Below are positions 1 to 64,000 of a stretch of DNA of 64,000 bases, piece after piece. This stretch comes from an uncultured Clostridia bacterium (GTDB taxonomy: Bacteria > Bacillota > Clostridia > Oscillospirales > CAG-272), in contig CANRFY010000008.1 in the NCBI GenBank assembly GCA_947630015.1, positions 5,976-69,975 on the forward strand, in the 5' to 3' direction. A program made the position numbers and the translations under genes. The notes under the pieces were generated by a model that saw nothing but the letters and a program-made list of their open reading frames with translations, did no database searches and had not been told where the DNA came from. Numbering within the stretch: the first letter of the stretch is position 1; every line of letters begins with the position of its first letter.

Positions 1-345
1 CTTGCGATGCGGCGCGCGGTGGCGAAGCTGTCCCCCGCCCCGTCGCTCGTGCTTGTCGACGGAAACGTCGCGCGCGATTTCCCGATGCGCGCCGTGACAG
101 TCGTTCACGGCGACGCGATATCGCCATCGATCGCGGCAGCGTCCGTTTTGGCGAAGGTATACCGCGACAGGCTGATGCTCGAGCTTGACCGCGAATATCC
201 GCAGTACGGATTCGCCAGGCATAAATCGTACTGCACGGCGGAGCATGAGGCCGCGATCCGCAAATACGGGCCTCTGCCGTGTCACAGAAAGACGTTTATG
301 TCGTTTCTCGATCGAAAGCGCAAGGATTCGGGGAAAACGTCATGA
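1..345 (+). CDS. rnhB: Ribonuclease HII, C-terminal part (5' truncated by window edge)
   Basis: LVDGN, GD..S.SIAAASVLAKV.RD, YPQYGF..HK.Y.T..H motifs; followed by yraN as is typical. Confidence 0.93.
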   Translation, partial: LAMRRAVAKLSPAPSLVLVDGNVARDFPMRAVTVVHGDAISPSIAAASVLAKVYRDRLMLELDREYPQYGFARHKSYCTAEHEAAIRKYGPLPCHRKTFMSFLDRKRKDSGKTS

Positions 346-388
346 AAAGATGTATCTATAACGCGCGCCGCGCCGCGCCGAACGAGTC

Positions 389-802
389 ATGAACGGAGAG
401 GCGCGTCATTCACACGACATCGGCGTCGTCGGCGAGCAGATCGCCGCAGAGTTTCTTTCGTCGAAGGATTACGCCGTCATCGCGCGCAATTATCACGCCG
501 GTCACGCCGAGATCGATATAATCGCGATCTCGCCCGACGCCGAGACAGTCGCGTTCTGCGAGGTCAAGACGCGCGCCGAATCCGTCGCGGAAAAATACGG
601 ACGCCCCGCGTCCGCCGTCGGCAAGACGAAGCAGCGGTTTTTGATCCTCGCGGCGCAGGATTATATAAAAAAGCATCAGGACAAATGCGCCGGACGCCGC
701 GTCCGCATCGACGTGATCGAGGTCTATATCCCCGCGCGCGGCGCGGCTAAGGTGCGGCACATACAAAACGCCGTCATCGCGAAAAGCGGCTATAACAGAT
801 AA
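389..802 (+). CDS. yraN: YraN/UPF0102 family putative endonuclease
   Basis: G..GE..A..FL, RNY...EIDII, F.EVKTR, R.DVIEV motifs; rnhB synteny. Confidence 0.9.
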   Translation: MNGEARHSHDIGVVGEQIAAEFLSSKDYAVIARNYHAGHAEIDIIAISPDAETVAFCEVKTRAESVAEKYGRPASAVGKTKQRFLILAAQDYIKKHQDKCAGRRVRIDVIEVYIPARGAAKVRHIQNAVIAKSGYNR

Positions 803-829
803 AAGCGGGAAAGTCGCTTTCCCGCTTTT
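801..829. terminator. Bidirectional intrinsic terminator
   Basis: AAAAGCGGGAAAG-tcg-CTTTCCCGCTTTT between convergent genes. Confidence 0.85.
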
Positions 830-837
830 GTTTGCAG

Positions 838-1053
838 TCAATAAAGCTCGCGCGGCTTGTATGTCGCGCAAAGCGTCTGCGTCGAATTTGACGCGCTGAC
901 GGGACCTACGCGTATGCGGCGCGCGGTGCAGTAGCTGTCGCCGTCGTGATACGCGCAGCTTGCGACGTCGCACACGATCCCGCGTATATGCTGCGGACGG
1001 CCGTCGACGTTCCCGTCGACGTTGAAATATTCGTTTTGTCCGAATAACGCCAT
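838..1053 (-). CDS. DUF1540-type small Cys-rich protein
   Basis: I.CDV..C.YH....C.A..I.VG.......T.CAT pattern; GGGGGTGG RBS. Confidence 0.8.
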   Translation of the reverse strand: MALFGQNEYFNVDGNVDGRPQHIRGIVCDVASCAYHDGDSYCTARRIRVGPVSASNSTQTLCATYKPRELY

Positions 1054-1138
1054 TTTGATTCCACCCCCGATTTATAGTTTACACGTATATTTTTCCCGTT
1101 GACGCCGCGCCGTATTCCCGCGGCGCGGAGGAGACGCG

Positions 1139-1852
1139 ATGTCAGTTTTCGCCATATCTGATCTGCATCTGCCGGGCGCCGGCAAATCGATGGACATTTT
1201 CGGCCCGCGCTGGCAAAATCACGTAAAGCGGCTCGAGGATAACTGGCGCGCCGTCGTCGGCGGCGGCGACACAGTTGTCGTCGGCGGCGACATATCGTGG
1301 GCTCAAACGGAAGCGGAGGCGGTCGGCGATCTTTTGTTCCTCGATTCGCTCCCGGGCGAAAAGCTTTTGCTCGAGGGCAATCACGATTACTGGTGGCACA
1401 CAACAGCGCGGCTCGAATCGCTTTTTGCCGAAAACGGCATAACGACGATGCGCATAATGCGAAATAATGCGTTTGAGCGTGGCGGATTCGCGCTTTGCGG
1501 CACGCGCGGCTGGTTTTCGGACGAGGCCGTCCAGCGACGCGCTTTCGACGCCGATTTCGACAAGCTTATCGCGCGCGAGGCCGGACGACTCGCCGCGTCC
1601 GTCGACGATGCGCTCGCGCTCGTCTGCGGCGACGCAGGACGCGTTCGCGCGTTTCTCCACTTCCCCGCCTCGTTCGGCGGCGCGTCGACCGAGCCGATTT
1701 TGAACGCGCTTTCGTCGCGCGGCGTCGGGATCGTCTATTTCGGCCACATCCACGGCGTCTATTCTTATCCGCCGTCGTATACGGCGGGCGGCGTCGAGCA
1801 TCGTGCCATGGCCGCCGACTATCTGCGGTTCGTTCCGCGTCTGGTCAAATAA
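1139..1852 (+). CDS. Calcineurin-like metallophosphoesterase
   Basis: SDLHL, GDISW, GNHD, GHIHG motifs; GGAGG RBS. Confidence 0.9.
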   Translation: MSVFAISDLHLPGAGKSMDIFGPRWQNHVKRLEDNWRAVVGGGDTVVVGGDISWAQTEAEAVGDLLFLDSLPGEKLLLEGNHDYWWHTTARLESLFAENGITTMRIMRNNAFERGGFALCGTRGWFSDEAVQRRAFDADFDKLIAREAGRLAASVDDALALVCGDAGRVRAFLHFPASFGGASTEPILNALSSRGVGIVYFGHIHGVYSYPPSYTAGGVEHRAMAADYLRFVPRLVK

Positions 1853-1895
1853 GCAAATTTTTCATTAAAAATCAGGCTTATCGCGCCTTTTCCTG

Positions 1896-1924
1896 TTGAC
1901 AAAGGGATTATTTCAATATATAAT
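1896..1924 (+). promoter_or_regulatory. SigA promoter of tig
   Basis: TTGACA-17nt-TATAAT. Confidence 0.75.
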
Positions 1925-1973
1925 ATCAAGGCTGTATCCGTACTTACGTATAAACTTGGAGGATTAACATACA

Positions 1974-3302
1974 ATGGAACTTATCAAAACAGAAAAGCTC
2001 GAACACAGCCGTCACGAGCTGCAATTCAAAATTGCTCACGACGAGTTTGAAGCCGCCTGCTCCCGCGCCTACAATCAGAACAAGGGCAGCATAAATGTTC
2101 CCGGCTTCCGCCGCGGCAAGGCTCCCCGCGCCATCATCGAAAAAATGTACGGCAAGGGCGTTTTCTACGACGACGCGCTCAACGACATAATGCCCGCGAA
2201 TTATGACGCGGCTGTCAAGGAATCCGGCATATCGCCCGTTGCGCAGCCCGAGATCGACATCGTTTCGATCGAGGATGACGGCGTGACAGTAAAAGCTGTC
2301 GTATATGTGACGCCCGAGGTCAAGATCGAAGGCTATCGCGGCATCGAGGCTAAAAAGACGAAGGTTTCCGTCACCGACGACGAAGTCGATCACGAGATAG
2401 ATCATGTCCGCGAGCATAACGCGCGCGAGATCGAGATCACGGATCGTCCCGCCGAAAACGGCGACACTGCCAACATCGATTACGAGGGCTTCTGCGACGG
2501 CGTCGCATTCGACGGCGGCAAGGATACGGGTCACGATCTTAAGCTCGGCTCCGGCAGCTTCATTCCCGGGTTCGAGGAGCAGGTCGCGGGCCATTCTGTC
2601 GGCGACGAATTCGATGTGAACGTCACGTTCCCGACGGAATACCACGCAGAGGATCTCGCCGGCAAAGAGGCAGTGTTCAAGTGCAAGCTCAACGCTATCA
2701 AGCACGACGAGCTTCCCGAGCTTGACGACGAGTTCGCGAAGGACGTCTCCGACTTCGATACGCTCGCCGAATACCGCGAGGATATGAAGAAGAAGATCGC
2801 GGAGCGCAAGGAAAAATCCGCCGACGCCGAGGTCGAGGAGCAGCTCATCGATTATCTCGTTGAGCATATCGACGCCGACATCCCCGATCCGATGTACGAC
2901 ACCGAGGCCGAGAACATCGTGCGCGACTACGATATGCGTCTGCGCAGCCAGGGACTCGATCTCTCCACATATTTGAAATATACGGGTCAGACGCTCGATT
3001 CGATGCGCGAGCAGGTGCGTCCGTCCGCGATACGTCAGGTCAAGACGCGTCTCGTGCTTGCCGAGATCGCAAAGCTCGAGAACATCGAGGTGACGCCCGA
3101 ACAGGTCGAGGCCGAATTCGCCCGCATGGCGGAATCGTATCAGATGGAGGTCGATAAGATAAAGGAGGTCGTCGCGGCCGCCGATATTGAAAGCGATCTG
3201 CGTCTCAAGGCAGCGGTCGATCTTGTTAAATCGGCAGCCGTGATCACGGAGCATGAGCCGGAGGCTCACGAGCATGACCACGATCACGCTCACGAGGACT
3301 GA
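1974..3302 (+). CDS. tig: Trigger factor
   Basis: VPGFRRGKAP ribosome-binding motif, FKBP domain (FIPGFEEQ, FPTEYHAEDLAGK). Confidence 0.98.
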   Translation: MELIKTEKLEHSRHELQFKIAHDEFEAACSRAYNQNKGSINVPGFRRGKAPRAIIEKMYGKGVFYDDALNDIMPANYDAAVKESGISPVAQPEIDIVSIEDDGVTVKAVVYVTPEVKIEGYRGIEAKKTKVSVTDDEVDHEIDHVREHNAREIEITDRPAENGDTANIDYEGFCDGVAFDGGKDTGHDLKLGSGSFIPGFEEQVAGHSVGDEFDVNVTFPTEYHAEDLAGKEAVFKCKLNAIKHDELPELDDEFAKDVSDFDTLAEYREDMKKKIAERKEKSADAEVEEQLIDYLVEHIDADIPDPMYDTEAENIVRDYDMRLRSQGLDLSTYLKYTGQTLDSMREQVRPSAIRQVKTRLVLAEIAKLENIEVTPEQVEAEFARMAESYQMEVDKIKEVVAAADIESDLRLKAAVDLVKSAAVITEHEPEAHEHDHDHAHED

Positions 3303-3328
3303 TCGGCGGTGCAAGCGAATCAATAATT

Positions 3329-3360
3329 CGACCGCCGCCGACATGGCGGCGGTCGTCTTT
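3329..3360 (+). terminator. Hairpin/terminator after tig
   Basis: CGACCGCCGCC-gacat-GGCGGCGGTCG followed by TCTTT. Confidence 0.65.
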
Positions 3361-3474
3361 GATAAAAAAGTTCACTCGTTTATATATAACCGCGCCGAAC
3401 GCGGTATATAATAATACGGTGCCGCGCCCGCGGCGCCGCCAAACATATTAAATTATATAATCGGAGGTCATAAA

Positions 3475-4059
3475 ATGCCACTCGTTCCAACAGTTATCGA
3501 ACAGACGAACCGCGGTGAGCGCGCCTATGATATTTATTCGCGTCTGCTCAACGACAGAATCGTATTCCTCGCCGACGAGGTCAACGACGTCACGGCGTCG
3601 CTCGTCGTAGCGCAGCTCCTCTTCCTCGAGGCGCAGGACCCTGACAAGGACATCGCGCTTTATATCAACTCCCCCGGCGGCTCCGTATCTGCGGGCTTTG
3701 CAATTTACGATACGATGAATTTCATCAAATGCGACGTGTCGACGATCTGCGTCGGCATGGCGGCGAGCATGGGCGCGTTCCTGCTCTCGTCCGGCGCGAA
3801 GGGAAAGCGCATCGCGCTCCCCAACAGCGAGATCATGATCCATCAGCCGCTCGGCGGTATGCAGGGTCAGGCGTCCGACATCAAAATCCACGCCGATCAC
3901 ATTTTAAAAACGCGCGAGCGTCTGAACACGATCCTTGCGGCCAACACGGGCAAGGATCTGGCGACGATCGCGGCCGCGACCGAGCGCGACAATTTCCTGT
4001 CGGCTGAAGAAGCGATGCAGTTCGGTCTCATCGATAAAGTTTACGACAAGCGCGTCTGA
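3475..4059 (+). CDS. clpP: ATP-dependent Clp protease proteolytic subunit
   Basis: [29 protein letters not shown]. Confidence 0.99.
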
Positions 4060-4071
4060 CGGGGATACGGA

Positions 4072-5334
4072 ATGCCACAGAAAAGCGATAACAGTTCGCG
4101 TCCGACGCGCAGATGCGCGTTCTGCGGACGCACAGAGCATCAGGTGCTGTACCTCATCCCATCCCCGACCGGCATCTACATCTGCGACAACTGCGTAGAG
4201 GTCTGCAACGACATAATCGACGAGCATATGAGCAAGAGCGCGCCGTCCGGCGCGGGATTATCGCTCGAAACGCTGCCTAAACCGCAGCAGATCAAGGCGA
4301 CGCTCGACGAATACGTGATCGGTCAGGACGCGGCGAAGCGCACGCTGTCCGTCGCCGTTTACAATCACTACAAGCGCATTCTCAACCGCGAGTCGAAGTC
4401 GTCGCGCGGCGACGACGATTACGTCGAGATTCAGAAGTCGAACGTGCTTCTTCTCGGTCCGACCGGCGTCGGCAAGACGTATCTTGCGCAGACGCTCGCA
4501 AAAACGCTCGAGGTTCCGTTCGCCATCGCAGACGCGACGACGCTGACCGAGGCGGGTTATGTCGGCGAGGATGTCGAAAACATCCTGCTCCGGCTCATAC
4601 AGGCGGCCGATTACGACGTCGAGCGGGCGGAACACGGCATAATCTACATCGACGAGATCGACAAAATATCGCGTCGGAGCGAGAACAGATCGATCACGCG
4701 CGACGTATCGGGCGAGGGCGTTCAGCAGGCGCTTTTAAAGATACTCGAAGGCACCGTATCGAACGTACCGCCGCAGGGCGGGCGCAAGCATCCGAATCAG
4801 GAGTTCATCGAGATCAACACCGAAAACATCCTCTTCATCTGCGGCGGCGCGTTCGACGGCTTATCCGATATAATCGAGCGCAGGCTCGGAGCCGGCACAA
4901 TCGGCTTTGACGGCGAGGTAAAAAGTAAAAAGGATAAGCACGACATCGGCGTATTCCGCGAGGTGACGCCGCACGACATCGTCAAATACGGATTGATTCC
5001 CGAGCTTGTCGGGCGTCTGCCCGTCATGGTATCGCTCGACGCGCTCGACGAAGCAGCGCTCGTGCGGATTCTCTCCGAGCCGAAAAACTGCCTCACAAAG
5101 CAGTATGCTAAACTGCTCGAGCTTGACGGGATCGAGCTTAAATTCGAGGACGGCGCGCTCCGCGCGGCCGCGTCGCTTGCGCTCGAACGCAATATCGGCG
5201 CGCGCGGTCTGCGCTCCATTCTCGAATCCGTGATGGAGCCGATCATGTACGACGCGCCGTCTAAAAGCGGCATCCGCTCCGTCACCGTGACCGAGGACGT
5301 TATGCGCGGCGCCGCCGACGCTATATATGCGTAG
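4072..5334 (+). CDS. clpX: Clp protease ATP-binding subunit
   Basis: C4 zinc finger, GPTGVGKT Walker A, IDEIDK, IGF loop, GARGLRSI. Confidence 0.99.
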
Positions 5335-5344
5335 ATTTATTATA

Positions 5345-5585
5345 TTCGGGGCGCTGCCCCGAACCCCGCTTAAGGAAACTTTTTGAAAAAAGTTTCCTTA
5401 AGAATCTTTCAAAAACTTTTATTACAGGTGTTATGGGGCGAATGTGTCAGACTCTGCGCTGCGCGTTCGTGCGATCGCGAAGTAGTCGCGCGGAGCGCGA
5501 ACACCGATGGTTTAGAGCGAATGTGTCAGACTCTGCGCTGCGCGTTCGTGCGATGACGAAGTAGTCGCGCGGGACGCGGACACCG
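5345..5585 (+). repeat. Intergenic palindromic repeat family, copy 1 (module A plus two module B)
   Basis: TTCGGGGCGCTGCCCCGAACCCCG-CTTAAG palindrome, then twice GTGTC..CTCTGC..CGAAGTAGTCGCGCG..ACACCG. Confidence 0.92.
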
Positions 5586-5622
5586 ATTTTGCGGGTTTAT
5601 GCGAGGGCGATGCAGTCAAAGC

Positions 5623-5659
5623 AAAAAATGAGCGGAAGCGTTTGCTTCCGCTCATTTTT
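5623..5659. terminator. Bidirectional terminator clpX/potD
   Basis: AAAAATGAGCGGAAGC-gttt-GCTTCCGCTCATTTTT. Confidence 0.85.
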
Positions 5660-6884
5660 AATACCAGCGCGCGCGGCGCTTTTTTACTATGACGACCGCC
5701 GCGACAGCAGCCGCGATCGATACTGCGAGCAGACCCGCGACGACATAGACGTGAGTCGGCATACCGCCCGTGATCTTCAATTCCTCCCAGAGCGAATTTA
5801 TCATCTCAAGCGTTCCCTCGTCGAGATTGCGGTACGCGTATGTGTTCAATTCCTCGGCGAAGTTGAAGCCCTCGGGATAAAGTATCTCCATCGCCTCCGG
5901 CCCCATGTCCTCGATATAGCCCTCATCCTCGAATACGAGCGAATTCGGCGACGCGTAATATATATATTCCGCGTTCGCTATCGCGATCTCGGGCGAAAGC
6001 ATGAAATTGATGAACAGCGCCGCAGTTTCGGGGTTCTGGCTCCCCTTCGGGATGCACATCGCGTCCACGAACACGTTCGTCCGCTCGGGATAATAGAAGC
6101 CGAGGTCCTCGTTGATATCGAGCATCGTGAAGTAGTCGCCGGCGTAATATGCGGCGACGGCGGCCTCGCCAGATTCCATCTTATTATATATCTCGTCCAT
6201 GACGTAGCTCTGGATGAGCGATTTCTGTTCGAGCAGTTTTTCCTGCGCCGACACCCAGTCGGCGCGTTCGGTCGAGTTGACGTCGAGTCCGAGCATATAC
6301 TGTACTGTCGCGAAGCCGTCGCGGGAATTGTTGAACTGCAATATCTTCCCCGCGTATTTTTCGTTCCACATAAGCTCCCAGCCGCCGATATCGGCCTCAT
6401 CCACCATCGTCGTGTTGTATATCACGCCGATGCGGCCGTAAGTATACGGCACCGAATAGATGTCGTCGGGATCGTAGAACAGTCCGCGGTAGTCCTCGCC
6501 GATATAGTCGTAATAGCATTCTGCGCCGTATTTTTCGCAGACGGCCTCGAGATTGATCGGAGCGAGCAGATCTTCCTTTATCATACGCTCGATCATATAA
6601 TCGGAGGGGACGATGACGTCGTAATTCGACGTGCCGCTGCTTATCTTGGCGTACATATCCTCATTTGACGGATACGTCGTATAATGGACCTTCATACGCT
6701 TCCCCGTCAGCTCTTCATAGTACGCCTCGAACTCCTTTGTGACGTTCAGCGAATCCTCGCTGCCGTCGGAGATGTACTCGCCCCAGTTATAGACGTAGAG
6801 ATGCTCCGTTTCCCCGCCCGAGCAGGAGAACATCCAGAGCGCCGCGAAGACAAGGATCAGTGCGAAAACGATGTATTTTCTCAT
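5658..6884 (-). CDS. potD: Spermidine/putrescine ABC transporter substrate-binding protein
   Basis: YNWGEYI, SNEDMYAK, PSDYMI, YSVPYTYG; lipobox-like FSC and a C-terminal TM anchor. Confidence 0.95.
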   Translation of the reverse strand: MRKYIVFALILVFAALWMFSCSGGETEHLYVYNWGEYISDGSEDSLNVTKEFEAYYEELTGKRMKVHYTTYPSNEDMYAKISSGTSNYDVIVPSDYMIERMIKEDLLAPINLEAVCEKYGAECYYDYIGEDYRGLFYDPDDIYSVPYTYGRIGVIYNTTMVDEADIGGWELMWNEKYAGKILQFNNSRDGFATVQYMLGLDVNSTERADWVSAQEKLLEQKSLIQSYVMDEIYNKMESGEAAVAAYYAGDYFTMLDINEDLGFYYPERTNVFVDAMCIPKGSQNPETAALFINFMLSPEIAIANAEYIYYASPNSLVFEDEGYIEDMGPEAMEILYPEGFNFAEELNTYAYRNLDEGTLEMINSLWEELKITGGMPTHVYVVAGLLAVSIAAAVAAVVIVKKRRARWY

Positions 6885-7747
6885 TTCGCCACGCCCCCTT
6901 CCTTGCCGCGCATGAGGAACATACGGCGTTTTTTATCGGCGCCGTCCTTCTTCTTCTTTTTCGGCTCGCCGGAGCTGTCGCTTGCGTTTGATATGACGAG
7001 CAGCAGAAGCACCGCCGCGAAGATGAGCGTCGACAGCGCGTAGATATCGGGCTTGACGCTTTTCTTTATCATCGAGTAGATGTGGATCGTCAGCGTTTCA
7101 TAGCTCGATCCGCTCGTGAAATTGCTTATGACGAAATCGTCGAACGACAGCGTGAACGCCATTATGAGTCCCGTCACGACGCCCGGCATTATGAACGGAA
7201 GCTCGACCTTGAAAAACGACTGCCACGGCGTGCATCCGAGATCAAGCGCTGCCTCAGGGATATTCTTGTCCATCTGCTTCAGCTTCGGCAGCACGGACAG
7301 TATCACATACGGCAGATTGAACGTGACGTGCGCGATCAGAAGCGTCCAGAACGAGAGATACGATTCGAGTCCGAGCAGCGTGCCGACGAAGACGAACACA
7401 AGCATGAGCGAAATACCGGTTACGATATCGGGGTTCATCATCGGTATGTTCGTCACCGACATGACGGCGCCGCGCAGAAAGCGGTTCCTCATCCTGTCGA
7501 TGCCGACGGCGGCAAGCGTGCCTATGACCGTCGATGCGATCGCGGACGAAACCGACAGCACGAGCGTGTTTTTGAGCGCCTCGAGCGTCGCAGAATCGCG
7601 GAACATCTCGCGGTACCAGCGGAGCGAAAAGCCGAGGAATTCCGTCGTCGACTCGCCCGAGTTGAACGAGATGAGTATCATCACCGCTATCGGCGAATAA
7701 AGGAAAATGAATACGAGGATGAGATAAAGTCTGGAGAGCGTTTTCAT
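6881..7747 (-). CDS. potC: Spermidine/putrescine ABC permease
   Basis: FLY.PI..., EAALDLG, FTLSFDDFVIS. Confidence 0.95.
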   Translation of the reverse strand: MKTLSRLYLILVFIFLYSPIAVMILISFNSGESTTEFLGFSLRWYREMFRDSATLEALKNTLVLSVSSAIASTVIGTLAAVGIDRMRNRFLRGAVMSVTNIPMMNPDIVTGISLMLVFVFVGTLLGLESYLSFWTLLIAHVTFNLPYVILSVLPKLKQMDKNIPEAALDLGCTPWQSFFKVELPFIMPGVVTGLIMAFTLSFDDFVISNFTSGSSYETLTIHIYSMIKKSVKPDIYALSTLIFAAVLLLLVISNASDSSGEPKKKKKDGADKKRRMFLMRGKEGGVAK

Positions 7748-8589
7748 TTGATGCGTCTGCCTCCTTCATCCTCTGCGTCGGAATAGTGGTTCATGACCGC
7801 CATCGACAGAAGTATCAGTATCATGAGGACGAGCGAGAGCGCCGCGCCGAAGTGATAGTTGATCGCGGTGCCGACGAAATAGCTCTCGATCGTATCGCCA
7901 ATGAGCTGGAATGTGCCGCCGCCGAGCTTTTGGGAAATATAGAACGTCGAGATCGACGGCACGAACACCATCGTTATGCCGGATACGACGCCCGAGAGCG
8001 ACATCGGCATGACGACGCGCGTCATGACGTGCCAGCCGCTGCATCCGAGATCGGCCGCGGCCTCGAGCAGCTTCGGATCGATGCCGGACATGACGGTGTA
8101 TATCGGCAGTATCATATACGGCAGATAGCAGAACACCATACCGACGACGACGGCGGCCGGCGTATTGATCATATGAACGGGATCGAGTCCGACGGCCTTG
8201 AACATCGAATTGATGATGCCGGTGTCCTCGAGTATCGTCATCCACGAATACGTCGTGATGAGGAAGTTCATCCACAGCGGGATCATGATGAGCAGCACCA
8301 TCACGCGCTGCCACTTTTCGCGCATACGCGAGAAAATGAACGCGAGCGGATACGCGATCACAAGGCAGATCACAGTCGAGATCAGCGCGAGGCAGAGCGA
8401 ATTGACGAAGATCAATACATAGTTCGACGTGAACAGGCGCTCGATATTTTCGGTCGTGAACGCCCCGTCAAGATCGGTGAACGAATAGTAAACGACGAAG
8501 ATAAGCGGAGCGATTATGAACAGCACGCTCCATACGATATGGGGAGCAGCGGCTGCGCGCTGCATAAAACTGCGCTTCATTTTATTCAT
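7744..8589 (-). CDS. potB: Spermidine/putrescine ABC permease (start 8589 or 8580)
   Basis: [22 protein letters not shown]. Confidence 0.93.
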
Positions 8590-9706
8590 CGACCTCCGCG
8601 TCAACCTCGGAGAGCTGTTCGAGTTCGTCTGAGAACGACGAGTAATCGCCGAACATATCCGAATATTCGGATTTCTTCATTATATGGATGGCGTCGGGTT
8701 CGATATAGGCGCCGATAACGGCGTCTGGCGCGACGTAATCCGTCGTCTGGATCATCCATTTGAAGCCGTCGATGTCGACGATGACCTCGTAATGGACGCC
8801 CTTGAACGTCACGGACGTGACCTTGCCGGTGAGCATACCCTTGTCCGCGTCGACGACGTCGACGTCCTCGGGACGCACGACGACGTCCACGGGTTCGTTT
8901 TTGTCAAAGCCGGAATCGACGCAGTCGAACGTATGACCGGCGAATTTCACGCGCTTGTCCTCGAGCATTACGCCGTCGATGATGTTCGACTCGCCGATGA
9001 AATCGGCGACGTATGCGTTGGACGGCTCGTTGTATATATCGATCGGAGTGCCGACCTGCATGATGGAACCCTCGTTCATTACGACGACGGTATCCGACAT
9101 GGAAAGCGCCTCCTCCTGATCGTGAGTGACATAGATGAACGTGATGCCGGTGCGCTTCTGCATATTCTTCAGCTCGTTCTGCATATCCTTGCGCAGCTTC
9201 AGATCGAGCGCGCCGAGCGGCTCGTCGAGCAGCAGTACGCGCGGATTATTGATGAGCGCGCGCGCGATCGCGACTCGCTGCTGCTGTCCGCCTGAAAGCG
9301 TCGCGACGCGGCGGCGTTCAAAGCCGCGCAGATTGACCATTTCGAGCATTTCCTTGACGCGGCGGGATATCTCATCCTCCGGCGTATGCGTCACGCGCAG
9401 TCCGAACGCGATATTCTCATATACGTTCAGGTGCGGGAAAAGCGCATATTTCTGAAACACCGTATTGATGTGGCGTTTATACGGCGGGGTATCGTTGATC
9501 TTTTTCCCGTCGAAATACACCTCGCCTTCATCGGGCGTTTCAAATCCGCCTATGATGCGGAGCGTCGTCGTCTTTCCGCAGCCCGACGGCCCGAGCAGCG
9601 TTATGAACTCGTCCTCGTATATGTCGAGCGAGATCCCGTCGAGTACGACGTCGCCGTCAAACGACTTCTTAATGCCGCGCAGTTCAATAATCTTCTTTCC
9701 GTTCAT
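8582..9706 (-). CDS. potA: Spermidine/putrescine ABC ATPase
   Basis: [31 protein letters not shown]-terminus. Confidence 0.97.
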
Positions 9707-9710
9707 CTCT

Positions 9711-9749
9711 TTAGTCTGTCACCCGTGATTTCTTCCGGCGTGTTGCCAC
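9711..9749 (-). other. Putative 12-aa leader u[15 protein letters not shown]
   Basis: GAAAGGGGAG RBS 8 nt before GTG; TAA 4 nt before the potA ATG. Confidence 0.5.
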
Positions 9750-9877
9750 GCCGAAAACTCCCCTTTCGTTGTTTTGTGCGTCAGCATCGGACGCAATGCG
9801 CCGCATAAAAAAATCCCCCCGAAACAAGACCGCACGCAATTACCTTACAGCAGCCCGTTCCCGGGCGGTTTTTTTAT

Positions 9878-9936
9878 TTTCAGCTTTAGCATATTGTATC
9901 AGATATATATTTGCTATGCAATAGCTAAAGCTAAAA
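9878..9936 (-). promoter_or_regulatory. pot operon SigA promoter flanked by a 13-bp inverted repeat
   Basis: TTGCAT-17-TACAAT on the minus strand; TTTCAGCTTTAGC...GCTAAAGCTAAAA arms. Confidence 0.65.
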
Positions 9937-9983
9937 AAATTCGACATTTTTTTCGGGTTTTTCGGTGCATCCTGCACACGTCG

Positions 9984-10463
9984 TCAGCGCGTATACGTCC
10001 GCGCGACGATAAGCGCCGTCGCAAAAACGAGCGGCATCGCGCCGCCCCTGCCCGTCAGGCACATATACATCGACGACGTCCATAAAAGCGCCGTTGCGGC
10101 GTCAGACGCGGCGCGCGCGATCCGCCACGACAGATACGGATCGTCCGTGAGCCATGATGCGATCGATTCGAGCGCGCGTTCGCCGTCCGAGGTCGGCAGC
10201 GGGAGCAGATTGAATATCGCAGCCCCCAAGCAGTACGCGCCAAGCTCGCCGCGAAAAATGAGCGCCGAGACGAGATTCGCCGCGGCGCCTCCGAGATAGA
10301 CGAGCGCCGCGCGCGGATATGAGCCTGCCGCGTCGGCGTCGATATAAAATCCGCCGGCTCGCGCGCGCATCCCGCGCACGCGGACTCCGACGAAAAACGC
10401 CGCCGCGATATGGCCGAGTTCGTGTATCATAATCGCCGCGGCAAGCAGCAAGAACTGTCTCAA
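9984..10463 (-). CDS. Site-2 protease (M50), SpoIVFB-like, short
   Basis: HELGH zinc motif and FNLLP...DG motif. Confidence 0.8.
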   Translation of the reverse strand: MRQFLLLAAAIMIHELGHIAAAFFVGVRVRGMRARAGGFYIDADAAGSYPRAALVYLGGAAANLVSALIFRGELGAYCLGAAIFNLLPLPTSDGERALESIASWLTDDPYLSWRIARAASDAATALLWTSSMYMCLTGRGGAMPLVFATALIVARTYTR

Positions 10464-10819
10464 TGCGACCGCTCCCTGATGTATTCCTCGGCAAGGCGCG
10501 ATATCAGCGCCTCATGCTCATCGCGTTCGTCGGTCTCGGTCTCCGCGTCCCCGTCTATATACGACATGACGAACGACGCCTCGTCCGGCGTCGCCATCGG
10601 TATCGATCCCGATATTCCGTCGCGCGCCGAATCCGCCGATATGACGCCTCCCGCCATATACGATGCGGCGGCGCAGAGCGCCACCGACAAAATCGCGCGC
10701 GCCGCGTCGACGCCGCCGCGTTTTTTCGGCGATTTGCGTTCGGTCCGCCGACGTCCCGTCTGCTCGTACCATTCGCCTCTCGGATCAGAACTCTGCATAA
10801 AGCGCCTCCGCCGGATCAA
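10460..10819 (-). CDS. Small single-TM protein in SpoIVFA position
   Basis: Basic N-terminus, one TM, acidic tail; 4-nt overlap with the M50 gene; start uncertain. Confidence 0.55.
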   Translation of the reverse strand: MIRRRRFMQSSDPRGEWYEQTGRRRTERKSPKKRGGVDAARAILSVALCAAASYMAGGVISADSARDGISGSIPMATPDEASFVMSYIDGDAETETDERDEHEALISRLAEEYIRERSH

Positions 10820-10838
10820 GAAATGTTTCCTCAGCAGA

Positions 10839-10864
10839 ATTTTATGCGCCGATTTACGGGATGA
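10839..10864 (-). promoter_or_regulatory. SigE-like promoter
   Basis: TCATCCC...CATAAAAT on the minus strand upstream of the spoIVF-like pair. Confidence 0.45.
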
Positions 10865-10876
10865 TTCCGAAAACGC

Positions 10877-10907
10877 GAAAAAGCGGCGTCTAAACGCCGC
10901 TTTTTTT
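10877..10907. terminator. Intrinsic terminator
   Basis: AAAAAGCGGCGT-ctaa-ACGCCGCTTTTT. Confidence 0.8.
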
Positions 10908-10919
10908 GCTGTATCGGAT

Positions 10920-12095
10920 TCAGTTATTGTATGTGCCGGACAGATCGGCGACCTTTGACACGACGTCGTCCTTGATCTTGGACGTCTTGATCTTCTCCTG
11001 GAGATACGACCAGAATTCCTCGCCGTCGTTCGGAAGCTCGACCCAGTCGTTTTTCCATGTCGAGAGCATCATCGCGTTCGAGATGGAAAGTCCGCGTATG
11101 CCCTCCTCGCCGGGAGCGATGAGCGGCGTGCCGTGCAGGATATGATCGGTGAAGTTCTGGCAGATCTCGGTATGAGCGCCGCCCTGCCCTTCGACCTCGA
11201 CGTCGATCACTTCATACGGGATCTTGCCGAATCCGTTGTCCGTCGTCGCGTTATATTCGCGCTCGTCTACCTCGGTGCGGTAGAATTTGAGGCCTTTGCC
11301 CTCGCGGACAAGCTTGCCGCGCGTGCCGGAAATTTCGAGTCTGTTCGTCCCGGGGTATTCGCCCGTCGTCGTGATGAACACGCCCGTCGCGCCGTTCGGG
11401 TATTCGGCGTAAGCCGTCACGTCGTCCTCGACCTCGATGTCGTGATACTGACCGAAGCGGCAGAACGCGCGAATGCGGCACGGCATTCCGAATATCCACT
11501 GCCACAAGTCGAGATTATGCGGACATTGATTGAGCAGAACGCCGCCGCCCTCGCCGGCCCATGTTGCGCGCCATCCGCCGCTGTTGTAATATGCCTGCGT
11601 ACGGTACCAGTCCGTGATGATCCAGACGCAGCGCTTCAGCTCGCCAAGCTCGCCGTTCGCGATCATGTCGTGCATCTTCTGATAATATTTGTCCGTGCGC
11701 TGGTTGAACATGAGGCCGAACGCGCATCCCGACTCGTGAGCCGCCTTGACGAACTCAGGGATCTGCTTTGTGTAGACGCCGATCGGCTTTTCGCAAAGCA
11801 CGTTGATGTGGCGGTGGAACGCCTCTATGCCGAACACGGGATGCAGATAATGCGGAACCGCGATCAGTATCGCGTCGATCTTTCCCGATTCGAGCATCTT
11901 GATGCAGTCGTCGAACATCGCGGGCGCGTCGACGCCCTTTTCGGCGCAGTATGACTTTACCCATTCAAGACGGTCGGGTTTGATATCGCAGACAGCGGTC
12001 AGCTCCGCGTCCCTGACCTCGCCGCCTATAAAACGGCGAACGTGTCCGGAACCCATGTTGCCGATGCCGACAATACCGAATCTTACCTTTTCCAT
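10920..12095 (-). CDS. Gfo/Idh/MocA family oxidoreductase
   Basis: GIGNMG Rossmann motif, CEKP, GGGVLLNQCPH. Confidence 0.93.
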   Translation of the reverse strand: MEKVRFGIVGIGNMGSGHVRRFIGGEVRDAELTAVCDIKPDRLEWVKSYCAEKGVDAPAMFDDCIKMLESGKIDAILIAVPHYLHPVFGIEAFHRHINVLCEKPIGVYTKQIPEFVKAAHESGCAFGLMFNQRTDKYYQKMHDMIANGELGELKRCVWIITDWYRTQAYYNSGGWRATWAGEGGGVLLNQCPHNLDLWQWIFGMPCRIRAFCRFGQYHDIEVEDDVTAYAEYPNGATGVFITTTGEYPGTNRLEISGTRGKLVREGKGLKFYRTEVDEREYNATTDNGFGKIPYEVIDVEVEGQGGAHTEICQNFTDHILHGTPLIAPGEEGIRGLSISNAMMLSTWKNDWVELPNDGEEFWSYLQEKIKTSKIKDDVVSKVADLSGTYNN

Positions 12096-12208
12096 TTTTT
12101 ATCCTCCGATATTTTGTGTATCGTGATCATTACACTAAGTATACAACACTCGCGGATAAATGTCCATACTTTTTTGTCATTTTCCGTCGCGATTAGCGCG
12201 GCGGGATT

Positions 12209-12394
12209 CTCGGGGCGCTGCCCCGCACCCCGCTTAAGAAACTTTCCGCAAGCGGAAAGTTAGCAGATGCCTCGCATCTGCCGCCGCTAAGAATCCATTC
12301 AAAACTTTCCTGACAAGTGTTATGTGGCAAGTGTGTTTGCCTCTGCTCCGCACGTTTGTATGCTGACGAAGTAGTCGCGCGAGCGCGAACACCG
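12209..12394 (+). repeat. Repeat family copy 2 (variant A with two hairpins, plus B)
   Basis: CGGGGCGCTGCCCCGCACCCCG, AACTTTCCGCAAGCGGAAAGTT, GCAGATGC-ctc-GCATCTGC, CGAAGTAGTCGCGCGAGCGCGAACACCG. Confidence 0.9.
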
Positions 12395-12500
12395 CCTCTC
12401 GCGTCGCTGCCGCGTTATGCGGGATTGCAGTCGTTATGTAATTATCCTGCAAGCTGACGCGGGGATCGCAAATGCGACCCCCGCGTTTTTTCGGAGTTTA

Positions 12501-15197
12501 TTATTTTCCGAAGACCTTGAATTCGTATATTGTCGGCACGTACCATGACAGCGTCTCATTCGTAGTTTCTTTTCTTATGACCGATGTCACATCGAGTCTG
12601 ACGTATCTGTATTTGCCGCTTACGATCGGCGAGGTGAATCCGAACGTCTTTGTCACTCGCGTATCCGAGAGCGACGAACGATCGCATATCATCTCCCAGT
12701 TCTCGCCGTCGAGGCTTCCGTAGAGCTTATAGAGATAGTAGCCCTCGGAACCCTTGTAAATATACCACGATATCTGCACATTCGTGATATCATGCGCCTC
12801 GCCGAGATCGACCGTGAGCTTGAACGGTCTGAACTGTCCGTTCGTATTGCCGATGAACGCCGTAGTGTAATCGCCGTCGACTGCGAGCGACGCGTCGCCG
12901 TCGTCGGTGGCGGGAACGGACGATTCGATCGGCGCATCCTGCGACAGAAGATGTCCGTATGTCACGGGGATCATCTCGCCCGTTTCGGAGTTATAGAGGA
13001 TCTCGGGGAAATAATCGTAATATGCGCATCCGTGCGAGAATGTGATCGGCGCAAGCATCGTTCCGCTTATTCCTGCACCCTGCACCTGTCCCCATCTGTA
13101 TGCGTGCATTATGTAGTGCGCGTTCTCGCCCTCTCCGATCTTGAGTATCCAGCTCGACTGAGATGCGAACGTGGACGTATTTCCTATCGTGCGCAGCTCG
13201 CTCCATCCCTCCTTGAGGTTATCGGATACTGCGTATGCGCCCTGCGTCGGATACCAGCCCGCCGTCTGCGATACGAAGAAATAGTACAGCCCGTCGATCT
13301 TGACTATGTTCGGCATCTCGCGGTACATCTCGGGGAACATACGCGCCGTTACCTCTTCGATGTCTGTATAATCGTCGGTGAATTTGAACACGTATGTCGT
13401 CGCGTTTGCGCCGCTGTCGACGCCGGGCTTGTTAGCCGCCGCGAGCAGATATGCGGTCTCATCGTCGTCGATGAAGATCGACATATCGCGGACCTCGACG
13501 CCGAGCGGATTCCAAATGTTCTGGAGCTTAAATTCGCCGCCAGGTGTTCCGGTGACGAGGAACAGCTTGCCGTTCGTATAATCGATGCCGTTTTCCCAGT
13601 GAGCAGCGATTATGACAATGTTCTTAGATTTGATGTACGCGGTCTTGACGCTCTCGATGCGGCAGCTCTTCATCAGGCTGTGAGCGCTGGAGTCGACGAC
13701 GACTCTTGCGTCGCCGAACGCGTATCCGTCGTCGGACGATCTCTCAGATACGCTCGCCGCGCCGTTCGTTACATTGACGGAATAGCTGTAATACTTTTTG
13801 CCGTCGAATATATCGGCGCGCGTATGGAGGTTTGTGCCGGTCTGGTTGTTGATCGTATAGAGCTGCGTATCCGGCAGCGCGCGCGTCGTCGCCTTTACGG
13901 TGTCGCTCGATATTACGGTGCTGCCGTATTTGAGCTTGACGGTGTATTCATGCTCGCCGAGTGTGACGCCGCAGTCATGCCACGACGTTCCCTTGCCTGT
14001 ATAGACCGTTTCGCCGTCGCGCGTGATCTCATATCCGTCAGCTTCGAGCGTCGAACCCCAGTTGAGCGCCACGCAGTCGACGTCGCCGACCTTCGTTCCG
14101 CGGCGGCTGTATTCGCCCGTCGCGAACGGCAGAGCGGTGAGCGGGATCACCGCGGACGCGTCCATCGAATAGACGCGTATCTCGGCGAGGTTGCACGCGC
14201 CCGCCTTTTCAAATTCGATCTTGGTGTATGCGCCCGTAGTCAAAATATCGCCGTAGAGCTTCACCTCGGAGACGCGCGCCGTCGGCGCTTCCGTCACCTC
14301 CCAGATCAGATCGCGGGAGCCGTCCTCGCGGACGCCGTAGAATTTGCCGCCGACCGCGCTGTTGTCGCTGATGAATGCGATGCCGCCGACCGTATACGTG
14401 CCGCCGAGATCGACGGCCGCTGGAGACGTGCCGCTCGCCAAGGTCGAGGGATTGTTGTCGACGAGCGCCGCGTCGTCGGATTTAAGCTCGAGCTTCGTCA
14501 TGCCCTGATCCTCGGGGATTATGGCGAAATCCTCGTATGTTCCGTCGGCATAAAGCTCGCGGTCCGGCTCGACGATCACGTCGGTGGGAATGTTTTTCGC
14601 CGTATAAATCTCAAATTCGGCGATATTCGCGCAGTCGCGCGTGTTCTCGTATTTTATGTAGCGGAACGCGGCGACGCTCTTGAATTTCGTATAATCGACG
14701 GTGGTTTGACGCATCGGCGCCGAGCGTATCTGATAAATGAGCGTCCAGACTACGCCGTCGACGCTGCCGTAGAACGTGCCGTTAAGGCGCGATTCATATC
14801 CGGAGCGCGGCGCGAATCCTATCTTGCCTATGAGCATACGCTCGCCGAGATCGACCTTGATCCAGCCGTTCTCGACGCCGTCGAAGAACGTGGACACGTT
14901 GCCGTCGAACGCCTTTGCCGCCACGTCGGAGCCGTTGTTGTACGGCGTGGACGAGGTGATCATGTCCTCGGTCACATCGATCTTTGTGTATTCGACGTCG
15001 CCGTCAGGTTCGGGATACGACATCTGTTCGGGCTTTTTGCCCTCCGGCCACGCCGGAGCTTCATCGAGTATGTTCGGATCGTCAGCCGATGTGCCGCCGT
15101 CCGTTTCGGATGCGCCGCCGCGCGGTCCGCACGCGAACAGCGACGCTGCCGTCGCCACGGTAAGAAGCGCGGCGACAATACGATAAAACGCTTTCAT
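12501..15197 (-). CDS. Lipoprotein with a GH43-like (exo-beta-1,3-galactanase-like) domain and F5/8-type C (CBM32-like) domains
   Basis: LFAC lipobox; AFDG....FFD..WI.VDLG discoidin motifs; RDMSIF.DDD, REMP, GWYP, SQ beta-propeller motifs; GGAGGG RBS. Confidence 0.75.
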   Translation of the reverse strand: MKAFYRIVAALLTVATAASLFACGPRGGASETDGGTSADDPNILDEAPAWPEGKKPEQMSYPEPDGDVEYTKIDVTEDMITSSTPYNNGSDVAAKAFDGNVSTFFDGVENGWIKVDLGERMLIGKIGFAPRSGYESRLNGTFYGSVDGVVWTLIYQIRSAPMRQTTVDYTKFKSVAAFRYIKYENTRDCANIAEFEIYTAKNIPTDVIVEPDRELYADGTYEDFAIIPEDQGMTKLELKSDDAALVDNNPSTLASGTSPAAVDLGGTYTVGGIAFISDNSAVGGKFYGVREDGSRDLIWEVTEAPTARVSEVKLYGDILTTGAYTKIEFEKAGACNLAEIRVYSMDASAVIPLTALPFATGEYSRRGTKVGDVDCVALNWGSTLEADGYEITRDGETVYTGKGTSWHDCGVTLGEHEYTVKLKYGSTVISSDTVKATTRALPDTQLYTINNQTGTNLHTRADIFDGKKYYSYSVNVTNGAASVSERSSDDGYAFGDARVVVDSSAHSLMKSCRIESVKTAYIKSKNIVIIAAHWENGIDYTNGKLFLVTGTPGGEFKLQNIWNPLGVEVRDMSIFIDDDETAYLLAAANKPGVDSGANATTYVFKFTDDYTDIEEVTARMFPEMYREMPNIVKIDGLYYFFVSQTAGWYPTQGAYAVSDNLKEGWSELRTIGNTSTFASQSSWILKIGEGENAHYIMHAYRWGQVQGAGISGTMLAPITFSHGCAYYDYFPEILYNSETGEMIPVTYGHLLSQDAPIESSVPATDDGDASLAVDGDYTTAFIGNTNGQFRPFKLTVDLGEAHDITNVQISWYIYKGSEGYYLYKLYGSLDGENWEMICDRSSLSDTRVTKTFGFTSPIVSGKYRYVRLDVTSVIRKETTNETLSWYVPTIYEFKVFGK

Positions 15198-15306
15198 ATT
15201 CCCTCCGAAAATGTGTATTTTTTTATGAACATCTACCATAAATATATCATCGCGGCCGCGATTTGTCAAGCATAATATTGACGCGCAGAGGCTCTATATA
15301 AAGCGT

Positions 15307-15338
15307 AAAACGTCCCCGAGGCAAAGCCTCGGGGACGT
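15307..15338 (-). terminator. Intrinsic terminator for the minus-strand MATE transcript
   Basis: ACGTCCCCGAGGC-ttt-GCCTCGGGGACGT followed by TTT on the minus strand. Confidence 0.75.
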
Positions 15339-15506
15339 CACAATGTCAAAGGGATAGGCATAATCGCCGATCGTTATTCACCGTGCAGATCGTCTAAAGC
15401 CCGTTTGCGTTCATCCGGCGTAAGGCGCAGCTTCGGGTACGGAAGAGTTTTGTAGTTCAAGGGCTTGTGTTTTCCGTTTTTCACGATAAACGCGGCGCGG
15501 CGCCGT

Positions 15507-16892
15507 TTATTCGATCGCGGCGCTGAGATACCGCTTCTCCCACGGCGCGAATTTATAGTAAAGAAGCATCAAAAGCGAGCAGACCGCCCATCCCGTCGGA
15601 TACGCGAATGTGATCACCATCTCCGACATCGGGAAAATGCGCGTCAGCACGAATAAATACAGCTGGCGGAACGCGACGAACGAGCCGAGCATTATCAGCA
15701 TCGGCGCGCGCGATTCGCCTGCTCCGCGAAGCACGCCGGCGAGTATCTGATTTATGATGCAGAGTATGTAGAACGGCGATATCCAGCGCAGGAAATGCAC
15801 GCCGTAATAGCGGTACATATCGGTTCCCTGCTTGCTCAGAAAATACACAAGTCCGTCGGCGAAGATGATGATCGGGATGACGAGGACGACGGTCAGCACA
15901 ACCGACAGCACGATCCCCGTCATAGCGCCGCGCCGTGAACGCTCCGGCTGTCCCGCGCCGTAATTCTGCGCCACAAACGTAGTGACCGCAAGCGATATCG
16001 ACTGCATCGGCAGCATCGCGAACGCGTCGATCTTGTTGTACGACGTCCATCCCGCCATGCAGTCCTCGCCGAACGCGTTTATGTACGACTGAACGAACAC
16101 GTTCGAGAACGCCGTGATCGCAAGCTGGATCGCGGTCGGTATTCCTATCCTTACTATGCGCGTCAATATGGCGCGGTCGATTCTGAGCTTGCGCCATTCG
16201 ATCCTGTACGCCGATTTCACGACCGTAAGCGCGATCAGGATGAAGATCGCCGACATCGCCTCCGCGATGACGGTAGCGAGCGCGACTCCGTCCGCGCCCA
16301 TGTGGCACACAAGCACGAAGATCAGATCGAGCGCTATATTCGTCAGCGCCGAGATTATGAGCGCGACGAGCGGCAGCACCGAGTTGCCGATCGCGCGCAG
16401 GATGCCGGAGCCGATATTGTAAAGCATCAGTCCCGACAGCCCGAGGAAGTAGATATAAAGATAGATTTCGGCGTCGTGTACGACTGAATCCGGCGTATCC
16501 ATGAGCGAAACCATGAACGGCACCGTCACCGTGCATATCGCCGTGAATACTACGCAGAGAATGAGCGATACCGAGATCGTCGTCGCAACGGTGTCGGAGA
16601 GGCGCTTGTCGTCCTTCGCGCCGGAATAATGGCCGATAACGACGCCCGCGCCCGTCGCAAATCCGGAGAAAAATCCGATCGCGGTATTCAGTATCGGGCC
16701 GACGCTTCCGACGGCGGCGTATGCAGACTGCCCCACATAGTTTCCCACGACCCATGAGTCGACGGTGTTGTAAAGCTGCTGGAACAGGTTGCCTATCAGC
16801 ATCGGGATCGCGAACATTATGAGCAGGGACGTTATGTTCCCCTTTGTCATATCCATGTCGGAGCTGTGCCGGCGATGCGATTCTTTAACCAT
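15507..16892 (-). CDS. MATE family efflux transporter (start uncertain)
   Basis: DMTKG..., FAIP..GNLFQQLYNTVD, LRA.G.S..P, QN.GAG motifs. Confidence 0.93.
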   Translation of the reverse strand: MVKESHRRHSSDMDMTKGNITSLLIMFAIPMLIGNLFQQLYNTVDSWVVGNYVGQSAYAAVGSVGPILNTAIGFFSGFATGAGVVIGHYSGAKDDKRLSDTVATTISVSLILCVVFTAICTVTVPFMVSLMDTPDSVVHDAEIYLYIYFLGLSGLMLYNIGSGILRAIGNSVLPLVALIISALTNIALDLIFVLVCHMGADGVALATVIAEAMSAIFILIALTVVKSAYRIEWRKLRIDRAILTRIVRIGIPTAIQLAITAFSNVFVQSYINAFGEDCMAGWTSYNKIDAFAMLPMQSISLAVTTFVAQNYGAGQPERSRRGAMTGIVLSVVLTVVLVIPIIIFADGLVYFLSKQGTDMYRYYGVHFLRWISPFYILCIINQILAGVLRGAGESRAPMLIMLGSFVAFRQLYLFVLTRIFPMSEMVITFAYPTGWAVCSLLMLLYYKFAPWEKRYLSAAIE

Positions 16893-17070
16893 TTGCTTAT
16901 ATATCACGTACCTTTCGGCGCGTCCGGAGGACGCTCTTTGAGCAGGAACAAGTATAGCACAATCCGACATAAAATGCAATAAGATACGTGTGCGCGGGAG
17001 AATTTATGTTTTGACAAATTCGCGTCGGACTATTGCAATTTTTCCGTTATTGTGCTATAACTATCGCAAT

Positions 17071-17102
17071 GATGTTCTTGATAACCATCTAAAAAACAAG
17101 GA
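17071..17102 (+). ncRNA. preQ1 class I riboswitch
   Basis: GATG-TTCTTGATAAC-CATC stem-loop, A-tract TAAAAAA, then CAAG able to pair with loop CTTG (H-type pseudoknot) and overlapping the AAGGA RBS; lies just after a TTGCAA/TATAAC promoter and before a VUT gene. Confidence 0.8.
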
Positions 17103-17112
17103 AGTACCGGCT

Positions 17113-17928
17113 TTGAAAAAGATCAACAGAATAACTGACGCCGCAGGCGCGCCGACCGAGCAGGCTTCATGCCGCAAAACAATCCCCGCATTCGGACTCA
17201 AACGCGAGCTTTACGAATTCAAGCTCCTGATGCGTTCGATCCCGTCGCTGATGACGACGATGTTTATCATGTCTGTCGTCATAATGAATCTGCTCGCAAA
17301 CAAGAGCATTTCGCTTCCCTTCGACTGGCTCGCCCTTGACTGCGGCATCATCGTTTCGTGGATCTCGTTTCTGTCGATGGATATAATCACAAAGCATTTC
17401 GGCCCGAAGGCAGCGACGGAAGTGTCGCTCGCCGCCGTCGCCGTCAATCTGTTTGTGTGCGCGCTTCTGTATCTGTCGAGCATCGTACCCGGCGTATGGG
17501 GCGAATCGTTCGTCGAACATGGCAGCGACGCCATAAACGCCGCGCTGAACAATACGTTCGGCGGCACATGGTATGTGCTGCTCGGCAGCACGATCGCGTT
17601 CGCGTCGTCCGCCGTCGTCAATAATTTCGTAAATTACGCCGTCGGCAAAACGATGAGAAGCGACGGATTCTTTGCGTATGCGTGCCGCTCGTATGTTTCG
17701 ACCGCGATCGGACAGTTCACAGATAATATCGTCTTCGCGCTGATCGTAAGCCACTTTTTCTTCGGATGGTCGCTTTTGCAATGCGTGACGTGCGCCGCGA
17801 CGGGGATGGTCGCCGAGCTTCTGTGCGAGGCATTGTTTTCTCATCTCGGCTATACGGTATGTAAAAAATGGAGCGAGGACGGCGTCGGCGCCGAATACCT
17901 CGCCCTTTCAAAGGAGAGATCGATTTGA
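17113..17928 (+). CDS. VUT (YhhQ-like) queuosine precursor transporter
   Basis: N.LANK, D.ITK.FG.K.A and ST.IGQF.D..VF motifs; multiple TMs; TTG start 10 nt after the riboswitch RBS. Confidence 0.82.
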   Translation: MKKINRITDAAGAPTEQASCRKTIPAFGLKRELYEFKLLMRSIPSLMTTMFIMSVVIMNLLANKSISLPFDWLALDCGIIVSWISFLSMDIITKHFGPKAATEVSLAAVAVNLFVCALLYLSSIVPGVWGESFVEHGSDAINAALNNTFGGTWYVLLGSTIAFASSAVVNNFVNYAVGKTMRSDGFFAYACRSYVSTAIGQFTDNIVFALIVSHFFFGWSLLQCVTCAATGMVAELLCEALFSHLGYTVCKKWSEDGVGAEYLALSKERSI

Positions 17929-18590
17929 CTGCCGCAAACAGACCGCGAGCGCTCATAACGGGATCGAGCCGAGGCATCGGCCGCGCGGCGGCGGAGCTTT
18001 TCATTTCGCGCGGATATGACGTCGTCGGCATCGACGCGCTGCCGCCGTCGATCTTCTGCGGCGCATATACGCATTACATTTGCGATATCGCAAATGACGA
18101 GCTGCCCGATCTCGGCACGCTCGATATAATCGTAAACAACGCCGGCGTGCAGGATTCGGGACGCGATATCGACGTCAATTTGAAGGGGACGATCCGCGTC
18201 ACCGAAAAATACGCGTTTTGTTGCGGTGTCAGAAGCGTTTTGTTCATCGCGTCCGCGAGCGCCTCGACTGGCGCGGAATTTCCCGAATACGCCGCGTCGA
18301 AGGGTGGCGTCGTCGCATATATGAAAAACATCGCGCTGCGGCTCGCGCCGTCGGGCGCGACGGCGAACAGTCTGTCGCCCGGCGGCGTTTTGACGGAGCT
18401 GAACGATCACGTCATAAACGATCCCGCGCTCTGGTCAAAAATTATGGATGAAACGCCGCTTCGCAAATGGGCCGACGTCGGCGAGATCGCGGAATGGATA
18501 TATTTTCTGACCGCCGTCAATAAATCGATGACGGCGCAGGATATCCTCGTCGATAACGGCGAGGCCGCAAGATCAAATTTCATCTGGTAA
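17925..18590 (+). CDS. Short-chain dehydrogenase/reductase
   Basis: TGSSRGIG, NNAG, YAASK; AAGGAG RBS; TTGA overlap with the VUT stop. Confidence 0.92.
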   Translation: MTAANRPRALITGSSRGIGRAAAELFISRGYDVVGIDALPPSIFCGAYTHYICDIANDELPDLGTLDIIVNNAGVQDSGRDIDVNLKGTIRVTEKYAFCCGVRSVLFIASASASTGAEFPEYAASKGGVVAYMKNIALRLAPSGATANSLSPGGVLTELNDHVINDPALWSKIMDETPLRKWADVGEIAEWIYFLTAVNKSMTAQDILVDNGEAARSNFIW

Positions 18591-18591
18591 A

Positions 18592-18715
18592 TAACGAGCA
18601 GCACAACGGCTGACACACTCGCCAAATAACTATTGTAAGGAAAGTTTTGAAGGGATTCTTAAGGGGAACTTTTTCAAAAGTTCCCCTTAAGCGGGGTTTG
18701 GGGCAGCGCCCCAAA
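18592..18715 (-). repeat. Repeat family copy 3 (reverse orientation; A plus degenerate start of B)
   Basis: Reverse complement TTTGGGGCGCTGCCCCAAACCCCG-CTTAAGGGGAACTTTT-ga-AAAAGTTCCCCTTAAG-AATCCCTTCAAAACTTTCC. Confidence 0.9.
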
Positions 18716-18732
18716 TTACACTATCCACAATC

Positions 18733-18762
18733 AAAAACGGGGACGAGAGGTCCCCGTTTTTT
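18733..18762. terminator. Bidirectional terminator
   Basis: AAAAACGGGGAC-gagag-GTCCCCGTTTTT. Confidence 0.85.
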
Positions 18763-19517
18763 CAGTCATGCACGTTATCGGATGTGTTGAAAGTGACGTA
18801 ATCGCACGGGTCGACGTTTTCGCCCGCGATTTTGAGTTCAAAATGGAGATGAGGTTCGTCCGCTATCTCATAGAGCGCGCTCTCCCCTACCGTGCCGATA
18901 ACGTCTCCCGCCGCAAGCTGTCTGCCGACGAGCGAGGCGTCGTTTGATTCCGGCGACAGGTTGCGGTAGACGGTCACGGCGTCGCCCTCATGCGACACCG
19001 TAATGCATACGCCCCAGAACGGATCGTCCCACACCTCGGATACGACGCCGGCCGCCGCCGCTCTGACGTCGGCTCCCGCCGACGTCGCCACATCGACGCC
19101 CGTATGCGTCCTGTAATCGTCCATCGTCAACGAATATACAAGCACGCTCCCGCTGTGTGCCTTAGATACGACGCCGTCGACGGGCGAGGTGAATTCCGGC
19201 AGCTCCGACGGCGCGTCGACGTCGTCGACGCCCTCGCTCTCTTCCGGCTGCGTGTCAGCAGGCTTTGTCTCTGCCGGCTCGCGAGTGTCCGTGTCAGGCT
19301 TGACGACGGGCGCGTCCGTCGTGCGTCCGTCCGGATCATGCTCGGCAGTGTCGCGCGGCGCCATCGCGTGCGTGCCTTGGTCAGTCGTTCCCGCGTCCGG
19401 CGCGGGACGCGCGCGTCTCGACGCGACGCCTAAAACGACTACGAGCGCCGCCAGCACCGTTAGCACAAGTATCAGCGCGGCATAAGCCGCCCTGTTTTCG
19501 TATTTCTTGTTTTCCAT
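18762..19517 (-). CDS. M23/LytM peptidase with N-terminal TM, SpoIIQ-like
   Basis: HTGVD and HLHFE motifs; upstream SigF-like promoter. Confidence 0.85.
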   Translation of the reverse strand: MENKKYENRAAYAALILVLTVLAALVVVLGVASRRARPAPDAGTTDQGTHAMAPRDTAEHDPDGRTTDAPVVKPDTDTREPAETKPADTQPEESEGVDDVDAPSELPEFTSPVDGVVSKAHSGSVLVYSLTMDDYRTHTGVDVATSAGADVRAAAAGVVSEVWDDPFWGVCITVSHEGDAVTVYRNLSPESNDASLVGRQLAAGDVIGTVGESALYEIADEPHLHFELKIAGENVDPCDYVTFNTSDNVHD

Positions 19518-19558
19518 AATGTAATAAAACTCCCTTTTCAGATTTTGCTTTGCAAGCT

Positions 19559-19588
19559 TATAATTGCCACTCGGCGCGTAATTTATTC
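19559..19588 (-). promoter_or_regulatory. SigF-like promoter
   Basis: GAATA-15nt-GGCAATTATA on the minus strand. Confidence 0.6.
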
Positions 19589-19713
19589 AGAGAAACGCGC
19601 GGCGCGCGCAAAAAAGTTGCCGCCGACGCCTTCGCCGATAAAGCTTGACATGACGGCGGCGCGAATGTATAATCATATTTGAGCAGGCAAAAAGCATTTT
19701 CTGAGGTGGAATT

Positions 19714-20331
19714 ATGATAAAATTAGAAAGAACGAACGTGATGAATTTGGAGGGCGCGATGCGCGGCGCGCGCAATCCGATGAACAGCTGGGCGCGTTCA
19801 GACAGCTATTATAATGAAAACGGCGAATACGTCCTCGGCGAAAACGATCTCGATCTCGCCGTCAGGCTCCGCCGCGCCGGCTCCGATCACCGCAAATTCA
19901 TCAGGCAGATATTCGTCTCCGTCGACATAACGGCGCCGCTTTACTGGTGGAAGGAATTCGACACGTACAAGGTCGGCACCGTCGCAAATTCGACCTCGAC
20001 GATGCATAAGATACATTCAAAGCCGTTCTCGCGCGCCGATTTTTCGTGCGATAAATGCTCGCCCGACGCGCTTTCTGCGCTCGACGCGCTGATCGAATAC
20101 ATGGAAAAGGCGCGTCTGCGCTACGTCGAAACTAAAAATAAATGCGACTGGTACGATATGATCCAGCTTCTGCCGTCGTCGTATAATCAGATGCGCACTG
20201 TGACGATGAATTATGAAAATCTCGTCAACATCTATTTCGCGCGCAAGGATCACAAGCTCGACGAATGGCACGTTTTCTGCGATTGGATCAAAACGCTTCC
20301 CTACGCGCAAAAGATCATAATCGCGGAATGA
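19714..20331 (+). CDS. ThyX-like (Thy1 fold) protein
   Basis: H.KF.R.I.V...ITAPLYWW.EFD, LLP.SY...RTV..NY..L, R..H...EW resemble the ThyX scaffold. Confidence 0.6.
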   Translation: MIKLERTNVMNLEGAMRGARNPMNSWARSDSYYNENGEYVLGENDLDLAVRLRRAGSDHRKFIRQIFVSVDITAPLYWWKEFDTYKVGTVANSTSTMHKIHSKPFSRADFSCDKCSPDALSALDALIEYMEKARLRYVETKNKCDWYDMIQLLPSSYNQMRTVTMNYENLVNIYFARKDHKLDEWHVFCDWIKTLPYAQKIIIAE

Positions 20332-20355
20332 TCGGGACTTCATTATATTATAAGC

Positions 20356-20402
20356 AAAAGCGGCGCGGAGTGACAGACTGTCACCCCGCGCCGCGCTTTT
20401 TA
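20356..20402. terminator. Bidirectional terminator
   Basis: AAAAGCGGCGCGG.GTGACAG..TGTCAC.CCGCGCCGCGCTTTT between convergent genes. Confidence 0.7.
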
Positions 20403-20412
20403 ATTCTATTTT

Positions 20413-20844
20413 TTATTTATGAAACGCCGCGTCCCACAATTTGCGCGCGATCCTGATCACAAACGCGCATATCATCGCGCCGACGCTCGCCGCCGCCTCC
20501 GCGCCGAATACGGTCACGATCACCGATGATATCAAGTATGCGGCGGCTCCGACGCCGGCGCCGGGCGCGAACGAGCTTTCCGACACCGTATATATGATCT
20601 CGGCCGCGATAAATCCGACAAGCGCCATAATGAACGGCATGAAGACGAGTATCGGGCGCTCGATCGTCAGCCACATTACGGTCTGCAATAAAAGCGCGTA
20701 TACGAATATGAAAACGGGCATATTGACGGCTCCGCCCGATATGACGTCGACGATCAGCATTGCCGCCGTCGGGACGACGGTGAACAGCGCGAATATAATT
20801 AAAGCGGACAGCCTCGGCCGTCTGTCGGTGAAGTCGTTGATCAT
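20413..20844 (-). CDS. Hypothetical membrane protein (about 4 TM)
   Basis: Hydrophobic ORF filling the gap between neighbours. Confidence 0.65.
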   Translation of the reverse strand: MINDFTDRRPRLSALIIFALFTVVPTAAMLIVDVISGGAVNMPVFIFVYALLLQTVMWLTIERPILVFMPFIMALVGFIAAEIIYTVSESSFAPGAGVGAAAYLISSVIVTVFGAEAAASVGAMICAFVIRIARKLWDAAFHK

Positions 20845-21151
20845 TTTCCGTTTGCTCTGAACAGTTTATTTACCGCCCTACATTTTATCACACAAAGCCG
20901 TCATATGTCAACAAAATTCGGCCCCGCGTCCGTTTTCGCAAAAATAGAGCCGTTTTGTCTCGATTCGGAACCGTTCGAGCGCTATGCGCACGGAACTTCC
21001 TTTGCCGCATTTTTTCGCGTTCAACTTTTGTAAAATCGAACAAATCCCCGCGGGAATGTTTGTGGAAATTTTTGGCATCGAGATTCTTGCTATTTATGGA
21101 AGAATATGGTATCATAATTGCACAGTCAAAGCAAAGGACGGAGATAACGAA

Positions 21152-21928
21152 ATGGAACAGAATAAAAAAATATTGATAGCGGACGAAAACGGGGATTCGA
21201 GGAAGAGATGCCGCGACGCGCTCGTCCGCGCGGGATACAGGACGGTCGAGGAGGCCTACAACGGCGAGGACGCTCTGATGAAGATAAACCGCATCCACCC
21301 CGACGTCGTGATCGCGGACATATGGCTTTCAAAGCTCGACGGGATAGGACTTTTGCGCAGCTGCCGCACGATGAATTTCGGGCAGGACAAATGTCCCGTA
21401 TTCATCATCATATCGCTCGTATCGAATCAGAATATACTGCTCGACGCCATGAACGCGGGCGCGTCGCTGTGTCTTCTCAAGCCGCTCGATTACGGCAGTC
21501 TCGTCAATCATATAGAATCGCTGACCTCGTCGCGGCCGGACAGCGCCGCGCGCGGCGAGACGGCTGGCGCGCCCGACATCGAGACGCAGGTGACGAAGAT
21601 CATCCATCAGATCGGCGTTCCGGCGCACATCAAGGGATATCAGTATCTGCGCACCGCGATCCTCATGACGATCGCCGACAGCGACATAATAAATTCCGTG
21701 ACGAAGGTCCTGTACCCGTCGGTGGCGAAAAAATATTCGACGACGACGTCGCGCGTCGAACGCGCGATCCGCCACGCGATCGAGGTCGCATGGGATCGCG
21801 GCGACGTCGATACGCTCAATTCTTATTTCGGCTATACGATCCAAAACTCGCGCGGCAAACCGACAAATTCCGAATTCATCGCCATGATCGCCGACAACCT
21901 GCGACTCAAGTATAAAATGTATAATTGA
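21152..21928 (+). CDS. spo0A: Sporulation master regulator Spo0A
   Basis: Receiver domain plus [44 protein letters not shown]. Confidence 0.98.
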
Positions 21929-21932
21929 TATA

Positions 21933-22190
21933 TTCGGGGCGCTGCCCCGCACCCCGCTTAAGGAACTTCTTATAAGAAGTTCCTTAAGAATCTTCAAGAA
22001 TTTTTATTACAGGGGTTATGGGGAAAGTGTGTTTGCCACTGCGCTGCGCGTTCGTGCGTGAACGAAGTAGTCGCGCAAGCGCGAACACCGCCTCGCGGGG
22101 CTTCGCCCCGCACCCTGACTTAAGGAACTTCTTATAAGAAGTTCCTTAAGAATCTTCAAGAATTTTTATTACAGGACAAGTGTGTCAGGC
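21933..22190 (+). repeat. Repeat family copy 4 (A-B-A)
   Basis: Two perfect CTTAAGGAACTTCTTATAAGAAGTTCCTTAAG palindromes separated by module B. Confidence 0.92.
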
Positions 22191-22352
22191 TTTGTCAACA
22201 GTCACGGGCGCGGTCTTTACGGCCGCGCCTTTTTCGCGCGTTTTGCGGATATTGCCGACATGATATAAAATATTAGTCTTGACTTTGACCCGATTATACA
22301 ATATAATCTAATATGTGACATACGTCAGAATAAAGACGAAAGGCGGCTCCGC

Positions 22353-23093
22353 ATGGCGTTTAAGGAAGTTTTCAAGCGCGTCGAGAAGAAATACATCATC
22401 AATGAAGCGCAGTTCGCGGCGCTTGCGCCCGACGTCGCCGAATATATGTGCGGCGACTCATACGGCGAAAGCACGATATACAACATCTATTTCGACACGC
22501 CGTCGCACACACTGATACGTTCGTCGATCGACAAGCCCGTTTACAAGGAAAAGCTGCGTCTGCGCTGCTACGGCACGCCGACGGACGATTCGACGGCGTT
22601 CATTGAGATCAAGAAGAAGTACAAAGGCGTCGTTTACAAGCGGCGCATCAGTCTCCCCTACCGCGAGGCGATGGATTTTACGTGCAGCGGCAAAATTCCG
22701 CCGTCGCGGAGCGACTCGCAGATCGCGCATGAGATCGCGTGGCTTTTGTCGTTCTACAATGGGATCGCGCCTGCGATGATCCTCTCCTACGACAGGATCG
22801 CGTTCTTCGGCAAGGACGATCCGAATCTGCGCATCACGTTTGACAAGAATATCCTGTTCCGCGACTACGATCTCGATCTGTCGCTCGGCGCATACGGCCG
22901 CGAGGTACTTCCCGTCGGCACGCGTCTCATGGAGATAAAAATCCCCGACGCCATGCCCGTATGGCTGGCGCAGAGACTAAGCGAGCAGTCGATCTTCCCG
23001 ACGTCGTTCAGCAAATACGGCTCGGCATACATAGACATCATGAACAAAACGGGAGATTCCGAATCAGAAAAAGAGGAGATAACAAATGCTTAA
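22353..23093 (+). CDS. VTC/CYTH (polyphosphate polymerase-like) domain protein
   Basis: R.EKKY, YFDT, KLRLR.Y, EIKKK, RITFD, FSKY. Confidence 0.9.
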   Translation: MAFKEVFKRVEKKYIINEAQFAALAPDVAEYMCGDSYGESTIYNIYFDTPSHTLIRSSIDKPVYKEKLRLRCYGTPTDDSTAFIEIKKKYKGVVYKRRISLPYREAMDFTCSGKIPPSRSDSQIAHEIAWLLSFYNGIAPAMILSYDRIAFFGKDDPNLRITFDKNILFRDYDLDLSLGAYGREVLPVGTRLMEIKIPDAMPVWLAQRLSEQSIFPTSFSKYGSAYIDIMNKTGDSESEKEEITNA

Positions 23094-23772
23094 TCAAACA
23101 TTTTCAACAATGATCGAACTCGGCGAGATCACCGTAGGCAAATTCCTTTTGTGTTCCGTCGTATCGCTTCTGCTCGGCTTCGCCGTCGCGTCGGTCTCGG
23201 CGTTCATCGGCAAGAAATCGCGCAGCGTATCCGTATCGCTGACGCTCATCCCGTTCATCGTTCAGGTCATAATAATGATCGTCAACGGCAACATCGGCGT
23301 CGGTCTCGGCGTCGCCGGCGCGTTCTCCCTGATCCGCTACCGTTCAAATCCCGGCACGGCATCCGACATTCTCGTTCTCTTCATCGCCATGACGATAGGC
23401 ATCACGATGGGCGTCGGCTTCATCTGGCTCTCCGTAATTTTCACCGTGATCGCGCTGATCGCGTATGTGCTGATCTCGATGTCAGGACTCGGCGGCGGCA
23501 GGCACGGCGAAAAGGAACTGAAGATCACGATCCCCGAGGGGCTGAACTATCCGCATCTGTTTGACGACATATTCAAGAAATTCACAAGATCATGCCGTCT
23601 TGTGCGCGTCCGCACGACGAACATGGGAAGTATGTACCAGCTCACATATCTCGTCGTCATGTCGAACGACGACGAGGAAAAGGAAATGATCGACGAGATA
23701 CGCTGCCGCAACGGCAATCTCGACATAGTCTGCGGAATGGTTCCCGACGAGGGAGAGAGCGCAAGGCTGTAA
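23086..23772 (+). CDS. DUF4956 membrane protein
   Basis: NGNIG.GLGVAGAFSLIRYRS.PG; VTC synteny. Confidence 0.88.
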   Translation: MLNQTFSTMIELGEITVGKFLLCSVVSLLLGFAVASVSAFIGKKSRSVSVSLTLIPFIVQVIIMIVNGNIGVGLGVAGAFSLIRYRSNPGTASDILVLFIAMTIGITMGVGFIWLSVIFTVIALIAYVLISMSGLGGGRHGEKELKITIPEGLNYPHLFDDIFKKFTRSCRLVRVRTTNMGSMYQLTYLVVMSNDDEEKEMIDEIRCRNGNLDIVCGMVPDEGESARL

Positions 23773-23775
23773 AGC

Positions 23776-24681
23776 ATGAAGCGCGTCATATTGCCGATCG
23801 TTTTCATCGCCGTCTCGCTCGCGCTCGTCGGCGGTCTGCTCGTGCTTATCGACGGTTTGACGTATGTGCCTGAAAACGACTACATATTCGACACGCTGCG
23901 GTTTGACGCCGACGGCGTATCCGAGATTTTGGCCGACACAGAGGCGTCGTTTCTGACGATATACAAATTGAATTCAGGCGAATCGTTCGCCGTCGACATA
24001 GTCGCGCCGGATAAGGACGCATACTCCGTCGGCTGCGAGGACGGCGTTCTCTGCGTATCGGAGAAGAACAAATCATGGATCGAGGCCATACGGCGGGCCG
24101 ACAGCGGCAGATACGGCGTCAGCATCGGCGTGCCTGACGGCGCGCATATAATTCTCGATCTCAAATGCGGCGACGGCAGCGTCGACGTCGACAATATCGA
24201 TGCGGAATCCGTCGCGATAACGACAGACGGCGGCTCTGTCAGCATAGGCGGGATCAAATCGGCGAAAGATGCATCGATCGTCACCGAAAGCGGCAAGATC
24301 GAGATATTGTCGGTCTCGGCGTCCGGCATCAGCGCCGAGACGGCGTCGGGTTCGATTTCGGCGAACGGCGTCAGTGCCGGCGATATATCGCTCCGCGCTC
24401 ATAACGGTTCGATCCGCGTCGACGGCGTCGTATGCGGATCGTTCGACGCGGCCTCCGACGTCGGAGGCATCGAATTTTCCGGCGTCGAATCCGGCTCGAT
24501 CACGTTGACGGTCGGCGAGGGCGACATAAACGGGACCCTCATCGGCGCGCGCGGCGATTATACGATCGACGCGTCGGCAGACGACGGCGAATGCACGCTC
24601 AATAACGGCGGCAGCGGCGCCCCGTTTACTGCGAATGTCGGCGTCGGCAGCATCCGTGTATTCTTTGAAAAGCAAAATTAA
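23776..24681 (+). CDS. DUF4097-type beta-strand repeat protein with N-terminal anchor
   Basis: Repeated (T/S)..G.I.I..V units. Confidence 0.75.
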   Translation: MKRVILPIVFIAVSLALVGGLLVLIDGLTYVPENDYIFDTLRFDADGVSEILADTEASFLTIYKLNSGESFAVDIVAPDKDAYSVGCEDGVLCVSEKNKSWIEAIRRADSGRYGVSIGVPDGAHIILDLKCGDGSVDVDNIDAESVAITTDGGSVSIGGIKSAKDASIVTESGKIEILSVSASGISAETASGSISANGVSAGDISLRAHNGSIRVDGVVCGSFDAASDVGGIEFSGVESGSITLTVGEGDINGTLIGARGDYTIDASADDGECTLNNGGSGAPFTANVGVGSIRVFFEKQN

Positions 24682-24690
24682 GTTGAATTT

Positions 24691-24913
24691 TCTGGGCGCT
24701 GCCTCTCGGGGCGCTGCCCCGAACCCCGCTAAGGGAAACTTTTGTAGAAAGTCGAACTTTCCGCAAGCGGAAAGTTAGCAGATGCTTCGCATCTGCCCCC
24801 GCTAAGAATCCATTCAAAACTTTCCTGACAAGAAGAGGTATAGGGCAAGTGTGTTCATCTCTGCATCGCGCGTTTGTGCAAGGGCGAAGCAGCCGTGCGG
24901 GGTGCGAACACCG
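24691..24913 (+). repeat. Repeat family copy 5 (chimeric A plus B)
   Basis: Partial duplicate GGGCGCTGCC, a broken CTAAGGGAAACTTTT arm, the two hairpins seen in copy 2, then module B (GCAG variant). Confidence 0.9.
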
Positions 24914-24936
24914 ATGGCTGTAAATTTTCTGCAATC

Positions 24937-24971
24937 AAAAACGGGAACGGCAAAGCCGTTCCCGTTTTTTT
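24937..24971. terminator. Bidirectional terminator
   Basis: AAAAACGGGAACGGC-aaa-GCCGTTCCCGTTTTT. Confidence 0.85.
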
Positions 24972-25374
24972 ATTCATTCCGCCATTTCGACGGCGTACTA
25001 TCGCAGATGCTCTCCCACTGACAGCCGCCGCAGACGCGCCGTCTGCTGCCGCCCTCGATAATGCGCTCCTCGACGCGCGACGTAAATTCGGAAAATGTCA
25101 GCCTATCCCCTGCGGAAAAGCCGCATATTTCAAGCGCCGCGCGGTCGTAGGCGTCCGATTTTTCCCGATCGGCGCAGACGCCGCCCATGCATTTCGGGCA
25201 GGCGGCGCAGATCACGTCCGCCCCGTCAGTCAGCACGATTTCCGAATCGCGTTTGAGCGAATCGATCACGCGTGCCATATTCGCCTCGAATCCGCCGCCG
25301 TAGCCGTATCCGACGAAATACGCCATGCACAGCCCGTGATGCGGGCGGAGCAGCGTCGGCATATCAGCGCACAT
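24970..25374 (-). CDS. DUF1284 Cys-rich protein
   Basis: LRPHHGLC...F.G.GY...F, D.IC..CP, C..C.W...C. Confidence 0.85.
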   Translation of the reverse strand: MCADMPTLLRPHHGLCMAYFVGYGYGGGFEANMARVIDSLKRDSEIVLTDGADVICAACPKCMGGVCADREKSDAYDRAALEICGFSAGDRLTFSEFTSRVEERIIEGGSRRRVCGGCQWESICDSTPSKWRNE

Positions 25375-25909
25375 ACCGGCGAAGGCGCATCGAAAGCTCG
25401 AGCGCAAGCGCTGCCTTTACGGCGTCTGGGATCAGATACGGCAGAACGCACGTCATAAACGCGCCCCAAAAGCTGATCTCGCCGCCCGTGCGCGTATAGA
25501 CGGCGACGAACCATACGGTGCCAAAGATATAGCAAACTATCATCCCTGCCGCCATGCCGAAAGCGAGCTGCATCCGTCCGTTTCCCCACACGCGCTCGAT
25601 CCCCCACATGATGAGCGCCGTCAGCAGAAATCCGAGTATATATCCGCCCGTGCTGCCGAGCAGCACGCCGACGCCGCCGGTGAAGCCGGCGAGTACGGGC
25701 GCTCCCACAGCGGCGAGCAGTATGTACACAAGCACCGTTATCGTGCCGCGATGGCCGCCGAGTATCCCGACGGCGAGCATCACCGCGAACGTCTGGAGCG
25801 TGAACGGCACCGGCGTCGGCACCGATATCCACGAGCATACGGCGAGCAGCGCCGCGAACACGCCTATATAAGTTATATCCTTTGCGGAATATCCCGCCTT
25901 TGTCGTCAT
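25364..25909 (-). CDS. bioY: Biotin ECF S-component BioY
   Basis: VPFTLQTF, G.PV.AG, TGGYI.GF, D.VK. Confidence 0.93.
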   Translation of the reverse strand: MTTKAGYSAKDITYIGVFAALLAVCSWISVPTPVPFTLQTFAVMLAVGILGGHRGTITVLVYILLAAVGAPVLAGFTGGVGVLLGSTGGYILGFLLTALIMWGIERVWGNGRMQLAFGMAAGMIVCYIFGTVWFVAVYTRTGGEISFWGAFMTCVLPYLIPDAVKAALALELSMRLRRYVR

Positions 25910-25989
25910 GTTTTTTCCCCCCCGAAAGTTCGGTCGTAAACGGCTTATATTTTATCACATCAAAAAGCGATTGTCAATAAAACGAGAAT

Positions 25990-27189
25990 TCACTTCATTT
26001 TGCGGCAGATGGAGGCGCATACTATCAGTATGATCGGGAATACGGCGGCCGCGCACATACCGTATGTGAAGCTGTCGCCGAACGCGCCCGAAACGGCGCC
26101 GACGAGCGTCGGTCCGCCCGCGCATCCGAGATCGCCTGCGAGCGCGAGCAGCGCGAACATCGTTGTGCCGCCGCCCTTGCATTTCACGTTCGCGATGCTG
26201 AATATGCCCGGCCACAAAATTCCGACCGACAGTCCGCAAAGCGCGCATCCCAGAAGCGCCACGATCGGGATCGGCGAGAACGCCGCGATCAAGTACGACG
26301 CCGCGCAAAGAAATCCGCATCCTATTATACACGGCAGAAGCTCGTATTTTTCGCCGGCCTTCGCGTACCATGTGCGCGCCGCGCCCTGAAGCGCCGCAAA
26401 CATACACGGTCCCACGAAATCTCCGACCGCTTTAGTCACACCGAGTCCGCGTTCCGCGAACGTCGACGCCCACTGTATCATCCCATGCTCGGACGCGCCG
26501 GCCATTATCATCAATATGACGAACAGCCAGAACGCGCGGCGCGAAAAAAGCTCGGATATCGGGATGCTGCCGCCCTCGACCTCGTCGAGGGTCAATATCG
26601 GCACGCGCGTGAAGAATATCGCCGTCGCGATCGGCAGTATCGCCCATGCCGCCGCCACGATGCGCCAGCATCCGACGCCGAACGCGGCGAACACGCACGT
26701 CGATACGAATATGACGAGTACGGTCCCCCAGCAGTAGAACGAATGGAGCATACTCATCGCCGACGATTTATTCTTCGTCGGCGTCGCCTCGACGACGGGG
26801 CTTATCAGCGCCTCGAGCATTCCGCCTCCGGCGGCGTAGAACACGACGGAGACGAGCAGTCCCGCATACGGATCGAATACGAACGGAAAGACCGCGAGGC
26901 CGCCGACGCCGATCGCGGACGAGATGTGCGCAATCACAATCGAGGCGCGGACGCCGATCAGATTCGGCAGCTTCGCCGACACGATGTCGGCGATCAGCTG
27001 CACCGTAAAATTCAGCGTTACGAGCAGCGTTATCCTCGACAGCGGTATGCCGAGCTGATCGTGGAACGCCACGAACAAGAGCGGCGCGAAATTGTTCCCC
27101 ACCGCCTGCGTTATATATCCGAGATAGCACGCGCAGCGCGTGAGCCTGTAATCCGGCGCCTTGGCCGTATTTTGACTTGTGTCCGTCAT
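25990..27189 (-). CDS. MFS transporter
   Basis: About 12 TMs; LHSFYCWG, ALAGDLGC. Confidence 0.88.
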   Translation of the reverse strand: MTDTSQNTAKAPDYRLTRCACYLGYITQAVGNNFAPLLFVAFHDQLGIPLSRITLLVTLNFTVQLIADIVSAKLPNLIGVRASIVIAHISSAIGVGGLAVFPFVFDPYAGLLVSVVFYAAGGGMLEALISPVVEATPTKNKSSAMSMLHSFYCWGTVLVIFVSTCVFAAFGVGCWRIVAAAWAILPIATAIFFTRVPILTLDEVEGGSIPISELFSRRAFWLFVILMIMAGASEHGMIQWASTFAERGLGVTKAVGDFVGPCMFAALQGAARTWYAKAGEKYELLPCIIGCGFLCAASYLIAAFSPIPIVALLGCALCGLSVGILWPGIFSIANVKCKGGGTTMFALLALAGDLGCAGGPTLVGAVSGAFGDSFTYGMCAAAVFPIILIVCASICRKMK

Positions 27190-27298
27190 AGATGTCTCCG
27201 AAATTTTTATTCCACAGTATTGTATATAATCCGCGAAAGAATTGCAAGCATAAATTACCGATATGCGAAAAATTTTTTGAAAATTTTGAAATTTGATA

Positions 27299-27350
27299 TT
27301 GACTTTCTTTGACGTTCGTGATATACTTCAGATAGTCAAGGATAGTCAAA
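27299..27350 (+). promoter_or_regulatory. CtsR operator boxes overlapping a SigA promoter
   Basis: AGTCAAG-GAT-AGTCAAA heptad repeat (27334-27350) and reverse TTGACTTTCTTTGAC; TTGACT...TATACT. Confidence 0.85.
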
Positions 27351-27383
27351 GACAAATTCGACCGTGAAAGGACCGTGAATATC

Positions 27384-27836
27384 ATGACGATATCCGATTA
27401 TATAGCTTCCATAATCGAAGAAATGCTCGAGGAGGGCGGCGGCGAGGCCGAAATGAAGCGCGCCGATCTTGCAAGCAAGGTAGGATGCGTGCCGAGTCAG
27501 ATCAATTACGTCATTACTTCGAGATTCACGCCGGAGCGCGGCTACATCATCGAGAGCCGGCGCGGCGGCGGCGGCTACATCAGGATCGTGCGGAAGAAGA
27601 TGACGCCGACGGAAAATCTGATGCATTTCTTTCAGGCGACCGGCGACTCGATCACGCGCGACGAGGCGTTCGCGTTCATATCGAATCTGCTCGGCTCCGG
27701 CATAATAACGGAGCGCGAGGCGCAGATAATCGGCACCGCCGTATCGGACCGCGCGCTCGGCGCGCTCGCTCCGCTCGAAAGAAACAGACTGCGGGCCGAC
27801 GTGCTTCGCCACATTATCTTATCGCTCATAAAATAA
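27384..27836 (+). CDS. ctsR: Class III stress repressor
   Basis: CVPSQINYVI.SRF..E.GY.IESRRGGGGYIRI. Confidence 0.97.
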   Translation: MTISDYIASIIEEMLEEGGGEAEMKRADLASKVGCVPSQINYVITSRFTPERGYIIESRRGGGGYIRIVRKKMTPTENLMHFFQATGDSITRDEAFAFISNLLGSGIITEREAQIIGTAVSDRALGALAPLERNRLRADVLRHIILSLIK

Positions 27837-27865
27837 AATAGATAATAACGAAAAGGAGATAAATC

Positions 27866-28387
27866 ATGCTTTGCGAAAAATGCGGAAAGAATGAAGCGAC
27901 GATCCGTTACAGCGAGATCGTCAACGGAAAGAAGACCGAGATGGCGCTTTGCGGAGAATGCGCCGCGGCAATGGGACTCGGCACGGACGGCGGCTTCGGT
28001 CTCGGCGATCTGTTCGGCGCGGGGACGCTGTTTTCAAACATCTTCGGCGCGATTCCGGACGCGCGTCCGCAGTACGGCGCGTCTCATATCGAGAAGCGCT
28101 GCCCCGTCTGCGGCGCGTCGATGTCCGAGATCGCAAAGCGAGGCAAGGTCGGATGCGCGGAGTGCTACCGCACGTTCAAATCGGAGCTTGCCCCGTCGAT
28201 ACGGCGGATACACGGCGACGTGAAGTATGTCGGCGACGCGCCCGCCAAAAGCGAGGCCGAAAATCAACTGCTTGAAAAAAAGCAGAAGCTCGAATCGCTC
28301 AGGCGCGAGCTGCGTGAAGCGATCGAAAAAGAGGATTTCGAGCGCGCGGCCGAGATCCGCGACAACATCAGAAAGATCGATTCGTGA
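27866..28387 (+). CDS. mcsA: McsA activator of McsB
   Basis: Four CxxC motifs and a C-terminal UVR domain. Confidence 0.93.
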   Translation: MLCEKCGKNEATIRYSEIVNGKKTEMALCGECAAAMGLGTDGGFGLGDLFGAGTLFSNIFGAIPDARPQYGASHIEKRCPVCGASMSEIAKRGKVGCAECYRTFKSELAPSIRRIHGDVKYVGDAPAKSEAENQLLEKKQKLESLRRELREAIEKEDFERAAEIRDNIRKIDS

Positions 28388-28404
28388 AGGGAGGACAATG
28401 TCTT

Positions 28405-29439
28405 ATGTCATGGTATGCAGAAACCGGAAATAAGTGCGACGTCGTTTTATCGTCGCGCGTGCGGCTCGCACGCAGCATAGAGGGATTCCCGATGGGAGAG
28501 CGGCTGTCCGACGAGCAGGCGCGGGAGCTGTGCGACAGAGCCGGCGACGCGCTGCGCGGATTCGACAGGATCGATTTTGACAAGCTCGATCCCGTGACTG
28601 CCGCCGCATACGCTGAAGAACATCTCGTCAGCGCGGAGTTCGCGTCGTCAAAATCGCCGCGCGCGCTCTATAAGAGCGACGCCGAGGGCGATTACATCAT
28701 GGTATGCGAGGAGGATCACTTCCGCATACAGAGCATCACGCGCGGATATTCCGTATCCGACGCATACGAGCGCGCAAAGCGCGCCGAGGCTCCGATCGCC
28801 TCCGCCTTCCCCGTCGCGTTTGACAACGATCTCGGATATCTCACCCACTGCCCCACAAATCTCGGAACCGCGATGCGCGCCTCCGTCATGATGTTCCTTC
28901 CCGCGCTCACGAGGCGCGGATCGATCCCGTCGCTGTCGCGTCAGCTGTCGCGGCTCGGCTTGACGGTGCGCGGTATGTACGGCGAAGGCTCAGAGGCCGT
29001 GTGCTGCATTTATCAGATATCGAATCAGGTCACGCTCGGGATCAGCGAGGAGGAGACCGTATCAAAGCTGTGCGAGGCGGTCGATTTCATAATCGATCAG
29101 GAGCGCAAATGCAGGCTCGACACCGTATCGCGCGATCCCGAAAGCGCGGCGGACGCCTGCGCGCGCGCATACGGCACGCTGACGCACGCGCGGATGATCT
29201 CGTGCCGCGAATTCATGGAAAAATTCGTCGACGTCAGGCTCGCCGCGTCGCTGCGCGGCAGCCTTGACGCCGGTATCCCCGAATCCGTCACGCTCGAATC
29301 GCTCGACACGTCGCTGATCGAATGTCAGCCCGCCGTGCTGACACTGCTTTCCGGCGGCGGCGAGATGACTCCGCGCGACCGCGATATAAGGCGCGCGTCG
29401 CTTCTGCGCGGCAGACTCGGCGGCGCCTCCGACAACTGA
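28405..29439 (+). CDS. mcsB: Protein arginine kinase
   Basis: SSRVRLAR, EEDH, CPTNLGT, QISNQVTLG. Confidence 0.95.
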   Translation: MSWYAETGNKCDVVLSSRVRLARSIEGFPMGERLSDEQARELCDRAGDALRGFDRIDFDKLDPVTAAAYAEEHLVSAEFASSKSPRALYKSDAEGDYIMVCEEDHFRIQSITRGYSVSDAYERAKRAEAPIASAFPVAFDNDLGYLTHCPTNLGTAMRASVMMFLPALTRRGSIPSLSRQLSRLGLTVRGMYGEGSEAVCCIYQISNQVTLGISEEETVSKLCEAVDFIIDQERKCRLDTVSRDPESAADACARAYGTLTHARMISCREFMEKFVDVRLAASLRGSLDAGIPESVTLESLDTSLIECQPAVLTLLSGGGEMTPRDRDIRRASLLRGRLGGASDN

Positions 29440-29459
29440 AATGAAAGGAAGTATTGATT

Positions 29460-31925
29460 ATGGCAAATAAATTCACCGAAAAAGCGGCCGGCGCCGTAAG
29501 CCGCGCCGTCGAGTTCGCATCCGAACTCGGTCACACCTACGTCGGCTCGGAGCATATCCTGCTCGGGCTGCTCGATACCGCCGACAGCGTCGGCGCAAAG
29601 CTGCTCTCTGAGCGCGGCGCGACGCTCGACGAAGCCGAGAGCATCGTTGCCAACATCTCCGGCACCGGCGACAGAAGCTCCGTTTCCGCCGCCGACATGA
29701 CGCCGCGCACAAAAAAGATCATCGAGACGTCCGCGTATATATCGGCGCGCGTCGGTCACGGCTACATCGGCACTGAACATCTTCTCTGCGCGCTTCTGAC
29801 CGAACGCGGCTGCGTCGCCGTCAAGGTCCTGTCCGCGATGGGAGTTTCCGTCGACGAGCTTCAGGCCGCCGTCGAATCGTTTCTCACGGGAGGCGCGTCC
29901 GCGCGCGACGACGCGGACGGATCGCTGTCCGGCGCGCCGCGCCAGGGACAGCGTCAGGGATCGTCCTCCATCAAGGGCGCACCCACGATCTCGCAGTACG
30001 GACGCGATCTGTGCGCGCTTGCACGCGATGGCAAGCTCGATCCGATCGTCGGGCGAAAAAAGGAAATGGACCGCGTGATCCAGATACTGTCGCGGCGCAC
30101 TAAAAACAATCCGTGTCTGATCGGCGAACCCGGCGTCGGCAAGACCGCCGTTGTCGAGGGACTTGCGGAAATGATCGTCGACGGCTCGGTCCCCGAGACG
30201 CTGCGCGATAAGACGATCGTGACGCTCGATATCTCGTCTATGGTGGCGGGCGCGAAGTACAGGGGCGAATTCGAGGAACGCCTTAAGGGCGTCATGTCCG
30301 AGGTCGTCAAAAATCCGAACATCATCCTCTTCATCGACGAGATCCATACCATAATCGGCGCGGGCGCCGCGGAGGGCGCCGTCGACGCGGCGAACATTTT
30401 GAAGCCGGCGCTCGCCAGAGGCGAGATACAGATCATCGGCGCGACTACGATCGACGAGTACCGCCGCCATATCGAGCATGACGCGGCGCTCGAGCGCCGC
30501 TTCCAGTCGGTGCTTGTCGGCGAGCCGACGCCGGAGGAAGCGATCGAGATACTGCGCGGGCTTCGCGACAAATACGAGGCTCATCATAAGCTGAAAATAT
30601 CGGATGAGGCGATCGAGGCCGCCGTCAGGCTGTCCGTTCGCTACATCAGCGACAGATTTCTTCCCGACAAGGCGATCGATCTCATCGACGAGGCCGCGTC
30701 GCGTATGCGCATCTCAAACGTGACGCCGCCGGACGAGGTGCGCCGCCTCGAGGATGAGCTTGCGCGCGCAAGCAAGGAAAAGGAGGAAGCCGTGCGCGGA
30801 CAGGATTTCGAGCGCGCCGCGTCGTGCCGCGACCGCGAGCGCGAGATCAAATCCGAGCTTTCGGAGAAGCAGTCGGCGTGGAAATCGGCCTCCGACGGCA
30901 AAACGCTCACGGTAGGCGAGAATGAGATCGCCGAGATCGTCACTGCATGGACGGGCATCCCCGTGGCAAAGCTCGCCGAAACAGAGGGCGAACGTCTGCT
31001 TCATCTTGAAGATATACTAAAGGAGCGCGTGATCGGTCAGGACGCCGCCGTCGCGTCTGTCGCGCGCGCGATCCGCCGCGGACGCACGGGACTCAAGGAC
31101 CCGAACCGCCCCGTCGGCTCGTTCATCTTTCTTGGGCCGACAGGCGTCGGCAAAACCGAGCTTTCCAAGGCGCTCGCCGAGGTCATGTTCGGCGACGAAT
31201 CGGCGATGATACGCGTCGATATGTCCGAATACATGGAGAGCCATTCGACCTCGAAGCTGATCGGATCGCCTCCGGGTTACGTCGGCTATGACGAGGGCGG
31301 CCAGCTCACCGAGAAGATACGCCGCCATCCTTACTCCGTCGTACTGTTCGACGAGATCGAAAAAGCGCATCCCGACGTGTTCAACATCCTTTTGCAGATA
31401 CTCGACGACGGCATCCTTACCGACGCGCAGGGACGGCGCGTCGATTTCAAGAACACCGTCATCATCATGACGTCAAACGTCGGCGCGTCCGGAATCACCG
31501 AGCATAGACCGCTCGGCTTCTCCGACTCGGCGTCGCCCGACGACGAGCATGAGCGCATCTCGCAGTCGGTGACGGAATCTCTCAAACGCACGTTCAAGCC
31601 CGAATTCCTCAACCGCATCGACGAGATCATCGTGTTCAACAAGCTTGACGACGACTGCGTGAAGCGGATCGCGGCATTGATGCTCGACCGCGTCCGCCGC
31701 CGCATCGCGGAGCGCGGCGTCACGGTCACGTTCGGCGACGACGTTACGGCGCTCGTCGCGCGCGAGGGATTCGATCCCGCATACGGCGCGCGTCCGATAC
31801 GCCGCGCCGTCGTGAGACTTGTCGAGGACACGTTCTCCGAGGCGATGCTCGACGGCACCGTTCATGAGGGCGACAATGTTTCGGCCTCCGTCGAGGACGG
31901 CAAGGTCGTTTACAAAAAGGCGTAA
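29460..31925 (+). CDS. clpC: ClpC ATPase
   Basis: Clp N repeats, two AAA+ modules ([16 protein letters not shown]), UVR, LGF loop. Confidence 0.98.
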   Translation: MANKFTEKAAGAVSRAVEFASELGHTYVGSEHILLGLLDTADSVGAKLLSERGATLDEAESIVANISGTGDRSSVSAADMTPRTKKIIETSAYISARVGHGYIGTEHLLCALLTERGCVAVKVLSAMGVSVDELQAAVESFLTGGASARDDADGSLSGAPRQGQRQGSSSIKGAPTISQYGRDLCALARDGKLDPIVGRKKEMDRVIQILSRRTKNNPCLIGEPGVGKTAVVEGLAEMIVDGSVPETLRDKTIVTLDISSMVAGAKYRGEFEERLKGVMSEVVKNPNIILFIDEIHTIIGAGAAEGAVDAANILKPALARGEIQIIGATTIDEYRRHIEHDAALERRFQSVLVGEPTPEEAIEILRGLRDKYEAHHKLKISDEAIEAAVRLSVRYISDRFLPDKAIDLIDEAASRMRISNVTPPDEVRRLEDELARASKEKEEAVRGQDFERAASCRDREREIKSELSEKQSAWKSASDGKTLTVGENEIAEIVTAWTGIPVAKLAETEGERLLHLEDILKERVIGQDAAVASVARAIRRGRTGLKDPNRPVGSFIFLGPTGVGKTELSKALAEVMFGDESAMIRVDMSEYMESHSTSKLIGSPPGYVGYDEGGQLTEKIRRHPYSVVLFDEIEKAHPDVFNILLQILDDGILTDAQGRRVDFKNTVIIMTSNVGASGITEHRPLGFSDSASPDDEHERISQSVTESLKRTFKPEFLNRIDEIIVFNKLDDDCVKRIAALMLDRVRRRIAERGVTVTFGDDVTALVAREGFDPAYGARPIRRAVVRLVEDTFSEAMLDGTVHEGDNVSASVEDGKVVYKKA

Positions 31926-31932
31926 CTTAAAT

Positions 31933-31974
31933 GATCCCCGCCGGACGGGATATTCCCCGTCCGGCGGGGATTTT
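31933..31974 (+). terminator. Terminator of the ctsR operon
   Basis: ATCCCCGCCGGACGGG...CCCGTCCGGCGGGGAT-TTT. Confidence 0.8.
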
Positions 31975-32173
31975 GCGCGTCCGACGCCTTTTTTACTGCG
32001 AAAACGATGTAATTTTTCAAAAAATCCCCTTAAGCATACGCCGTATTTGGCGCGCAAATGTAAAAAATACACAATTATTTTTAGCATTATCCCTCATATT
32101 CGTCATAACGTCAATTGAAAAAAGTCGAAGATAGAGTAAAATTATTGTATGAACCGATGTGGGGTAATGGCGT

Positions 32174-32755
32174 ATGATTTCGCTTGAAAACAAGATCATG
32201 ACCGAGGGCAGGATCGCGAAAGGCGATGTCCTTCGTGTCGACAGTTTTCTGAATCACAAAATCGACGTGCGATTTCTTTGTGAGATCGGACGCGAATTTC
32301 ATAGGCTTTTCTCGGACTGCGGGGTCAACAAGATACTGACTGTCGAATCTTCCGGCATAGGTGTGGCTTGTATGACCGCGCAGTTTTTTGATTGCCCCGT
32401 GCTTTTCGCCAAGAAATCGAAAAGCTCCAATATCTCAAGCGAAGTCTATACGGCAGTCGCCCATTCGTACACGCACGGCAACGACAATACGTTGACCGTC
32501 AGCAAGGAATATCTCACGCCTGACGACATCGTTTTGATCATCGACGACTTCCTCGCGCGCGGAGAAGCGCTCCGCGCCCTCGTCGACATCGTATCGCAGT
32601 CGGGCGCGCGTCTTGTCGGCTGCGGCGCCGTCATCGAAAAGAAATATCAGGGCGGCGGGGACGAGCTTCGCGGACGCGGCATTCGCGTCGAATCGCTCGC
32701 GATGATCGAGTCGATGAGCGAGGACGGGATCGTATTCGCGCATCAGGCGCGCTGA
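32174..32755 (+). CDS. xpt: Xanthine phosphoribosyltransferase
   Basis: VDSFLNH, T.ESSGI, IIDDFLA.G. Confidence 0.95.
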   Translation: MISLENKIMTEGRIAKGDVLRVDSFLNHKIDVRFLCEIGREFHRLFSDCGVNKILTVESSGIGVACMTAQFFDCPVLFAKKSKSSNISSEVYTAVAHSYTHGNDNTLTVSKEYLTPDDIVLIIDDFLARGEALRALVDIVSQSGARLVGCGAVIEKKYQGGGDELRGRGIRVESLAMIESMSEDGIVFAHQAR

Positions 32756-32819
32756 ATCACGTTGTCATCGGGGATCTTCCCCGCGGACATATATTATCGA
32801 TAATATGGAGGAAATCAGA

Positions 32820-34148
32820 ATGTTAAGGAAGTTTATTTCCGTAATGCTCGTATGCGCTATGGCTCTCTGCGTATTCGCCGGCTGCTCCGACGAACAGGCG
32901 GCTGAGGCGTTCGGTACGAGCGGAACAAAGGAGCTTTGCAAGTCCGGCGTAGTTTCGACCGTCGCATCCGAGGTGGCGGAAGGCACGAAGGTCGATCTTA
33001 AGATCGGCGTCGTTCTTATCGGCGACAACACCGAGACGTACTCGAAGGCTCACATCGACGGCATCAGAACGGCTTGCGAGAATCTCGGCATCGATCCCGA
33101 CGATTCCGAGCAGGTCATCTGGAAGATGACGGTCGGCGAGGACGCCGCTTGCGCGACGGCTCTCGACGAGCTTGTGGCTCAGGGCTGCAACCTCATCTTC
33201 ACGAATTCCTACGGTCATCAGACGTACACTCAGGCCGCTGCGGAGAAGTACAAGGATCAGGATATCCAGTTCGTCGCAATGACGGGCGATACGGCTATAT
33301 CCTCCGGCCTTGACAATTTGTCGAACGCGTTCACCGAGGTCTATGAGGCCCGCTATGTCTCCGGCGTCGTCGCAGGCATGAAGCTCAAGGAGCTTGTCGA
33401 CGCGGGCAAGATCACGGACAAGAACATGGATGCAGACGGCAACATCAAGATCGGCTATGTCGGCGCTTATCCGTTCGCAGAGGTCGTTTCCGGCTACACC
33501 GCATTCTATCTCGGCGTCAAGAGCGTCGTCGAAAACGTGTCGATGAGCGTATCCTACACGTCGTCGTGGCATGACAGCGACAAGGAAGCCGAGGCTGCAA
33601 GAAGCTTCATCAGCGACGGCTGCGTCATCATCAGCCAGCACGCTGACTCCGAGGGCGCTCCCATGGCTGTTCAGAACGCATATAACGAGGGTACGGTCGT
33701 TTACTCCGTAAGCTACAACGTCGATCTCACCAGCATTGGCGAGGCGATACTCACCTCCGCTACGAACAACTGGGCCGTTTACTATGAATATGCGATCAAA
33801 ACGGCAATGAACGGCGGCAAGATCGCAACGAACTGGATCGGCGGTTATGAGCAGGACGCAGTTAAGATCACGACGCTCGGCAGTCAGGCTGCGGCAGGCA
33901 CCGAGGAAAAGGTCAACGAAGTGATCGCGGCCATCAAAGCCGGAACGCTTCACGTATTCGACACATCCAAATTCACCGTCGGCGGCAAGAACGTGACATG
34001 GGCTTACGCTACCGACAGCGACGGCGACTTCAACTACGACTGCAACAACGTAGTCGCAGACGGCTATTATCACGAATCGTATACGCAGAGCGCTCCTTCG
34101 TTCACTCTCCGTATTGACGGCATCACGGAGCTGAACACCGGCAACTGA
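32820..34148 (+). CDS. BMP family ABC substrate-binding lipoprotein (nucleoside)
   Basis: FAGC lipobox; NSYGH, SQHADS. Confidence 0.88.
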   Translation: MLRKFISVMLVCAMALCVFAGCSDEQAAEAFGTSGTKELCKSGVVSTVASEVAEGTKVDLKIGVVLIGDNTETYSKAHIDGIRTACENLGIDPDDSEQVIWKMTVGEDAACATALDELVAQGCNLIFTNSYGHQTYTQAAAEKYKDQDIQFVAMTGDTAISSGLDNLSNAFTEVYEARYVSGVVAGMKLKELVDAGKITDKNMDADGNIKIGYVGAYPFAEVVSGYTAFYLGVKSVVENVSMSVSYTSSWHDSDKEAEAARSFISDGCVIISQHADSEGAPMAVQNAYNEGTVVYSVSYNVDLTSIGEAILTSATNNWAVYYEYAIKTAMNGGKIATNWIGGYEQDAVKITTLGSQAAAGTEEKVNEVIAAIKAGTLHVFDTSKFTVGGKNVTWAYATDSDGDFNYDCNNVVADGYYHESYTQSAPSFTLRIDGITELNTGN

Positions 34149-34212
34149 TCCGTAATATCCAAGGTGAAATAGGGGAAATCGAAAATATCCGATTTCCCCT
34201 ATACTCTTTTAT

Positions 34213-35835
34213 GTGAGGGATAACTTGAAAGACAATAACTGCGACATGGAAGCGCGCACGGAGGCTGCATCCGCGCCGAACGGCTGCGCCGTTCGGCTGA
34301 CGGGGATAACGAAACGGTTCGGCTCCGTGACGGCAAACAGCAATATCACGATGGACGTCAGGCGCGGCGAGGTTCTCGCGCTGCTCGGCGAAAACGGCTC
34401 GGGCAAGACGACGCTGATGAATATGCTCTCCGGCATCTACTACCCCGACGAGGGTACGATCGAGATAAACGGCGAGGCGGCGTCGATCAGATCGCCGAAG
34501 GACGCGTTCGATCTCGGCATCGGCATGATACATCAGCATTTCAAGCTCGTCGACGTGTTCACCGCCGCGGAAAATATCGTACTCGGGCTGCCCGGCAAGT
34601 CGTCGCTCAATATGCGCGCCGTCCGCGAACGCATACTTGAAATCTGCAAAAAATACGGCTTCGACGTCGATCCCGACCGCAAGGTCTACAATATGAGCGT
34701 CAGCGAAAAGCAGACGCTCGAGATCGTAAAGGTGCTTTACCGCGGCGCGGATATACTGATCCTCGACGAGCCGACGGCCGTTTTGACGCCGCAGGAGACG
34801 GAACGCCTCTTCGACGTCATCCGCAATATGCGCGCCGACGGCAAATCGATCATCATCATAACGCACAAGCTGCACGAGGTCATGGAGATATCGGACCGCG
34901 TCGCGATACTGCGGCGCGGCGAATACATAACGACGCTCGAAACGAAGGACGCCGACGAAAAGACGCTCGCGGAGGCGATGGTCGGCGAGAAGCTTTCGCT
35001 CAACATAGACAGGCCCGAGCCTCACGGACTCGTAAAGCGCCTCGAGGTCAAGGGGCTGTCGTGCGTCGATCCCGAGGGCGTCCCGACGCTTACGGACATA
35101 TCGTTCTCCGCCTACGGCGGAGAGATTCTCGGCGTCGCGGGCATATCGGGCTGCGGTCAGCGCGAGCTGCTCGAATCTATCGCGGGACTTGAATCGACGC
35201 TTCCCGGGAGCAGCGTTCTTTATTATCCCGACGACGGCGAGCCGGAGGAGCTTATCGGAAAATCGCCGCGCGAGATACGGTCGCTCGGCGTAGCTTTGTC
35301 GTTCGTGCCGGAGGACAGGCTCGGCATGGGACTCGTCGGATCGATGGGTATGACTGACAACATGATGCTCAAGAGCTACAACTCGGGCGCGCCCGTTTTC
35401 CTGCATAAAAAGGACCCGTCCGCGCTCGCCGGTTCCGTGCGCGACGATCTCGGCGTCGTTACGCCGTCGCTGTCGACGCCGGTGCGCCGCCTTTCCGGCG
35501 GCAACGTGCAGAAGGTGCTTGTCGGCCGCGAGATCGCGGAGGCGCCCACGGTGCTTATGACGGCATACGCCGTGCGCGGGCTTGACATCAACACGTCTTA
35601 CGCGATATACAAGCTTTTAAACGAGCAGAAGGAAAAGGGCGTCGCCGTCATCTATGTCGGCGAGGATATCGACGTTCTGCTCGAGCTGTGCGACAGGATA
35701 TTGATCCTCTGCGGAGGCGTCGTCTCCGGCATCGTCGACGCCGCCTCAGCTACGAAGGAGGAGATCGGTCTTTACATGACGAAGGCGGGCGGTCCGTCCC
35801 CCGCCCCGTCCGAGAAAGGAGATGACGTTTGTTGA
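34213..35835 (+). CDS. Nucleoside/sugar ABC ATPase, two NBDs (start uncertain)
   Basis: GENGSGKT, HQHFKLV, DEPTAVLTPQE, LSGGNVQK. Confidence 0.93.
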   Translation: MRDNLKDNNCDMEARTEAASAPNGCAVRLTGITKRFGSVTANSNITMDVRRGEVLALLGENGSGKTTLMNMLSGIYYPDEGTIEINGEAASIRSPKDAFDLGIGMIHQHFKLVDVFTAAENIVLGLPGKSSLNMRAVRERILEICKKYGFDVDPDRKVYNMSVSEKQTLEIVKVLYRGADILILDEPTAVLTPQETERLFDVIRNMRADGKSIIIITHKLHEVMEISDRVAILRRGEYITTLETKDADEKTLAEAMVGEKLSLNIDRPEPHGLVKRLEVKGLSCVDPEGVPTLTDISFSAYGGEILGVAGISGCGQRELLESIAGLESTLPGSSVLYYPDDGEPEELIGKSPREIRSLGVALSFVPEDRLGMGLVGSMGMTDNMMLKSYNSGAPVFLHKKDPSALAGSVRDDLGVVTPSLSTPVRRLSGGNVQKVLVGREIAEAPTVLMTAYAVRGLDINTSYAIYKLLNEQKEKGVAVIYVGEDIDVLLELCDRILILCGGVVSGIVDAASATKEEIGLYMTKAGGPSPAPSEKGDDVC

Positions 35836-36941
35836 AGGATCAAACCGCAAAAACAGAATCTAAGCGCGATCCCCTCGTTCGCCTCGTGAAGCGCGACTCC
35901 GTATCGGCGGCGCGTTCCGTGATTGTTCACGCGGCGGCGATACTGCTCGCGATGCTCGTATGCGGCATATTCTTTGTGATCGTGACCGATTCGTCCATAA
36001 TCGAGATATATTCGGCGATGGTATCCGGCACGATCCGCAACAGCATCACCGTCAACTCGTTCTTCAAGGAAGCGTGTATGCTGCTCATTATCGCTGTCGG
36101 ACTCGCGCCCGCGTTCAAGATGAGCTTCTGGAACGTCGGCGGACAGGGTCAGGTGCTTGCGGGCGGAATGGCGGCCGCTATGTGGCTTTACTATCTCGGC
36201 AACAAGCTGCCGAACGCCGCCATAATCCCGCTGATGATCATAAGCGCCGCCGTCGGCGGCGGCATATGGGCGCTCGTTCCCGCAATTTTCCGCGTGAAAT
36301 TTTCAACGAACGAGACGCTTTTCACGCTGATGATGAACTACATCGCGATCCAGCTCGTGAAATATCTGCGCATCACATGGAGTCCCATACACGCGCTCGG
36401 CATGATCAGCCGCAAGGCCGGTTCGATGCCTTCCCTGTTCGGCAATCAAAACGGCTGGATATACGTCATCGCCGCCGTCGCGGTCATTATGATGTACGTA
36501 TACATGAACAAGACGAAGCACGGATATGAGATATCCGTCGTCGGCGAGGCGCCGAACACGGCGCGATATGCGGGGATCAGCGAATTCCGCGTCATAATCC
36601 GCACCGCGTTCATTTCCGGCGCGATCTGCGGGCTGGCGGGATTCCTCTACGTCTCGGCGATAGATCACACGATCTCCGAGACGATGGGAGGCGGCTACGG
36701 CTTCACCGCCGTGATCGTCGCGTGGCTTGCAAAATTCAATCCGATCTTCATGACGCTGATCTCGATGCTGATCTCGTTTATCCGTTCGGGATCGAGCGAG
36801 ATCGTCAGCCGAAACACGACGACGCTCGATTCGTCGATCGCGAACATCAACATCGGAATATTCCTGTTCTTCATGCTCGGCTGCGAGTTTTTCCTGAATT
36901 ACAAGATCGTATTCCGCGGCGGAAAGGAGGCCGGTAAATGA
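35829..36941 (+). CDS. Nucleoside ABC permease
   Basis: WNVG..GQ, TLMMNYIA, G.....ARYAG, GYGFTA. Confidence 0.9.
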   Translation: MLKDQTAKTESKRDPLVRLVKRDSVSAARSVIVHAAAILLAMLVCGIFFVIVTDSSIIEIYSAMVSGTIRNSITVNSFFKEACMLLIIAVGLAPAFKMSFWNVGGQGQVLAGGMAAAMWLYYLGNKLPNAAIIPLMIISAAVGGGIWALVPAIFRVKFSTNETLFTLMMNYIAIQLVKYLRITWSPIHALGMISRKAGSMPSLFGNQNGWIYVIAAVAVIMMYVYMNKTKHGYEISVVGEAPNTARYAGISEFRVIIRTAFISGAICGLAGFLYVSAIDHTISETMGGGYGFTAVIVAWLAKFNPIFMTLISMLISFIRSGSSEIVSRNTTTLDSSIANINIGIFLFFMLGCEFFLNYKIVFRGGKEAGK

Positions 36942-37936
36942 ACACGCTGATTAGCTGGCTCCACAGCTCGATCATATACGGCACCGTCATCATGTTCGGG
37001 GCGCTCGGCGAGATTCTGACCGAAAAGAGCGGCCATTTGAATCTCGGGGTCCCGGGTCTGATGTATCTCGGCGGATTCGCCGGCTTTGCCGGCGCGTTCA
37101 CATACGAGCGCTCGACAGATTCGCCAAGCAAGCTGCTCATGATCATAATACCGCTTCTGTGCGCGTTTTTCGCCGCGCTGCTCGGCGGACTTCTCTACAG
37201 CTTTTTGACCGTCACGCTCCGCGCGAATCAGAACGTCACGGGTCTTGCGCTCACGTCGCTCGGCGTCGGCGTCGGCACGTTCGGAAGCGCGCGCCTTCTC
37301 AGCGTTACTGGCAGTCAGAGCTATTCGGTCGCATCCGCGACGAGCGCCGTTTACACGGCGAATCTCAACTCTGTCTTCAATCTGGGCGCATTCGGACAGA
37401 TTCTTTTATCATACGGATTTCTCACATACGCCGCGATCGCGCTCGCCATATTGATGAATTATTTTCTCATGCACACGCGGCGCGGGCTTAATCTGCGCGC
37501 CGTCGGCGAGGATCCCGGCACCGCGGACGCCGCCGGCATAAACGTGACGCTGTACAAATACGTCGCGACGTGCGTGGGCGGCGGCATATGCGGCGTCGGC
37601 GGATTATACTACATCATCGAATACAGCAGCGGCAAATGGTCGTCGCAGAACGGACTCGAGGCGATCGGATGGCTCGCCGTCGCGCTCGTCATATTCTCGA
37701 CGTGGAAGCCGAAAAACGCGATTCCCGCGTCGTATCTGTTCGCCCTTCTCTTCTGGATGGCGACGAATCTCCCGACGCTGACCGGCATCCGCATCTCGAC
37801 GTCAGTGACCGAGCTGCTGAAAATGACGCCTTACGTCGTGACGATCCTCGTGCTTGTGATCGCAAGCACGCGAAAGAAAAAGGAGAATCAGGGACCGGCG
37901 TCGCTCGGACGCTCATATTTCCGCGAGGAACGGTGA
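36938..37936 (+). CDS. Nucleoside ABC permease
   Basis: GE...EKSG.LNLG, GL.LRAVGE.P..AD..GINV, PASLG..YFREER. Confidence 0.9.
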   Translation: MNTLISWLHSSIIYGTVIMFGALGEILTEKSGHLNLGVPGLMYLGGFAGFAGAFTYERSTDSPSKLLMIIIPLLCAFFAALLGGLLYSFLTVTLRANQNVTGLALTSLGVGVGTFGSARLLSVTGSQSYSVASATSAVYTANLNSVFNLGAFGQILLSYGFLTYAAIALAILMNYFLMHTRRGLNLRAVGEDPGTADAAGINVTLYKYVATCVGGGICGVGGLYYIIEYSSGKWSSQNGLEAIGWLAVALVIFSTWKPKNAIPASYLFALLFWMATNLPTLTGIRISTSVTELLKMTPYVVTILVLVIASTRKKKENQGPASLGRSYFREER

Positions 37937-37946
37937 CGGTATAAGT

Positions 37947-38277
37947 TTTCGGGGCGCTGCCCCGCACCCCGCTTAAGGGAAACTTTCCGCAAGCGGAAAG
38001 TTTCCCTTAAGAATCCCCGCAAAACTTTCCCTACAAAGGTTATAGGGCAAGTGTGTTCAACTCTGCGATGCACGTTCGTGCAAGGGCGAAGTAGTCGCGC
38101 GAGCGCGAACACCGATTTTCGGGGCGCTACCCCGAACCCTGACTTAAGGAACTTCTTATAAGAAGTTCCTTAAGAATCTTCAAGAATTTTTATTACAGGG
38201 ATTATAGGGCAAGTGTGTTCGACTCTGCGATGCACGTTTGTGCAAGGGCGAAGCAGCCGCGCGGGGTGCGAACATCG
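37947..38277 (+). repeat. Repeat family copy 6 (A-B-A-B, 170-bp period, non-identical units)
   Basis: Units start at about 37947 and 38117 with different central palindromes. Confidence 0.92.
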
Positions 38278-38286
38278 AATTATAAC

Positions 38287-38317
38287 AAAAAAGCCTCGGC
38301 TGCGCCGAGGCTTTTTT
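38287..38317. terminator. Bidirectional terminator
   Basis: AAAAAAGCCTCGGC-tgc-GCCGAGGCTTTTTT. Confidence 0.85.
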
Positions 38318-38328
38318 ATCGGGGTTTA

Positions 38329-39495
38329 TCAGAGCATCGATTTTATCATGAATTCAAATCCGACAAGCACCGCGAGGAATCCGAAATTGAAAAGCGAAAA
38401 TTCGGCCACATAGCGGAGCGTTTTGCCCGGGTTATGCTTCACGTATTCGCGGAATGTGATCAGACTTGCGAGCGAGGCGATAAGCGATCCGACGCCGCCG
38501 ATATTGACGCCGACGAGCAGATCGGCGTAATCGGTCGCGAACTGCGACAGCAGTATCGCCGACGGGACGTTGCTTATAAACTGGCACGACAGCGCGCTGA
38601 AAAGAAGCGTGCTTTTATCGAGCAAAAATGAGAAGAATTCGCGCACCGCGCCGATCCGCGCCATATTGCCGGAGAAGATGAAGAAGAACACGAACGTCAA
38701 AAGCAGCGGATAATCGACTTCGCCGAGCGCATGACGGTCGGCGAACAGAAGCACGATCGGGATCACGATCAGTCCGATCCAGTACGGGATGCCGCGGAAC
38801 ACGATCGCGATCGCGAGTGCGAACAGCGCCAAATAAAGCGCCGCGCGCTTCGGATCGACTCTTTCCCCGCCGCCGTCGAGCGACAGCGGCTCGGGCTTTA
38901 CGAAGATGATGCAGCAAACAGTTATCATCAGTACAGACAGGATAAACGGCGGCGCCATGATCCGCATAAATTCGCCCGTCGGGATCGAATATTTCGTATA
39001 AAGGTACAGATTCTGCGGATTGCCGAACGGCGTCAGCATTCCTCCGAGGTTGGCGGCGATGTTCTGCATTATGAATGTGAACGCCATGTATTTCTGCTTT
39101 CCCGTCGTCGACAGAACGAGATATCCGAGCGGCAGGAATGTGAGCAGCGCCATATCGTTTGCGATCAGCATCGAGCCGATAAACGTGATGTACACGAGCG
39201 CAAGCACGCTCATTCTTGCGTTTTTGAACATCGTCACGACGCGGCGCGCGAGCATATAGAAGAAATTGATGTCGCGCAGCGCGCATACGACGGCGAGTAC
39301 GCAGAACAGGCACGTCAGCGTTTTACAGTCGAAATAGCCTGCGTATTCCCTGTCGATCGGGACGATCATGCTCGTTATCGCCGCCGCGGCGAGCGCTATG
39401 ACCATAACGGTGTTTTTCTTTGCGAAACCGACCGCGGCAGACACCGTCCTGTGGACGCGGGCCGACGCGGTCAAATGCTGCGCTTCAGTCACCAT
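38329..39495 (-). CDS. IT-superfamily (ArsB/NhaD/CitMHS-like) anion permease
   Basis: IAND..L, AANLGG..TP.GNPQNL, SQ.ISNVP, GG.G.LIASLA. Confidence 0.85.
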   Translation of the reverse strand: MVTEAQHLTASARVHRTVSAAVGFAKKNTVMVIALAAAAITSMIVPIDREYAGYFDCKTLTCLFCVLAVVCALRDINFFYMLARRVVTMFKNARMSVLALVYITFIGSMLIANDMALLTFLPLGYLVLSTTGKQKYMAFTFIMQNIAANLGGMLTPFGNPQNLYLYTKYSIPTGEFMRIMAPPFILSVLMITVCCIIFVKPEPLSLDGGGERVDPKRAALYLALFALAIAIVFRGIPYWIGLIVIPIVLLFADRHALGEVDYPLLLTFVFFFIFSGNMARIGAVREFFSFLLDKSTLLFSALSCQFISNVPSAILLSQFATDYADLLVGVNIGGVGSLIASLASLITFREYVKHNPGKTLRYVAEFSLFNFGFLAVLVGFEFMIKSML

Positions 39496-39728
39496 ACCGA
39501 ATGCCTCTGTACGCGTTATATAATATGAAGTTTATCTTCCGAATTTGTATTATACGCACTTTGCGGCGCGTTGTCAAGCGCAACGCGTCGTCAGCCTGCA
39601 CAAATCACGCGCGTCATTTCGTTTAAATAAACGTCGAATTCCGCCTATGCGCAAAATCCCGACCGCGCTTGAAAAATCGCCTCGTTTGTGTTATACTTTC
39701 CTTGTGATTTGTCAAGAATGAAAGTGAG

Positions 39729-40652
39729 ATGATTTCCGTTATGCTGGACGTAACGCTTGCCGGATGCGGCGGCACGATCCCGCTCAAAAACAGATGGCTG
39801 ACGTCGTGCATGATGCGGTACTGCGGCAAATGCCTTCTCATAGACTGCGGCGAAGGCACCCAGATCGCGATGAAGTCGTCGTCGCTTCCGTTCAAGCCCG
39901 TATCGGTCATATGCATCACGCATTATCACGCCGATCATCTGAGCGGCCTGCCCGGGCTTTTGCTGTCGATGGGCGGCGAGGGACGCACGGAGCCTGTCAC
40001 CATAATCGGCCCCGCGCACATAGAGCATTACGTTCGCGCGCTTCTTACGATCGCGCCGGAGCTTCCGTTCGAGGTCGTCTGCCGTCCCGTGAACGATCGG
40101 ATCGAAACGATGACGCTCTCCGGCTTCACGATCACGGCGTTTCGCGTCAGTCATACGCTTCCCTGCTACGGCTACACCGTCGACATCCCGCGCGTCGGGA
40201 AATTCGATCCCGAAAAGGCGCTTGCAAACCGCGTTCCGATGGCGGCGTGGAGTCCGCTGCAAAAAATGCCGAGCGTCGATATCGACGGGACGACTTACAC
40301 GCGCGACATGGTACTCGGCCCCGACAGGCGCGGCATCAAGGTCACGTACTGCACGGACACGCGTCCCGTCCCCATAATCGCTGAGCAGGCCAAGGACGCC
40401 GATCTCTTCATCTGCGAGGGGATGTACGGCGACGAGGACAAGCAGGAAAAGGCCGTCAAGGCGAAGCATATGACGTTTTCGGAGGCGGCGTCGCTCGCGA
40501 AGCGCGCAATGCCGCGCCGGTTCTGGCTGACGCATTACAGCCCGTCGATGCCCGATCCCGAATCGTATCTCGACGAGGCGCGCGCCATTTTTCCCGACAC
40601 CGTATGCGGCTACGATGGCATTTCGGAAACGATACGATTCGATGAGCAGTGA
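39729..40652 (+). CDS. rnz: Ribonuclease Z
   Basis: DCGEGTQ, THYHADH, TDTRP, KHMT, THYS. Confidence 0.93.
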   Translation: MISVMLDVTLAGCGGTIPLKNRWLTSCMMRYCGKCLLIDCGEGTQIAMKSSSLPFKPVSVICITHYHADHLSGLPGLLLSMGGEGRTEPVTIIGPAHIEHYVRALLTIAPELPFEVVCRPVNDRIETMTLSGFTITAFRVSHTLPCYGYTVDIPRVGKFDPEKALANRVPMAAWSPLQKMPSVDIDGTTYTRDMVLGPDRRGIKVTYCTDTRPVPIIAEQAKDADLFICEGMYGDEDKQEKAVKAKHMTFSEAASLAKRAMPRRFWLTHYSPSMPDPESYLDEARAIFPDTVCGYDGISETIRFDEQ

Positions 40653-40664
40653 GGTCAAACGAAA

Positions 40665-41756
40665 ATGAAAAAATCAATAAAATTTGCGGCGCTTGCGCTT
40701 GCGATCGCGATCGCGGCGGCTGCCGCCGTTTCATGCGGCGTTAAAAACGACGGCAAAGGCAGCGACACTGATACGGACGCCGGCGTTTATGCGACGGCGG
40801 ACGGCACGGATACGGCTGCGCCCGACACGGATGCGCCCGATACCGACGCGCCCGACACGGACGCGCCTGATACAGACGCGCCCGATACGGATGCGCCCGA
40901 TACGGATGCGCCCGTCACAGATGCGCCCGTCACAGACGCCGACACCGAACCAGAAGGCGCCGATCCAGTCATGGGCGATCACGAGGCGCAGCCTCTGCGC
41001 TATGTCGCCCTCGGCGACTCGATCGCATACGGTCAGGGACTCGCCGACCCCGAGGGCGAACGCTATTCCGCGCTCGTCGAGGCCGCGCTCGACGCGTCCG
41101 GCATCTACGACTGCGAATCGTTCAATTACGGCATAAACGGGCTTCAGAGCGGCGGTCTCATCGACGACATCGCGGACAATTTCGCGCCGGAGCTTAACGG
41201 AGCCGACGTCGTTACTGTCAGCATCGGCGCGAACAACGTGCTGTCGCCGTCCGTATCGATGCTGACGCAGTATGCGATCAATCTTCTCGTCGGCGACGAG
41301 ACGCGGCGCGGCGAGCTTAATTCGGAGCTTTATAAAAATTTCCGCGCCGACACGGACGCGGGTATCGCGGAATTCGAGCGCGATCTGCCGAATCTGATCG
41401 CGCTGATACGCGTCGCCGCGCCCGACGCGCGCATCATTTTCCAGACTATATACAATCCGTATGCGGGAGTGTCGCTGACGCTCGATTTCTCCGTTGAGCA
41501 AATCGCCATGGCGACGCTGTCCGACGAGCTTGTGACGCGCCTCGACGATATCATCAAAGATAACGCCGATAAGCTCGGATACGAGGTCGTCGACATCTAC
41601 GCCGCGTTTTCCGGCGAGGACGGCGTCGTGAACGCCGGCTCCGGCATCGGCTCGTCGCCGTTTTCAAATCTCGATCCGCATCCGACGGCGAAGGGACACC
41701 GCATAATCGCCGACGCGATAACGGATATGCTGCTGCCGAAGGAGGCCGACGTATGA
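40665..41756 (+). CDS. SGNH/GDSL hydrolase lipoprotein
   Basis: VSC lipobox, ALGDS, IGANN, DPHP. Confidence 0.88.
   Translation: MKKSIKFAALALAIAIAAAAAVSCGVKNDGKGSDTDTDAGVYATADGTDTAAPDTDAPDTDAPDTDAPDTDAPDTDAPDTDAPVTDAPVTDADTEPEGADPVMGDHEAQPLRYVALGDSIAYGQGLADPEGERYSALVEAALDASGIYDCESFNYGINGLQSGGLIDDIADNFAPELNGADVVTVSIGANNVLSPSVSMLTQYAINLLVGDETRRGELNSELYKNFRADTDAGIAEFERDLPNLIALIRVAAPDARIIFQTIYNPYAGVSLTLDFSVEQIAMATLSDELVTRLDDIIKDNADKLGYEVVDIYAAFSGEDGVVNAGSGIGSSPFSNLDPHPTAKGHRIIADAITDMLLPKEADV
40818..40937 (+). repeat. Eight 15-bp coding tandem repeats (APDTD x6, APVTD x2)
   Basis: GCGCC(C/T)G.(C/T)AC.GA(C/T) units. Confidence 0.95.
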
Positions 41757-42295
41757 AAATATGCATATTCGGCGCGTCGAGCGATTCGATTCTGCCCGAG
41801 TATCTGTCATCAGCCGAAGATTTCGGGCGTATGATCGCCGTGGGCGGACACACGATGCTGTTCGGTGGCGGCGCGCACGGCGTTATGGGAGCCGCGGCGC
41901 GCGGCGCCAGCGCCGCAGGCGGCAGTATAATCGGCATCGCGCCGTCGTTTTTCGATCGGGAGGGCGTGCTGTTCCGCGGCTGCACCGAGTTCATTTTCAC
42001 CGAAACGATGCGCGAGCGCAAGGCGGCGCTCGAGGACGGCGCGGACGCGTTCGCCGTCCTGCCCGGCGGCATCGGTACATACGAGGAATTTTTCGAGGTA
42101 CTCGTGCTGTGCCAGCTCGGCAGGATGTCAAAGCCGATCGCGGTCTACAACGTCGCGGGCTGCTACAACAAGCTCCGCGAGCTTTTAGAATCCGTCGTCG
42201 ACGGCGGATTCATGCAGCCGTCGTGCCTTTCGCTCTGCCGGTTCTGTACCGACATAGACGAGATCTTCGACTATTTCGACAAATACGGCGTATGA
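41753..42295 (+). CDS. LOG family (TIGR00730) nucleotide phosphoribohydrolase
   Basis: GGG..G.MG, M.ERK, PGGIGTYEE. Confidence 0.92.
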   Translation: MKICIFGASSDSILPEYLSSAEDFGRMIAVGGHTMLFGGGAHGVMGAAARGASAAGGSIIGIAPSFFDREGVLFRGCTEFIFTETMRERKAALEDGADAFAVLPGGIGTYEEFFEVLVLCQLGRMSKPIAVYNVAGCYNKLRELLESVVDGGFMQPSCLSLCRFCTDIDEIFDYFDKYGV

Positions 42296-42428
42296 CCGAC
42301 AGCCCGCGATGCGCGGGCTGCCGCGCTTTTTGCGATGAGAACGACGCATAGTCGCCTCGCCGTCATTGACAATCGCGCGCGCTTGTGGTATATTTACGAG
42401 TGAGAAATCACGCCGTCGGGAGGAATTT

Positions 42429-43013
42429 ATGGACGCCGAGACGATCAACGTAGGTATCAGAATAAAATCCCGTTTTCATGAGATCGAGCCTGACAAGACC
42501 GAGTCCCTGTGCTATTTTGCCGAGATGATGGAATCCGTCATGGAGGGCGACGACAGCGAGGAAAGCGAAGAGGTCAGACGATTTCTGAAATTTCTGCTCG
42601 ACGACGACGGCGAATGCGACAATTTCGAGATGTACACCGAGGGCGAGCTTTACTACGGCGACGGGAAGCTCGAGGTTCGTTACCGCGAGCCTGAGATCAC
42701 CGGCATGGGCGATTCCGTCACGTCGATATCGTTCGACTGCGGCGACCGCAGTCTCGTAACGATCACGCGCGGCGGCGACGTCTATACGGCGCTCGTGCTT
42801 GAGCGCGGCGTCCGCCATACGTGCGCTTACAATACGTCCTCGCAGCCGTTCATCGTTTATACGACGGCGCGCCGCATCGAAAACAGTCTCGACAGGCGCG
42901 GCGGCACGCTCGACATGATCTATACGGTCGAGACGGGGATGTCCCCGCCGCAGTTCAACCGCATGACGATGACGGTCACGCCCGTTCCGAGATCGGAGGC
43001 TCTGCCGATATGA
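42429..43013 (+). CDS. DUF1934-like protein with acidic insertion
   Basis: TEG.L......Y.E..ITGM, R.G.....LV.E.G.RH.C.Y.T, G.L...Y. Confidence 0.7.
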   Translation: MDAETINVGIRIKSRFHEIEPDKTESLCYFAEMMESVMEGDDSEESEEVRRFLKFLLDDDGECDNFEMYTEGELYYGDGKLEVRYREPEITGMGDSVTSISFDCGDRSLVTITRGGDVYTALVLERGVRHTCAYNTSSQPFIVYTTARRIENSLDRRGGTLDMIYTVETGMSPPQFNRMTMTVTPVPRSEALPI

Positions 43014-44089
43014 TCATGACCGAATCCGATCTCAAAATCGCCGTAAAACAGCGCCGGCGCGGCGTTTTCGTGCTTTGCGGCGTCGAATCGTATCTGATAC
43101 GCCATTACCGCGACGAATTCCGCGCGCCGTATACAGGCGACGCCGCGTTCGACCGCGCCGTCGTCGCATATGAGTCGCAGACAGACGCCGCCGACATTAT
43201 AAACGAGGCGGCGACGCCGATGATGAGCGTTTTCAGTCTCATGTCCGATATGTCCGGCGGCGACACAGGCGCACGCAGCAGACTTGTCGAGATAAGCGTC
43301 GACAGTCTCGACGCCCTCTCCGCCTCCGATACGGACGCGCTGCTCGCCGCCCTCTCCGAGGCGGCGTCATACGATTCGGCCATAGTGCTGCTTTGCCTTT
43401 TGCCCGGTACGTTCGACTGCGGCGAGCCGCCGAAGCGGCCGTCGTCGACATATAAAAAGCTGATCGCGGCCGACGGCGTCAACGTCGTTTATTTTCCGGA
43501 GACGACGCCGGCGCAGCTGCGCCGCTGGATCGAACGCCATATCACTCACTGCGCGCTGACGCCCGATCACGACGCCGCAGACGCGATGATATCGTTCTGC
43601 GGCTCCGATATGACGTCGCTGTCGTTTGAAATCGACAAGCTCGTATCGTATGTGAAATCGCGCGGGAAAAGCTCCGTATCCGCCGCCGACGTCGAGACCG
43701 TATGCTGCCGAGGCGAACGCTACGACGCGTTCGCGCTGTCGAACGCCATCCTCGACGGCAGACGCGACGCGGCGCTCGCGGCGCTCGCCGACGAAAGACG
43801 GCGCAAAACGGAGCCGGTCATAGTTTCGGCCGCAGTCGCGCGCGTCATCTCCGACATTATGGCGGTCAAGCTTTTGATGGACGGCGGCGCATCCGCGTCC
43901 GCAATATCGTCAAAGCTCGGTATGCACGAATATAAGGTCAAATTGTACATGAAAAGCGCGTCCCTGCGCTCGAACGAATCGATTGCAAAGGCGGTGCTTG
44001 CGTGCGCGGACGCTGACAGAAGGCTGAAATCGACCGGCACCGGCTATGAAGCGCTCGAACGCCTCGTCTGCTCCGTCGACGCAAAGTGA
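43010..44089 (+). CDS. holA: DNA polymerase III delta subunit
   Basis: L.G.E.YL, EIDKL, F.L..AI, I...LGMHEY, D..LK. Confidence 0.88.
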   Translation: MIMTESDLKIAVKQRRRGVFVLCGVESYLIRHYRDEFRAPYTGDAAFDRAVVAYESQTDAADIINEAATPMMSVFSLMSDMSGGDTGARSRLVEISVDSLDALSASDTDALLAALSEAASYDSAIVLLCLLPGTFDCGEPPKRPSSTYKKLIAADGVNVVYFPETTPAQLRRWIERHITHCALTPDHDAADAMISFCGSDMTSLSFEIDKLVSYVKSRGKSSVSAADVETVCCRGERYDAFALSNAILDGRRDAALAALADERRRKTEPVIVSAAVARVISDIMAVKLLMDGGASASAISSKLGMHEYKVKLYMKSASLRSNESIAKAVLACADADRRLKSTGTGYEALERLVCSVDAK

Positions 44090-44718
44090 CCGCCATGGAC
44101 AAGCTTCACATAGACCGCCCCATCATCGTCGAGGGCAAATACGACCGCGCGCGCATCGAGTCTGTCGCGCACGCGAACATCATAACGACGGACGGCTTCG
44201 GCATATTCACCAAGCGCGAGAAGCTCGCGCTTCTGCGCAGGCTCGCCGCCGACGGCGGCGTGATCCTGCTCACCGACAGCGACGGCGCTGGCGGCGTCAT
44301 TCGATCATATATAACGTCCTCCCTGCCGGCAGGCTCGGTGATCCAGCTCTACGTCCCATCCGTTAAGGGCAAGGAGAAGCGCAAAAAAACATCGTCGCGC
44401 GCCGGCGTTCTCGGCGTCGAGGGCATCGATCCCGACGTCATTTATAAGCTGCTGTATCCGTTTTCGCGCGAGTGCGGAGGCGGGGAGGCTCGCGAGGTCG
44501 GCGGGATAACGAAGGCCGATTTTTACGCTTACGGGCTGTCCGGCGGCGAGCGCGCCCAGTCGCTGCGCGACGAGCTGTCGCGCCGTCTCGAGCTGCCGCC
44601 GTCCATGACGGCGAACGCGCTTCTGGCCGCCGTGAACGTGCTGATCGGCAAAAGCGAATTTGAAAGGATCGCCTCCGAGCTTTGCAGAGGCGCGGACAGC
44701 TGTGATGCGGAAGATTAA
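44086..44718 (+). CDS. TOPRIM plus DUF4093 protein, ribonuclease M5-like
   Basis: IVEGKYD, LTD.D.AG..IR, GVEG. Confidence 0.85.
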   Translation: MTAMDKLHIDRPIIVEGKYDRARIESVAHANIITTDGFGIFTKREKLALLRRLAADGGVILLTDSDGAGGVIRSYITSSLPAGSVIQLYVPSVKGKEKRKKTSSRAGVLGVEGIDPDVIYKLLYPFSRECGGGEAREVGGITKADFYAYGLSGGERAQSLRDELSRRLELPPSMTANALLAAVNVLIGKSEFERIASELCRGADSCDAED

Positions 44719-45196
44719 AAGCATCTTTTTCAAATACCGCGAGATCGTCATGTACGTCATATTCGGCGTGCTGACGACGGCGGTGTCGTGGGGCGTCTAT
44801 TTTTTACTGATGCTCGGCGGCAGGCGTCTGTTCTCCATCCCCGAAAACGACGCCGTGAGCGCCGCTTATCTTGCGCTCTATACGGCGGCGCAGGTCATAT
44901 CGTGGATATGCGCCGTGCTGTTTTCGTTTTTCACGAACCGCGCTTACGTCTTTACGGACGCCGACCGCGCCATGGGAACGGTGCGTCAGCTCGTCCGCTT
45001 TTCGTCCGGCCGCCTCATCACGCTCGGACTTGATTACGTCATAACATATGCGGGCGCGCTCGTTCTTATGGGGATTTTAGGCGCCGATCTCGCCGAGGCT
45101 GCGGCCAAGATGATCGCCGCCGTCGCCGTCATGATCGGAAACTACATTTTCGGGAAGCTGTTCGTGTTCAAAAAGAAGAAAGGCAAAGAGAATTGA
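44705..45196 (+). CDS. GtrA family protein
   Basis: Y.IFGVLTT, F.F.TNR.YVF, NY...K.FVF. Confidence 0.88.
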   Translation: MRKIKSIFFKYREIVMYVIFGVLTTAVSWGVYFLLMLGGRRLFSIPENDAVSAAYLALYTAAQVISWICAVLFSFFTNRAYVFTDADRAMGTVRQLVRFSSGRLITLGLDYVITYAGALVLMGILGADLAEAAAKMIAAVAVMIGNYIFGKLFVFKKKKGKEN

Positions 45197-46683
45197 GCAT
45201 ACAGTATTTCGTCGTAACATTCGGGATATTTATAGCTAAATCGCTCGGATTTTTGCGAGACGTCGTGTTCGGGGCAAAATTCGGCGCTACGGCGGAAAGC
45301 GACGTATATTTTCAGATATTCGGCGTCGTGACGCTCGTATTCACCGGCGTCGGCGTGGCTCTTCAGACGCTCGTCATCAAGAATCTGAATTCGCAGCCCA
45401 CGACGGACGACGCGCGGCGGTCATATGTCGCGGGATTCATCACGCGCGTGTTTTTTGCCTGCGCCGCAGTAACGGCGGCGCTGTATGCGGGCGCGCCGTA
45501 TCTCGTCTCGCTGCTTTTACCGGAACTTCGCCCCGATCTGTTCCCGACGGCGCTGACGGTCACGTATATAATGCTGCCGTCGCTCACGTTCGTCGTGATC
45601 GCGTATATAATCTCCGGCGTGCTGCAAAATTCACGCGTGTTCTTCATCCCGTCGATCATAAGTCTGCCGTACAACGTGCTTATCATCTCGCAGCTGCTGT
45701 TCTTCGACCCCGATATAATCGCCGTGAGCGTCGCGACCACGATCGGATGGGCGCTTCACGTCGCGTTTCAGCTGCCGTCGTTTTACCGCCGTGGCTACAG
45801 GCTCGCAAAGCTCCCGCGCGGCGGCGCGGGCGCGTTTGCGGTCCGCGAGGCTGCGGCCATATTCCTGTCGAATATGGTGTTCCAGATCTGCTTCATCATC
45901 GACCGCAGCTTCGTCTCCGGCAGCGAGGGCGCGATAACGTCCGTCAATTATGCGTCGAATCTGTTCGTCACCGTTTCGAGCGTGTTCGTCGTGGCTATGT
46001 CGAGCGTCATATTCCCCGCCATATCGAAAAATTACGCGGAGGGCAAGCTTGAATACGTGCGGCGGCTCGTCGGCACGATGATAATGGCGATGACGGTAAT
46101 TTTCGTGCCGTATCTGCTCGTCGCGTCCGTATTCGGCGGGAATATCGTATCGCTAATATGGGAGCGCGGCAGCTTCACCGCCGACGCCGCGCGCCTTACG
46201 TCGACGTCGTTTATCATATACAGCTTCGGCGTATTCGGCTACATCGCGCAGGAGCTGTTCTCGAAGATTTTATATCTGTCGTCGCGGTACGCGTACACCG
46301 TCGCCGGAGCGGCCGCCGTCGCGGCGTTGAAGCTCGCGACCGACTCCGTGATCGAGGATCGGTTCGGCATCGCCGGCGTCGCAATATCGACGACGGCGCT
46401 GCTGACAGCTTACGCCATATTCATCACGATCAAGATGCGGTCCGTCATAGGCTCGTTCGTCACGCGCAAAATGATCGCCGACGCGCTGCGCACGGCGATA
46501 TGCGCATTGTCGTCGCTCGCCGTTTACTTCATATTCAGATTTGCCGCTCCCGGGCTTTGCGCCGACAGGATCAAATTTCTGATCCCGCTTCTCGTCTGCG
46601 GCGTCGTATACGTCGCCGCGCTGTTCGCGACGGGTCTTTTCCGATCGCTCGCGAACGACATGAAATCAGTTCGCGACAGATAA
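45193..46683 (+). CDS. MurJ/MviN-like flippase
   Basis: K.LGF.RD, FG.....D, ERG.F; about 14 TMs. Confidence 0.82.
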   Translation: MSIQYFVVTFGIFIAKSLGFLRDVVFGAKFGATAESDVYFQIFGVVTLVFTGVGVALQTLVIKNLNSQPTTDDARRSYVAGFITRVFFACAAVTAALYAGAPYLVSLLLPELRPDLFPTALTVTYIMLPSLTFVVIAYIISGVLQNSRVFFIPSIISLPYNVLIISQLLFFDPDIIAVSVATTIGWALHVAFQLPSFYRRGYRLAKLPRGGAGAFAVREAAAIFLSNMVFQICFIIDRSFVSGSEGAITSVNYASNLFVTVSSVFVVAMSSVIFPAISKNYAEGKLEYVRRLVGTMIMAMTVIFVPYLLVASVFGGNIVSLIWERGSFTADAARLTSTSFIIYSFGVFGYIAQELFSKILYLSSRYAYTVAGAAAVAALKLATDSVIEDRFGIAGVAISTTALLTAYAIFITIKMRSVIGSFVTRKMIADALRTAICALSSLAVYFIFRFAAPGLCADRIKFLIPLLVCGVVYVAALFATGLFRSLANDMKSVRDR

Positions 46684-46731
46684 CGCAATAATGATAATGA
46701 AAGGAGCGCGGCGTCAGCCGCACGCCGGAGA

Positions 46732-48756
46732 ATGAAAAAGTTAAATAAATCGCTGCCGCTGATCTTATCGCTCGCGCTTGCGCTTTTGTCGATGATCTCG
46801 CTTTTGCCGCAGTTTTTCGCGCGCGTCGACGCCGAATCGAACAATCGCGGCGTCGTATTCTCGCTGCTCTACACCGAGGCGAAGAACAGGCTCGATCCCG
46901 ATTCGCTGTCGCAATATCTTGAAAGCGCAAAGGACGCGGGCGTCACGTCCGTCACGGTATCCGAGGATACGATGAACGTCCTGATCGCGCGCGGCGACGT
47001 CGTCGGGCTTCAATGGCACGACATCAGGCATAAATACGACGACGAGACTGTCGGGATCGAGGCCGCCGTCGACGCGATAGGCGGGGTCGGATACAATTCC
47101 CACATCATCATCGCCAAGCGCGAGGATGCTGCCCTCCGTCTGCGCCGCTGGCTGCCGCTCTATTATGACGGCAACGATTACGCCGATCTCGGAGACATCG
47201 ACGGGATGGCGGTATTCGTCTTCTACGACGGCAACAGACCGACATACGACATCCCCGTCGGCTACGACGAATCGCAGCTCGCCGACGCGCGCGATCACGG
47301 ATTTGACATCACGATCACGATGCGCGCGGGATCGCACGCCAACGTCGGCTATATCGCGGCTGCGGACGAGCTTATCGAGCGCTACGGCGTCAAATATTTC
47401 AACGTAAGACGCGACAGCTACAGCTCCGACGCCGACGAGAATGCGGACGAAAACGTCCGCCTGATCTGCGATATGATCCGCAGGCACAAAATGCAGCTCG
47501 TCGTGACGGAGAATCAGTCCCAGCTCTCAAACGAGGCCTGCGTCGGTTATGATAAAATATTCGACGCCGCGGACGGACGCGTTCTGCGCTCGTATGAGAC
47601 TTACGACGAATCGCAGGCGGATCCGACCGGTTATATGTTCAGATATTATCAGTACATCAACTCCGTCGTCGACCGCAATATAAGATTTATCACAGTCACC
47701 GAGGTCTCCACCGGCGGCAAGACCGCCGTCGAGCTGTCGCGCGATACGCTGCAAGCCGTATCCCTCGCAAATCAAAAGCTGACCTCGCTCGGCTACGACA
47801 CGTCCGGCGCGGACACCGATCTCGGCTCATACGAGCGTATGGCGGCGACGCCGGCGCTCGCCGCCGCGTTCGCGTCGTCGGCCGTATGCGCCGCCGTTAT
47901 CGCGATATTCGGGCTGACGGACTTTCGGTGGTTCATCGCGGCGGCGGCCGTCACGGCCGCGTCGTTCGGCGTATCGTTTCTCATGCCGGAATCGCTTCTG
48001 CGGCTGTATCCCACCTGCGTCGCGCTCGCGATCCCCTCGCTCGCCGTCGCGCTCGGACTGCTCGCGATCAAGCGCCTCCGCGACAGGCTGTCCTCGATTC
48101 CGCTCGCCGCGGCGTCCGTGCTGACGATACTCGCCGTCGAGGCCGCCGGAGGCGTCGTCATGGCGTCGCTCTTGTCCGGACTCGATTACTATGTCAACAA
48201 CGAAATTTTCCGCGGGATCAAGCTGACGCTGTACGCGCCGCTGCTGCTTGCGGCCGCCGCGTATTATATCATGTTCGTTCACCGCAAGGGATCGTTCACC
48301 GACGACGTCAAATCGCTGCTCGGCGCTCGCATCCGCATCTCATGGGCGCTCGCCGCGATGATAGTCGGCGTCGTCAGCGTCATCTACATCGTGCGCAGCG
48401 GCAACGTCAGCTCGATCTCGTCGCTTGAAGCGTCGATGAGAGAATTCATCACCGATCACTTCGCGGCGCGTCCGCGCACGAAGGAATTTCTCGTCGCGTA
48501 TCCGTGTCTTGCGCTGTTCGTCTGGTACGCGAAAAACACAAAGACGATGCTGCCGCCGTGGTTTTTCGCGATCGGCGCAGCGATTCTGCCCGCGTCCGTG
48601 ACGAACACGTTCTGCCACGTATTCACCGACGCGTCGATACAGTTCGGCAGGCTCGGCGTCGGACTTCTGCTCGGAATATTCACCGCCGCGTTCGCGTCGG
48701 CGCTGAATCTCTTATTTGTTCGCATAATCAAGAAGCGGTTCGGCGTCGAGCTTTGA
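46732..48756 (+). CDS. DUF5693-like membrane protein
   Basis: V.DRN.R, FRGIK, R.GN, RPRTKEFL..YP, NTFCH; csaB synteny. Confidence 0.82.
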   Translation: MKKLNKSLPLILSLALALLSMISLLPQFFARVDAESNNRGVVFSLLYTEAKNRLDPDSLSQYLESAKDAGVTSVTVSEDTMNVLIARGDVVGLQWHDIRHKYDDETVGIEAAVDAIGGVGYNSHIIIAKREDAALRLRRWLPLYYDGNDYADLGDIDGMAVFVFYDGNRPTYDIPVGYDESQLADARDHGFDITITMRAGSHANVGYIAAADELIERYGVKYFNVRRDSYSSDADENADENVRLICDMIRRHKMQLVVTENQSQLSNEACVGYDKIFDAADGRVLRSYETYDESQADPTGYMFRYYQYINSVVDRNIRFITVTEVSTGGKTAVELSRDTLQAVSLANQKLTSLGYDTSGADTDLGSYERMAATPALAAAFASSAVCAAVIAIFGLTDFRWFIAAAAVTAASFGVSFLMPESLLRLYPTCVALAIPSLAVALGLLAIKRLRDRLSSIPLAAASVLTILAVEAAGGVVMASLLSGLDYYVNNEIFRGIKLTLYAPLLLAAAAYYIMFVHRKGSFTDDVKSLLGARIRISWALAAMIVGVVSVIYIVRSGNVSSISSLEASMREFITDHFAARPRTKEFLVAYPCLALFVWYAKNTKTMLPPWFFAIGAAILPASVTNTFCHVFTDASIQFGRLGVGLLLGIFTAAFASALNLLFVRIIKKRFGVEL

Positions 48757-48789
48757 TCCCGAACGACGGACGCGGAAAGGAGGCTCGGC

Positions 48790-49908
48790 TTGTCCGACAT
48801 GATTATCGCCGGTTATCTCGGCTTTGAAAACAGCGGCGACGAGGCGACGCTCGCCGTCGTGCTGAACGAGATCAAGCGCCGGCTTCCGTCGTCCTCCGTC
48901 GTCGTGCTGTCGATGAAGCCGAAAAAAACGTCGGAGGAATACGGCGTCCGCGCCGTACACCGCTACGACGCGCGCGCCGTCGTCGCCGAGATGAAGCGTT
49001 CGCGGGTGTTCGTGTTCGGCGGCGGCAGTCTGCTCCAGGATGTAACGAGCCGCCGTTCGCTCTACTATTATCTTTGGCTGCTGAAAGAAGCGCGCCGCCA
49101 CGGGCTGCATACATTCCTGCTCTCGAACGGGATCGGCCCGCTTATAAGGCCGTCGAGCCGGCGCGCCGCCGCCGACGTGCTGTCGCTTGTCGACGAGATC
49201 ACGCTGCGCGATACGGATTCCGCCGTGCTGCTCGAAAATATCGGCGTGCCGCGCGAACGCGTGACTGTCACGGCGGATACGGCGTTTCTTCTTCCATATC
49301 TGCCGGATGGCGGACGCGGCGCCGATCACGCCGGCGTCCCCGACGGACATCCCTATGCAGTCATAGCGCTCCGCGACGCGAAGCGCTCGCCGAATAATTT
49401 TTTGCAGACGGCGGCCGAGATGTGCCGCTTCATCGACGTGCGCGGCATAGCGCCGCTGCTCGTGCCGATGCAGTACCCGCGCGATATGAAATTGCTCGAC
49501 GGGATCGCTGATGCGGCGCGCGCGTCAGGCGCGCGCGTATACGCGTGGCGCGCGCCGTTCACGGCGGCGGACGCGAAATCGATGCTGCCCCGCGCGTCGT
49601 TCGCCGTCGGGATGCGCCTTCATACGCTCATATTCGCCGCCGCGGCAGGCACACCGTCGGTCGGAATATCGTATGATCCGAAAGTGGAGGCGTTCTGCCG
49701 CGAAATGTCGACTCCGTGCGTGCAGGTGGAGGAGCTTTGCTCGTCTGACGCGATATGCGCGGCCGTATCCCATTTGATCGACAATCGCGAAAGCGCCGCC
49801 GAGGCGGTCTCTCTGCGATCCGCCGTCATGGCGGCGCGCGCGGAGAACGGCATCGATATGCTCGCCGCCGCCGTCGCCGGCGACGCCGCAGCGTCGCGGC
49901 GTACATAA
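48790..49908 (+). CDS. csaB: Polysaccharide pyruvyl transferase CsaB
   Basis: GY.GF.NSGDEA, GGGSLLQDVTS, GIGP, MRLH.LI, YDPKV. Confidence 0.92.
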   Translation: MSDMIIAGYLGFENSGDEATLAVVLNEIKRRLPSSSVVVLSMKPKKTSEEYGVRAVHRYDARAVVAEMKRSRVFVFGGGSLLQDVTSRRSLYYYLWLLKEARRHGLHTFLLSNGIGPLIRPSSRRAAADVLSLVDEITLRDTDSAVLLENIGVPRERVTVTADTAFLLPYLPDGGRGADHAGVPDGHPYAVIALRDAKRSPNNFLQTAAEMCRFIDVRGIAPLLVPMQYPRDMKLLDGIADAARASGARVYAWRAPFTAADAKSMLPRASFAVGMRLHTLIFAAAAGTPSVGISYDPKVEAFCREMSTPCVQVEELCSSDAICAAVSHLIDNRESAAEAVSLRSAVMAARAENGIDMLAAAVAGDAAASRRT

Positions 49909-49987
49909 AATTACATAATATCGAAGGCCGGACGGGATCGCTTCCCGTCCGGCGCTTTTTTCCATCAAAAAAAGTTGTGATCGCCTC

Positions 49988-50038
49988 TTGACAAAACATA
50001 TGTTCCGGTTGTATACTTACGGTACAGAACATTCGTTC
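49988..50038 (+). promoter_or_regulatory. SigA promoter with two LexA (SOS) boxes
   Basis: TTGACA...TATACT; AAAC-ATAT-GTTC (49994-50005) and GAAC-ATTC-GTTC (50027-50038). Confidence 0.85.
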
Positions 50039-50048
50039 GGAGGCGCTT

Positions 50049-51275
50049 ATGAACCGCACGATCCTTCACGCAGACTGCAACAATTTTTACGCGTCGGTGG
50101 AATGTCTATATGATCCGTCCCTGCACGGCAAGCCCGTCGCCGTCGCCGGCGATCCCGACGCGCGTCACGGGATCGTTTTGGCGAAGAATTACGCCGCGAA
50201 GTCGCGCGGCGTCGCCACAGGCAATCCGCTGTGGCTCGCGCGTCAGCGCTGTCCCGATATCGTATTCGTGCCGCCGCATTTCGAGCTGTATCACAAATTT
50301 TCGCGCCGCGCGCGGCGCATCTATTGCGAATACACCGACCGCGTCGAGCCGTTCGGCCTCGACGAATGCTGGCTCGACGTGACGGGCAGCGAGCGTATGT
50401 TCGGCGACGGAAGATCGATCGCAGACGAGCTTCGTCTGCGCGTCAGGCGCGAACTCGGCATCACGATCTCCGTCGGCGTCAGCTTCAATAAGGTGTTCGC
50501 CAAGCTCGGCTCCGACATGAAAAAGCCGGACGCCACGACCGTCATCGACAGCGATCACTTCAAAGAGACGATCTGGGATCTTCCCGTCGGAGATTTGCTC
50601 TTCGTCGGATCGTCGACGCAGAAAAAGCTGACGATGCTCGGAGTTTCCACGATAGGCGATCTCGCGCGCGCGGACGCGCGTCTGCTCGAACGCGTGCTTG
50701 GCAAAAACGGCGTCATGCTCTGGACGTTCGCGAACGGACTTGATTCGTCCCCCGTCAGCGCCGCAGGAAGCGAACCGCCCGTCAAATCGATCGGCAACAG
50801 CACGACGACGCCGCGCGATCTCTGCTCCGACGATGATGTGAAGCTCACGCTCTATATGCTCGCCGAAAGCGTGTCGTCGCGTCTGCGCGCCGCCGGCGCG
50901 ATATGCCGCACCGTCACGCTGTTCGTGCGCGACAGCTCGCTTTTCTCATTCGAGCGTCAGGCGCGCCTCCCTATCCCGAACCGTACCTCGCAGTCGCTTT
51001 TCGACTGCGCGTTCGCGCTCTATCTGCGCCATAAAACGGGCGCGCCGATCAGATCGCTCGGCATACGCGCCTCCGAGCTTCTGCCGTGCGAATGCGAACA
51101 GCTTTCGTTTATGCCCGACGTCGCGGCGATCCAGCGCCGCGAGACTATCGACGCCGCCGTCGACGGTGTGCGCCGGAAATTCGGGCAGACATCGATTTTG
51201 CGCGGCACGATTCTGTGCGACAAACGGCTCGCGTCCTCGCCGATCGCGAGCGAGCATCCGTTTTCGCGTCTCTGA
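50049..51275 (+). CDS. dinB: DNA polymerase IV (Y family)
   Basis: H.D.N.FYASVE, NY.AK, DE..LD, AK.GSD..KP. Confidence 0.95.
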   Translation: MNRTILHADCNNFYASVECLYDPSLHGKPVAVAGDPDARHGIVLAKNYAAKSRGVATGNPLWLARQRCPDIVFVPPHFELYHKFSRRARRIYCEYTDRVEPFGLDECWLDVTGSERMFGDGRSIADELRLRVRRELGITISVGVSFNKVFAKLGSDMKKPDATTVIDSDHFKETIWDLPVGDLLFVGSSTQKKLTMLGVSTIGDLARADARLLERVLGKNGVMLWTFANGLDSSPVSAAGSEPPVKSIGNSTTTPRDLCSDDDVKLTLYMLAESVSSRLRAAGAICRTVTLFVRDSSLFSFERQARLPIPNRTSQSLFDCAFALYLRHKTGAPIRSLGIRASELLPCECEQLSFMPDVAAIQRRETIDAAVDGVRRKFGQTSILRGTILCDKRLASSPIASEHPFSRL

Positions 51276-51339
51276 CGCGTCCGCGTCATATAAAAAATGC
51301 TTGACACGGATCGCGCCGTGTGATATACTGTGTATGTTC

Positions 51340-51410
51340 GCGGGTGTATTTCAATGGCAGAAAACCGGCTTCCCAAGCCGAGAACGCGGGTTCGATTCCC
51401 GTCACCCGCT
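51340..51410 (+). tRNA. tRNA-Gly(CCC), CCA not encoded
   Basis: GCGGGTG/CACCCGC acceptor stem, TTCCCAA anticodon loop, GGTTCGATTCC T-arm; TTGACA/TATACT promoter just upstream. Confidence 0.93.
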
Positions 51411-51463
51411 GCATACAACGCAAGCCCGATTTCGGGCTTGCGTTATATTTCGCAATATCATAT

Positions 51464-51536
51464 CGGGGTGTGGCCCAGTTGGTAGGGCACCTGGTTTGGG
51501 ACCAGGACGCCGCGAGTTCGAGTCTCGCCACTCCGA
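51464..51536 (+). tRNA. tRNA-Pro(TGG), CCA not encoded
   Basis: CGGGGTG/CACTCCG acceptor stem, CCTGG-TTTGGGA-CCAGG anticodon arm, GTTCGAG T-loop. Confidence 0.93.
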
Positions 51537-51686
51537 GCGCGGGGGAAAAGTCAGCCGACTTTTCCCCCGCTTTGATCATACCCCCAAAAATTTTTCAAAA
51601 ATTTTTCGTTACGGCCGAGCATTTGAAGCCGATTTCGGCACTATATTATGACGGCGCCGATAAAAAAACAAAAAGGAGGTGATATC

Positions 51687-54323
51687 GTGTACCGATACGA
51701 GGACAAGACCGATGCGGAGCTTGTCGAGCTGTCGCTCGACGGCGACGCGGACGCGTTCGAACAGATCGTGATCCGATGCCAGCGGCTCGTTTTCGCCGCG
51801 GTGCGCGAGATCGTCTCCGACGCTTTTGCGGTCGAAGATATCGCGCAGGACACGTTCGTGTTCGCATTCGTGAATATGAACACGCTTCGCGAACGCGATA
51901 AGCTGCGTCCGTGGCTTGCGGGAACAGCGAGGCGAAAAGCGCTTCATTACGTGACGCGCAGACAGCGGTTCGAGGACATCGAGTCGGCGGAGGGGAAAAC
52001 CTCGCAAGACGACGATCCCGAACTTTCATTTCTGCGGCATGAAAAGAGCCGCGAGATACGCGACGCTGTTTTCGAGCTGCCCGAAAAGCTGCGGCAGGCG
52101 GCGGTGATGTTCTACTTCCACGATATGAAGGTAGCCGACATCGCGCGCTCGCTGTCGGTCCCGCAGGGAACGGTCACGCGCAGACTTCACGACGCAAGAG
52201 CGAAACTGAAAGAAAGGCTCAGGTATATGAACGAAAATATCAAAAATGTAAATCCCGCCGTATTTGCGGCGGAGGTAAGAAAACGTCTTACCGAAATCCA
52301 GACGTACTACGTCGAAAACGGATTCAAGGAGGACGACCGCTTCAATAAGATGTACAGCGACGCGGAAGAATACATAAAGACCGCGTCCGACGAAAACGAA
52401 CAGAAATCAGCGCTCGCCGATCTTTACACGTTCTGGGGACTTTTCCCCGATAAAGTGGAGGAGGGGCAAAGGCTCGCGAAGGAGAGCGGCAACGGCGTCG
52501 TGATCGCCGGCAAAATGATCCACGATTTATTTAAAATCGACGACGCAAGCGAGCGGCTGCGCGTCATCGATGAGGAGATGCTCCCAGAGATGGAGCGCCT
52601 CGGCTGTGACGAAGGAAAGGGCGAGCTGCTGTTTTGGCGCACACGCGCGCTGCTTCATCTTCGCCGTCCGCTCGACGAGATAGAGCAGACATTCGCCGAG
52701 GCGGCGCGTCTGATCCCGCCGGAAAACGTCTATCAGGCGTGCGCCGTGTGCGGACTTCGGACGGTCGCGTTCGCGCGCGAGAATGCGTCCGACCCGTATC
52801 TCGGGTTTTATGTGATCTCGGAGCAATACCGCGTTTCCGGCGGCAAGCTGCTTTTCATTTCAGAACCCGGGTTCAACCTCGAGTTAGTTGCTCCCGCCGC
52901 TCATCAATGGGACGCCGTCACATATTATGCGAGCCGGATCGGCGGGCTGTTCTACGATATGTCGATGAAGTGCGGCGATATTAAAACGACCGAGGACGGC
53001 GACACGTTCCTGCTCGTCTCAAACGACGAGTACGTATCGGTTCCCGCCGGCCGGTTCGCAAAGTGTATGCATATCTCAGTCCGATTTGCGGGCAACAAGG
53101 GATATCTTCCCGACGCTGCCGACGTGTGGTATGCGGACGGCGCCGGCATCGTAAAAGCAGTTTTCTCGAACGATTCTCACAGCGAGACATACGAGCTTTC
53201 CGAATACGAGATCAAGGGCGGCGAAGGTCCGTTCCCGCTCGCGGTCGGCAATACGTGGCGATATTTGAATCCCTCCCTGCCGGAATATACGGCGTCACTG
53301 TTAGAATGGTATGTGACGTGGACGGACGGCGTGACGGCAAACCTCTCGATCGCGCAGTCTGTCATGAAGAAAAAGGATTTCGACGAGGAGCGCGACGCCG
53401 ACGGCGAATATTTCATCGAAAAGTGCGATAAGCTGTGCGAGGACGCGGCGACGAACGTCGAAAAAGTAGAGGAAGCGATCGAGGCGCTGCGCGCCGCGGT
53501 GCGCAAAAACACGAGCGAGCGCGACACGCAGACGGCGCTCGGCGGCATCGAATATCTCGAGCGCTTCACCGAATACATGAAGAAATACCGCCTCTGCCCG
53601 TCGAGCTTCAACACGTTTATGTGGTCGAAAAAGGACGGACGCGTGACGACCAACGATAACTATTACAGCTTCGGTCCGTACAGATGGGGGACGTACCACA
53701 TCGAGGACTGCATCTTCGGAGCGAAGCCGTACAGGTATCAGGAACGCTTCCTCGAATGCATCTGGGACGACAAATGGGTCGTCGGATATCACGAGGAGGA
53801 CGCGGAGTGTCAGCATCCGTTTCGGTATGCCGGAGAGAAAGAGACGCACCGCTTCACGTTCGACGTCGAGGACGGCGGTACGGTCACAGTCGGCGCGGGG
53901 ACGTTTGACGACTGCCTGAAGCTGACGATCAGATACGGCACGCTCGACGATGTGCCGAAGGAAGCGTTTGCCTGCAACGGCGGCTCGGCGCTCGGCGTAA
54001 AGGAATACTGGCTCGCGCGCGGCGTCGGCATCGTCCGCATCGACTGCGATTTCGGGCGCGGGATGAACACGTCGCTGCGGCTGACCTCGTTTAAGAATCC
54101 GGCGCACGAGGACGGGTATTTCCCGCTCGCAGTCGGCTGCGAATGGGAGTATGACGAGGAAACGCTGACCTCGAACGGCTACTGCGCGAAGGTCAGAACG
54201 AAGATTCCGTGCGGTCACAGCGGCAAATTCATGATCGCGCAGGCGCAGGAGTTCTTCTATCGCGGCAGCGATGAGGAATACGACGCGTTCATCAAGAGCC
54301 TCGGCGACAAGTATCTGTATTGA
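51687..54323 (+). CDS. ECF sigma-70 factor with a ~700-aa C-terminal extension
   Basis: GD..AF, ED..QD.F, WL...ARR (region 2); LP..LR, .IA..L.VP.GTV..RL..AR..LK (region 4); AAGGAGG RBS before GTG. Confidence 0.88.
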   Translation: MYRYEDKTDAELVELSLDGDADAFEQIVIRCQRLVFAAVREIVSDAFAVEDIAQDTFVFAFVNMNTLRERDKLRPWLAGTARRKALHYVTRRQRFEDIESAEGKTSQDDDPELSFLRHEKSREIRDAVFELPEKLRQAAVMFYFHDMKVADIARSLSVPQGTVTRRLHDARAKLKERLRYMNENIKNVNPAVFAAEVRKRLTEIQTYYVENGFKEDDRFNKMYSDAEEYIKTASDENEQKSALADLYTFWGLFPDKVEEGQRLAKESGNGVVIAGKMIHDLFKIDDASERLRVIDEEMLPEMERLGCDEGKGELLFWRTRALLHLRRPLDEIEQTFAEAARLIPPENVYQACAVCGLRTVAFARENASDPYLGFYVISEQYRVSGGKLLFISEPGFNLELVAPAAHQWDAVTYYASRIGGLFYDMSMKCGDIKTTEDGDTFLLVSNDEYVSVPAGRFAKCMHISVRFAGNKGYLPDAADVWYADGAGIVKAVFSNDSHSETYELSEYEIKGGEGPFPLAVGNTWRYLNPSLPEYTASLLEWYVTWTDGVTANLSIAQSVMKKKDFDEERDADGEYFIEKCDKLCEDAATNVEKVEEAIEALRAAVRKNTSERDTQTALGGIEYLERFTEYMKKYRLCPSSFNTFMWSKKDGRVTTNDNYYSFGPYRWGTYHIEDCIFGAKPYRYQERFLECIWDDKWVVGYHEEDAECQHPFRYAGEKETHRFTFDVEDGGTVTVGAGTFDDCLKLTIRYGTLDDVPKEAFACNGGSALGVKEYWLARGVGIVRIDCDFGRGMNTSLRLTSFKNPAHEDGYFPLAVGCEWEYDEETLTSNGYCAKVRTKIPCGHSGKFMIAQAQEFFYRGSDEEYDAFIKSLGDKYLY

Positions 54324-54348
54324 CGGCGCGGCAAAATCACAATAACGC

Positions 54349-54381
54349 AAAAGGGAGAAGCTTATAAAAGCTTCTCCCTTT
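54349..54381. terminator. Bidirectional terminator
   Basis: AAAGGGAGAAGCTT-ataa-AAGCTTCTCCCTTT. Confidence 0.8.
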
Positions 54382-54386
54382 AGTAT

Positions 54387-54593
54387 TTATTCTTTTTTAT
54401 ATTCTAAAATGTCCCCCGGCTGACAGTCAAGCTCGCGGCAGATCGCGTCAAGCGTCGAAAATCTGATGGCGCTGATTTTGCCGGTCTTGATCTTGGACAG
54501 ATTCACGTTCGCGATCCCGACCTTTTCGGAGAGCGCGTTCAGCGATATCTTGCGGTCAGCCATTACGCGGTCGAGACGCATTATTATTGCCAT
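54387..54593 (-). CDS. Cro/C1-type HTH regulator (YozG-like)
   Basis: LD..M..RK, NLS.IKTGK..AIRFSTL..IC..LDCQPGDI. Confidence 0.93.
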   Translation of the reverse strand: MAIIMRLDRVMADRKISLNALSEKVGIANVNLSKIKTGKISAIRFSTLDAICRELDCQPGDILEYKKE

Positions 54594-54600
54594 ACGCGCC

Positions 54601-55197
54601 TCACAAAGTCTCGTCGGATTCGCGCTGAAGCTCCTCCCCGAGCCGGAAGACGAGCGAGAGCGCGTACAGTATCGCGGCTATGAGAACAAACGTCAGATCA
54701 ATATGAAAATTGTACGACACATTCTGCACGTTCGCCATGTTGAACACGACGTCCTTATCTATCATCCGCCAGAGGAAATATCCGCCGAGTTCGCTCGCGA
54801 TCTCGGAAAGCGTGCCGAACACGGCGGTCACGATCGCGAGATTGCGGATTTTTGACGATATGCCGGTGAGAAACGGTTCCCCGTTTTTGAGCGGCGCGAT
54901 TATCGAGCGCGATATCCACGCCATGACGGCGACGAACGCGCATTCGACGGCGGCGGACACAAGCACCGCGACGGCGCTCGTCTCAATATCGGACGCGGAG
55001 ATCGACGGCGAATCCTCCGCAAGCGTGATTTCGAGCGAGCCGAATTCAACCGACGTCGTGCCGCCCATCATAGATTCGTCGCCAGAAAGCGCGAGTACAG
55101 CCGCGATCAGGCATACGATAGCGGCGGCTCCCGCGGCGTAGAACGCGATCTTTGCGATGATATCGAACGCGCGGCCGAATTTTTTTAGTTTTTCCAT
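54601..55197 (-). CDS. DUF2975 membrane protein
   Basis: G.PF.......IR, VF..G..LQ.E.DETL; pairs with the YozG-like HTH. Confidence 0.88.
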   Translation of the reverse strand: MEKLKKFGRAFDIIAKIAFYAAGAAAIVCLIAAVLALSGDESMMGGTTSVEFGSLEITLAEDSPSISASDIETSAVAVLVSAAVECAFVAVMAWISRSIIAPLKNGEPFLTGISSKIRNLAIVTAVFGTLSEIASELGGYFLWRMIDKDVVFNMANVQNVSYNFHIDLTFVLIAAILYALSLVFRLGEELQRESDETL

Positions 55198-55304
55198 GAT
55201 ATAATATCCTCCCTTTGCTTTCCTCGAAGGAATTATATCACGCGCATTTACGTTTGTCAAGTATTATTTTACGTTTATCGTATATTTTTATATCGCCGTC
55301 GTTA

Positions 55305-55982
55305 TTATATCTCGATCGATTCGCCGCATTTCGTAAGAGTCGCGATCCTGTCCCTGTATGGCGCCGCCTGATCGGAGGCGGTAAAATCGGCGGCATATTC
55401 GCCGCGTCCCCAGAAATGCATCGGGAACGCCTTTTTTATATCGAGCGTCCGCATCGCATAATCGAAGCCGAGGGTTCCGTTCTCCCCCTGCCTCGGGTCG
55501 AGCGGCAGAAACGCGGCGTCGATCGCGACGCCGGACAAAAGCGAAAGCTCCGACTCGAACAGCCGTCTCATTTGCGCGTTCGCGCAGCTCGGCGCGCCGT
55601 CCCAGATCCAGAGATGAAGATCGCCCGCATGATAGATCGTTTTCCCGTCGACGTTTAAAAGATACGCGACGCCGCAGTCAGTCGAGCGAAGCGTCCTTAC
55701 GGCGACGCCGGCGATCTCGGCTGTTTCGTGCGGCCCCATCGATTTTGCGTTCACGCCATCGGGCGCGTCTATCTCGGACGACAGCACATAGTATGCGCCG
55801 CCGCGTCCGGCGTCGAAGATGTCGGGATTATAGTGATCCTCGTGAATGTGGCTGACGAAGAACACCGTCTTTTTGTCCGCGTCGGCGGGGCGCGGAAGCT
55901 CGCCGCGATAATAATCGAATATGAGTATATGGCGCTCCGTTTCGACGGCGAATCCGCTGTGATCTATATACGTTACCTTCAT
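55305..55982 (-). CDS. MBL-fold metallo-hydrolase
   Basis: HSGF, SH.H.DH, YHAGD, PMHFW. Confidence 0.9.
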   Translation of the reverse strand: MKVTYIDHSGFAVETERHILIFDYYRGELPRPADADKKTVFFVSHIHEDHYNPDIFDAGRGGAYYVLSSEIDAPDGVNAKSMGPHETAEIAGVAVRTLRSTDCGVAYLLNVDGKTIYHAGDLHLWIWDGAPSCANAQMRRLFESELSLLSGVAIDAAFLPLDPRQGENGTLGFDYAMRTLDIKKAFPMHFWGRGEYAADFTASDQAAPYRDRIATLTKCGESIEI

Positions 55983-56007
55983 AATTTACCTATCCCCCGC
56001 TGCCCCT

Positions 56008-56511
56008 TTATATTTCACGCGAGCCGAGATTTATAACGCGCAGGCCGGAAGCCTTCGCGTATCGCACCGTGTACGCGGTGCCGCCCGAGTTCGTGTTCAG
56101 ATACGCGACGCATATGCCGCATCCGTCGACAAGCTCGCGGTCGCGCAAAAGCAGGCTTTCGCGCGAATATTCGACGGCGGCGTAGACGACCTCGTCCGCG
56201 CTGGCGATTATGCGTTCGTACAGCTCGCGGTCGGCAGCGCTCCATTTTTTCGCCTGATCGCGGCTCGGCAGAACGAGTACGAGCCTGATGTCACGACATT
56301 CCGAATGCTTGCGGCGCAAAACGCACAGCGCCGAGAGCGTATCGAAGCCGAGCGCGCCTCCGCATCTGAAATTGCGGACGCCCTCGCGGTACAGCCGATC
56401 TATTATCTCATCGACGCTGACGGTAAGCGCTGCCGTCGCCTCCGCGCCGATCTTTCTGTGACCCGTAAAGCAGCACGTTTTATACGGATCGGTCGCACTG
56501 CATATGTTCAT
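56008..56511 (-). CDS. SLOG family (YspA/DUF1273-like) protein
   Basis: CCFTGHR, GGALGFD, RD..LVD, GGT.YTV.YA. Confidence 0.88.
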   Translation of the reverse strand: MNICSATDPYKTCCFTGHRKIGAEATAALTVSVDEIIDRLYREGVRNFRCGGALGFDTLSALCVLRRKHSECRDIRLVLVLPSRDQAKKWSAADRELYERIIASADEVVYAAVEYSRESLLLRDRELVDGCGICVAYLNTNSGGTAYTVRYAKASGLRVINLGSREI

Positions 56512-57374
56512 ACGGTACGGTAAAGTCCGCGCAAAAGCGCGATCTCGCGCTTGTATCCGTCAAGATCGTTCGGCGTTTCAAGGCAGAACGGAAGCCCGCG
56601 CAGGCGCGGAGAATTTATTATGCGCGCGATACCGTCGAGTCCGAGCGCGCCGCCGCCGATCACCTCATGGCGATCCTTGTGCGCGCCGAGTTGATTTTTG
56701 CTGTCGTTCAAATGGATCGCGCACAGTCTGTCAAGTCCGATCACGCGGTCGAATTCGTCCATCACCGCCTCCGGATCGCCGGCAATATCGTATCCGGCGT
56801 CGCTGACGTGGCACGTATCGAGGCATACGCCGAGCTTTCCCGCGATCGCGGGATTTTCGCGTTCGGCCGCGTCTATTATGGCGCGCACCTCTTCAAACGT
56901 CGAGCCGATCTCGCTGCCCTTTCCCGACATCGTCTCGATCAAAACGCGCGTTTTCTGCTCCGGCTTCACTACCGTCGCAAGGCAGCGCGCCGTCAGCTCA
57001 ATGCCGGCCTCGATCCCCTGCCCCGTATGCGTCCCGGGATGGAAATTGTAAAGCGTCCCGGGAAAATATTCGAGCCGTTCTATATCCTCCGCCATCGAGC
57101 GGATCGCAAATTCGCGCACGTTTTCCTTTGCCGAGCATGGATTGACCGTATACGCGGCGTGCGCGATCATATCCGAGAAGCGAAGCCCATGCTCGTCCGC
57201 GAACGCGATCGCACTATTTATATCGTCAAGATCGAGCGCGCGCGAGTCGCCGCCGCGCGGATTACGCGTGAAATACTGGAGCGTATTGCCGTCGATCGCG
57301 ACGGCGTCGCGCAGCATGGCGGTATATCCTCCGGATACCGACATATGCGCGCCGATTTTCATTCTTTCCTGCAT
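56508..57374 (-). CDS. nfo: Endonuclease IV
   Basis: IGAH.S, HPG.H, ETMSGKG.E.G, DTCH, HLNDS, DRH, LETP. Confidence 0.96.
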   Translation of the reverse strand: MQERMKIGAHMSVSGGYTAMLRDAVAIDGNTLQYFTRNPRGGDSRALDLDDINSAIAFADEHGLRFSDMIAHAAYTVNPCSAKENVREFAIRSMAEDIERLEYFPGTLYNFHPGTHTGQGIEAGIELTARCLATVVKPEQKTRVLIETMSGKGSEIGSTFEEVRAIIDAAERENPAIAGKLGVCLDTCHVSDAGYDIAGDPEAVMDEFDRVIGLDRLCAIHLNDSKNQLGAHKDRHEVIGGGALGLDGIARIINSPRLRGLPFCLETPNDLDGYKREIALLRGLYRTV

Positions 57375-57501
57375 CGCTCAAATGCGGGCGCGTCGCTCGC
57401 GCCCCTGCCGCCTTTCCTCCGACTGACGCCGCAATTGCGGCTACGATCCAATTATAGGATAAAATTCCCCGAATGTCAACAAGAAATGAACCCCCGCATC
57501 G

Positions 57502-59340
57502 TTATGCGTCAGCCTCGATCTCTGCCCGCGCGTATATGACGACGCCGCCACCGCCGCCTGCGCGGACATAGCCGTGATCCGTCAAAAACCGTACAAAGCC
57601 GTCGACGCCGCCGTATTTTTGCAGCTCCTTTTCAGCCTTTTCCTCAAACGCAACATAATCGGACTGCAACAAATGCTCGGTCGAGCAGTATTGTATGTCG
57701 TAAAGCGTCTGTCTTTTCGAGAGATAAACTGTCAGAAACGTCGTCGAGGACGCGGACGCGCCGTCAGGAATTTCGCAAAGCGCCGCGCGGCGCTCGTCGT
57801 AGTATTCCATGTATACGCACTCGCGCGAGATGTATTTGATCCCCTCCGGCAGAACAGTATTTGAAAACGCCAAAACAGACAGCGCGAGCATCGCCGCCGC
57901 GATCATGCGCCGCGTCGTCGCTCGCAGTTCGGCGGCGTTCACGATGCAGAGATATATTATAAGCGCCGTCGAGCCGGACGTGTACTGATATAATACGTTG
58001 TACTGATACGCGTAATCTGTCACTAAATTCAACAGCGCGTATGGGATCAAAAGCGCAAATCGCTCGTATCGGCGCGTCAGAAACGGAAGTCCCGCCGCCG
58101 GCAGCATCGTCGCGGCGATAAATCCGAGCTTGTCAGCCTCTGCGCATTCGGACAATATCCTCATCGGATACAGAAGCGCCGCGGCGACGATATTTATTAT
58201 CGGCGAGCGGCCGCCTCCGGCGAAGTTTGAATAATGATAGATCAATATCCCGTCGCCGCAGTTTTCGAGAAAATTTACGGCGAGGACGAAATATACGACC
58301 GACAGCGCGGCGACGGCCGCGCCGGTCGCGACGCCGCGCCGGCGCGCGGCATTGTCGGGCGCGTTGAAATACGCGCTCATCGCCGCATATGCCCCGACTG
58401 CAAACGTGTAGACGGCCGCGTCCTCCTTGACCGCAAGCGTCAGGACGAACGACGCCGCCGTTATGACCGCGTTTTTCCGATCGAGGCCGTACAAAAGCCA
58501 GAGAAGCAGCGGCAGCAGGAATATATTTTCATGCACGTCATAGCCGAGCGCGCCGAAAAACGTCGGCGTCAGCATCGCCGACGATGTGATCAAAAGCGCG
58601 CCGACGTCCCCGATCCCGTGCGCGCGGCACAGCTTCCATATCGGGAACGCCGCCGACGCCGCGACGGCGGCTCCGAGCGCCGCCATCGTCTCCGCGTGCG
58701 GGAATATCGCGTAAAACGGCAGCATCGCGTACCAGATCGGCGACAGATGCACGCGCATATGCGAGAGCGCGCCGTCGCGTTCGAGCGTCGTCATAGGCGT
58801 GCCGGTCGCGCGCATTGATTCCATCATCTGCGAAAATATGCCCATATCAAACGCGGGGGATGAAAACGACCGTATGCGCGCGATCCCCCACCATGCCGCG
58901 AACGCAAGCAGCAGCACGCCGATCGCGGCGGCGGCCGCGATCGGCGCTGTCTGCGCCGTCACAGACTTTTGCGCGCGCGAATCAGTCTCGCAGTTGTCGG
59001 CGGCGCGTCCCTTTTGCGCGTACACGATCAAGACGATCAATACGGCCGCCGACGCCGAAAGCGTATACCACGAAAACGATCCGATCAAAAACGACGCCGA
59101 CAATAGCGCGAATAATATCGGTATCGACGCCCGCTCCGCGCGCGGGAGCTTTATCGGCGCCGCCGACAGCACCGCGAACGACGCGGCGAATACGGCCGCG
59201 GCGACGACGGGATCAGCTCCGAGCGATCCCGCAATCTCACCGCTACCGAACGCGGAAACTGTCAGCGCCGCGCACAGATACGATATCACGGCGCGCCTTA
59301 TCGCGCCGCCGCGAGCATCTCTCACCTTCATGCTTTTCAT
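57502..59340 (-). CDS. DUF2079 (GT-C-like) membrane protein
   Basis: FDMGIF.Q, SH..VH.SP, YD.HEN, VKEDA, YQY motifs. Confidence 0.8.
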   Translation of the reverse strand: MKSMKVRDARGGAIRRAVISYLCAALTVSAFGSGEIAGSLGADPVVAAAVFAASFAVLSAAPIKLPRAERASIPILFALLSASFLIGSFSWYTLSASAAVLIVLIVYAQKGRAADNCETDSRAQKSVTAQTAPIAAAAAIGVLLLAFAAWWGIARIRSFSSPAFDMGIFSQMMESMRATGTPMTTLERDGALSHMRVHLSPIWYAMLPFYAIFPHAETMAALGAAVAASAAFPIWKLCRAHGIGDVGALLITSSAMLTPTFFGALGYDVHENIFLLPLLLWLLYGLDRKNAVITAASFVLTLAVKEDAAVYTFAVGAYAAMSAYFNAPDNAARRRGVATGAAVAALSVVYFVLAVNFLENCGDGILIYHYSNFAGGGRSPIINIVAAALLYPMRILSECAEADKLGFIAATMLPAAGLPFLTRRYERFALLIPYALLNLVTDYAYQYNVLYQYTSGSTALIIYLCIVNAAELRATTRRMIAAAMLALSVLAFSNTVLPEGIKYISRECVYMEYYDERRAALCEIPDGASASSTTFLTVYLSKRQTLYDIQYCSTEHLLQSDYVAFEEKAEKELQKYGGVDGFVRFLTDHGYVRAGGGGGVVIYARAEIEADA

Positions 59341-59890
59341 AACAATACCCCCGTATGATGCAGTCATACAGGGGTCAGTCCGCCGAACAGTATTGAGATC
59401 GCACAACTTTCGGGGCGCTGCCCCGCACCCCGCTTAGAGGGACTTTTGTAAAAGTCCCTCTAAGAACTCCTCAAAACTTTCCTTACATGGGTTATGGGGC
59501 AAGTGTGTTCGACTCTGCATCGCGCGTTCGTGCGATAACGAAGTAGTCGCGCGAGGCGCGAACACCGCCTTTTCGGGGCGCTGCCCCGCACCCCGCTTAG
59601 AGGGACTTTTGTAAAAGTCCCTCTAAGAACTCCTCAAAACTTTCCTTACATGGGTTATGGGGCAAGTGTGTTCGACTCTGCATCGCGCGTTCGTGCGATA
59701 ACGAAGTAGTCGCGCGAGGCGCGAACACCGCCTTTTCGGGGCGCTGCCCCGAACCCCGCTTGCAGATGCTTCGCATCTGCCGTCTTAATAATCTTCAGGA
59801 ATTTTTATTAAAACGGTTATGGGGCAAGTGCGGTGCGCATATTTTCGGCAGGCTGACTCCCGTATGATCTAATCATACAGGGGCATCATT
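59341..59890 (+). repeat. Repeat family copy 7: two identical 163-bp A-B units plus a partial third, flanked by 47-bp inverted repeats
   Basis: Units start at 59408, 59571, 59734; flanks 59341-59387 and 59844-59890 match at 35/47 as reverse complements. Confidence 0.9.
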
Positions 59891-59911
59891 AAGAAAAAGC
59901 GGGGGTTTATC

Positions 59912-61555
59912 TTACAAATTGCTTTCAATATCGAGCGGAAGCTCAATCAAGGCCGCGAACTGATCGCCGTCGATCTCGACTTTGAATCTGCCGCCGAGCG
60001 ATTCCGTATACGTTTTCGCGATAGCGAGTCCGAGACCGCTGCCGCCCGACGTTCTTGCGACGTCGCCGGTCACGAACCGGCGCGTTATATCGTCGGGGGT
60101 GAAATTCATCTCATATGACGACGTGTTCACGATCCTGACCGTGCATTTCCCGCCGCCGGAGGAAGCGTCGATATAAACTCTCGTGCCGGAGAGGGAATAT
60201 TTGATCGCGTTCACGAACAGATTCGCAAGCACGGCATGGAGCCTGCCGCCGTCTGTCCGTATCGGGATCGTTTCGGCGGAATATCTGCGGCGCAGAGTCA
60301 ATCCGGCGGCGGTGAGCTGATCGTCGAACACTCCCGCCGTCTGCTCTATCAGGCGCAAGAGATCGATATCTTCCGGCTTCGGCGGCAGAACGCCGCTCGA
60401 GACCTTCGTCAGCTCGAACAGTGAATCGACGAGATCCTTCATATACGCCGCTTTTTTATTCAAAAGCTCGAGGCGGGCCGCGCCGTCCGCGCTCACAGCT
60501 TCGCCGCGCAAAAGCTCGCCGTAGCCGATGATCGCCGTCAGCGGCGTGCGCAGATCGTGCGATACGTTCGAGATCAGCTCGACCTTGAACCGTTCGCTCT
60601 TGACGGCGGAGTCGACGGCCTCGCGCCGCCGCTTTGTAAGTCCCGCAAGCTTCTCCTCCTCGTTTGCGAATTCGCCACTGATCTCGACCTCCCTGTCGCA
60701 AAACGCGGCGTCAAGCTGCCGGCACAGATGCGCGGCGTCGCGCGACATCGCGTAAAGCGATGCAAGATCGTATACGGCGGCGAGGAAAAACACAGCGGCA
60801 TACGCGTATGTCGGAACCGTCAGTTCGACGCCTTTCGCCGCCGCGCATAAAAGCGAGATCGATGCTGCGGCGAACGATGTGAAAAACAAAAGATGAACGA
60901 TCGGCGAAAATCGCAATATCCCTTCCCCGCCGGTTTTAGATACGCGGCGCGACAGCCTCGCCGGCAGGCTCGCATACGGCGTCATCCGATCGTATATCGC
61001 CAGGCGGACGAGCGACCTTACGCCGTAGAGCGACGCCGCCGTGATCGCGGGCGCGATCAGCGCCGCCATATAATCGTTTACGCCGATATATGGCGCGAAC
61101 GCGGCGGCCGGCGCCAATATCGCTGACGCCTCCGGCGGCGTTTCTGTCGGCAGCGGCGACGCCAGCACAACGTATGCGACGCCGAACGCGATCGCGAGCG
61201 CGATCAGCGCGCCGCCGACAAATCCGACGGCGCGGTAAGCGGTGATATTCATCGCGCGCTGCGCCTGTTTTCTCGCGGACGCGATCTCGCTCTCCGACAC
61301 GTCGGCCGCCGTTTCCCGATAGTCAGTCGTGACTTCTTCGCACGTATCGACGACCTCGGTGCCGCTGTATACCGACGAATACTCCCACGACGAAGGCGTC
61401 CCGTCGCCGCCGTAATATAACGCGACAGCCTTCGCCCTGTCCGAATAAACTAAGAGCGCCGTTCCCGCCGCCGCAAACGCGACGGCGAGTATGAACGACG
61501 TCCATATCGCATAAAGCCGCCGTTGATCGAGCCGTTCACTCTTTTCCGAATACAT
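59912..61555 (-). CDS. Sensor histidine kinase
   Basis: SHDLRTPLT H-box, NL..NAIKY, GSGLGLAI; multiple TMs. Confidence 0.93.
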   Translation of the reverse strand: MYSEKSERLDQRRLYAIWTSFILAVAFAAAGTALLVYSDRAKAVALYYGGDGTPSSWEYSSVYSGTEVVDTCEEVTTDYRETAADVSESEIASARKQAQRAMNITAYRAVGFVGGALIALAIAFGVAYVVLASPLPTETPPEASAILAPAAAFAPYIGVNDYMAALIAPAITAASLYGVRSLVRLAIYDRMTPYASLPARLSRRVSKTGGEGILRFSPIVHLLFFTSFAAASISLLCAAAKGVELTVPTYAYAAVFFLAAVYDLASLYAMSRDAAHLCRQLDAAFCDREVEISGEFANEEEKLAGLTKRRREAVDSAVKSERFKVELISNVSHDLRTPLTAIIGYGELLRGEAVSADGAARLELLNKKAAYMKDLVDSLFELTKVSSGVLPPKPEDIDLLRLIEQTAGVFDDQLTAAGLTLRRRYSAETIPIRTDGGRLHAVLANLFVNAIKYSLSGTRVYIDASSGGGKCTVRIVNTSSYEMNFTPDDITRRFVTGDVARTSGGSGLGLAIAKTYTESLGGRFKVEIDGDQFAALIELPLDIESNL

Positions 61556-62240
61556 ATCCGATCCCCCATTTTACGCGCAGATACTCGGGCCGTTTCGGGT
61601 CGAGTTCTATCTTCTCGCGTATGCGTCTGATATGCACCATCACGGTGTTCTCGACCGCATACGCTTCGCTGTCCCACACGCGCGAATAAAGCTGCTCCGC
61701 GGAAAACACGCGCCCGGGATTCGACATCATGACCTCTAATATTTTATACTCCGTCGCCGTCAGTCTGACGCGTTCGCCGCGCATCGTGAGCGTCTTTTGT
61801 TCTGTGTCGAGCGTCGCGTCGCCGACCGTGATCGCCGACGGCGATCTGTCCTCCCTTATCGAGCCGAGATCGTCGTACCGGCGCAAAAGTGCGCGGACGC
61901 GCGCCATAAGCTCGCCCGTATAAAACGGCTTTACGAGATAATCGTCCGCGCCCGATTCGAGGCCAAGCACTCTGTCGTCCCCCTCCGCCTTTGCGGACAG
62001 CATCAATATCGGGACGTTGCTGTCCGACCTGATCCGCGCCGTCGCTACGATCCCGTTGCAGCGCGGCATCATCACATCCATTATTATAAGATGCGGTTTC
62101 GTCTCGGCAAGAAGACGGCACGCGTCCTCGCCGTTCTGTGCCGTAACGACTGCGTAGCCCGCCGAGATCAGCGCCGTTTTGATTATATCCACTATCGACG
62201 CCTCGTCGTCCGCGACGAGGATCCTGTACTGTTCCGTCAC
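61536..62240 (-). CDS. OmpR-family response regulator
   Basis: VADD, DVMMP, GADDY..KPF, VHIRRIREKIE, WGIGY. Confidence 0.96.
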   Translation of the reverse strand: MTEQYRILVADDEASIVDIIKTALISAGYAVVTAQNGEDACRLLAETKPHLIIMDVMMPRCNGIVATARIRSDSNVPILMLSAKAEGDDRVLGLESGADDYLVKPFYTGELMARVRALLRRYDDLGSIREDRSPSAITVGDATLDTEQKTLTMRGERVRLTATEYKILEVMMSNPGRVFSAEQLYSRVWDSEAYAVENTVMVHIRRIREKIELDPKRPEYLRVKWGIGYVFGKE

Positions 62241-62536
62241 GCTTCCACCTCGTTTATCTGCCGATTTATCATATTATAATTATACGGCATGAGGCATAAC
62301 GCCGCAAGAGCGAAAATCTTACATATTTCTTTCGATTTGACGGCCTTGATCAAATTTATTTCGCGGCGCGAAAAAATTTGCATCAGGATCGCTTTAGCGG
62401 TTGACGCGGAGGCTTTGCGGTGGTATCATATGTATGATGGGGCGGGATGTCCCATAATACGACATAACGGTCAAGGATTGACCTCGGAGGATGAACGCCA
62501 CCGCCGAAAACCGGCGCGGGCGCTATAAAAAAACAT

Positions 62537-63436
62537 ATGGAAACGAGCTATTTATTCGTACATTTTACGGGCGAGTCGCCGGTCGGCGAACAAGTGTATT
62601 TCGCCATCAGCCGCGACGGGGCGCACTTTCGCGATCTTAACGGCGGGAATCCCGTGCTTCGCTCCGAGATCGGCGAGCGCGGCGTGCGCGATCCGTTCAT
62701 ACTGCGTTCCCGCATCGACGGAAAATTCTACATAATCGCCACCGATCTCCGCATCGCGAACGGCAAGGGCTGGGGCGTCGCGCAGAACGAGGGCAGCCGC
62801 AATATCGTGATATGGCGCTCCGACGATCTGATCGCATGGTCGGAGCCGTGGATGTTCGACACCGCGCTCGAGGGCGCGGGATGCGTATGGGCGCCGGAGG
62901 CGGCATACGATGAATCGCGGGACGCGTATCTCGTATTTTGGGCGTCGAAGATGCTCATGGAAAACGGTCACCGCAAGCAGAAGATTTACCGCGCGTACAC
63001 GCGCGATTTCGTCAGCTTCACCGAACCCGTTTTGTACATCGAAAAGGGCGACGACGTCATCGACACTACGATCGTTCACGAAAACGGCGTTTTCTACCGT
63101 TTCTCGAAGGATGAGACGACAAAGCGCATCATAATGGATTGCGGTCGCGATCTTATCGGCGAATTCACCGAAATTCACAGCGACGCGCTCGCCTCGCTCC
63201 CCGGCGTCGAGGGGCCGATAGCGTTTTTGCGCCACGACGGGAAATGGTGCCTCATGGTCGATCAGTTCGCCAAGGGAAAGGGATATCTCCCGCTGCTCAC
63301 CGACGACATTTCGAGCGGCCGATTCACCGTCATGGACGGCGGCGATTACGATCTCGGCCGCAGCATAAAGCGCCACGGCAGCATTCTGCCGATAACGGCC
63401 GAGGAATACGACCGCCTCGATCGCGCGCTTGCATAA
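62537..63436 (+). CDS. GH43 family glycoside hydrolase
   Basis: RDPF, WAPE, IDT, EGP, RHG motifs. Confidence 0.9.
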   Translation: METSYLFVHFTGESPVGEQVYFAISRDGAHFRDLNGGNPVLRSEIGERGVRDPFILRSRIDGKFYIIATDLRIANGKGWGVAQNEGSRNIVIWRSDDLIAWSEPWMFDTALEGAGCVWAPEAAYDESRDAYLVFWASKMLMENGHRKQKIYRAYTRDFVSFTEPVLYIEKGDDVIDTTIVHENGVFYRFSKDETTKRIIMDCGRDLIGEFTEIHSDALASLPGVEGPIAFLRHDGKWCLMVDQFAKGKGYLPLLTDDISSGRFTVMDGGDYDLGRSIKRHGSILPITAEEYDRLDRALA

Positions 63437-63451
63437 ATTTCATTCGCCGCG

Positions 63452-63498
63452 AAAACGCGGGGACACGCTCGACAAAAGAGCGTATCCCCGCGTTTTTT
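63452..63498. terminator. Bidirectional terminator
   Basis: AAAACGCGGG(G)ACACGCTC...GAGCGTATCCCCGCGTTTT. Confidence 0.75.
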
Positions 63499-63520
63499 AT
63501 TTGGAGATTTTCTCGACGAT

Positions 63521-64000
63521 TTAAAATTCCCTGTAAAAGTCGTCCCGCATCTCTGATACGGCGATATAACATTCGCGGCCGTATAAGAGCGACGCCGGAA
63601 GCCGCCACGGCTTGCCGTAGTAGTAGAGATCGGCAGCAAGCTCGCCGTCCGCGTAAAGCTGCAAGACGTCGCCGCACAGCCCGATCTGCACGATCCCGCG
63701 ATCCGATGTAACCTCGACGCGGTACCAATCGCTCCGCCGCTCCCCTCCTATCGCCAGCTCCTCCGGATGCGACGGCGCGATCGGCGGCGACGGCAGCTTA
63801 TATATCGCAATATCCGCGTTCTCCTCCGGCACGCCGGCTCTTTCTGTATCGAATCCCGTGCCGTTCCACGTATCGTACTCGAATTCGCCGCCCTCGGCGC
63901 ATTCGATCCGCCCGCCGCACTCGTATATATTGCAGCCGCGTCCGATCCGCACAGCGCCGCCGACGCGTCGCAGATACACGGCCTCGTCCGGCGGCAGCGT
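63521..64000 (-). CDS. C-terminus of a protein truncated by the window edge, possibly a beta-galactosidase
   Basis: Open frame runs toward the edge; GDV.QLYADG.L.AD.YYYG..W resembles beta-galactosidase C-terminal beta-sandwiches. Confidence 0.45.
   Translation of the reverse strand, partial: TLPPDEAVYLRRVGGAVRIGRGCNIYECGGRIECAEGGEFEYDTWNGTGFDTERAGVPEENADIAIYKLPSPPIAPSHPEELAIGGERRSDWYRVEVTSDRGIVQIGLCGDVLQLYADGELAADLYYYGKPWRLPASLLYGRECYIAVSEMRDDFYREF

Follow-up and report, generated by a model that had tools for sequence, protein, structure and literature searches.

The window analyzed here is a stretch of 64,000 nucleotides on contig C8 of an uncultured Clostridia species from the rabbit gut (window coordinates equal contig coordinates minus 5975). 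This species carries approximately 100 arrays of non-coding hairpin modules per genome, and seven of them lie in the window (Table 1). A repeat search of the window located the family at positions 5345, 12209, 21932, 24704, 37947, and 59408, and the reversed copy at locus 3 was seen both in the sequence and by nhmmer. Profile searching yielded 7 loci with 11 A modules and 9 B modules, in agreement with an earlier note on this DNA that had described seven loci with about 11 A modules. The module order given in that note, a GGGGC-gct-GCCCC hairpin followed by a CTTAAG-bounded palindrome, a TTATGGGGCAAGTG linker, and module B, is likewise correct.

Table 1. Repeat arrays and associated features in the window
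Feature	Position	Strand	Composition
Locus 1	5345..5588	+	A-B-B
Locus 2	12209..12397	+	A-B, compound H2
Locus 3	18617..18715	-	Single A, reversed
Locus 4	21933..22175	+	A-B-A, last A truncated
Locus 5	24691..24915	+	Partial H1 duplicate (24691-24704), then A-B (24705-24915), compound H2
Locus 6	37947..38280	+	A-B-A-B
Locus 7	59408..59829	+	A-B-A-B-A
Left inverted-repeat copy at locus 7	59350..59387		Hairpin plus 13-nt arm
Right inverted-repeat copy at locus 7	59845..59884		Inverted relative to left copy

The arrays at loci 1, 4, and 6 begin 10, 4, and 10 nt past the stop codons of clpX (5334), spo0A (21928), and an ABC permease gene (37936), respectively. Downstream of locus 1 are a bidirectional terminator (~5623-5660) and then the 3′ end of a minus-strand solute-binding-protein gene, locus 4 is followed by a terminator (~22205-22234) and the promoter of the next gene, and locus 6 by another bidirectional terminator (~38287-38317). 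Locus 5 lies behind the stop codon of a DUF4097 gene (24681), with a terminator at ~24936-24971. Similarly, locus 3 is found between the stop codon of an SDR gene (18590) and a terminator (~18733-18762), beyond which is the 3′ end of an M23 peptidase gene. One metagenome strain (run X7) has a version of this locus that is 82 nt shorter. The remaining two arrays are antisense to both of their minus-strand neighbors, which are a GH43/F5_F8 gene (stop 12501) and a GFO/IDH/MocA oxidoreductase gene (start 12095) at locus 2, and DUF2079 and histidine kinase genes at locus 7. A plus-strand terminator-like hairpin is also present at locus 2 (~12459-12491).

Several arrays have internal complexity. The compound H2 of locus 2 includes two extra small hairpins nested at ~12240-12290, and nested hairpins are also found at ~24730-24800 in locus 5. 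The first two 163-nt units of locus 7 (59408-59570 and 59571-59733) are 100% identical, and this array is nested in a larger inverted repeat whose left and right copies (Table 1) are the only two in the genome. No transposase domain was detected among the 56 window proteins that were scanned (14 + 42), as the earlier note had stated. At gathering scores, Rfam models matched only two tRNAs in the whole window, and a search of positions 59380-59900 at E ≤ 10 returned only weak microRNA and snoRNA noise.

A genome-wide family of structured modules

A scan of the whole genome had been proposed in the earlier note, and a profile search recovered 97 loci with 132 A and 120 B modules, or approximately 1% of the 2.39-Mb draft genome (a 69-contig bin, 98% complete). 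The nhmmer E-values are as low as 2e-50, far beyond chance, and the H1 core pattern occurs 54 + 33 times in the genome compared to 1 + 1 times for a reversed-pattern control. These results bear out the expectation of a non-autonomous, non-coding family with a high copy number genome-wide. The suggestion that the family might be undescribed also stands, on the basis of Rfam, where no family matched, and of literature searches. We therefore classify these repeats as a new family of the general kind represented by REP, BIME, BOX, and MITE-like elements, with no mobilizer assigned.

Each unit consists, in order, of a short AT-rich leader, H1, H2, a linker, and module B. H1 is a GC hairpin of 7-8 bp that is followed by a (R)(M)ACCCCGC C-tract, H2 is a near-perfect hairpin of 14-15 bp whose sequence varies while its pairing is kept, and module B spans ~66-75 nt. 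The central hairpins, which the earlier note had described as swapped between copies in the window, differ from copy to copy, and the 109 A modules compared across the genome contain 44 distinct H2 sequences. Units follow the grammar (A B0-5)n in direct tandem. Orientation is uniform at 95 of the 97 loci and mixed at only two. The 3′ ends of arrays are ragged (B is cut at ~30-41 or 53-55). Partial H1 duplicates are also found beside arrays.

The hairpins are supported by comparative data. Among 63 A cores drawn from different lineages, 95.7% of cells pair, compared to at most 65.6% in slid controls. Double changes occur in 222 cells versus 67 ± 6 in shuffles, and none of 500 shuffles reached the observed number. 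Covariation is evident for 11 of 16 pairs in H2 and 2 of 7 pairs in H1. A whole unit folds with a z-score of -5.2, and folding is equally good on both strands. The stems of module B have few compensatory changes, and their G·T and A·C mismatches are balanced (49 vs 41, 31 vs 24, and 11 vs 17). Given this balance, the scarcity of compensatory changes in module B, and the equal folding of the two strands, there is no sign of RNA-level selection or of a functional strand.

Placement of the arrays relative to genes

In the window, where the flanking genes were validated with Pfam, four arrays are convergent, one is tandem-sense, two are tandem-antisense, and none is divergent. Genome-wide gene context was derived from a crude in-house gene caller with a Pfam check on 24 flanking genes only, and positions were counted over the 85 uniform loci whose first module is a complete A. 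These comprise 35 convergent, 23 tandem-sense, 16 tandem-antisense, and 4 divergent loci as well as 7 at contig edges. Thus, the earlier statement that no copy lies between divergent genes is accurate for the window (0 of 7) but not for the genome (4 of 85). The same is true of the single prevailing orientation reported for six of seven loci, which is present in the window (6 of 7 on the plus strand) but gives way genome-wide to 80 A modules on the plus strands of contigs and 52 on the minus strands.

At 64 of the 85 loci, the upstream gene is co-oriented with the array, which begins a median of ~12 nt past the stop codon. A sense terminator is located within 160 nt downstream of 62 of 91 loci, versus 548 of 1,809 gene ends that are free of the element. 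Most arrays therefore fit into the short gap that separates a stop codon from an intrinsic terminator, and at three quarters of loci they have the sense of the gene upstream. From this position, sense copies would be co-transcribed as part of the 3′UTR, and by analogy with REP and BOX they may affect the stability or termination of mRNA 3′ ends.

This placement raises the alternative that the arrays are primarily structured 3′UTR elements that serve the host as mRNA stabilizers, termination helpers, or protein-binding sites, and that they are kept by selection with mobility being secondary. Such a role would fit the tight placement in the sense direction described above, which recurs in other lineages, where a reading frame of at least 70 codons ends in sense within 30 nt upstream of 35 of 79 H1 sites. 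It would also fit the strong compensatory conservation of H1 and H2 and the occupancy of examined sites in strains from four studies (see below), and REPs are described in PMC1525189 as acting on gene expression and binding several host proteins. However, 21 of the 85 loci are the wrong way round, including the 16 that are antisense in tandem gene pairs, and neither a G·U excess over A·C nor a strand difference in folding is observed. Furthermore, there are congeners that lack the element at the same gene end, and the distribution in the order is patchy, with copy numbers from 0 to ~120. On this evidence, we consider a primarily host-serving role unlikely.

Evidence for movement and candidate mobilizing activities

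The site downstream of spo0A (locus 4) is empty in all five congeners compared (G002, G005, G006, G009, and G016). This is the one site with aligned flanks. The intergenic flanks of the nearest available species (~86% identity) do not align, so these comparisons reveal no excision or insertion event, target duplication, or exact element end. None of 20 orthologous flanks from relatives matched the A or B profile. Of 301 genomes of the order, 32 have the core pattern, and the 17 other genomes from the same family all lack it. This patchy spread, the empty spo0A site, and the occurrence of the core in unrelated genomes (see below) indicate movement in evolutionary time. Judged from these sequence comparisons, the family is evolutionarily mobile, as the earlier note had proposed when it called for occupied and empty orthologous sites to be compared.

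In Logan contigs from four metagenome runs of four studies, loci 2, 4, and 5 are occupied and none is empty. Copies at different loci are ~92-93% identical, and no pair of loci exceeds 95% identity across a stretch of at least 120 nt, which gives no sign of current activity. Because copies at different loci have this degree of divergence and the examined sites are occupied in every strain seen, the burst of repeats in this genome is not recent.

The core extends far beyond this species. It is present in 27-120 copies in five unrelated Clostridia and in 2-38 copies in representatives of five other phyla (a Chlamydiia MAG, Elstera, Bradymonadales, Desulfovibrio, and Lentisphaerae). Near-identical cores of 21-25 nt are shared among Bacillota, Chlamydiia, Alphaproteobacteria, Bradymonadales, Desulfovibrio, and Lentisphaerae. 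The array at position 21932 of the window and locus L079 of another MAG, G066, share an identical 53-nt stretch that runs from the tail of H1 through H2 into the linker. In this MAG, which has 120 core copies, the element is a MITE-like palindrome of ~270 nt that is sharp-ended and has inverted A ends. Among the 100 of its 120 sites that were listed, no two face inward at a distance of 1-3 kb, as might represent a parent IS. Inverted ends of this type were seen in other genomes only; the genome of the window has one end type, arranged in tandem. The exact 25-nt core is absent from 2.9 million viral contigs, and the 79-nt A core has no match in phage or plasmid collections.

The earlier note had attributed mobilization to an HUH (Y1) transposase acting on single-stranded DNA. 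According to this explanation, the modules are REP/REPIN-like or IS200/IS605-derived palindromes whose hairpins are recognized by a RAYT or TnpA protein. The GC-rich hairpins, the conserved tail that appears to be single-stranded, the extragenic location, and the high copy number are all compatible with such a mechanism, as are the inverted doublets in one MAG, which resemble REPINs in having no obvious target duplication. Group 1 RAYTs have also been reported in Clostridia (PMC5581495). The search for a RAYT/TnpA-Y1 gene flanked by modules returned a single Y1_Tnp match in the assembly, an 81-aa frame on a small contig that corresponds to a C-terminal fragment (profile positions 62-121). This fragment is truncated, is interrupted by an adjoining rve-type IS, lies next to a relaxase fragment, and has no A or B modules around it. 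No Y1_Tnp match at E ≤ 1e-3 was found in five other carrier genomes, G041 (an isolate assembly), G045, G067, G068, and G069, some of which are draft bins; for G041 and G045, carrier status is based on several H1 copies each in fetched loci rather than on genome-wide counts. In G066, with its 120 core copies, the only match scores 20.9 bits, and the genomes without a match have 27-101 or more copies of the core where counted. Thus, a cognate single-copy Y1 gene flanked by repeats, as expected for a RAYT, was found neither here nor in the five other carriers, draft bins among them. Bins can lose multi-copy genes, and a mobilizing gene could be merely unassembled here since the 69-contig bin lacks the interiors of multi-copy ISs.

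IS200/IS605 elements insert strand-specifically in a manner linked to the direction of replication. In our replichore comparison, which the earlier note had also recommended, array orientation is divided 50:41 by GC skew and 51:40 by gene-strand bias (the two proxies correlate with r = 0.82), and we observe no bias. The arrays here are also direct tandems rather than inverted doublets. Therefore, mobilization by an HUH/Y1 enzyme appears decidedly unlikely, and this part of the earlier proposal is not supported.

A second candidate is physically associated with the modules. An IS is present in at least 11 copies, recognized as 22 contig ends, with its interior absent from the bin, and 8 of these 22 ends sit in the apex of an A-module H2. 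IS30-family elements are ~1-1.2 kb long and have imperfect terminal repeats, and their transposases (~320-340 aa) combine an N-terminal HTH with an rve core. A relative from a metagenome that shares the end motif of this IS has ~1.07 kb between its ends and encodes a 326-aa protein that matches HTH_38 (1.8e-17) and rve (1.9e-8), and through this relative the interrupting IS is assigned to the IS30 family. Its association with H2 apexes could suggest that this IS mobilizes the modules in trans. However, both of its terminal repeats contain GAAGTGCAAC and are unlike the ends of A or B, the IS interrupts H2 instead of flanking modules, and it was detected in none of 60 relatives, including several with the repeat family. 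The pattern is consistent with an IS for which the hairpin serves as a landing site, a behavior that PMC1525189 describes for other IS families and REPs. Mobilization in trans by this IS is therefore extremely improbable.

Another explanation dispenses with a dedicated enzyme. In this view, the modules would spread at hairpin-forming terminator regions through template switching during replication, gene conversion, and illegitimate recombination, and ordinary recombination would carry them between genomes. Features that could arise in this way include the ragged 3′ ends, the partial H1 duplicates beside arrays, the small hairpins nested in H2 apexes, and the identity of some adjacent units. 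Synteny with G009 and G016 is broken at most repeat loci, and the family could be linked to no transposase. Yet the near-identical multi-copy cores of 21-25 nt across phyla and the defined, sharp-ended palindrome of ~270 nt in G066 are hard to explain without a sequence-specific activity, which makes this explanation very unlikely.

We conclude that the arrays probably represent a family of mosaic hairpin repeats, non-coding and non-autonomous, that has expanded in this lineage and is akin to REP/BIME, BOX, and palindromic MITEs. New loci would arise by insertion catalyzed in trans by an enzyme that is not encoded in the window and is not recognizable in the assembly, with hairpin apexes and the stop-to-terminator spacer serving as tolerated or preferred targets. 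Arrays would then grow and shrink locally by tandem duplication and deletion, as suggested by the identical 163-nt units at 59408 and the ragged 3′ ends. A more speculative proposal, which we regard as rather unlikely, is that H1-H2 forms the recognition core of an undescribed, broad-host-range class of mobile elements that land behind stop codons or in hairpin apexes and gain lineage-specific modules. Its enzyme would lie beyond the known REP-associated Y1 transposases, and might either belong to a new transposase family or be an activity that hosts in many phyla encode themselves. Such a class would explain the near-identical cross-phylum cores of 21-25 nt, the absence of the exact 25-nt core from the viral contigs and of matches to the 79-nt A core in the phage and plasmid collections, and the lack of a linked transposase.

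Comparison with known repeat systems

In Proteobacteria and pneumococci, small interspersed hairpin repeats have received much study, whereas those of uncultured gut Clostridia, which dominate animal microbiomes, have received hardly any. The present family breaks assemblies, coincides with synteny breakpoints, attracts an IS, and probably resides in the 3′UTRs of dozens of housekeeping genes, including clpX, spo0A, and transporter genes. Its cross-phylum core, consistent place just past stop codons, and lack of a linked transposase provide a handle on how repeats spread without a RAYT and on whether they influence the 3′ ends of mRNAs. Repeat masking and the scaffolding of MAGs in these lineages would also benefit from profiles of the A and B modules.

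BOX elements consist of boxA, a variable number of boxB modules, and boxC, and to our knowledge no transposase is known for either BOX or the present family. Compared by modular logic from a general description rather than by sequence, the two are both non-coding, modular, intergenic, and hairpin-forming, and both repeat an inner module variably in direct order. Unlike BOX elements, which are treated for Streptococcus pneumoniae in PMC3049150, the present units lack a closing C module and repeat the whole A-B as well as B alone, the arrays lie tightly behind stop codons, and the core occurs in several phyla.

The A modules (132 at 97 loci) have the character of REPs in being GC-rich, imperfect, extragenic palindromes, with H1 and H2 pairing supported by covariation. 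Likewise, the REP, BIME, and REPIN-RAYT systems of Proteobacteria are described as high-copy GC-rich extragenic hairpins that form mosaics, are mostly located at gene 3′ ends, and serve as IS landing sites (PMC1525189, PMC2817692, PMC3116915). The same core also forms REPIN-like inverted doublets in another MAG. BIMEs alternate in orientation and have defined linkers, whereas the modules here are arranged directly as (A B0-5)n; the inverted doublet that constitutes a REPIN is not the unit in this genome, where 95 of 97 loci are direct arrays; and a cognate RAYT was not found. REPIN-RAYT systems are reported to be mostly vertically inherited (10.1101/2022.05.22.493013), whereas the present core is patchy and found across phyla.

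Palindromic MITEs share with this family a short, non-coding, multi-copy, and structured nature, and the G066 element of ~270 nt has long inverted ends. The difference is that no parent IS with matching ends is apparent among the 100 of 120 G066 sites listed. Finally, IS1397, ISKpn1, IS621, and ISPpu9 insert into REP hairpins (PMC1525189, PMC12288879), much as the IS described here inserts into the H2 apex at several loci. As a member of the IS30 family (HTH_38 + rve), this IS lies outside the five REP-targeting families listed in PMC1525189, namely IS3, IS110, IS4, IS256, and IS5.

Layout and pairing of the repeat modules

The seven repeat loci described in the earlier note were confirmed: six were recovered by a repeat search, and the seventh, which is reversed, was found by eye and by profile search. 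The prediction that the family reaches a high copy number also held. Profiles for nhmmer were made from eight window units and afterwards divided into separate A and B profiles. They detected 11 A and 9 B modules in the window (contig C8, 5976-69975). In the whole source assembly (G000), a 2.39 Mb draft of 69 contigs with 55.8% G+C and 98% completeness, they detected 132 A and 120 B modules, which form 97 loci spread over 37 contigs. The window carries 7 loci, whereas about 2.6 are predicted from the genome average. Without exception, the arrays in this genome consist of one A module followed by zero to five B modules, an order that can recur, and mixed orientation is found at just 2 of the 97 loci. 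The 163-nt units at 59408 and 59571 adjoin and are 100% identical, and several contigs end within an A or B module.

Coordinates of repeat loci and associated features. G numbers are genomes (G000, source genome; G009 and G016, congeners; G068, G070, and G347, other genomes), C numbers are contigs, and L numbers are loci fetched from genomes.
Feature	Position	Strand	Content	Basis
Locus 1	window 5345		A-B-B	nhmmer profiles
Locus 2	window 12209		A-B	nhmmer profiles
Locus 3	window 18617-18715	minus	single A	sequence and nhmmer profiles
Locus 4	window 21933		A-B-A	nhmmer profiles
Locus 5	window 24705		A-B	nhmmer profiles
Locus 6	window 37947		A-B-A-B	nhmmer profiles
Locus 7	window 59408		A-B-A-B-A	nhmmer profiles
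Inverted repeat around locus 7	window 59350-59387 and 59845-59884		small hairpin (CCCGTATGA...TCATACAGGGG) and 13-nt arm per side	
Small hairpins nested in H2 apex	window 12240-12290 and 24730-24800			
Example contig ends (imperfect terminal repeats of IS)	C8:1-88 (just outside the window), C3:143240-143325, C21:1-66, C15:1-78, C18:1-80			
H1 core alone, head-to-tail	G068:C33:1288-1376, G070:C34:13-126, G347:C183:2832-2914		period about 30-34 nt	
ParE/RelB toxin-antitoxin pair	G000:C19:11848-13295		enclosed by two arrays	
Small contig of mobile-element debris (L001)	G000:C50:5897-8650		C-terminal TnpA half, 81 aa; rve-type transposase, 323 aa, other strand; broken MobA-like relaxase gene	
Diverged cousins behind the orthologous solute-binding-protein gene	G009:C16:9280-9980 (L021), G016:C77:9700-10400 (L023)		H2-like hairpin and A linker, no H1	
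GH43-type and MatE genes	window 12501-16979		tandem in G000	
15-nt tandem repeat in GDSL-lipase-like gene	window 40785-40954 (gene 40665-41756)		at least 8 copies, in frame, encoding (P-D-T-D-A)n	
Two tRNA genes	window 51340-51536		DinB-like gene on one side, gene for large sigma-70-domain protein on the other	Rfam tRNA, 63.7 and 66.8 bits

Module A starts with an AT-rich, C-poor leader whose 3' end reads ...ATATTC or ...GGTTTTT. This is followed by a GC hairpin called H1 (NNGGGGC-NNN-GCCCCN'N'), a C-tract ((R)(M)ACCCCGC or ACCCTGAC), a near-perfect variable hairpin called H2 that is mostly 14-15 bp long and bounded by CTTAAG/CTTAG...CTAAG, and a linker (AAGAATC...TTATTACAGGGGTTATGGGGCAAGTG). 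Module B spans about 66-75 nt and may be depicted as two or three small hairpins enclosed by an outer stem, GTGTTCG...CGAACAC.

Pairing within H1 and H2 is strongly supported. The alignment behind this combines 7 A cores of the window with 56 of other genomes, all distinct (63 in total), and pairing is present in 95.7% of its cells. Changes on both sides of a pair occur in 222 cells versus 67 ± 6 in shuffled alignments, and none of 500 shuffles scored as high. When the partner column was slid, pairing reached at most 65.6%. The covarying pairs comprise 11 of 16 in H2 and the two outer pairs of H1. H2 is highly varied in the source genome as well, with 44 distinct sequences among 109 A modules.

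Pairing within module B is poorly supported. The sequences of its stems are conserved, compensatory changes are few, and A.C mismatches are as numerous as G.T mismatches. The RNAalifold consensus fold reaches just -5 kcal/mol, and the helices drawn by hand have little covariation. Relative to shuffled sequences, the whole unit folds with z = -5.2 on one strand and -5.0 on the other. Because the mismatches in B are balanced and both strands fold alike, these data separate neither RNA from DNA nor one strand from the other.

The apex of H2 can hold additional sequence, including small nested hairpins at two places in the window (table) and, in an unrelated genome, an inserted stretch of about 85 nt. 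An IS110-like insert was suspected in H2 at three fetched loci (L040, L061, and L111), and this candidate was rejected: at L040 (read as L225), the inserted stretch of about 85 nt is nested, non-coding, and rich in hairpins, and is not an IS. Certain other genomes carry H1 cores repeated head-to-tail, and thus H1 is able to multiply without H2. No Rfam family matched the repeats, either in a scan of the whole window at gathering scores or in a scan of one array at E ≤ 10, which agrees with the suggestion that the family is not yet catalogued. A scan of six related loci with odd H2 inserts returned microRNA noise only.

Gene context and evidence for mobility

The arrays of the window have ordinary chromosomal genes as their neighbours (clpX, spo0A, and genes for a solute-binding protein, a GH43 enzyme, an SDR, an M23 peptidase, a VTC-domain protein, permeases, and a histidine kinase). 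As the earlier note had stated, the window appears to lack a transposase, since no such domain was found in any of the 56 window proteins scanned. Housekeeping and toxin-antitoxin functions account for all ten scanned genes that lie between two arrays (PFK, AI-2E transporter, FAD synthetase, radical SAM, SpoVAC/AD, ParE/RelB), and no transposase is among them.

Genome-wide gene context was obtained with a simple in-house gene caller for 85 uniformly oriented loci that have a full A module first. The upstream gene is co-oriented with the array at 64 of these loci, where a median of about 12 nt separates its stop codon from the first module, and is on the opposite strand at the other 21. The same loci comprise 35 convergent, 23 tandem-sense, 16 tandem-antisense, and 4 divergent intergenic regions, along with 7 contig edges. 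At 62 of 91 loci, a sense terminator (hairpin and T-run) follows the array by no more than 160 nt, compared to 548 of 1,809 element-free gene ends; among co-oriented loci the count is 45 of 61. The usual order is stop codon, array, and terminator, and therefore most arrays should be transcribed as 3'UTRs. Outside the source genome, a co-oriented open frame of at least 70 codons ends no more than 30 nt upstream of the H1 site in 35 of 79 cases. Array orientation is unrelated to replication direction (50 versus 41 by GC skew, 51 versus 40 by gene-strand bias, two proxies that correlate at r = 0.82).

The array at locus 7 is enclosed by a larger inverted repeat whose two copies are the sole ones in the source genome. 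It looks as if this array sits in the loop of a long hairpin that served as a landing site.

The proposal of mobility is supported, as past movement, at the spo0A site, where five congeners pass from the same stop codon directly to a terminator and the source genome has 243 nt of A-B-A between them. The intergenic flanks of the congeners fail to align and leave the element ends and any target duplications unreadable. When a 20-kb query was compared with 18 congeners, the two nearest species, G009 and G016 (about 86% identity), were found to lose synteny at most repeat loci, and the A and B profiles matched none of 20 orthologous flanks taken from relatives. In G009 and G016, a diverged cousin of the element that the A/B profiles missed is co-oriented with the solute-binding-protein gene and opposite to the element in the source genome. 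The GH43-type and MatE genes have opposite orientations in five congeners (sites compared: G009:C56, G016:C7, G015:C10, G006:C7, and G002:C10).

Logan contigs of four rabbit-gut or gut metagenome runs, from four studies, extend into three of the arrays (loci 2, 4, and 5). No empty array sites were seen in these contigs, which are short and break in repeats, so they report on presence only. Joints between loci in Logan contigs were considered as deletions and rejected, as they are cross-matches between repeats. In one strain (metagenome run X7, record 28), 12 other letters replace 82 nt at window positions 18603-18684, which leaves locus 3 with a much shorter piece of A. Copies in the source genome have a median between-locus identity of 92-93%, and no match of >95% over at least 120 nt was found among its loci. 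Taken together, the comparisons of congeners, strains, and copies place the expansion in this lineage after its separation from the sampled congeners and make it older than the sampled strains, with no sign of present activity.

Distribution of the core and the search for a mobiliser

An exact scan with a 25-nt H1 pattern, using one genome per GTDB species, gave at least 98 matching stretches. Among the matches listed are Oscillospiraceae, Acutalibacter caecimuris, Christensenellaceae, Lachnospiraceae, Bulleidia, and Ruminococcus, as well as a Chlamydiia MAG, Elstera litoralis, a Bradymonadales MAG, Desulfovibrio caledoniensis, and a Lentisphaerae MAG. All 80 loci fetched from other genomes align to module A from about position 3, most of them to about position 80 and some shorter, and none of the 80 matched the module B profile. 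Copies were counted with a looser 21-nt core pattern, and the reversed pattern served as the control (counts in parentheses). The source genome has 87 copies (2), five unrelated Clostridia have 27-120 (0-13), the Bradymonadales MAG has 38 (14), E. litoralis has 9 (0), the Chlamydiia MAG has 7 (0), and D. caledoniensis and the Lentisphaerae MAG have 2 each (0 each). The core pattern is present in 32 of 301 sampled genomes of the same order, about 9 of which have eight or more copies, and in none of 17 other genomes of the same family.

The core is built into different larger units. In one MAG (G066), the element takes the form of an approximately 270-nt palindrome that consists of AAGACCTT, A, linker, central hairpin, inverted linker, inverted A, and AAGGTCTT, and a stretch of 53 nt that spans the H1 tail, H2, and the linker start is identical between window position 21932 and a locus of this MAG. 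Acutalibacter and others carry A in direct tandem, alternating with a different, lineage-specific partner module. A search of 2.9 million viral contigs did not find the exact 25-nt core, and plasmid and phage collections, where the BLAST low-complexity filter may mask short palindromes, gave no match to the 79-nt A core.

The earlier note proposed that an HUH (Y1) transposase mobilises the family, and our searches do not support this. The single Y1_Tnp match in the assembly is the C-terminal half of an IS200-type TnpA with no modules around it. This remnant is interrupted by an rve-type IS and lies beside a relaxase fragment on contig C50, which also holds the single rve gene of the assembly. 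Searches of the same assembly found no IS110 above the cut-off and no TnpB. Of ten other carrier genomes, five have no Y1_Tnp match at E ≤ 1e-3, one has a match of 20.9 bits, one has a fragment, and three have clear matches. Many contigs of G066 begin at the palindrome centre, and among the 100 of its 120 core sites that were listed, no inward-facing pair 1-3 kb apart marked a long parent element. For now, the family lacks a linked transposase, an absence that stays provisional since the carrier assemblies are drafts and bins lose multi-copy genes.

Insertions into H2 and comparison with known systems

Twenty-two contig ends in the source genome finish in one of two related end sequences (13 versus 9), and YTTTTT plus 2-3 nt precedes each of them. 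The apex of an A-module H2 holds 8 of the 22 IS ends, and H2-like GGAAACTTTTT arms hold 4 more. The interior of this IS is missing from the bin, the IS was found in none of 60 relatives, and contig C30 carries a solo IS-end relic and nothing more. The exact 25-nt end motif had no metagenome match, and a degenerate version of the motif recovered metagenome relatives. In one such relative, the two end types are the left and right ends of an element of about 1.07 kb that encodes a 326-aa protein with HTH_38 and rve domains. Based on this predicted protein, the interrupting element would belong to the IS30 family. Landing of IS in REP hairpins is documented for five other families (PMC1525189).

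Three features of the repeat family merit attention: its core spans phyla without a linked transposase, its position right behind stop codons is consistent, and its H2 apexes serve as nests for further modules and for what is probably an IS30-family element. No published account of the A-B family was found in the literature, and its newness was judged without ISfinder or BOX entries. The family in the source genome differs from REPIN-RAYT systems in that neither a RAYT (REP-associated Y1 transposase) nor inverted doublets were found, and it differs from BIMEs in that its modules are not in alternating orientation. The palindrome in G066 resembles MITEs and REPINs in its inverted-end layout. 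By analogy, the repeat family appears to work in the manner of REP/BIME elements, BOX elements, and palindromic MITEs.

Follow-up and report, generated by a model that had tools for sequence, protein, structure and literature searches.

The mirror tails that follow the hairpins of a dispersed intergenic repeat found behind spo0A covary with their own stems in three data sets; the association is real, with the qualification that it is statistical and not a strict rule. In this mosaic repeat the core comprises two hairpins, and behind each of them lies a third segment, a mirror of that hairpin’s 3′ arm. In the proposed mechanism, this third segment would fold back into the major groove of its own hairpin. 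The gene-sense strand would then form T.A-T and C+.G-C triples (class III, DNA or RNA) and the opposite strand G.G-C, A.A-T and T.A-T triples (class I, DNA only, pH-independent), with the classes as defined in the text of Holder et al. 2015 (PMC4666352), where class III is the one class of triplex open to RNA. This fold, or a protein that reads it, would serve the spread and upkeep of the element or a role at gene ends. Comparison of the copies makes it quite possible, as a tentative reading, that hairpins and tails are kept compatible with a fold-back third strand and that the fold or its reading protein is needed for one of these purposes.

The window, which is the whole 64-kb stretch of DNA analysed here, contains about ten units of an approximately 163-nt mosaic repeat, some of them in tandem. 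The unit behind spo0A (element at 21933–22010) has its hairpin A 6 nt 3′ of the spo0A TGA. The features of this locus, together with one further copy in the window, are as follows.

20984–21928, + strand: open reading frame of spo0A (Pfam Spo0A_C, E = 3e-46; Response_reg, E = 7e-18), with the TGA ending at 21928.
21935–21949, + strand: hairpin A, CGGGGC-gct-GCCCCG, read from the sequence and present as a predicted helix.
21950–21956, + strand: tail of hairpin A, ca-CCCC-g, in which the C-run is the mirror of the 3′ arm GCCCC.
21957–21988, + strand: hairpin B, a perfect 32-nt palindrome, CTTAAGGAACTTCTTA and TAAGAAGTTCCTTAAG, with a 14-bp predicted helix.
21989–22000, + strand: mirror tail T, AATCTTCAAGAA, divided as AA-TCTT-C-AAGAA, recognised by covariation across copies.
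22001–22013, + strand: joint TTTTTATTACAGG, conserved, 3′ of the tail, with few variants, which are independent of the stem.
22014–22085, + strand: second half of the mosaic unit, GTAG and the hairpin TCGCGCaaGCGCGA, identified by eye and without a mirror tail.
22086–22152, + strand: second copy, with hairpin A CGGGGC-ttc-GCCCCG and tail ca-CCCT-ga.
22206–22234, + strand: GC hairpin and TTTTT 3′ of the array, identified by eye.
22279–22307, + strand: promoter-like TTGACT-17-TATAAT of the next gene (11/12).
18645–18673, − strand: further copy, 3′ arm AAAAGTTCCCCTTAAG and tail AATCCCTTCAAAA, matched by 0/100 shuffles.

The 5′ arm of hairpin B carries a purine block, AAGGAA, followed by CTTCTT, and its 3′ arm, when mirrored, reads GAATTCCTTGAAGAA, to be compared with tail T at 21989–22000. 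In the second copy the palindrome B (22109–22140) and tail T (22141–22152) are identical to those of the first. The second half of every mosaic unit, 22014–22085 in this case, contains CGAAGTAG and then a GC hairpin, TCGCGCgaGCGCGA. The hairpin with TTTTT at 22206–22234 is likely to be the spo0A terminator; it was absent from the terminator scan, its 9-nt loop being longer than the limit of 8 in the tool used. The predicted RNA fold of the whole stretch has an energy of −34.4 kcal/mol (z = −5.7, equalled by 0/200 shuffles), and both hairpins are kept in this fold and in the predicted DNA fold of the opposite strand. A long-range helix in the RNA fold, between CCCC (21952–21955) and GGGG (22012–22015), was set aside since no matching changes were seen by eye among the copies, as was a promoter on the opposite strand (TTGAAG-17-TATAAG, by eye), which fits the ATAAGA loop variant only and is absent from the promoter scan. 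Searches of Rfam at the gathering score returned two tRNAs and nothing else, and those at E up to 10 on 21880–22260 gave chance-level matches only. Contigs assembled from four DNA sequencing runs break at repeats across 21400–22600. Elsewhere in the window, at least 8 head-to-tail copies of a 15-nt unit (GATACGGATGCGCCC-like) lie at 40785–40954 and are probably a coding pentapeptide repeat.

In the source genome (G000; 2.39 Mb, 98% complete), a search keyed to the tail and the joint that follows yielded 108 matches, which reduce to 96 copies at one register per copy. After removal of 15 of the 96 as other families or false matches, before arrays, GC skew and placement were counted, about 81 copies were assigned to the repeat family, in 63 arrays. 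The hairpin B slot is variable and is filled by simple palindromes of many sequences or by composites with two extra hairpins. Relatives in the genus carry only the first half-unit (hairpin A, hairpin B and tail), and a match to the element is present in 10 of the 41 genomes searched, the source genome included. In some copies of the source genome hairpin B is missing or has been excised between short direct repeats (GAACCCC.., AAACTTT..), as at C2(−)116802, C12(−)16740, C6(+)35056 and C58(+)2302, which suggests that the slot gains and loses its palindrome by recombination.

Other repeats occur alongside this family. Twenty-two contig ends of the source genome stop within two related insertion sequences (13 and 9 ends), examples outside the window being C8:1-75, C3:143280-143325, C21:1-64, C24:1-70 and C53:1-60. 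These ends adjoin CTTTTTnn / nnAAAAAG, the interior of the insertion element is absent from the assembly, and at least 8 of the 22 fall within a hairpin B, at its apex. The end that is present in the assembly codes for RKCLGWKSPEEVFFNKSLHFT followed by a stop, which we take to be a C-terminus of the kind typical of IS30-family transposases. At least 12 copies belong to a second repeat family that is unrelated, with AAGGGCCTCTTTCTTGCGAGAAAGAGGCCCTT and then AACATAATTTAAAAACTTTATAAAGTTTG (e.g. C2:54243, C4:9376 and C11:33172); its tail is not a mirror of its hairpin, and six contig ends stop in a hairpin related to it.

All of the repeat copies quoted in the original prediction are found in the window, with one correction: the first hairpin reads -ca-CCCC at 21935–21955, where -aa-CCCC had been given. 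Copy 4 of that prediction is the sequence at 21957–22000, which recurs at 22109–22152 and in the unit at 38119; copy 1 is in the unit at 5346, copy 3 is the minus-strand copy at 18645–18673 and copy 7 is in the units at 59410 and 59573. The prediction that the tail mirrors the stem and changes with it holds as a statistical statement and not as a strict one, exceptions being common. Across 38 unique types from the source genome, the mirror of the 3′ arm fits its own tail better than it fits shuffled tails (z = 4.5; 1/20000 shuffles), a direct copy of the arm less so (z = 3.4; 10/20000), and the reverse complement (z = 0.8) and complement (z = 0.7) give no signal; the copies are related, so these and the other shuffle counts overstate independence. 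Among the pyrimidine cores, 32 of 40 types are informative, with the mirror better in 18, the direct copy better in 2 and 12 ties. The corresponding ratios in the three sets are 18:2, 19:3 and 11:0. Clear cases of a mirror that is not a direct copy, given as arm and tail, are GTTTTCCCCTCG with AACTCCCCTTTC, GTTCCCTCCCG with AACCCTCCTTC, GTTTCCCTAAG with AACCTTTC and GTTTTCCTAAG with AACTTTTC, and by hand count 17 or more different tails in the source genome are each paired with a stem that fits. The mosaic has three further hairpins (AACTTTCCGC.., GCAGATGC.. and TCGCGCG..) that lack a mirror tail by eye and serve as internal controls.

The lengths of the runs point the same way. In 50 unique types of the long class, drawn from the source genome, its relatives and other genomes, run lengths correlate in mirror order for the T-run (r = 0.51; 2/10000 shuffles), the C-run (r = 0.33; 113/10000) and the foot T (r = 0.42; 10/10000), and the direct-repeat cross terms are not significant (r = 0.13 and 0.17). 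When 75 unique types are compared without gaps from the purine/pyrimidine junction, positions 2, 3 and 5 are identical in 44/75, 55/75 and 39/73, values matched by 4, 7 and 0 of 5000 shuffles, respectively; position 1 carries no signal and positions 6–7, at the turn, are below chance. The turn passes over about two stem levels. The test was replicated on a metagenome set of 120 loci, with 81 simple copies and 67 unique hairpin/tail strings; the parser retained 25 discovery pairs and, from the 67 strings, 19 metagenome pairs, collapsed to basal arm and tail (31 of 148 were unparsed in another parsing step). The 17 types that were new in the metagenome contigs give z = 2.7 for the mirror (15/5000 shuffles) and z = 1.5 for the direct copy (453/5000), with the mirror better in 11, ties in 6 and the direct copy better in none.

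Hairpin A shows a parallel association in 107 parsed copies of the source genome: the arms GGGGC/GCCCC have the tail CCCC 71 times and CCCT 8 times, and the arms GGGGT/ACCCC have CCCT 21 times and CCCC 3 times. These are two alleles whose loops also differ, perhaps the product of a single event. Types differ from one another chiefly by T/C exchanges in the tail and 3′ arm and by A/G exchanges in the 5′ arm, the pattern that a switch between T.A-T and C+.G-C requires in the three segments.

Departures from the mirror are of several kinds. The third strand had been described as consistently one C shorter than the G-run; this is true of 13 of the 25 long-class types in the source genome (hand count), the others differing by 0, 2 or more. 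One tail, AATCCCCGC, is paired with the unrelated stems GTTTCTTAAG, GTTTCCCTTAAG, GTCCCCCTTAAG and GCCCCCCTTAAG. As read from the listings, about 6 composite hairpins obey the mirror rule and about 9 break it. In the cross-phylum set, fixed 8-nt windows give z = −0.5 for the mirror and 5.3 for the direct copy, and 12-nt windows give 3.9 and 4.7, respectively.

The cross-phylum set comes from a search of species-representative genomes with a 25-letter IUPAC pattern that combines hairpin A with its tail and the beginning of hairpin B, which returned at least 119 matching stretches. Among the matches listed, the core is present in Clostridia (Oscillospiraceae, Christensenellales and Acutalibacter), in Alphaproteobacteria (Gluconacetobacter, Methylobacterium, Acidisphaera and Rhodopila) and in Synergistaceae, Chlamydiia, Planctomycetota and Myxococcota. 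Its usual form is TGGGGCGCTGCCCCA-ta-CCCC-g-CCAAAGGGA..TCCCTTTGG-AATCCC. A core of 45–50 nt (hairpin A, CCCC, hairpin B, AATCCC) is near-identical in isolates of Gluconacetobacter, Methylobacterium, Acidisphaera and Acutalibacter (loci L022–L140) and is shared, again near-identical, by metagenome-assembled genomes of at least 5 further phyla; in the Acetobacteraceae units are often found as facing pairs, with a few tens of bases between them. Cultured carriers of the core include Acutalibacter caecimuris M00118 and Gluconacetobacter takamatsuzukensis LMG 27800.

A register test was applied to the 81 types that could be parsed of 101 unique cross-phylum types (20 unparsed) among the matches listed. 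The distance from the arm C-run to the end of the stem, minus the tail leader, equals 2 in 18 of 22 foot types, such that the tail C-run comes two places early (r = 0.84; 0/10000 shuffles, over the 22 foot types). The foot types include TTTGG/AAT, TTGG/AA, TGG/A, TTGAG/AAT, TGAG/AA and TAAG/AA. The constant C-run offset is a fixed fold-back register. In one case, CTGAGGGA..TCCCTCAG with the tail ACTCCCT, tail and 5′ arm are exact parallel complements.

The mirror of a 3′ arm is the parallel complement of the purine 5′ arm, which yields a T.A-T / C.G-C code, the code of a pyrimidine-motif third strand. With T over A-T pairs and C over G-C pairs, the triples are the isomorphous ones of the pyrimidine motif, and on the opposite strand the tail is purine and antiparallel to the purine arm. 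A triplex is the only known nucleic-acid structure that gives a mirror code; the helix in this case would be short and irregular. The sequence has the class III order of three blocks (purine, pyrimidine and Hoogsteen, the third a mirror of the second). In the text of Holder et al. 2015 (PMC4666352) the size limits require 6 or more matched triplets in the stem under ITxF and more than 7 under Hoyne, and allow loops no longer than 6 or 10 nt. The element lies outside these ITxF and Hoyne limits, and its first ‘loop’ is a sub-hairpin of 12–16 nt. The longest unbroken canonical run is 5 in 37/78 and 6 in 30/78 simple copies, and among 41 unique types just 7 have a run of at least 6. The mean longest run is 4.85 with the copies’ own tails and 4.50 with other tails, and 0/300 shuffles reach the former value. 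The proposal that base triples are under selection is supported in that the tail tracks the mirror of the arm, with T/C changes in all three segments, and weakened in that the canonical triples are short.

A complete triplex would need a bulge and C opposite C-G pairs. A C in the 5′ arm beside the pyrimidine block is accompanied by a C in the tail, as in GGTTCCTAAG with tail GACCTCC and GGGGCTAAG with tail AACCCC, and the fit rises when the scoring reads G as C. For a C-G pair, triples better than one with C in the third strand are known. On the sense strand several neighbouring C residues would have to be protonated, on the opposite strand none; runs of 3–5 C+.G-C are disfavoured at neutral pH, as stated for the C-rich TMECO strand in the text of Holder et al. 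2015 (PMC4666352).

The original prediction had also read an alternate-strand triplex from the change of arm of the purine tract in mid-stem. Among the unique simple types, those with TTCTT in the 5′ arm also have AAGAA in the tail (13/13), and both are absent in 60/60; this test replaced one of the apical G against the purine tract, which was confounded by loop letters. The association is what an alternate-strand triplex predicts, but Watson–Crick pairing between tail and apex explains it equally well: the tail ends in C and an A-run, and TCTTCAAGAA is nearly the reverse complement of TTCTTnnAAGA. In the locus L125, with arm AAGAAA and tail AAAGAA, the G is in mirror register.

The comparison with the BoxC/PIT repeats was apt, as the layout is the same (Holder et al. 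2015, PMC4666352). According to the text of that paper, in which the motifs are credited to Hoyne and Maher 2000 and 2002, the BoxC/PIT/TMECO repeats are defined by a hairpin and a mirror block, and one of them folds into a triplex in vitro. Like the repeat described here, they are as presented there short, multi-copy and intergenic, consist of a hairpin and a third block that mirrors one arm, and give purine-motif and pyrimidine-motif versions on complementary strands; neither function nor partner is known for either. TMECO, however, is CCCTCNCCC N3-6 GGGNGAGGG N3 GGGNGAGGG, class II and near-invariant, with no orientation bias reported in that text (PMC4666352), whereas the present repeat has the class III/I order and an unrelated sequence, its ‘loop 1’ is itself an A/T helix of 4–6 bp, two units are arranged in tandem, variation in the stems is tracked by the tail, and it lies in gene-sense orientation past stop codons (38 vs 14 arrays). 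Membership of TMECO/BoxC was rejected as the consensus is absent, the element reading CGGGGCgctGCCCCG-ca-CCCC and CTTAAGG..CCTTAAG-AATCTTC. We file the element as a putative repeat of the intrastrand-triplex type, separate from TMECO in both sequence and class. The terms ‘covari’, ‘compensatory’, ‘Clostridi’ and ‘Firmicutes’ are absent from the main text of Holder et al. 2015 (PMC4666352), the supplements of which may list such motifs. A literature search with GGGGCGCTGCCCC returned nothing relevant.

Other families of bacterial repeats share different properties with the element. Like the enterobacterial BIME/REP, the pneumococcal BOX and the neisserial NIME, it is built of modular units with interchangeable hairpin modules and forms tandem arrays between stop codon and terminator, with one family per species group. 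Unlike BOX or REP, its double-hairpin core is common to several phyla, and to our knowledge mirror tails are not a described feature of BIME/REP, BOX or NIME. GTAG with a palindrome is the layout of REP elements, and in REP/BIME a RAYT (Y1 transposase) gene lies between such units; the second half-unit has GTAG and a GC hairpin, and the Y1_Tnp match of the source genome is an 89-aa fragment. As in H-DNA, the 3′ arm and tail form a pyrimidine mirror repeat that could fold back in supercoiled duplex with the same triples, but the arms are short (5–8 nt) and the purine centre AAGAA interrupts them, so that the tract is not purely homopurine-homopyrimidine. If transcribed, the element could form U.A-U and C+.G-C triples near the mRNA 3′ end and hinder 3′ exonucleases, as the ENE/MALAT1-type RNA triple helix does; in the element the third strand is pyrimidine and 3′ of the hairpin. 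An ENE-type helix proper was rejected, as no U-rich internal loop clamping an A-rich 3′ tail is present in the element.

A protein partner, either mobilising or chromosome-organising, had been suggested and finds no support: there is no DUF559 protein, the Y1 transposase is a fragment and no neighbouring gene is common to the copies. DUF559 has 0 matches in the source genome and is also absent from the element-rich genomes G016 and G009, which have the most copies; the matches in the genus are in G017, G001 and, weakly, G015 (within a 1694-aa frame). In G017 the DUF559 gene (94.8 bits; loci L149, at G017:C126:8409-10242, and L152) ends in CCTCCCTC-cga-GAGGGAGG-GG at a contig end. On its sequence this is a TMECO-like hairpin of a different repeat family. 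Y1_Tnp is represented in the source genome by a single 89-aa fragment (model positions 62–121) at C50:7397-7573. No protein family recurs beside the element at 119 loci among the matches listed, the largest cluster comprising 3 loci; clustering was at E < 1e-8, a threshold that small divergent proteins could escape. No inverted pairs framing a small gene were obvious in the source genome.

These searches bear on the view that there is no triple helix and that the foot of the hairpin and a single-stranded pyrimidine tail together serve as the site bound by a protein such as a transposase, nuclease or RNA-binding protein, with tail and arm alike since both are read by it. We regard this as unlikely. 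The core is kept nearly letter for letter across phyla, as mobile elements keep their recognition sites, the fixed C-run register of the tail would equally be expected of a protein ruler, protein sites tolerate a rule as loose as this one, and the insertion of an IS30-like element at the hairpin apex makes the hairpins at least accessible targets. On the other hand, no candidate emerged among DUF559, Y1 transposases and neighbour families, and dimeric proteins generally read inverted or direct repeats and not mirror repeats. It is rather unlikely that the likeness is a by-product of stem and tail being inherited or exchanged as one module of low-complexity C/T tracts. Modules are clearly shuffled (composite hairpins, promiscuous tails), the association at hairpin A involves just two alleles, and the direct-repeat reading also beats shuffles, both in the source genome and across phyla; against this stand the preference for mirror over direct in all three sets, the correlation of run lengths in mirror order only, the 17 or more tails with fitting stems and a register rule that spans 22 foot types and many phyla among the matches listed. 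Templated copying would not be expected to make mirror repeats.

If the tail formed Watson–Crick pairs with its own hairpin at the apex, as a switch or pseudoknot, this would account for the reverse complementarity of TTTCAAAA to the apex TTTTGAAA, for a constant tail C that faces the loop G and for the association of TTCTT with AAGAA. Such pairing leaves unexplained why the C-run and T-run of the tail track the basal arm and why the register rule extends to short hairpins with no A/T apex; the 14-bp hairpin would have to open, yet it stays closed in the predicted folds, and the G of L125 is in mirror and not in full antiparallel register. We regard this pairing as very improbable. A G-quadruplex formed by G-runs of the opposite strand in alternation with the hairpins, which has reportedly been proposed for BoxC-like elements of E. 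coli, is extremely improbable. The opposite strand of the short cross-phylum form does have four G-runs (GGG, GGG, GGGG and GGGG), but the C-run of tails in the source genome is often a single C (AATCTTC, 24 copies), so that the fourth G-run is missing, and a quadruplex would not need the T-run to follow the stem.

The placement of the arrays bears on the gene-end role of the fold-back reading. Of the 63 arrays in the source genome, 38 have a co-oriented open reading frame on the 5′ side, 14 an opposed one and 10 are inside crude open reading frame calls; hairpin A starts 1–16 nt past the stop codon in 28 of the 38. At the cross-phylum loci, among the matches listed, an open reading frame ends within 40 nt upstream in sense only at 42, in antisense only at 14, in both at 10 and in neither at 45. 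A terminator-like site lies 3′ of the array on the sense strand in 20/63 and on the antisense strand in 8/63, against a background of 20/400 random windows. Local GC skew indicates no replication-strand bias (31 vs 32 arrays). The co-oriented placement at gene ends suggests that, for the most part, transcription of the upstream gene includes the elements. Stem mismatches, in which a signature of sense RNA was sought, comprise 20 of G.T type, 34 of A.C type and 15 others (p = 0.08) and give none. It seems quite improbable that the sense transcript folds hairpin and pyrimidine tail into an RNA triple helix behind the stop codon, which would block 3′ exonucleases or act on terminating ribosomes, and that the DNA family spreads through this function. 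If true, this would be a gene-end RNA element spread across bacterial phyla.

Intrastrand triplex repeats have been known in bacteria for about 25 years, without function or comparative evidence, the latter being lacking because the E. coli family hardly varies. In the repeat described here the stems vary and the third segment follows, which provides natural compensatory pairs for testing selection on three-stranded pairing. Its placement a few bases past stop codons, in the direction of the gene, points to simple reporter assays at the ends of genes. That Clostridia, Alphaproteobacteria, Myxococcota, Chlamydiia and others share a near-identical core raises the question of how so short an element is kept up in, or moves across, phyla.
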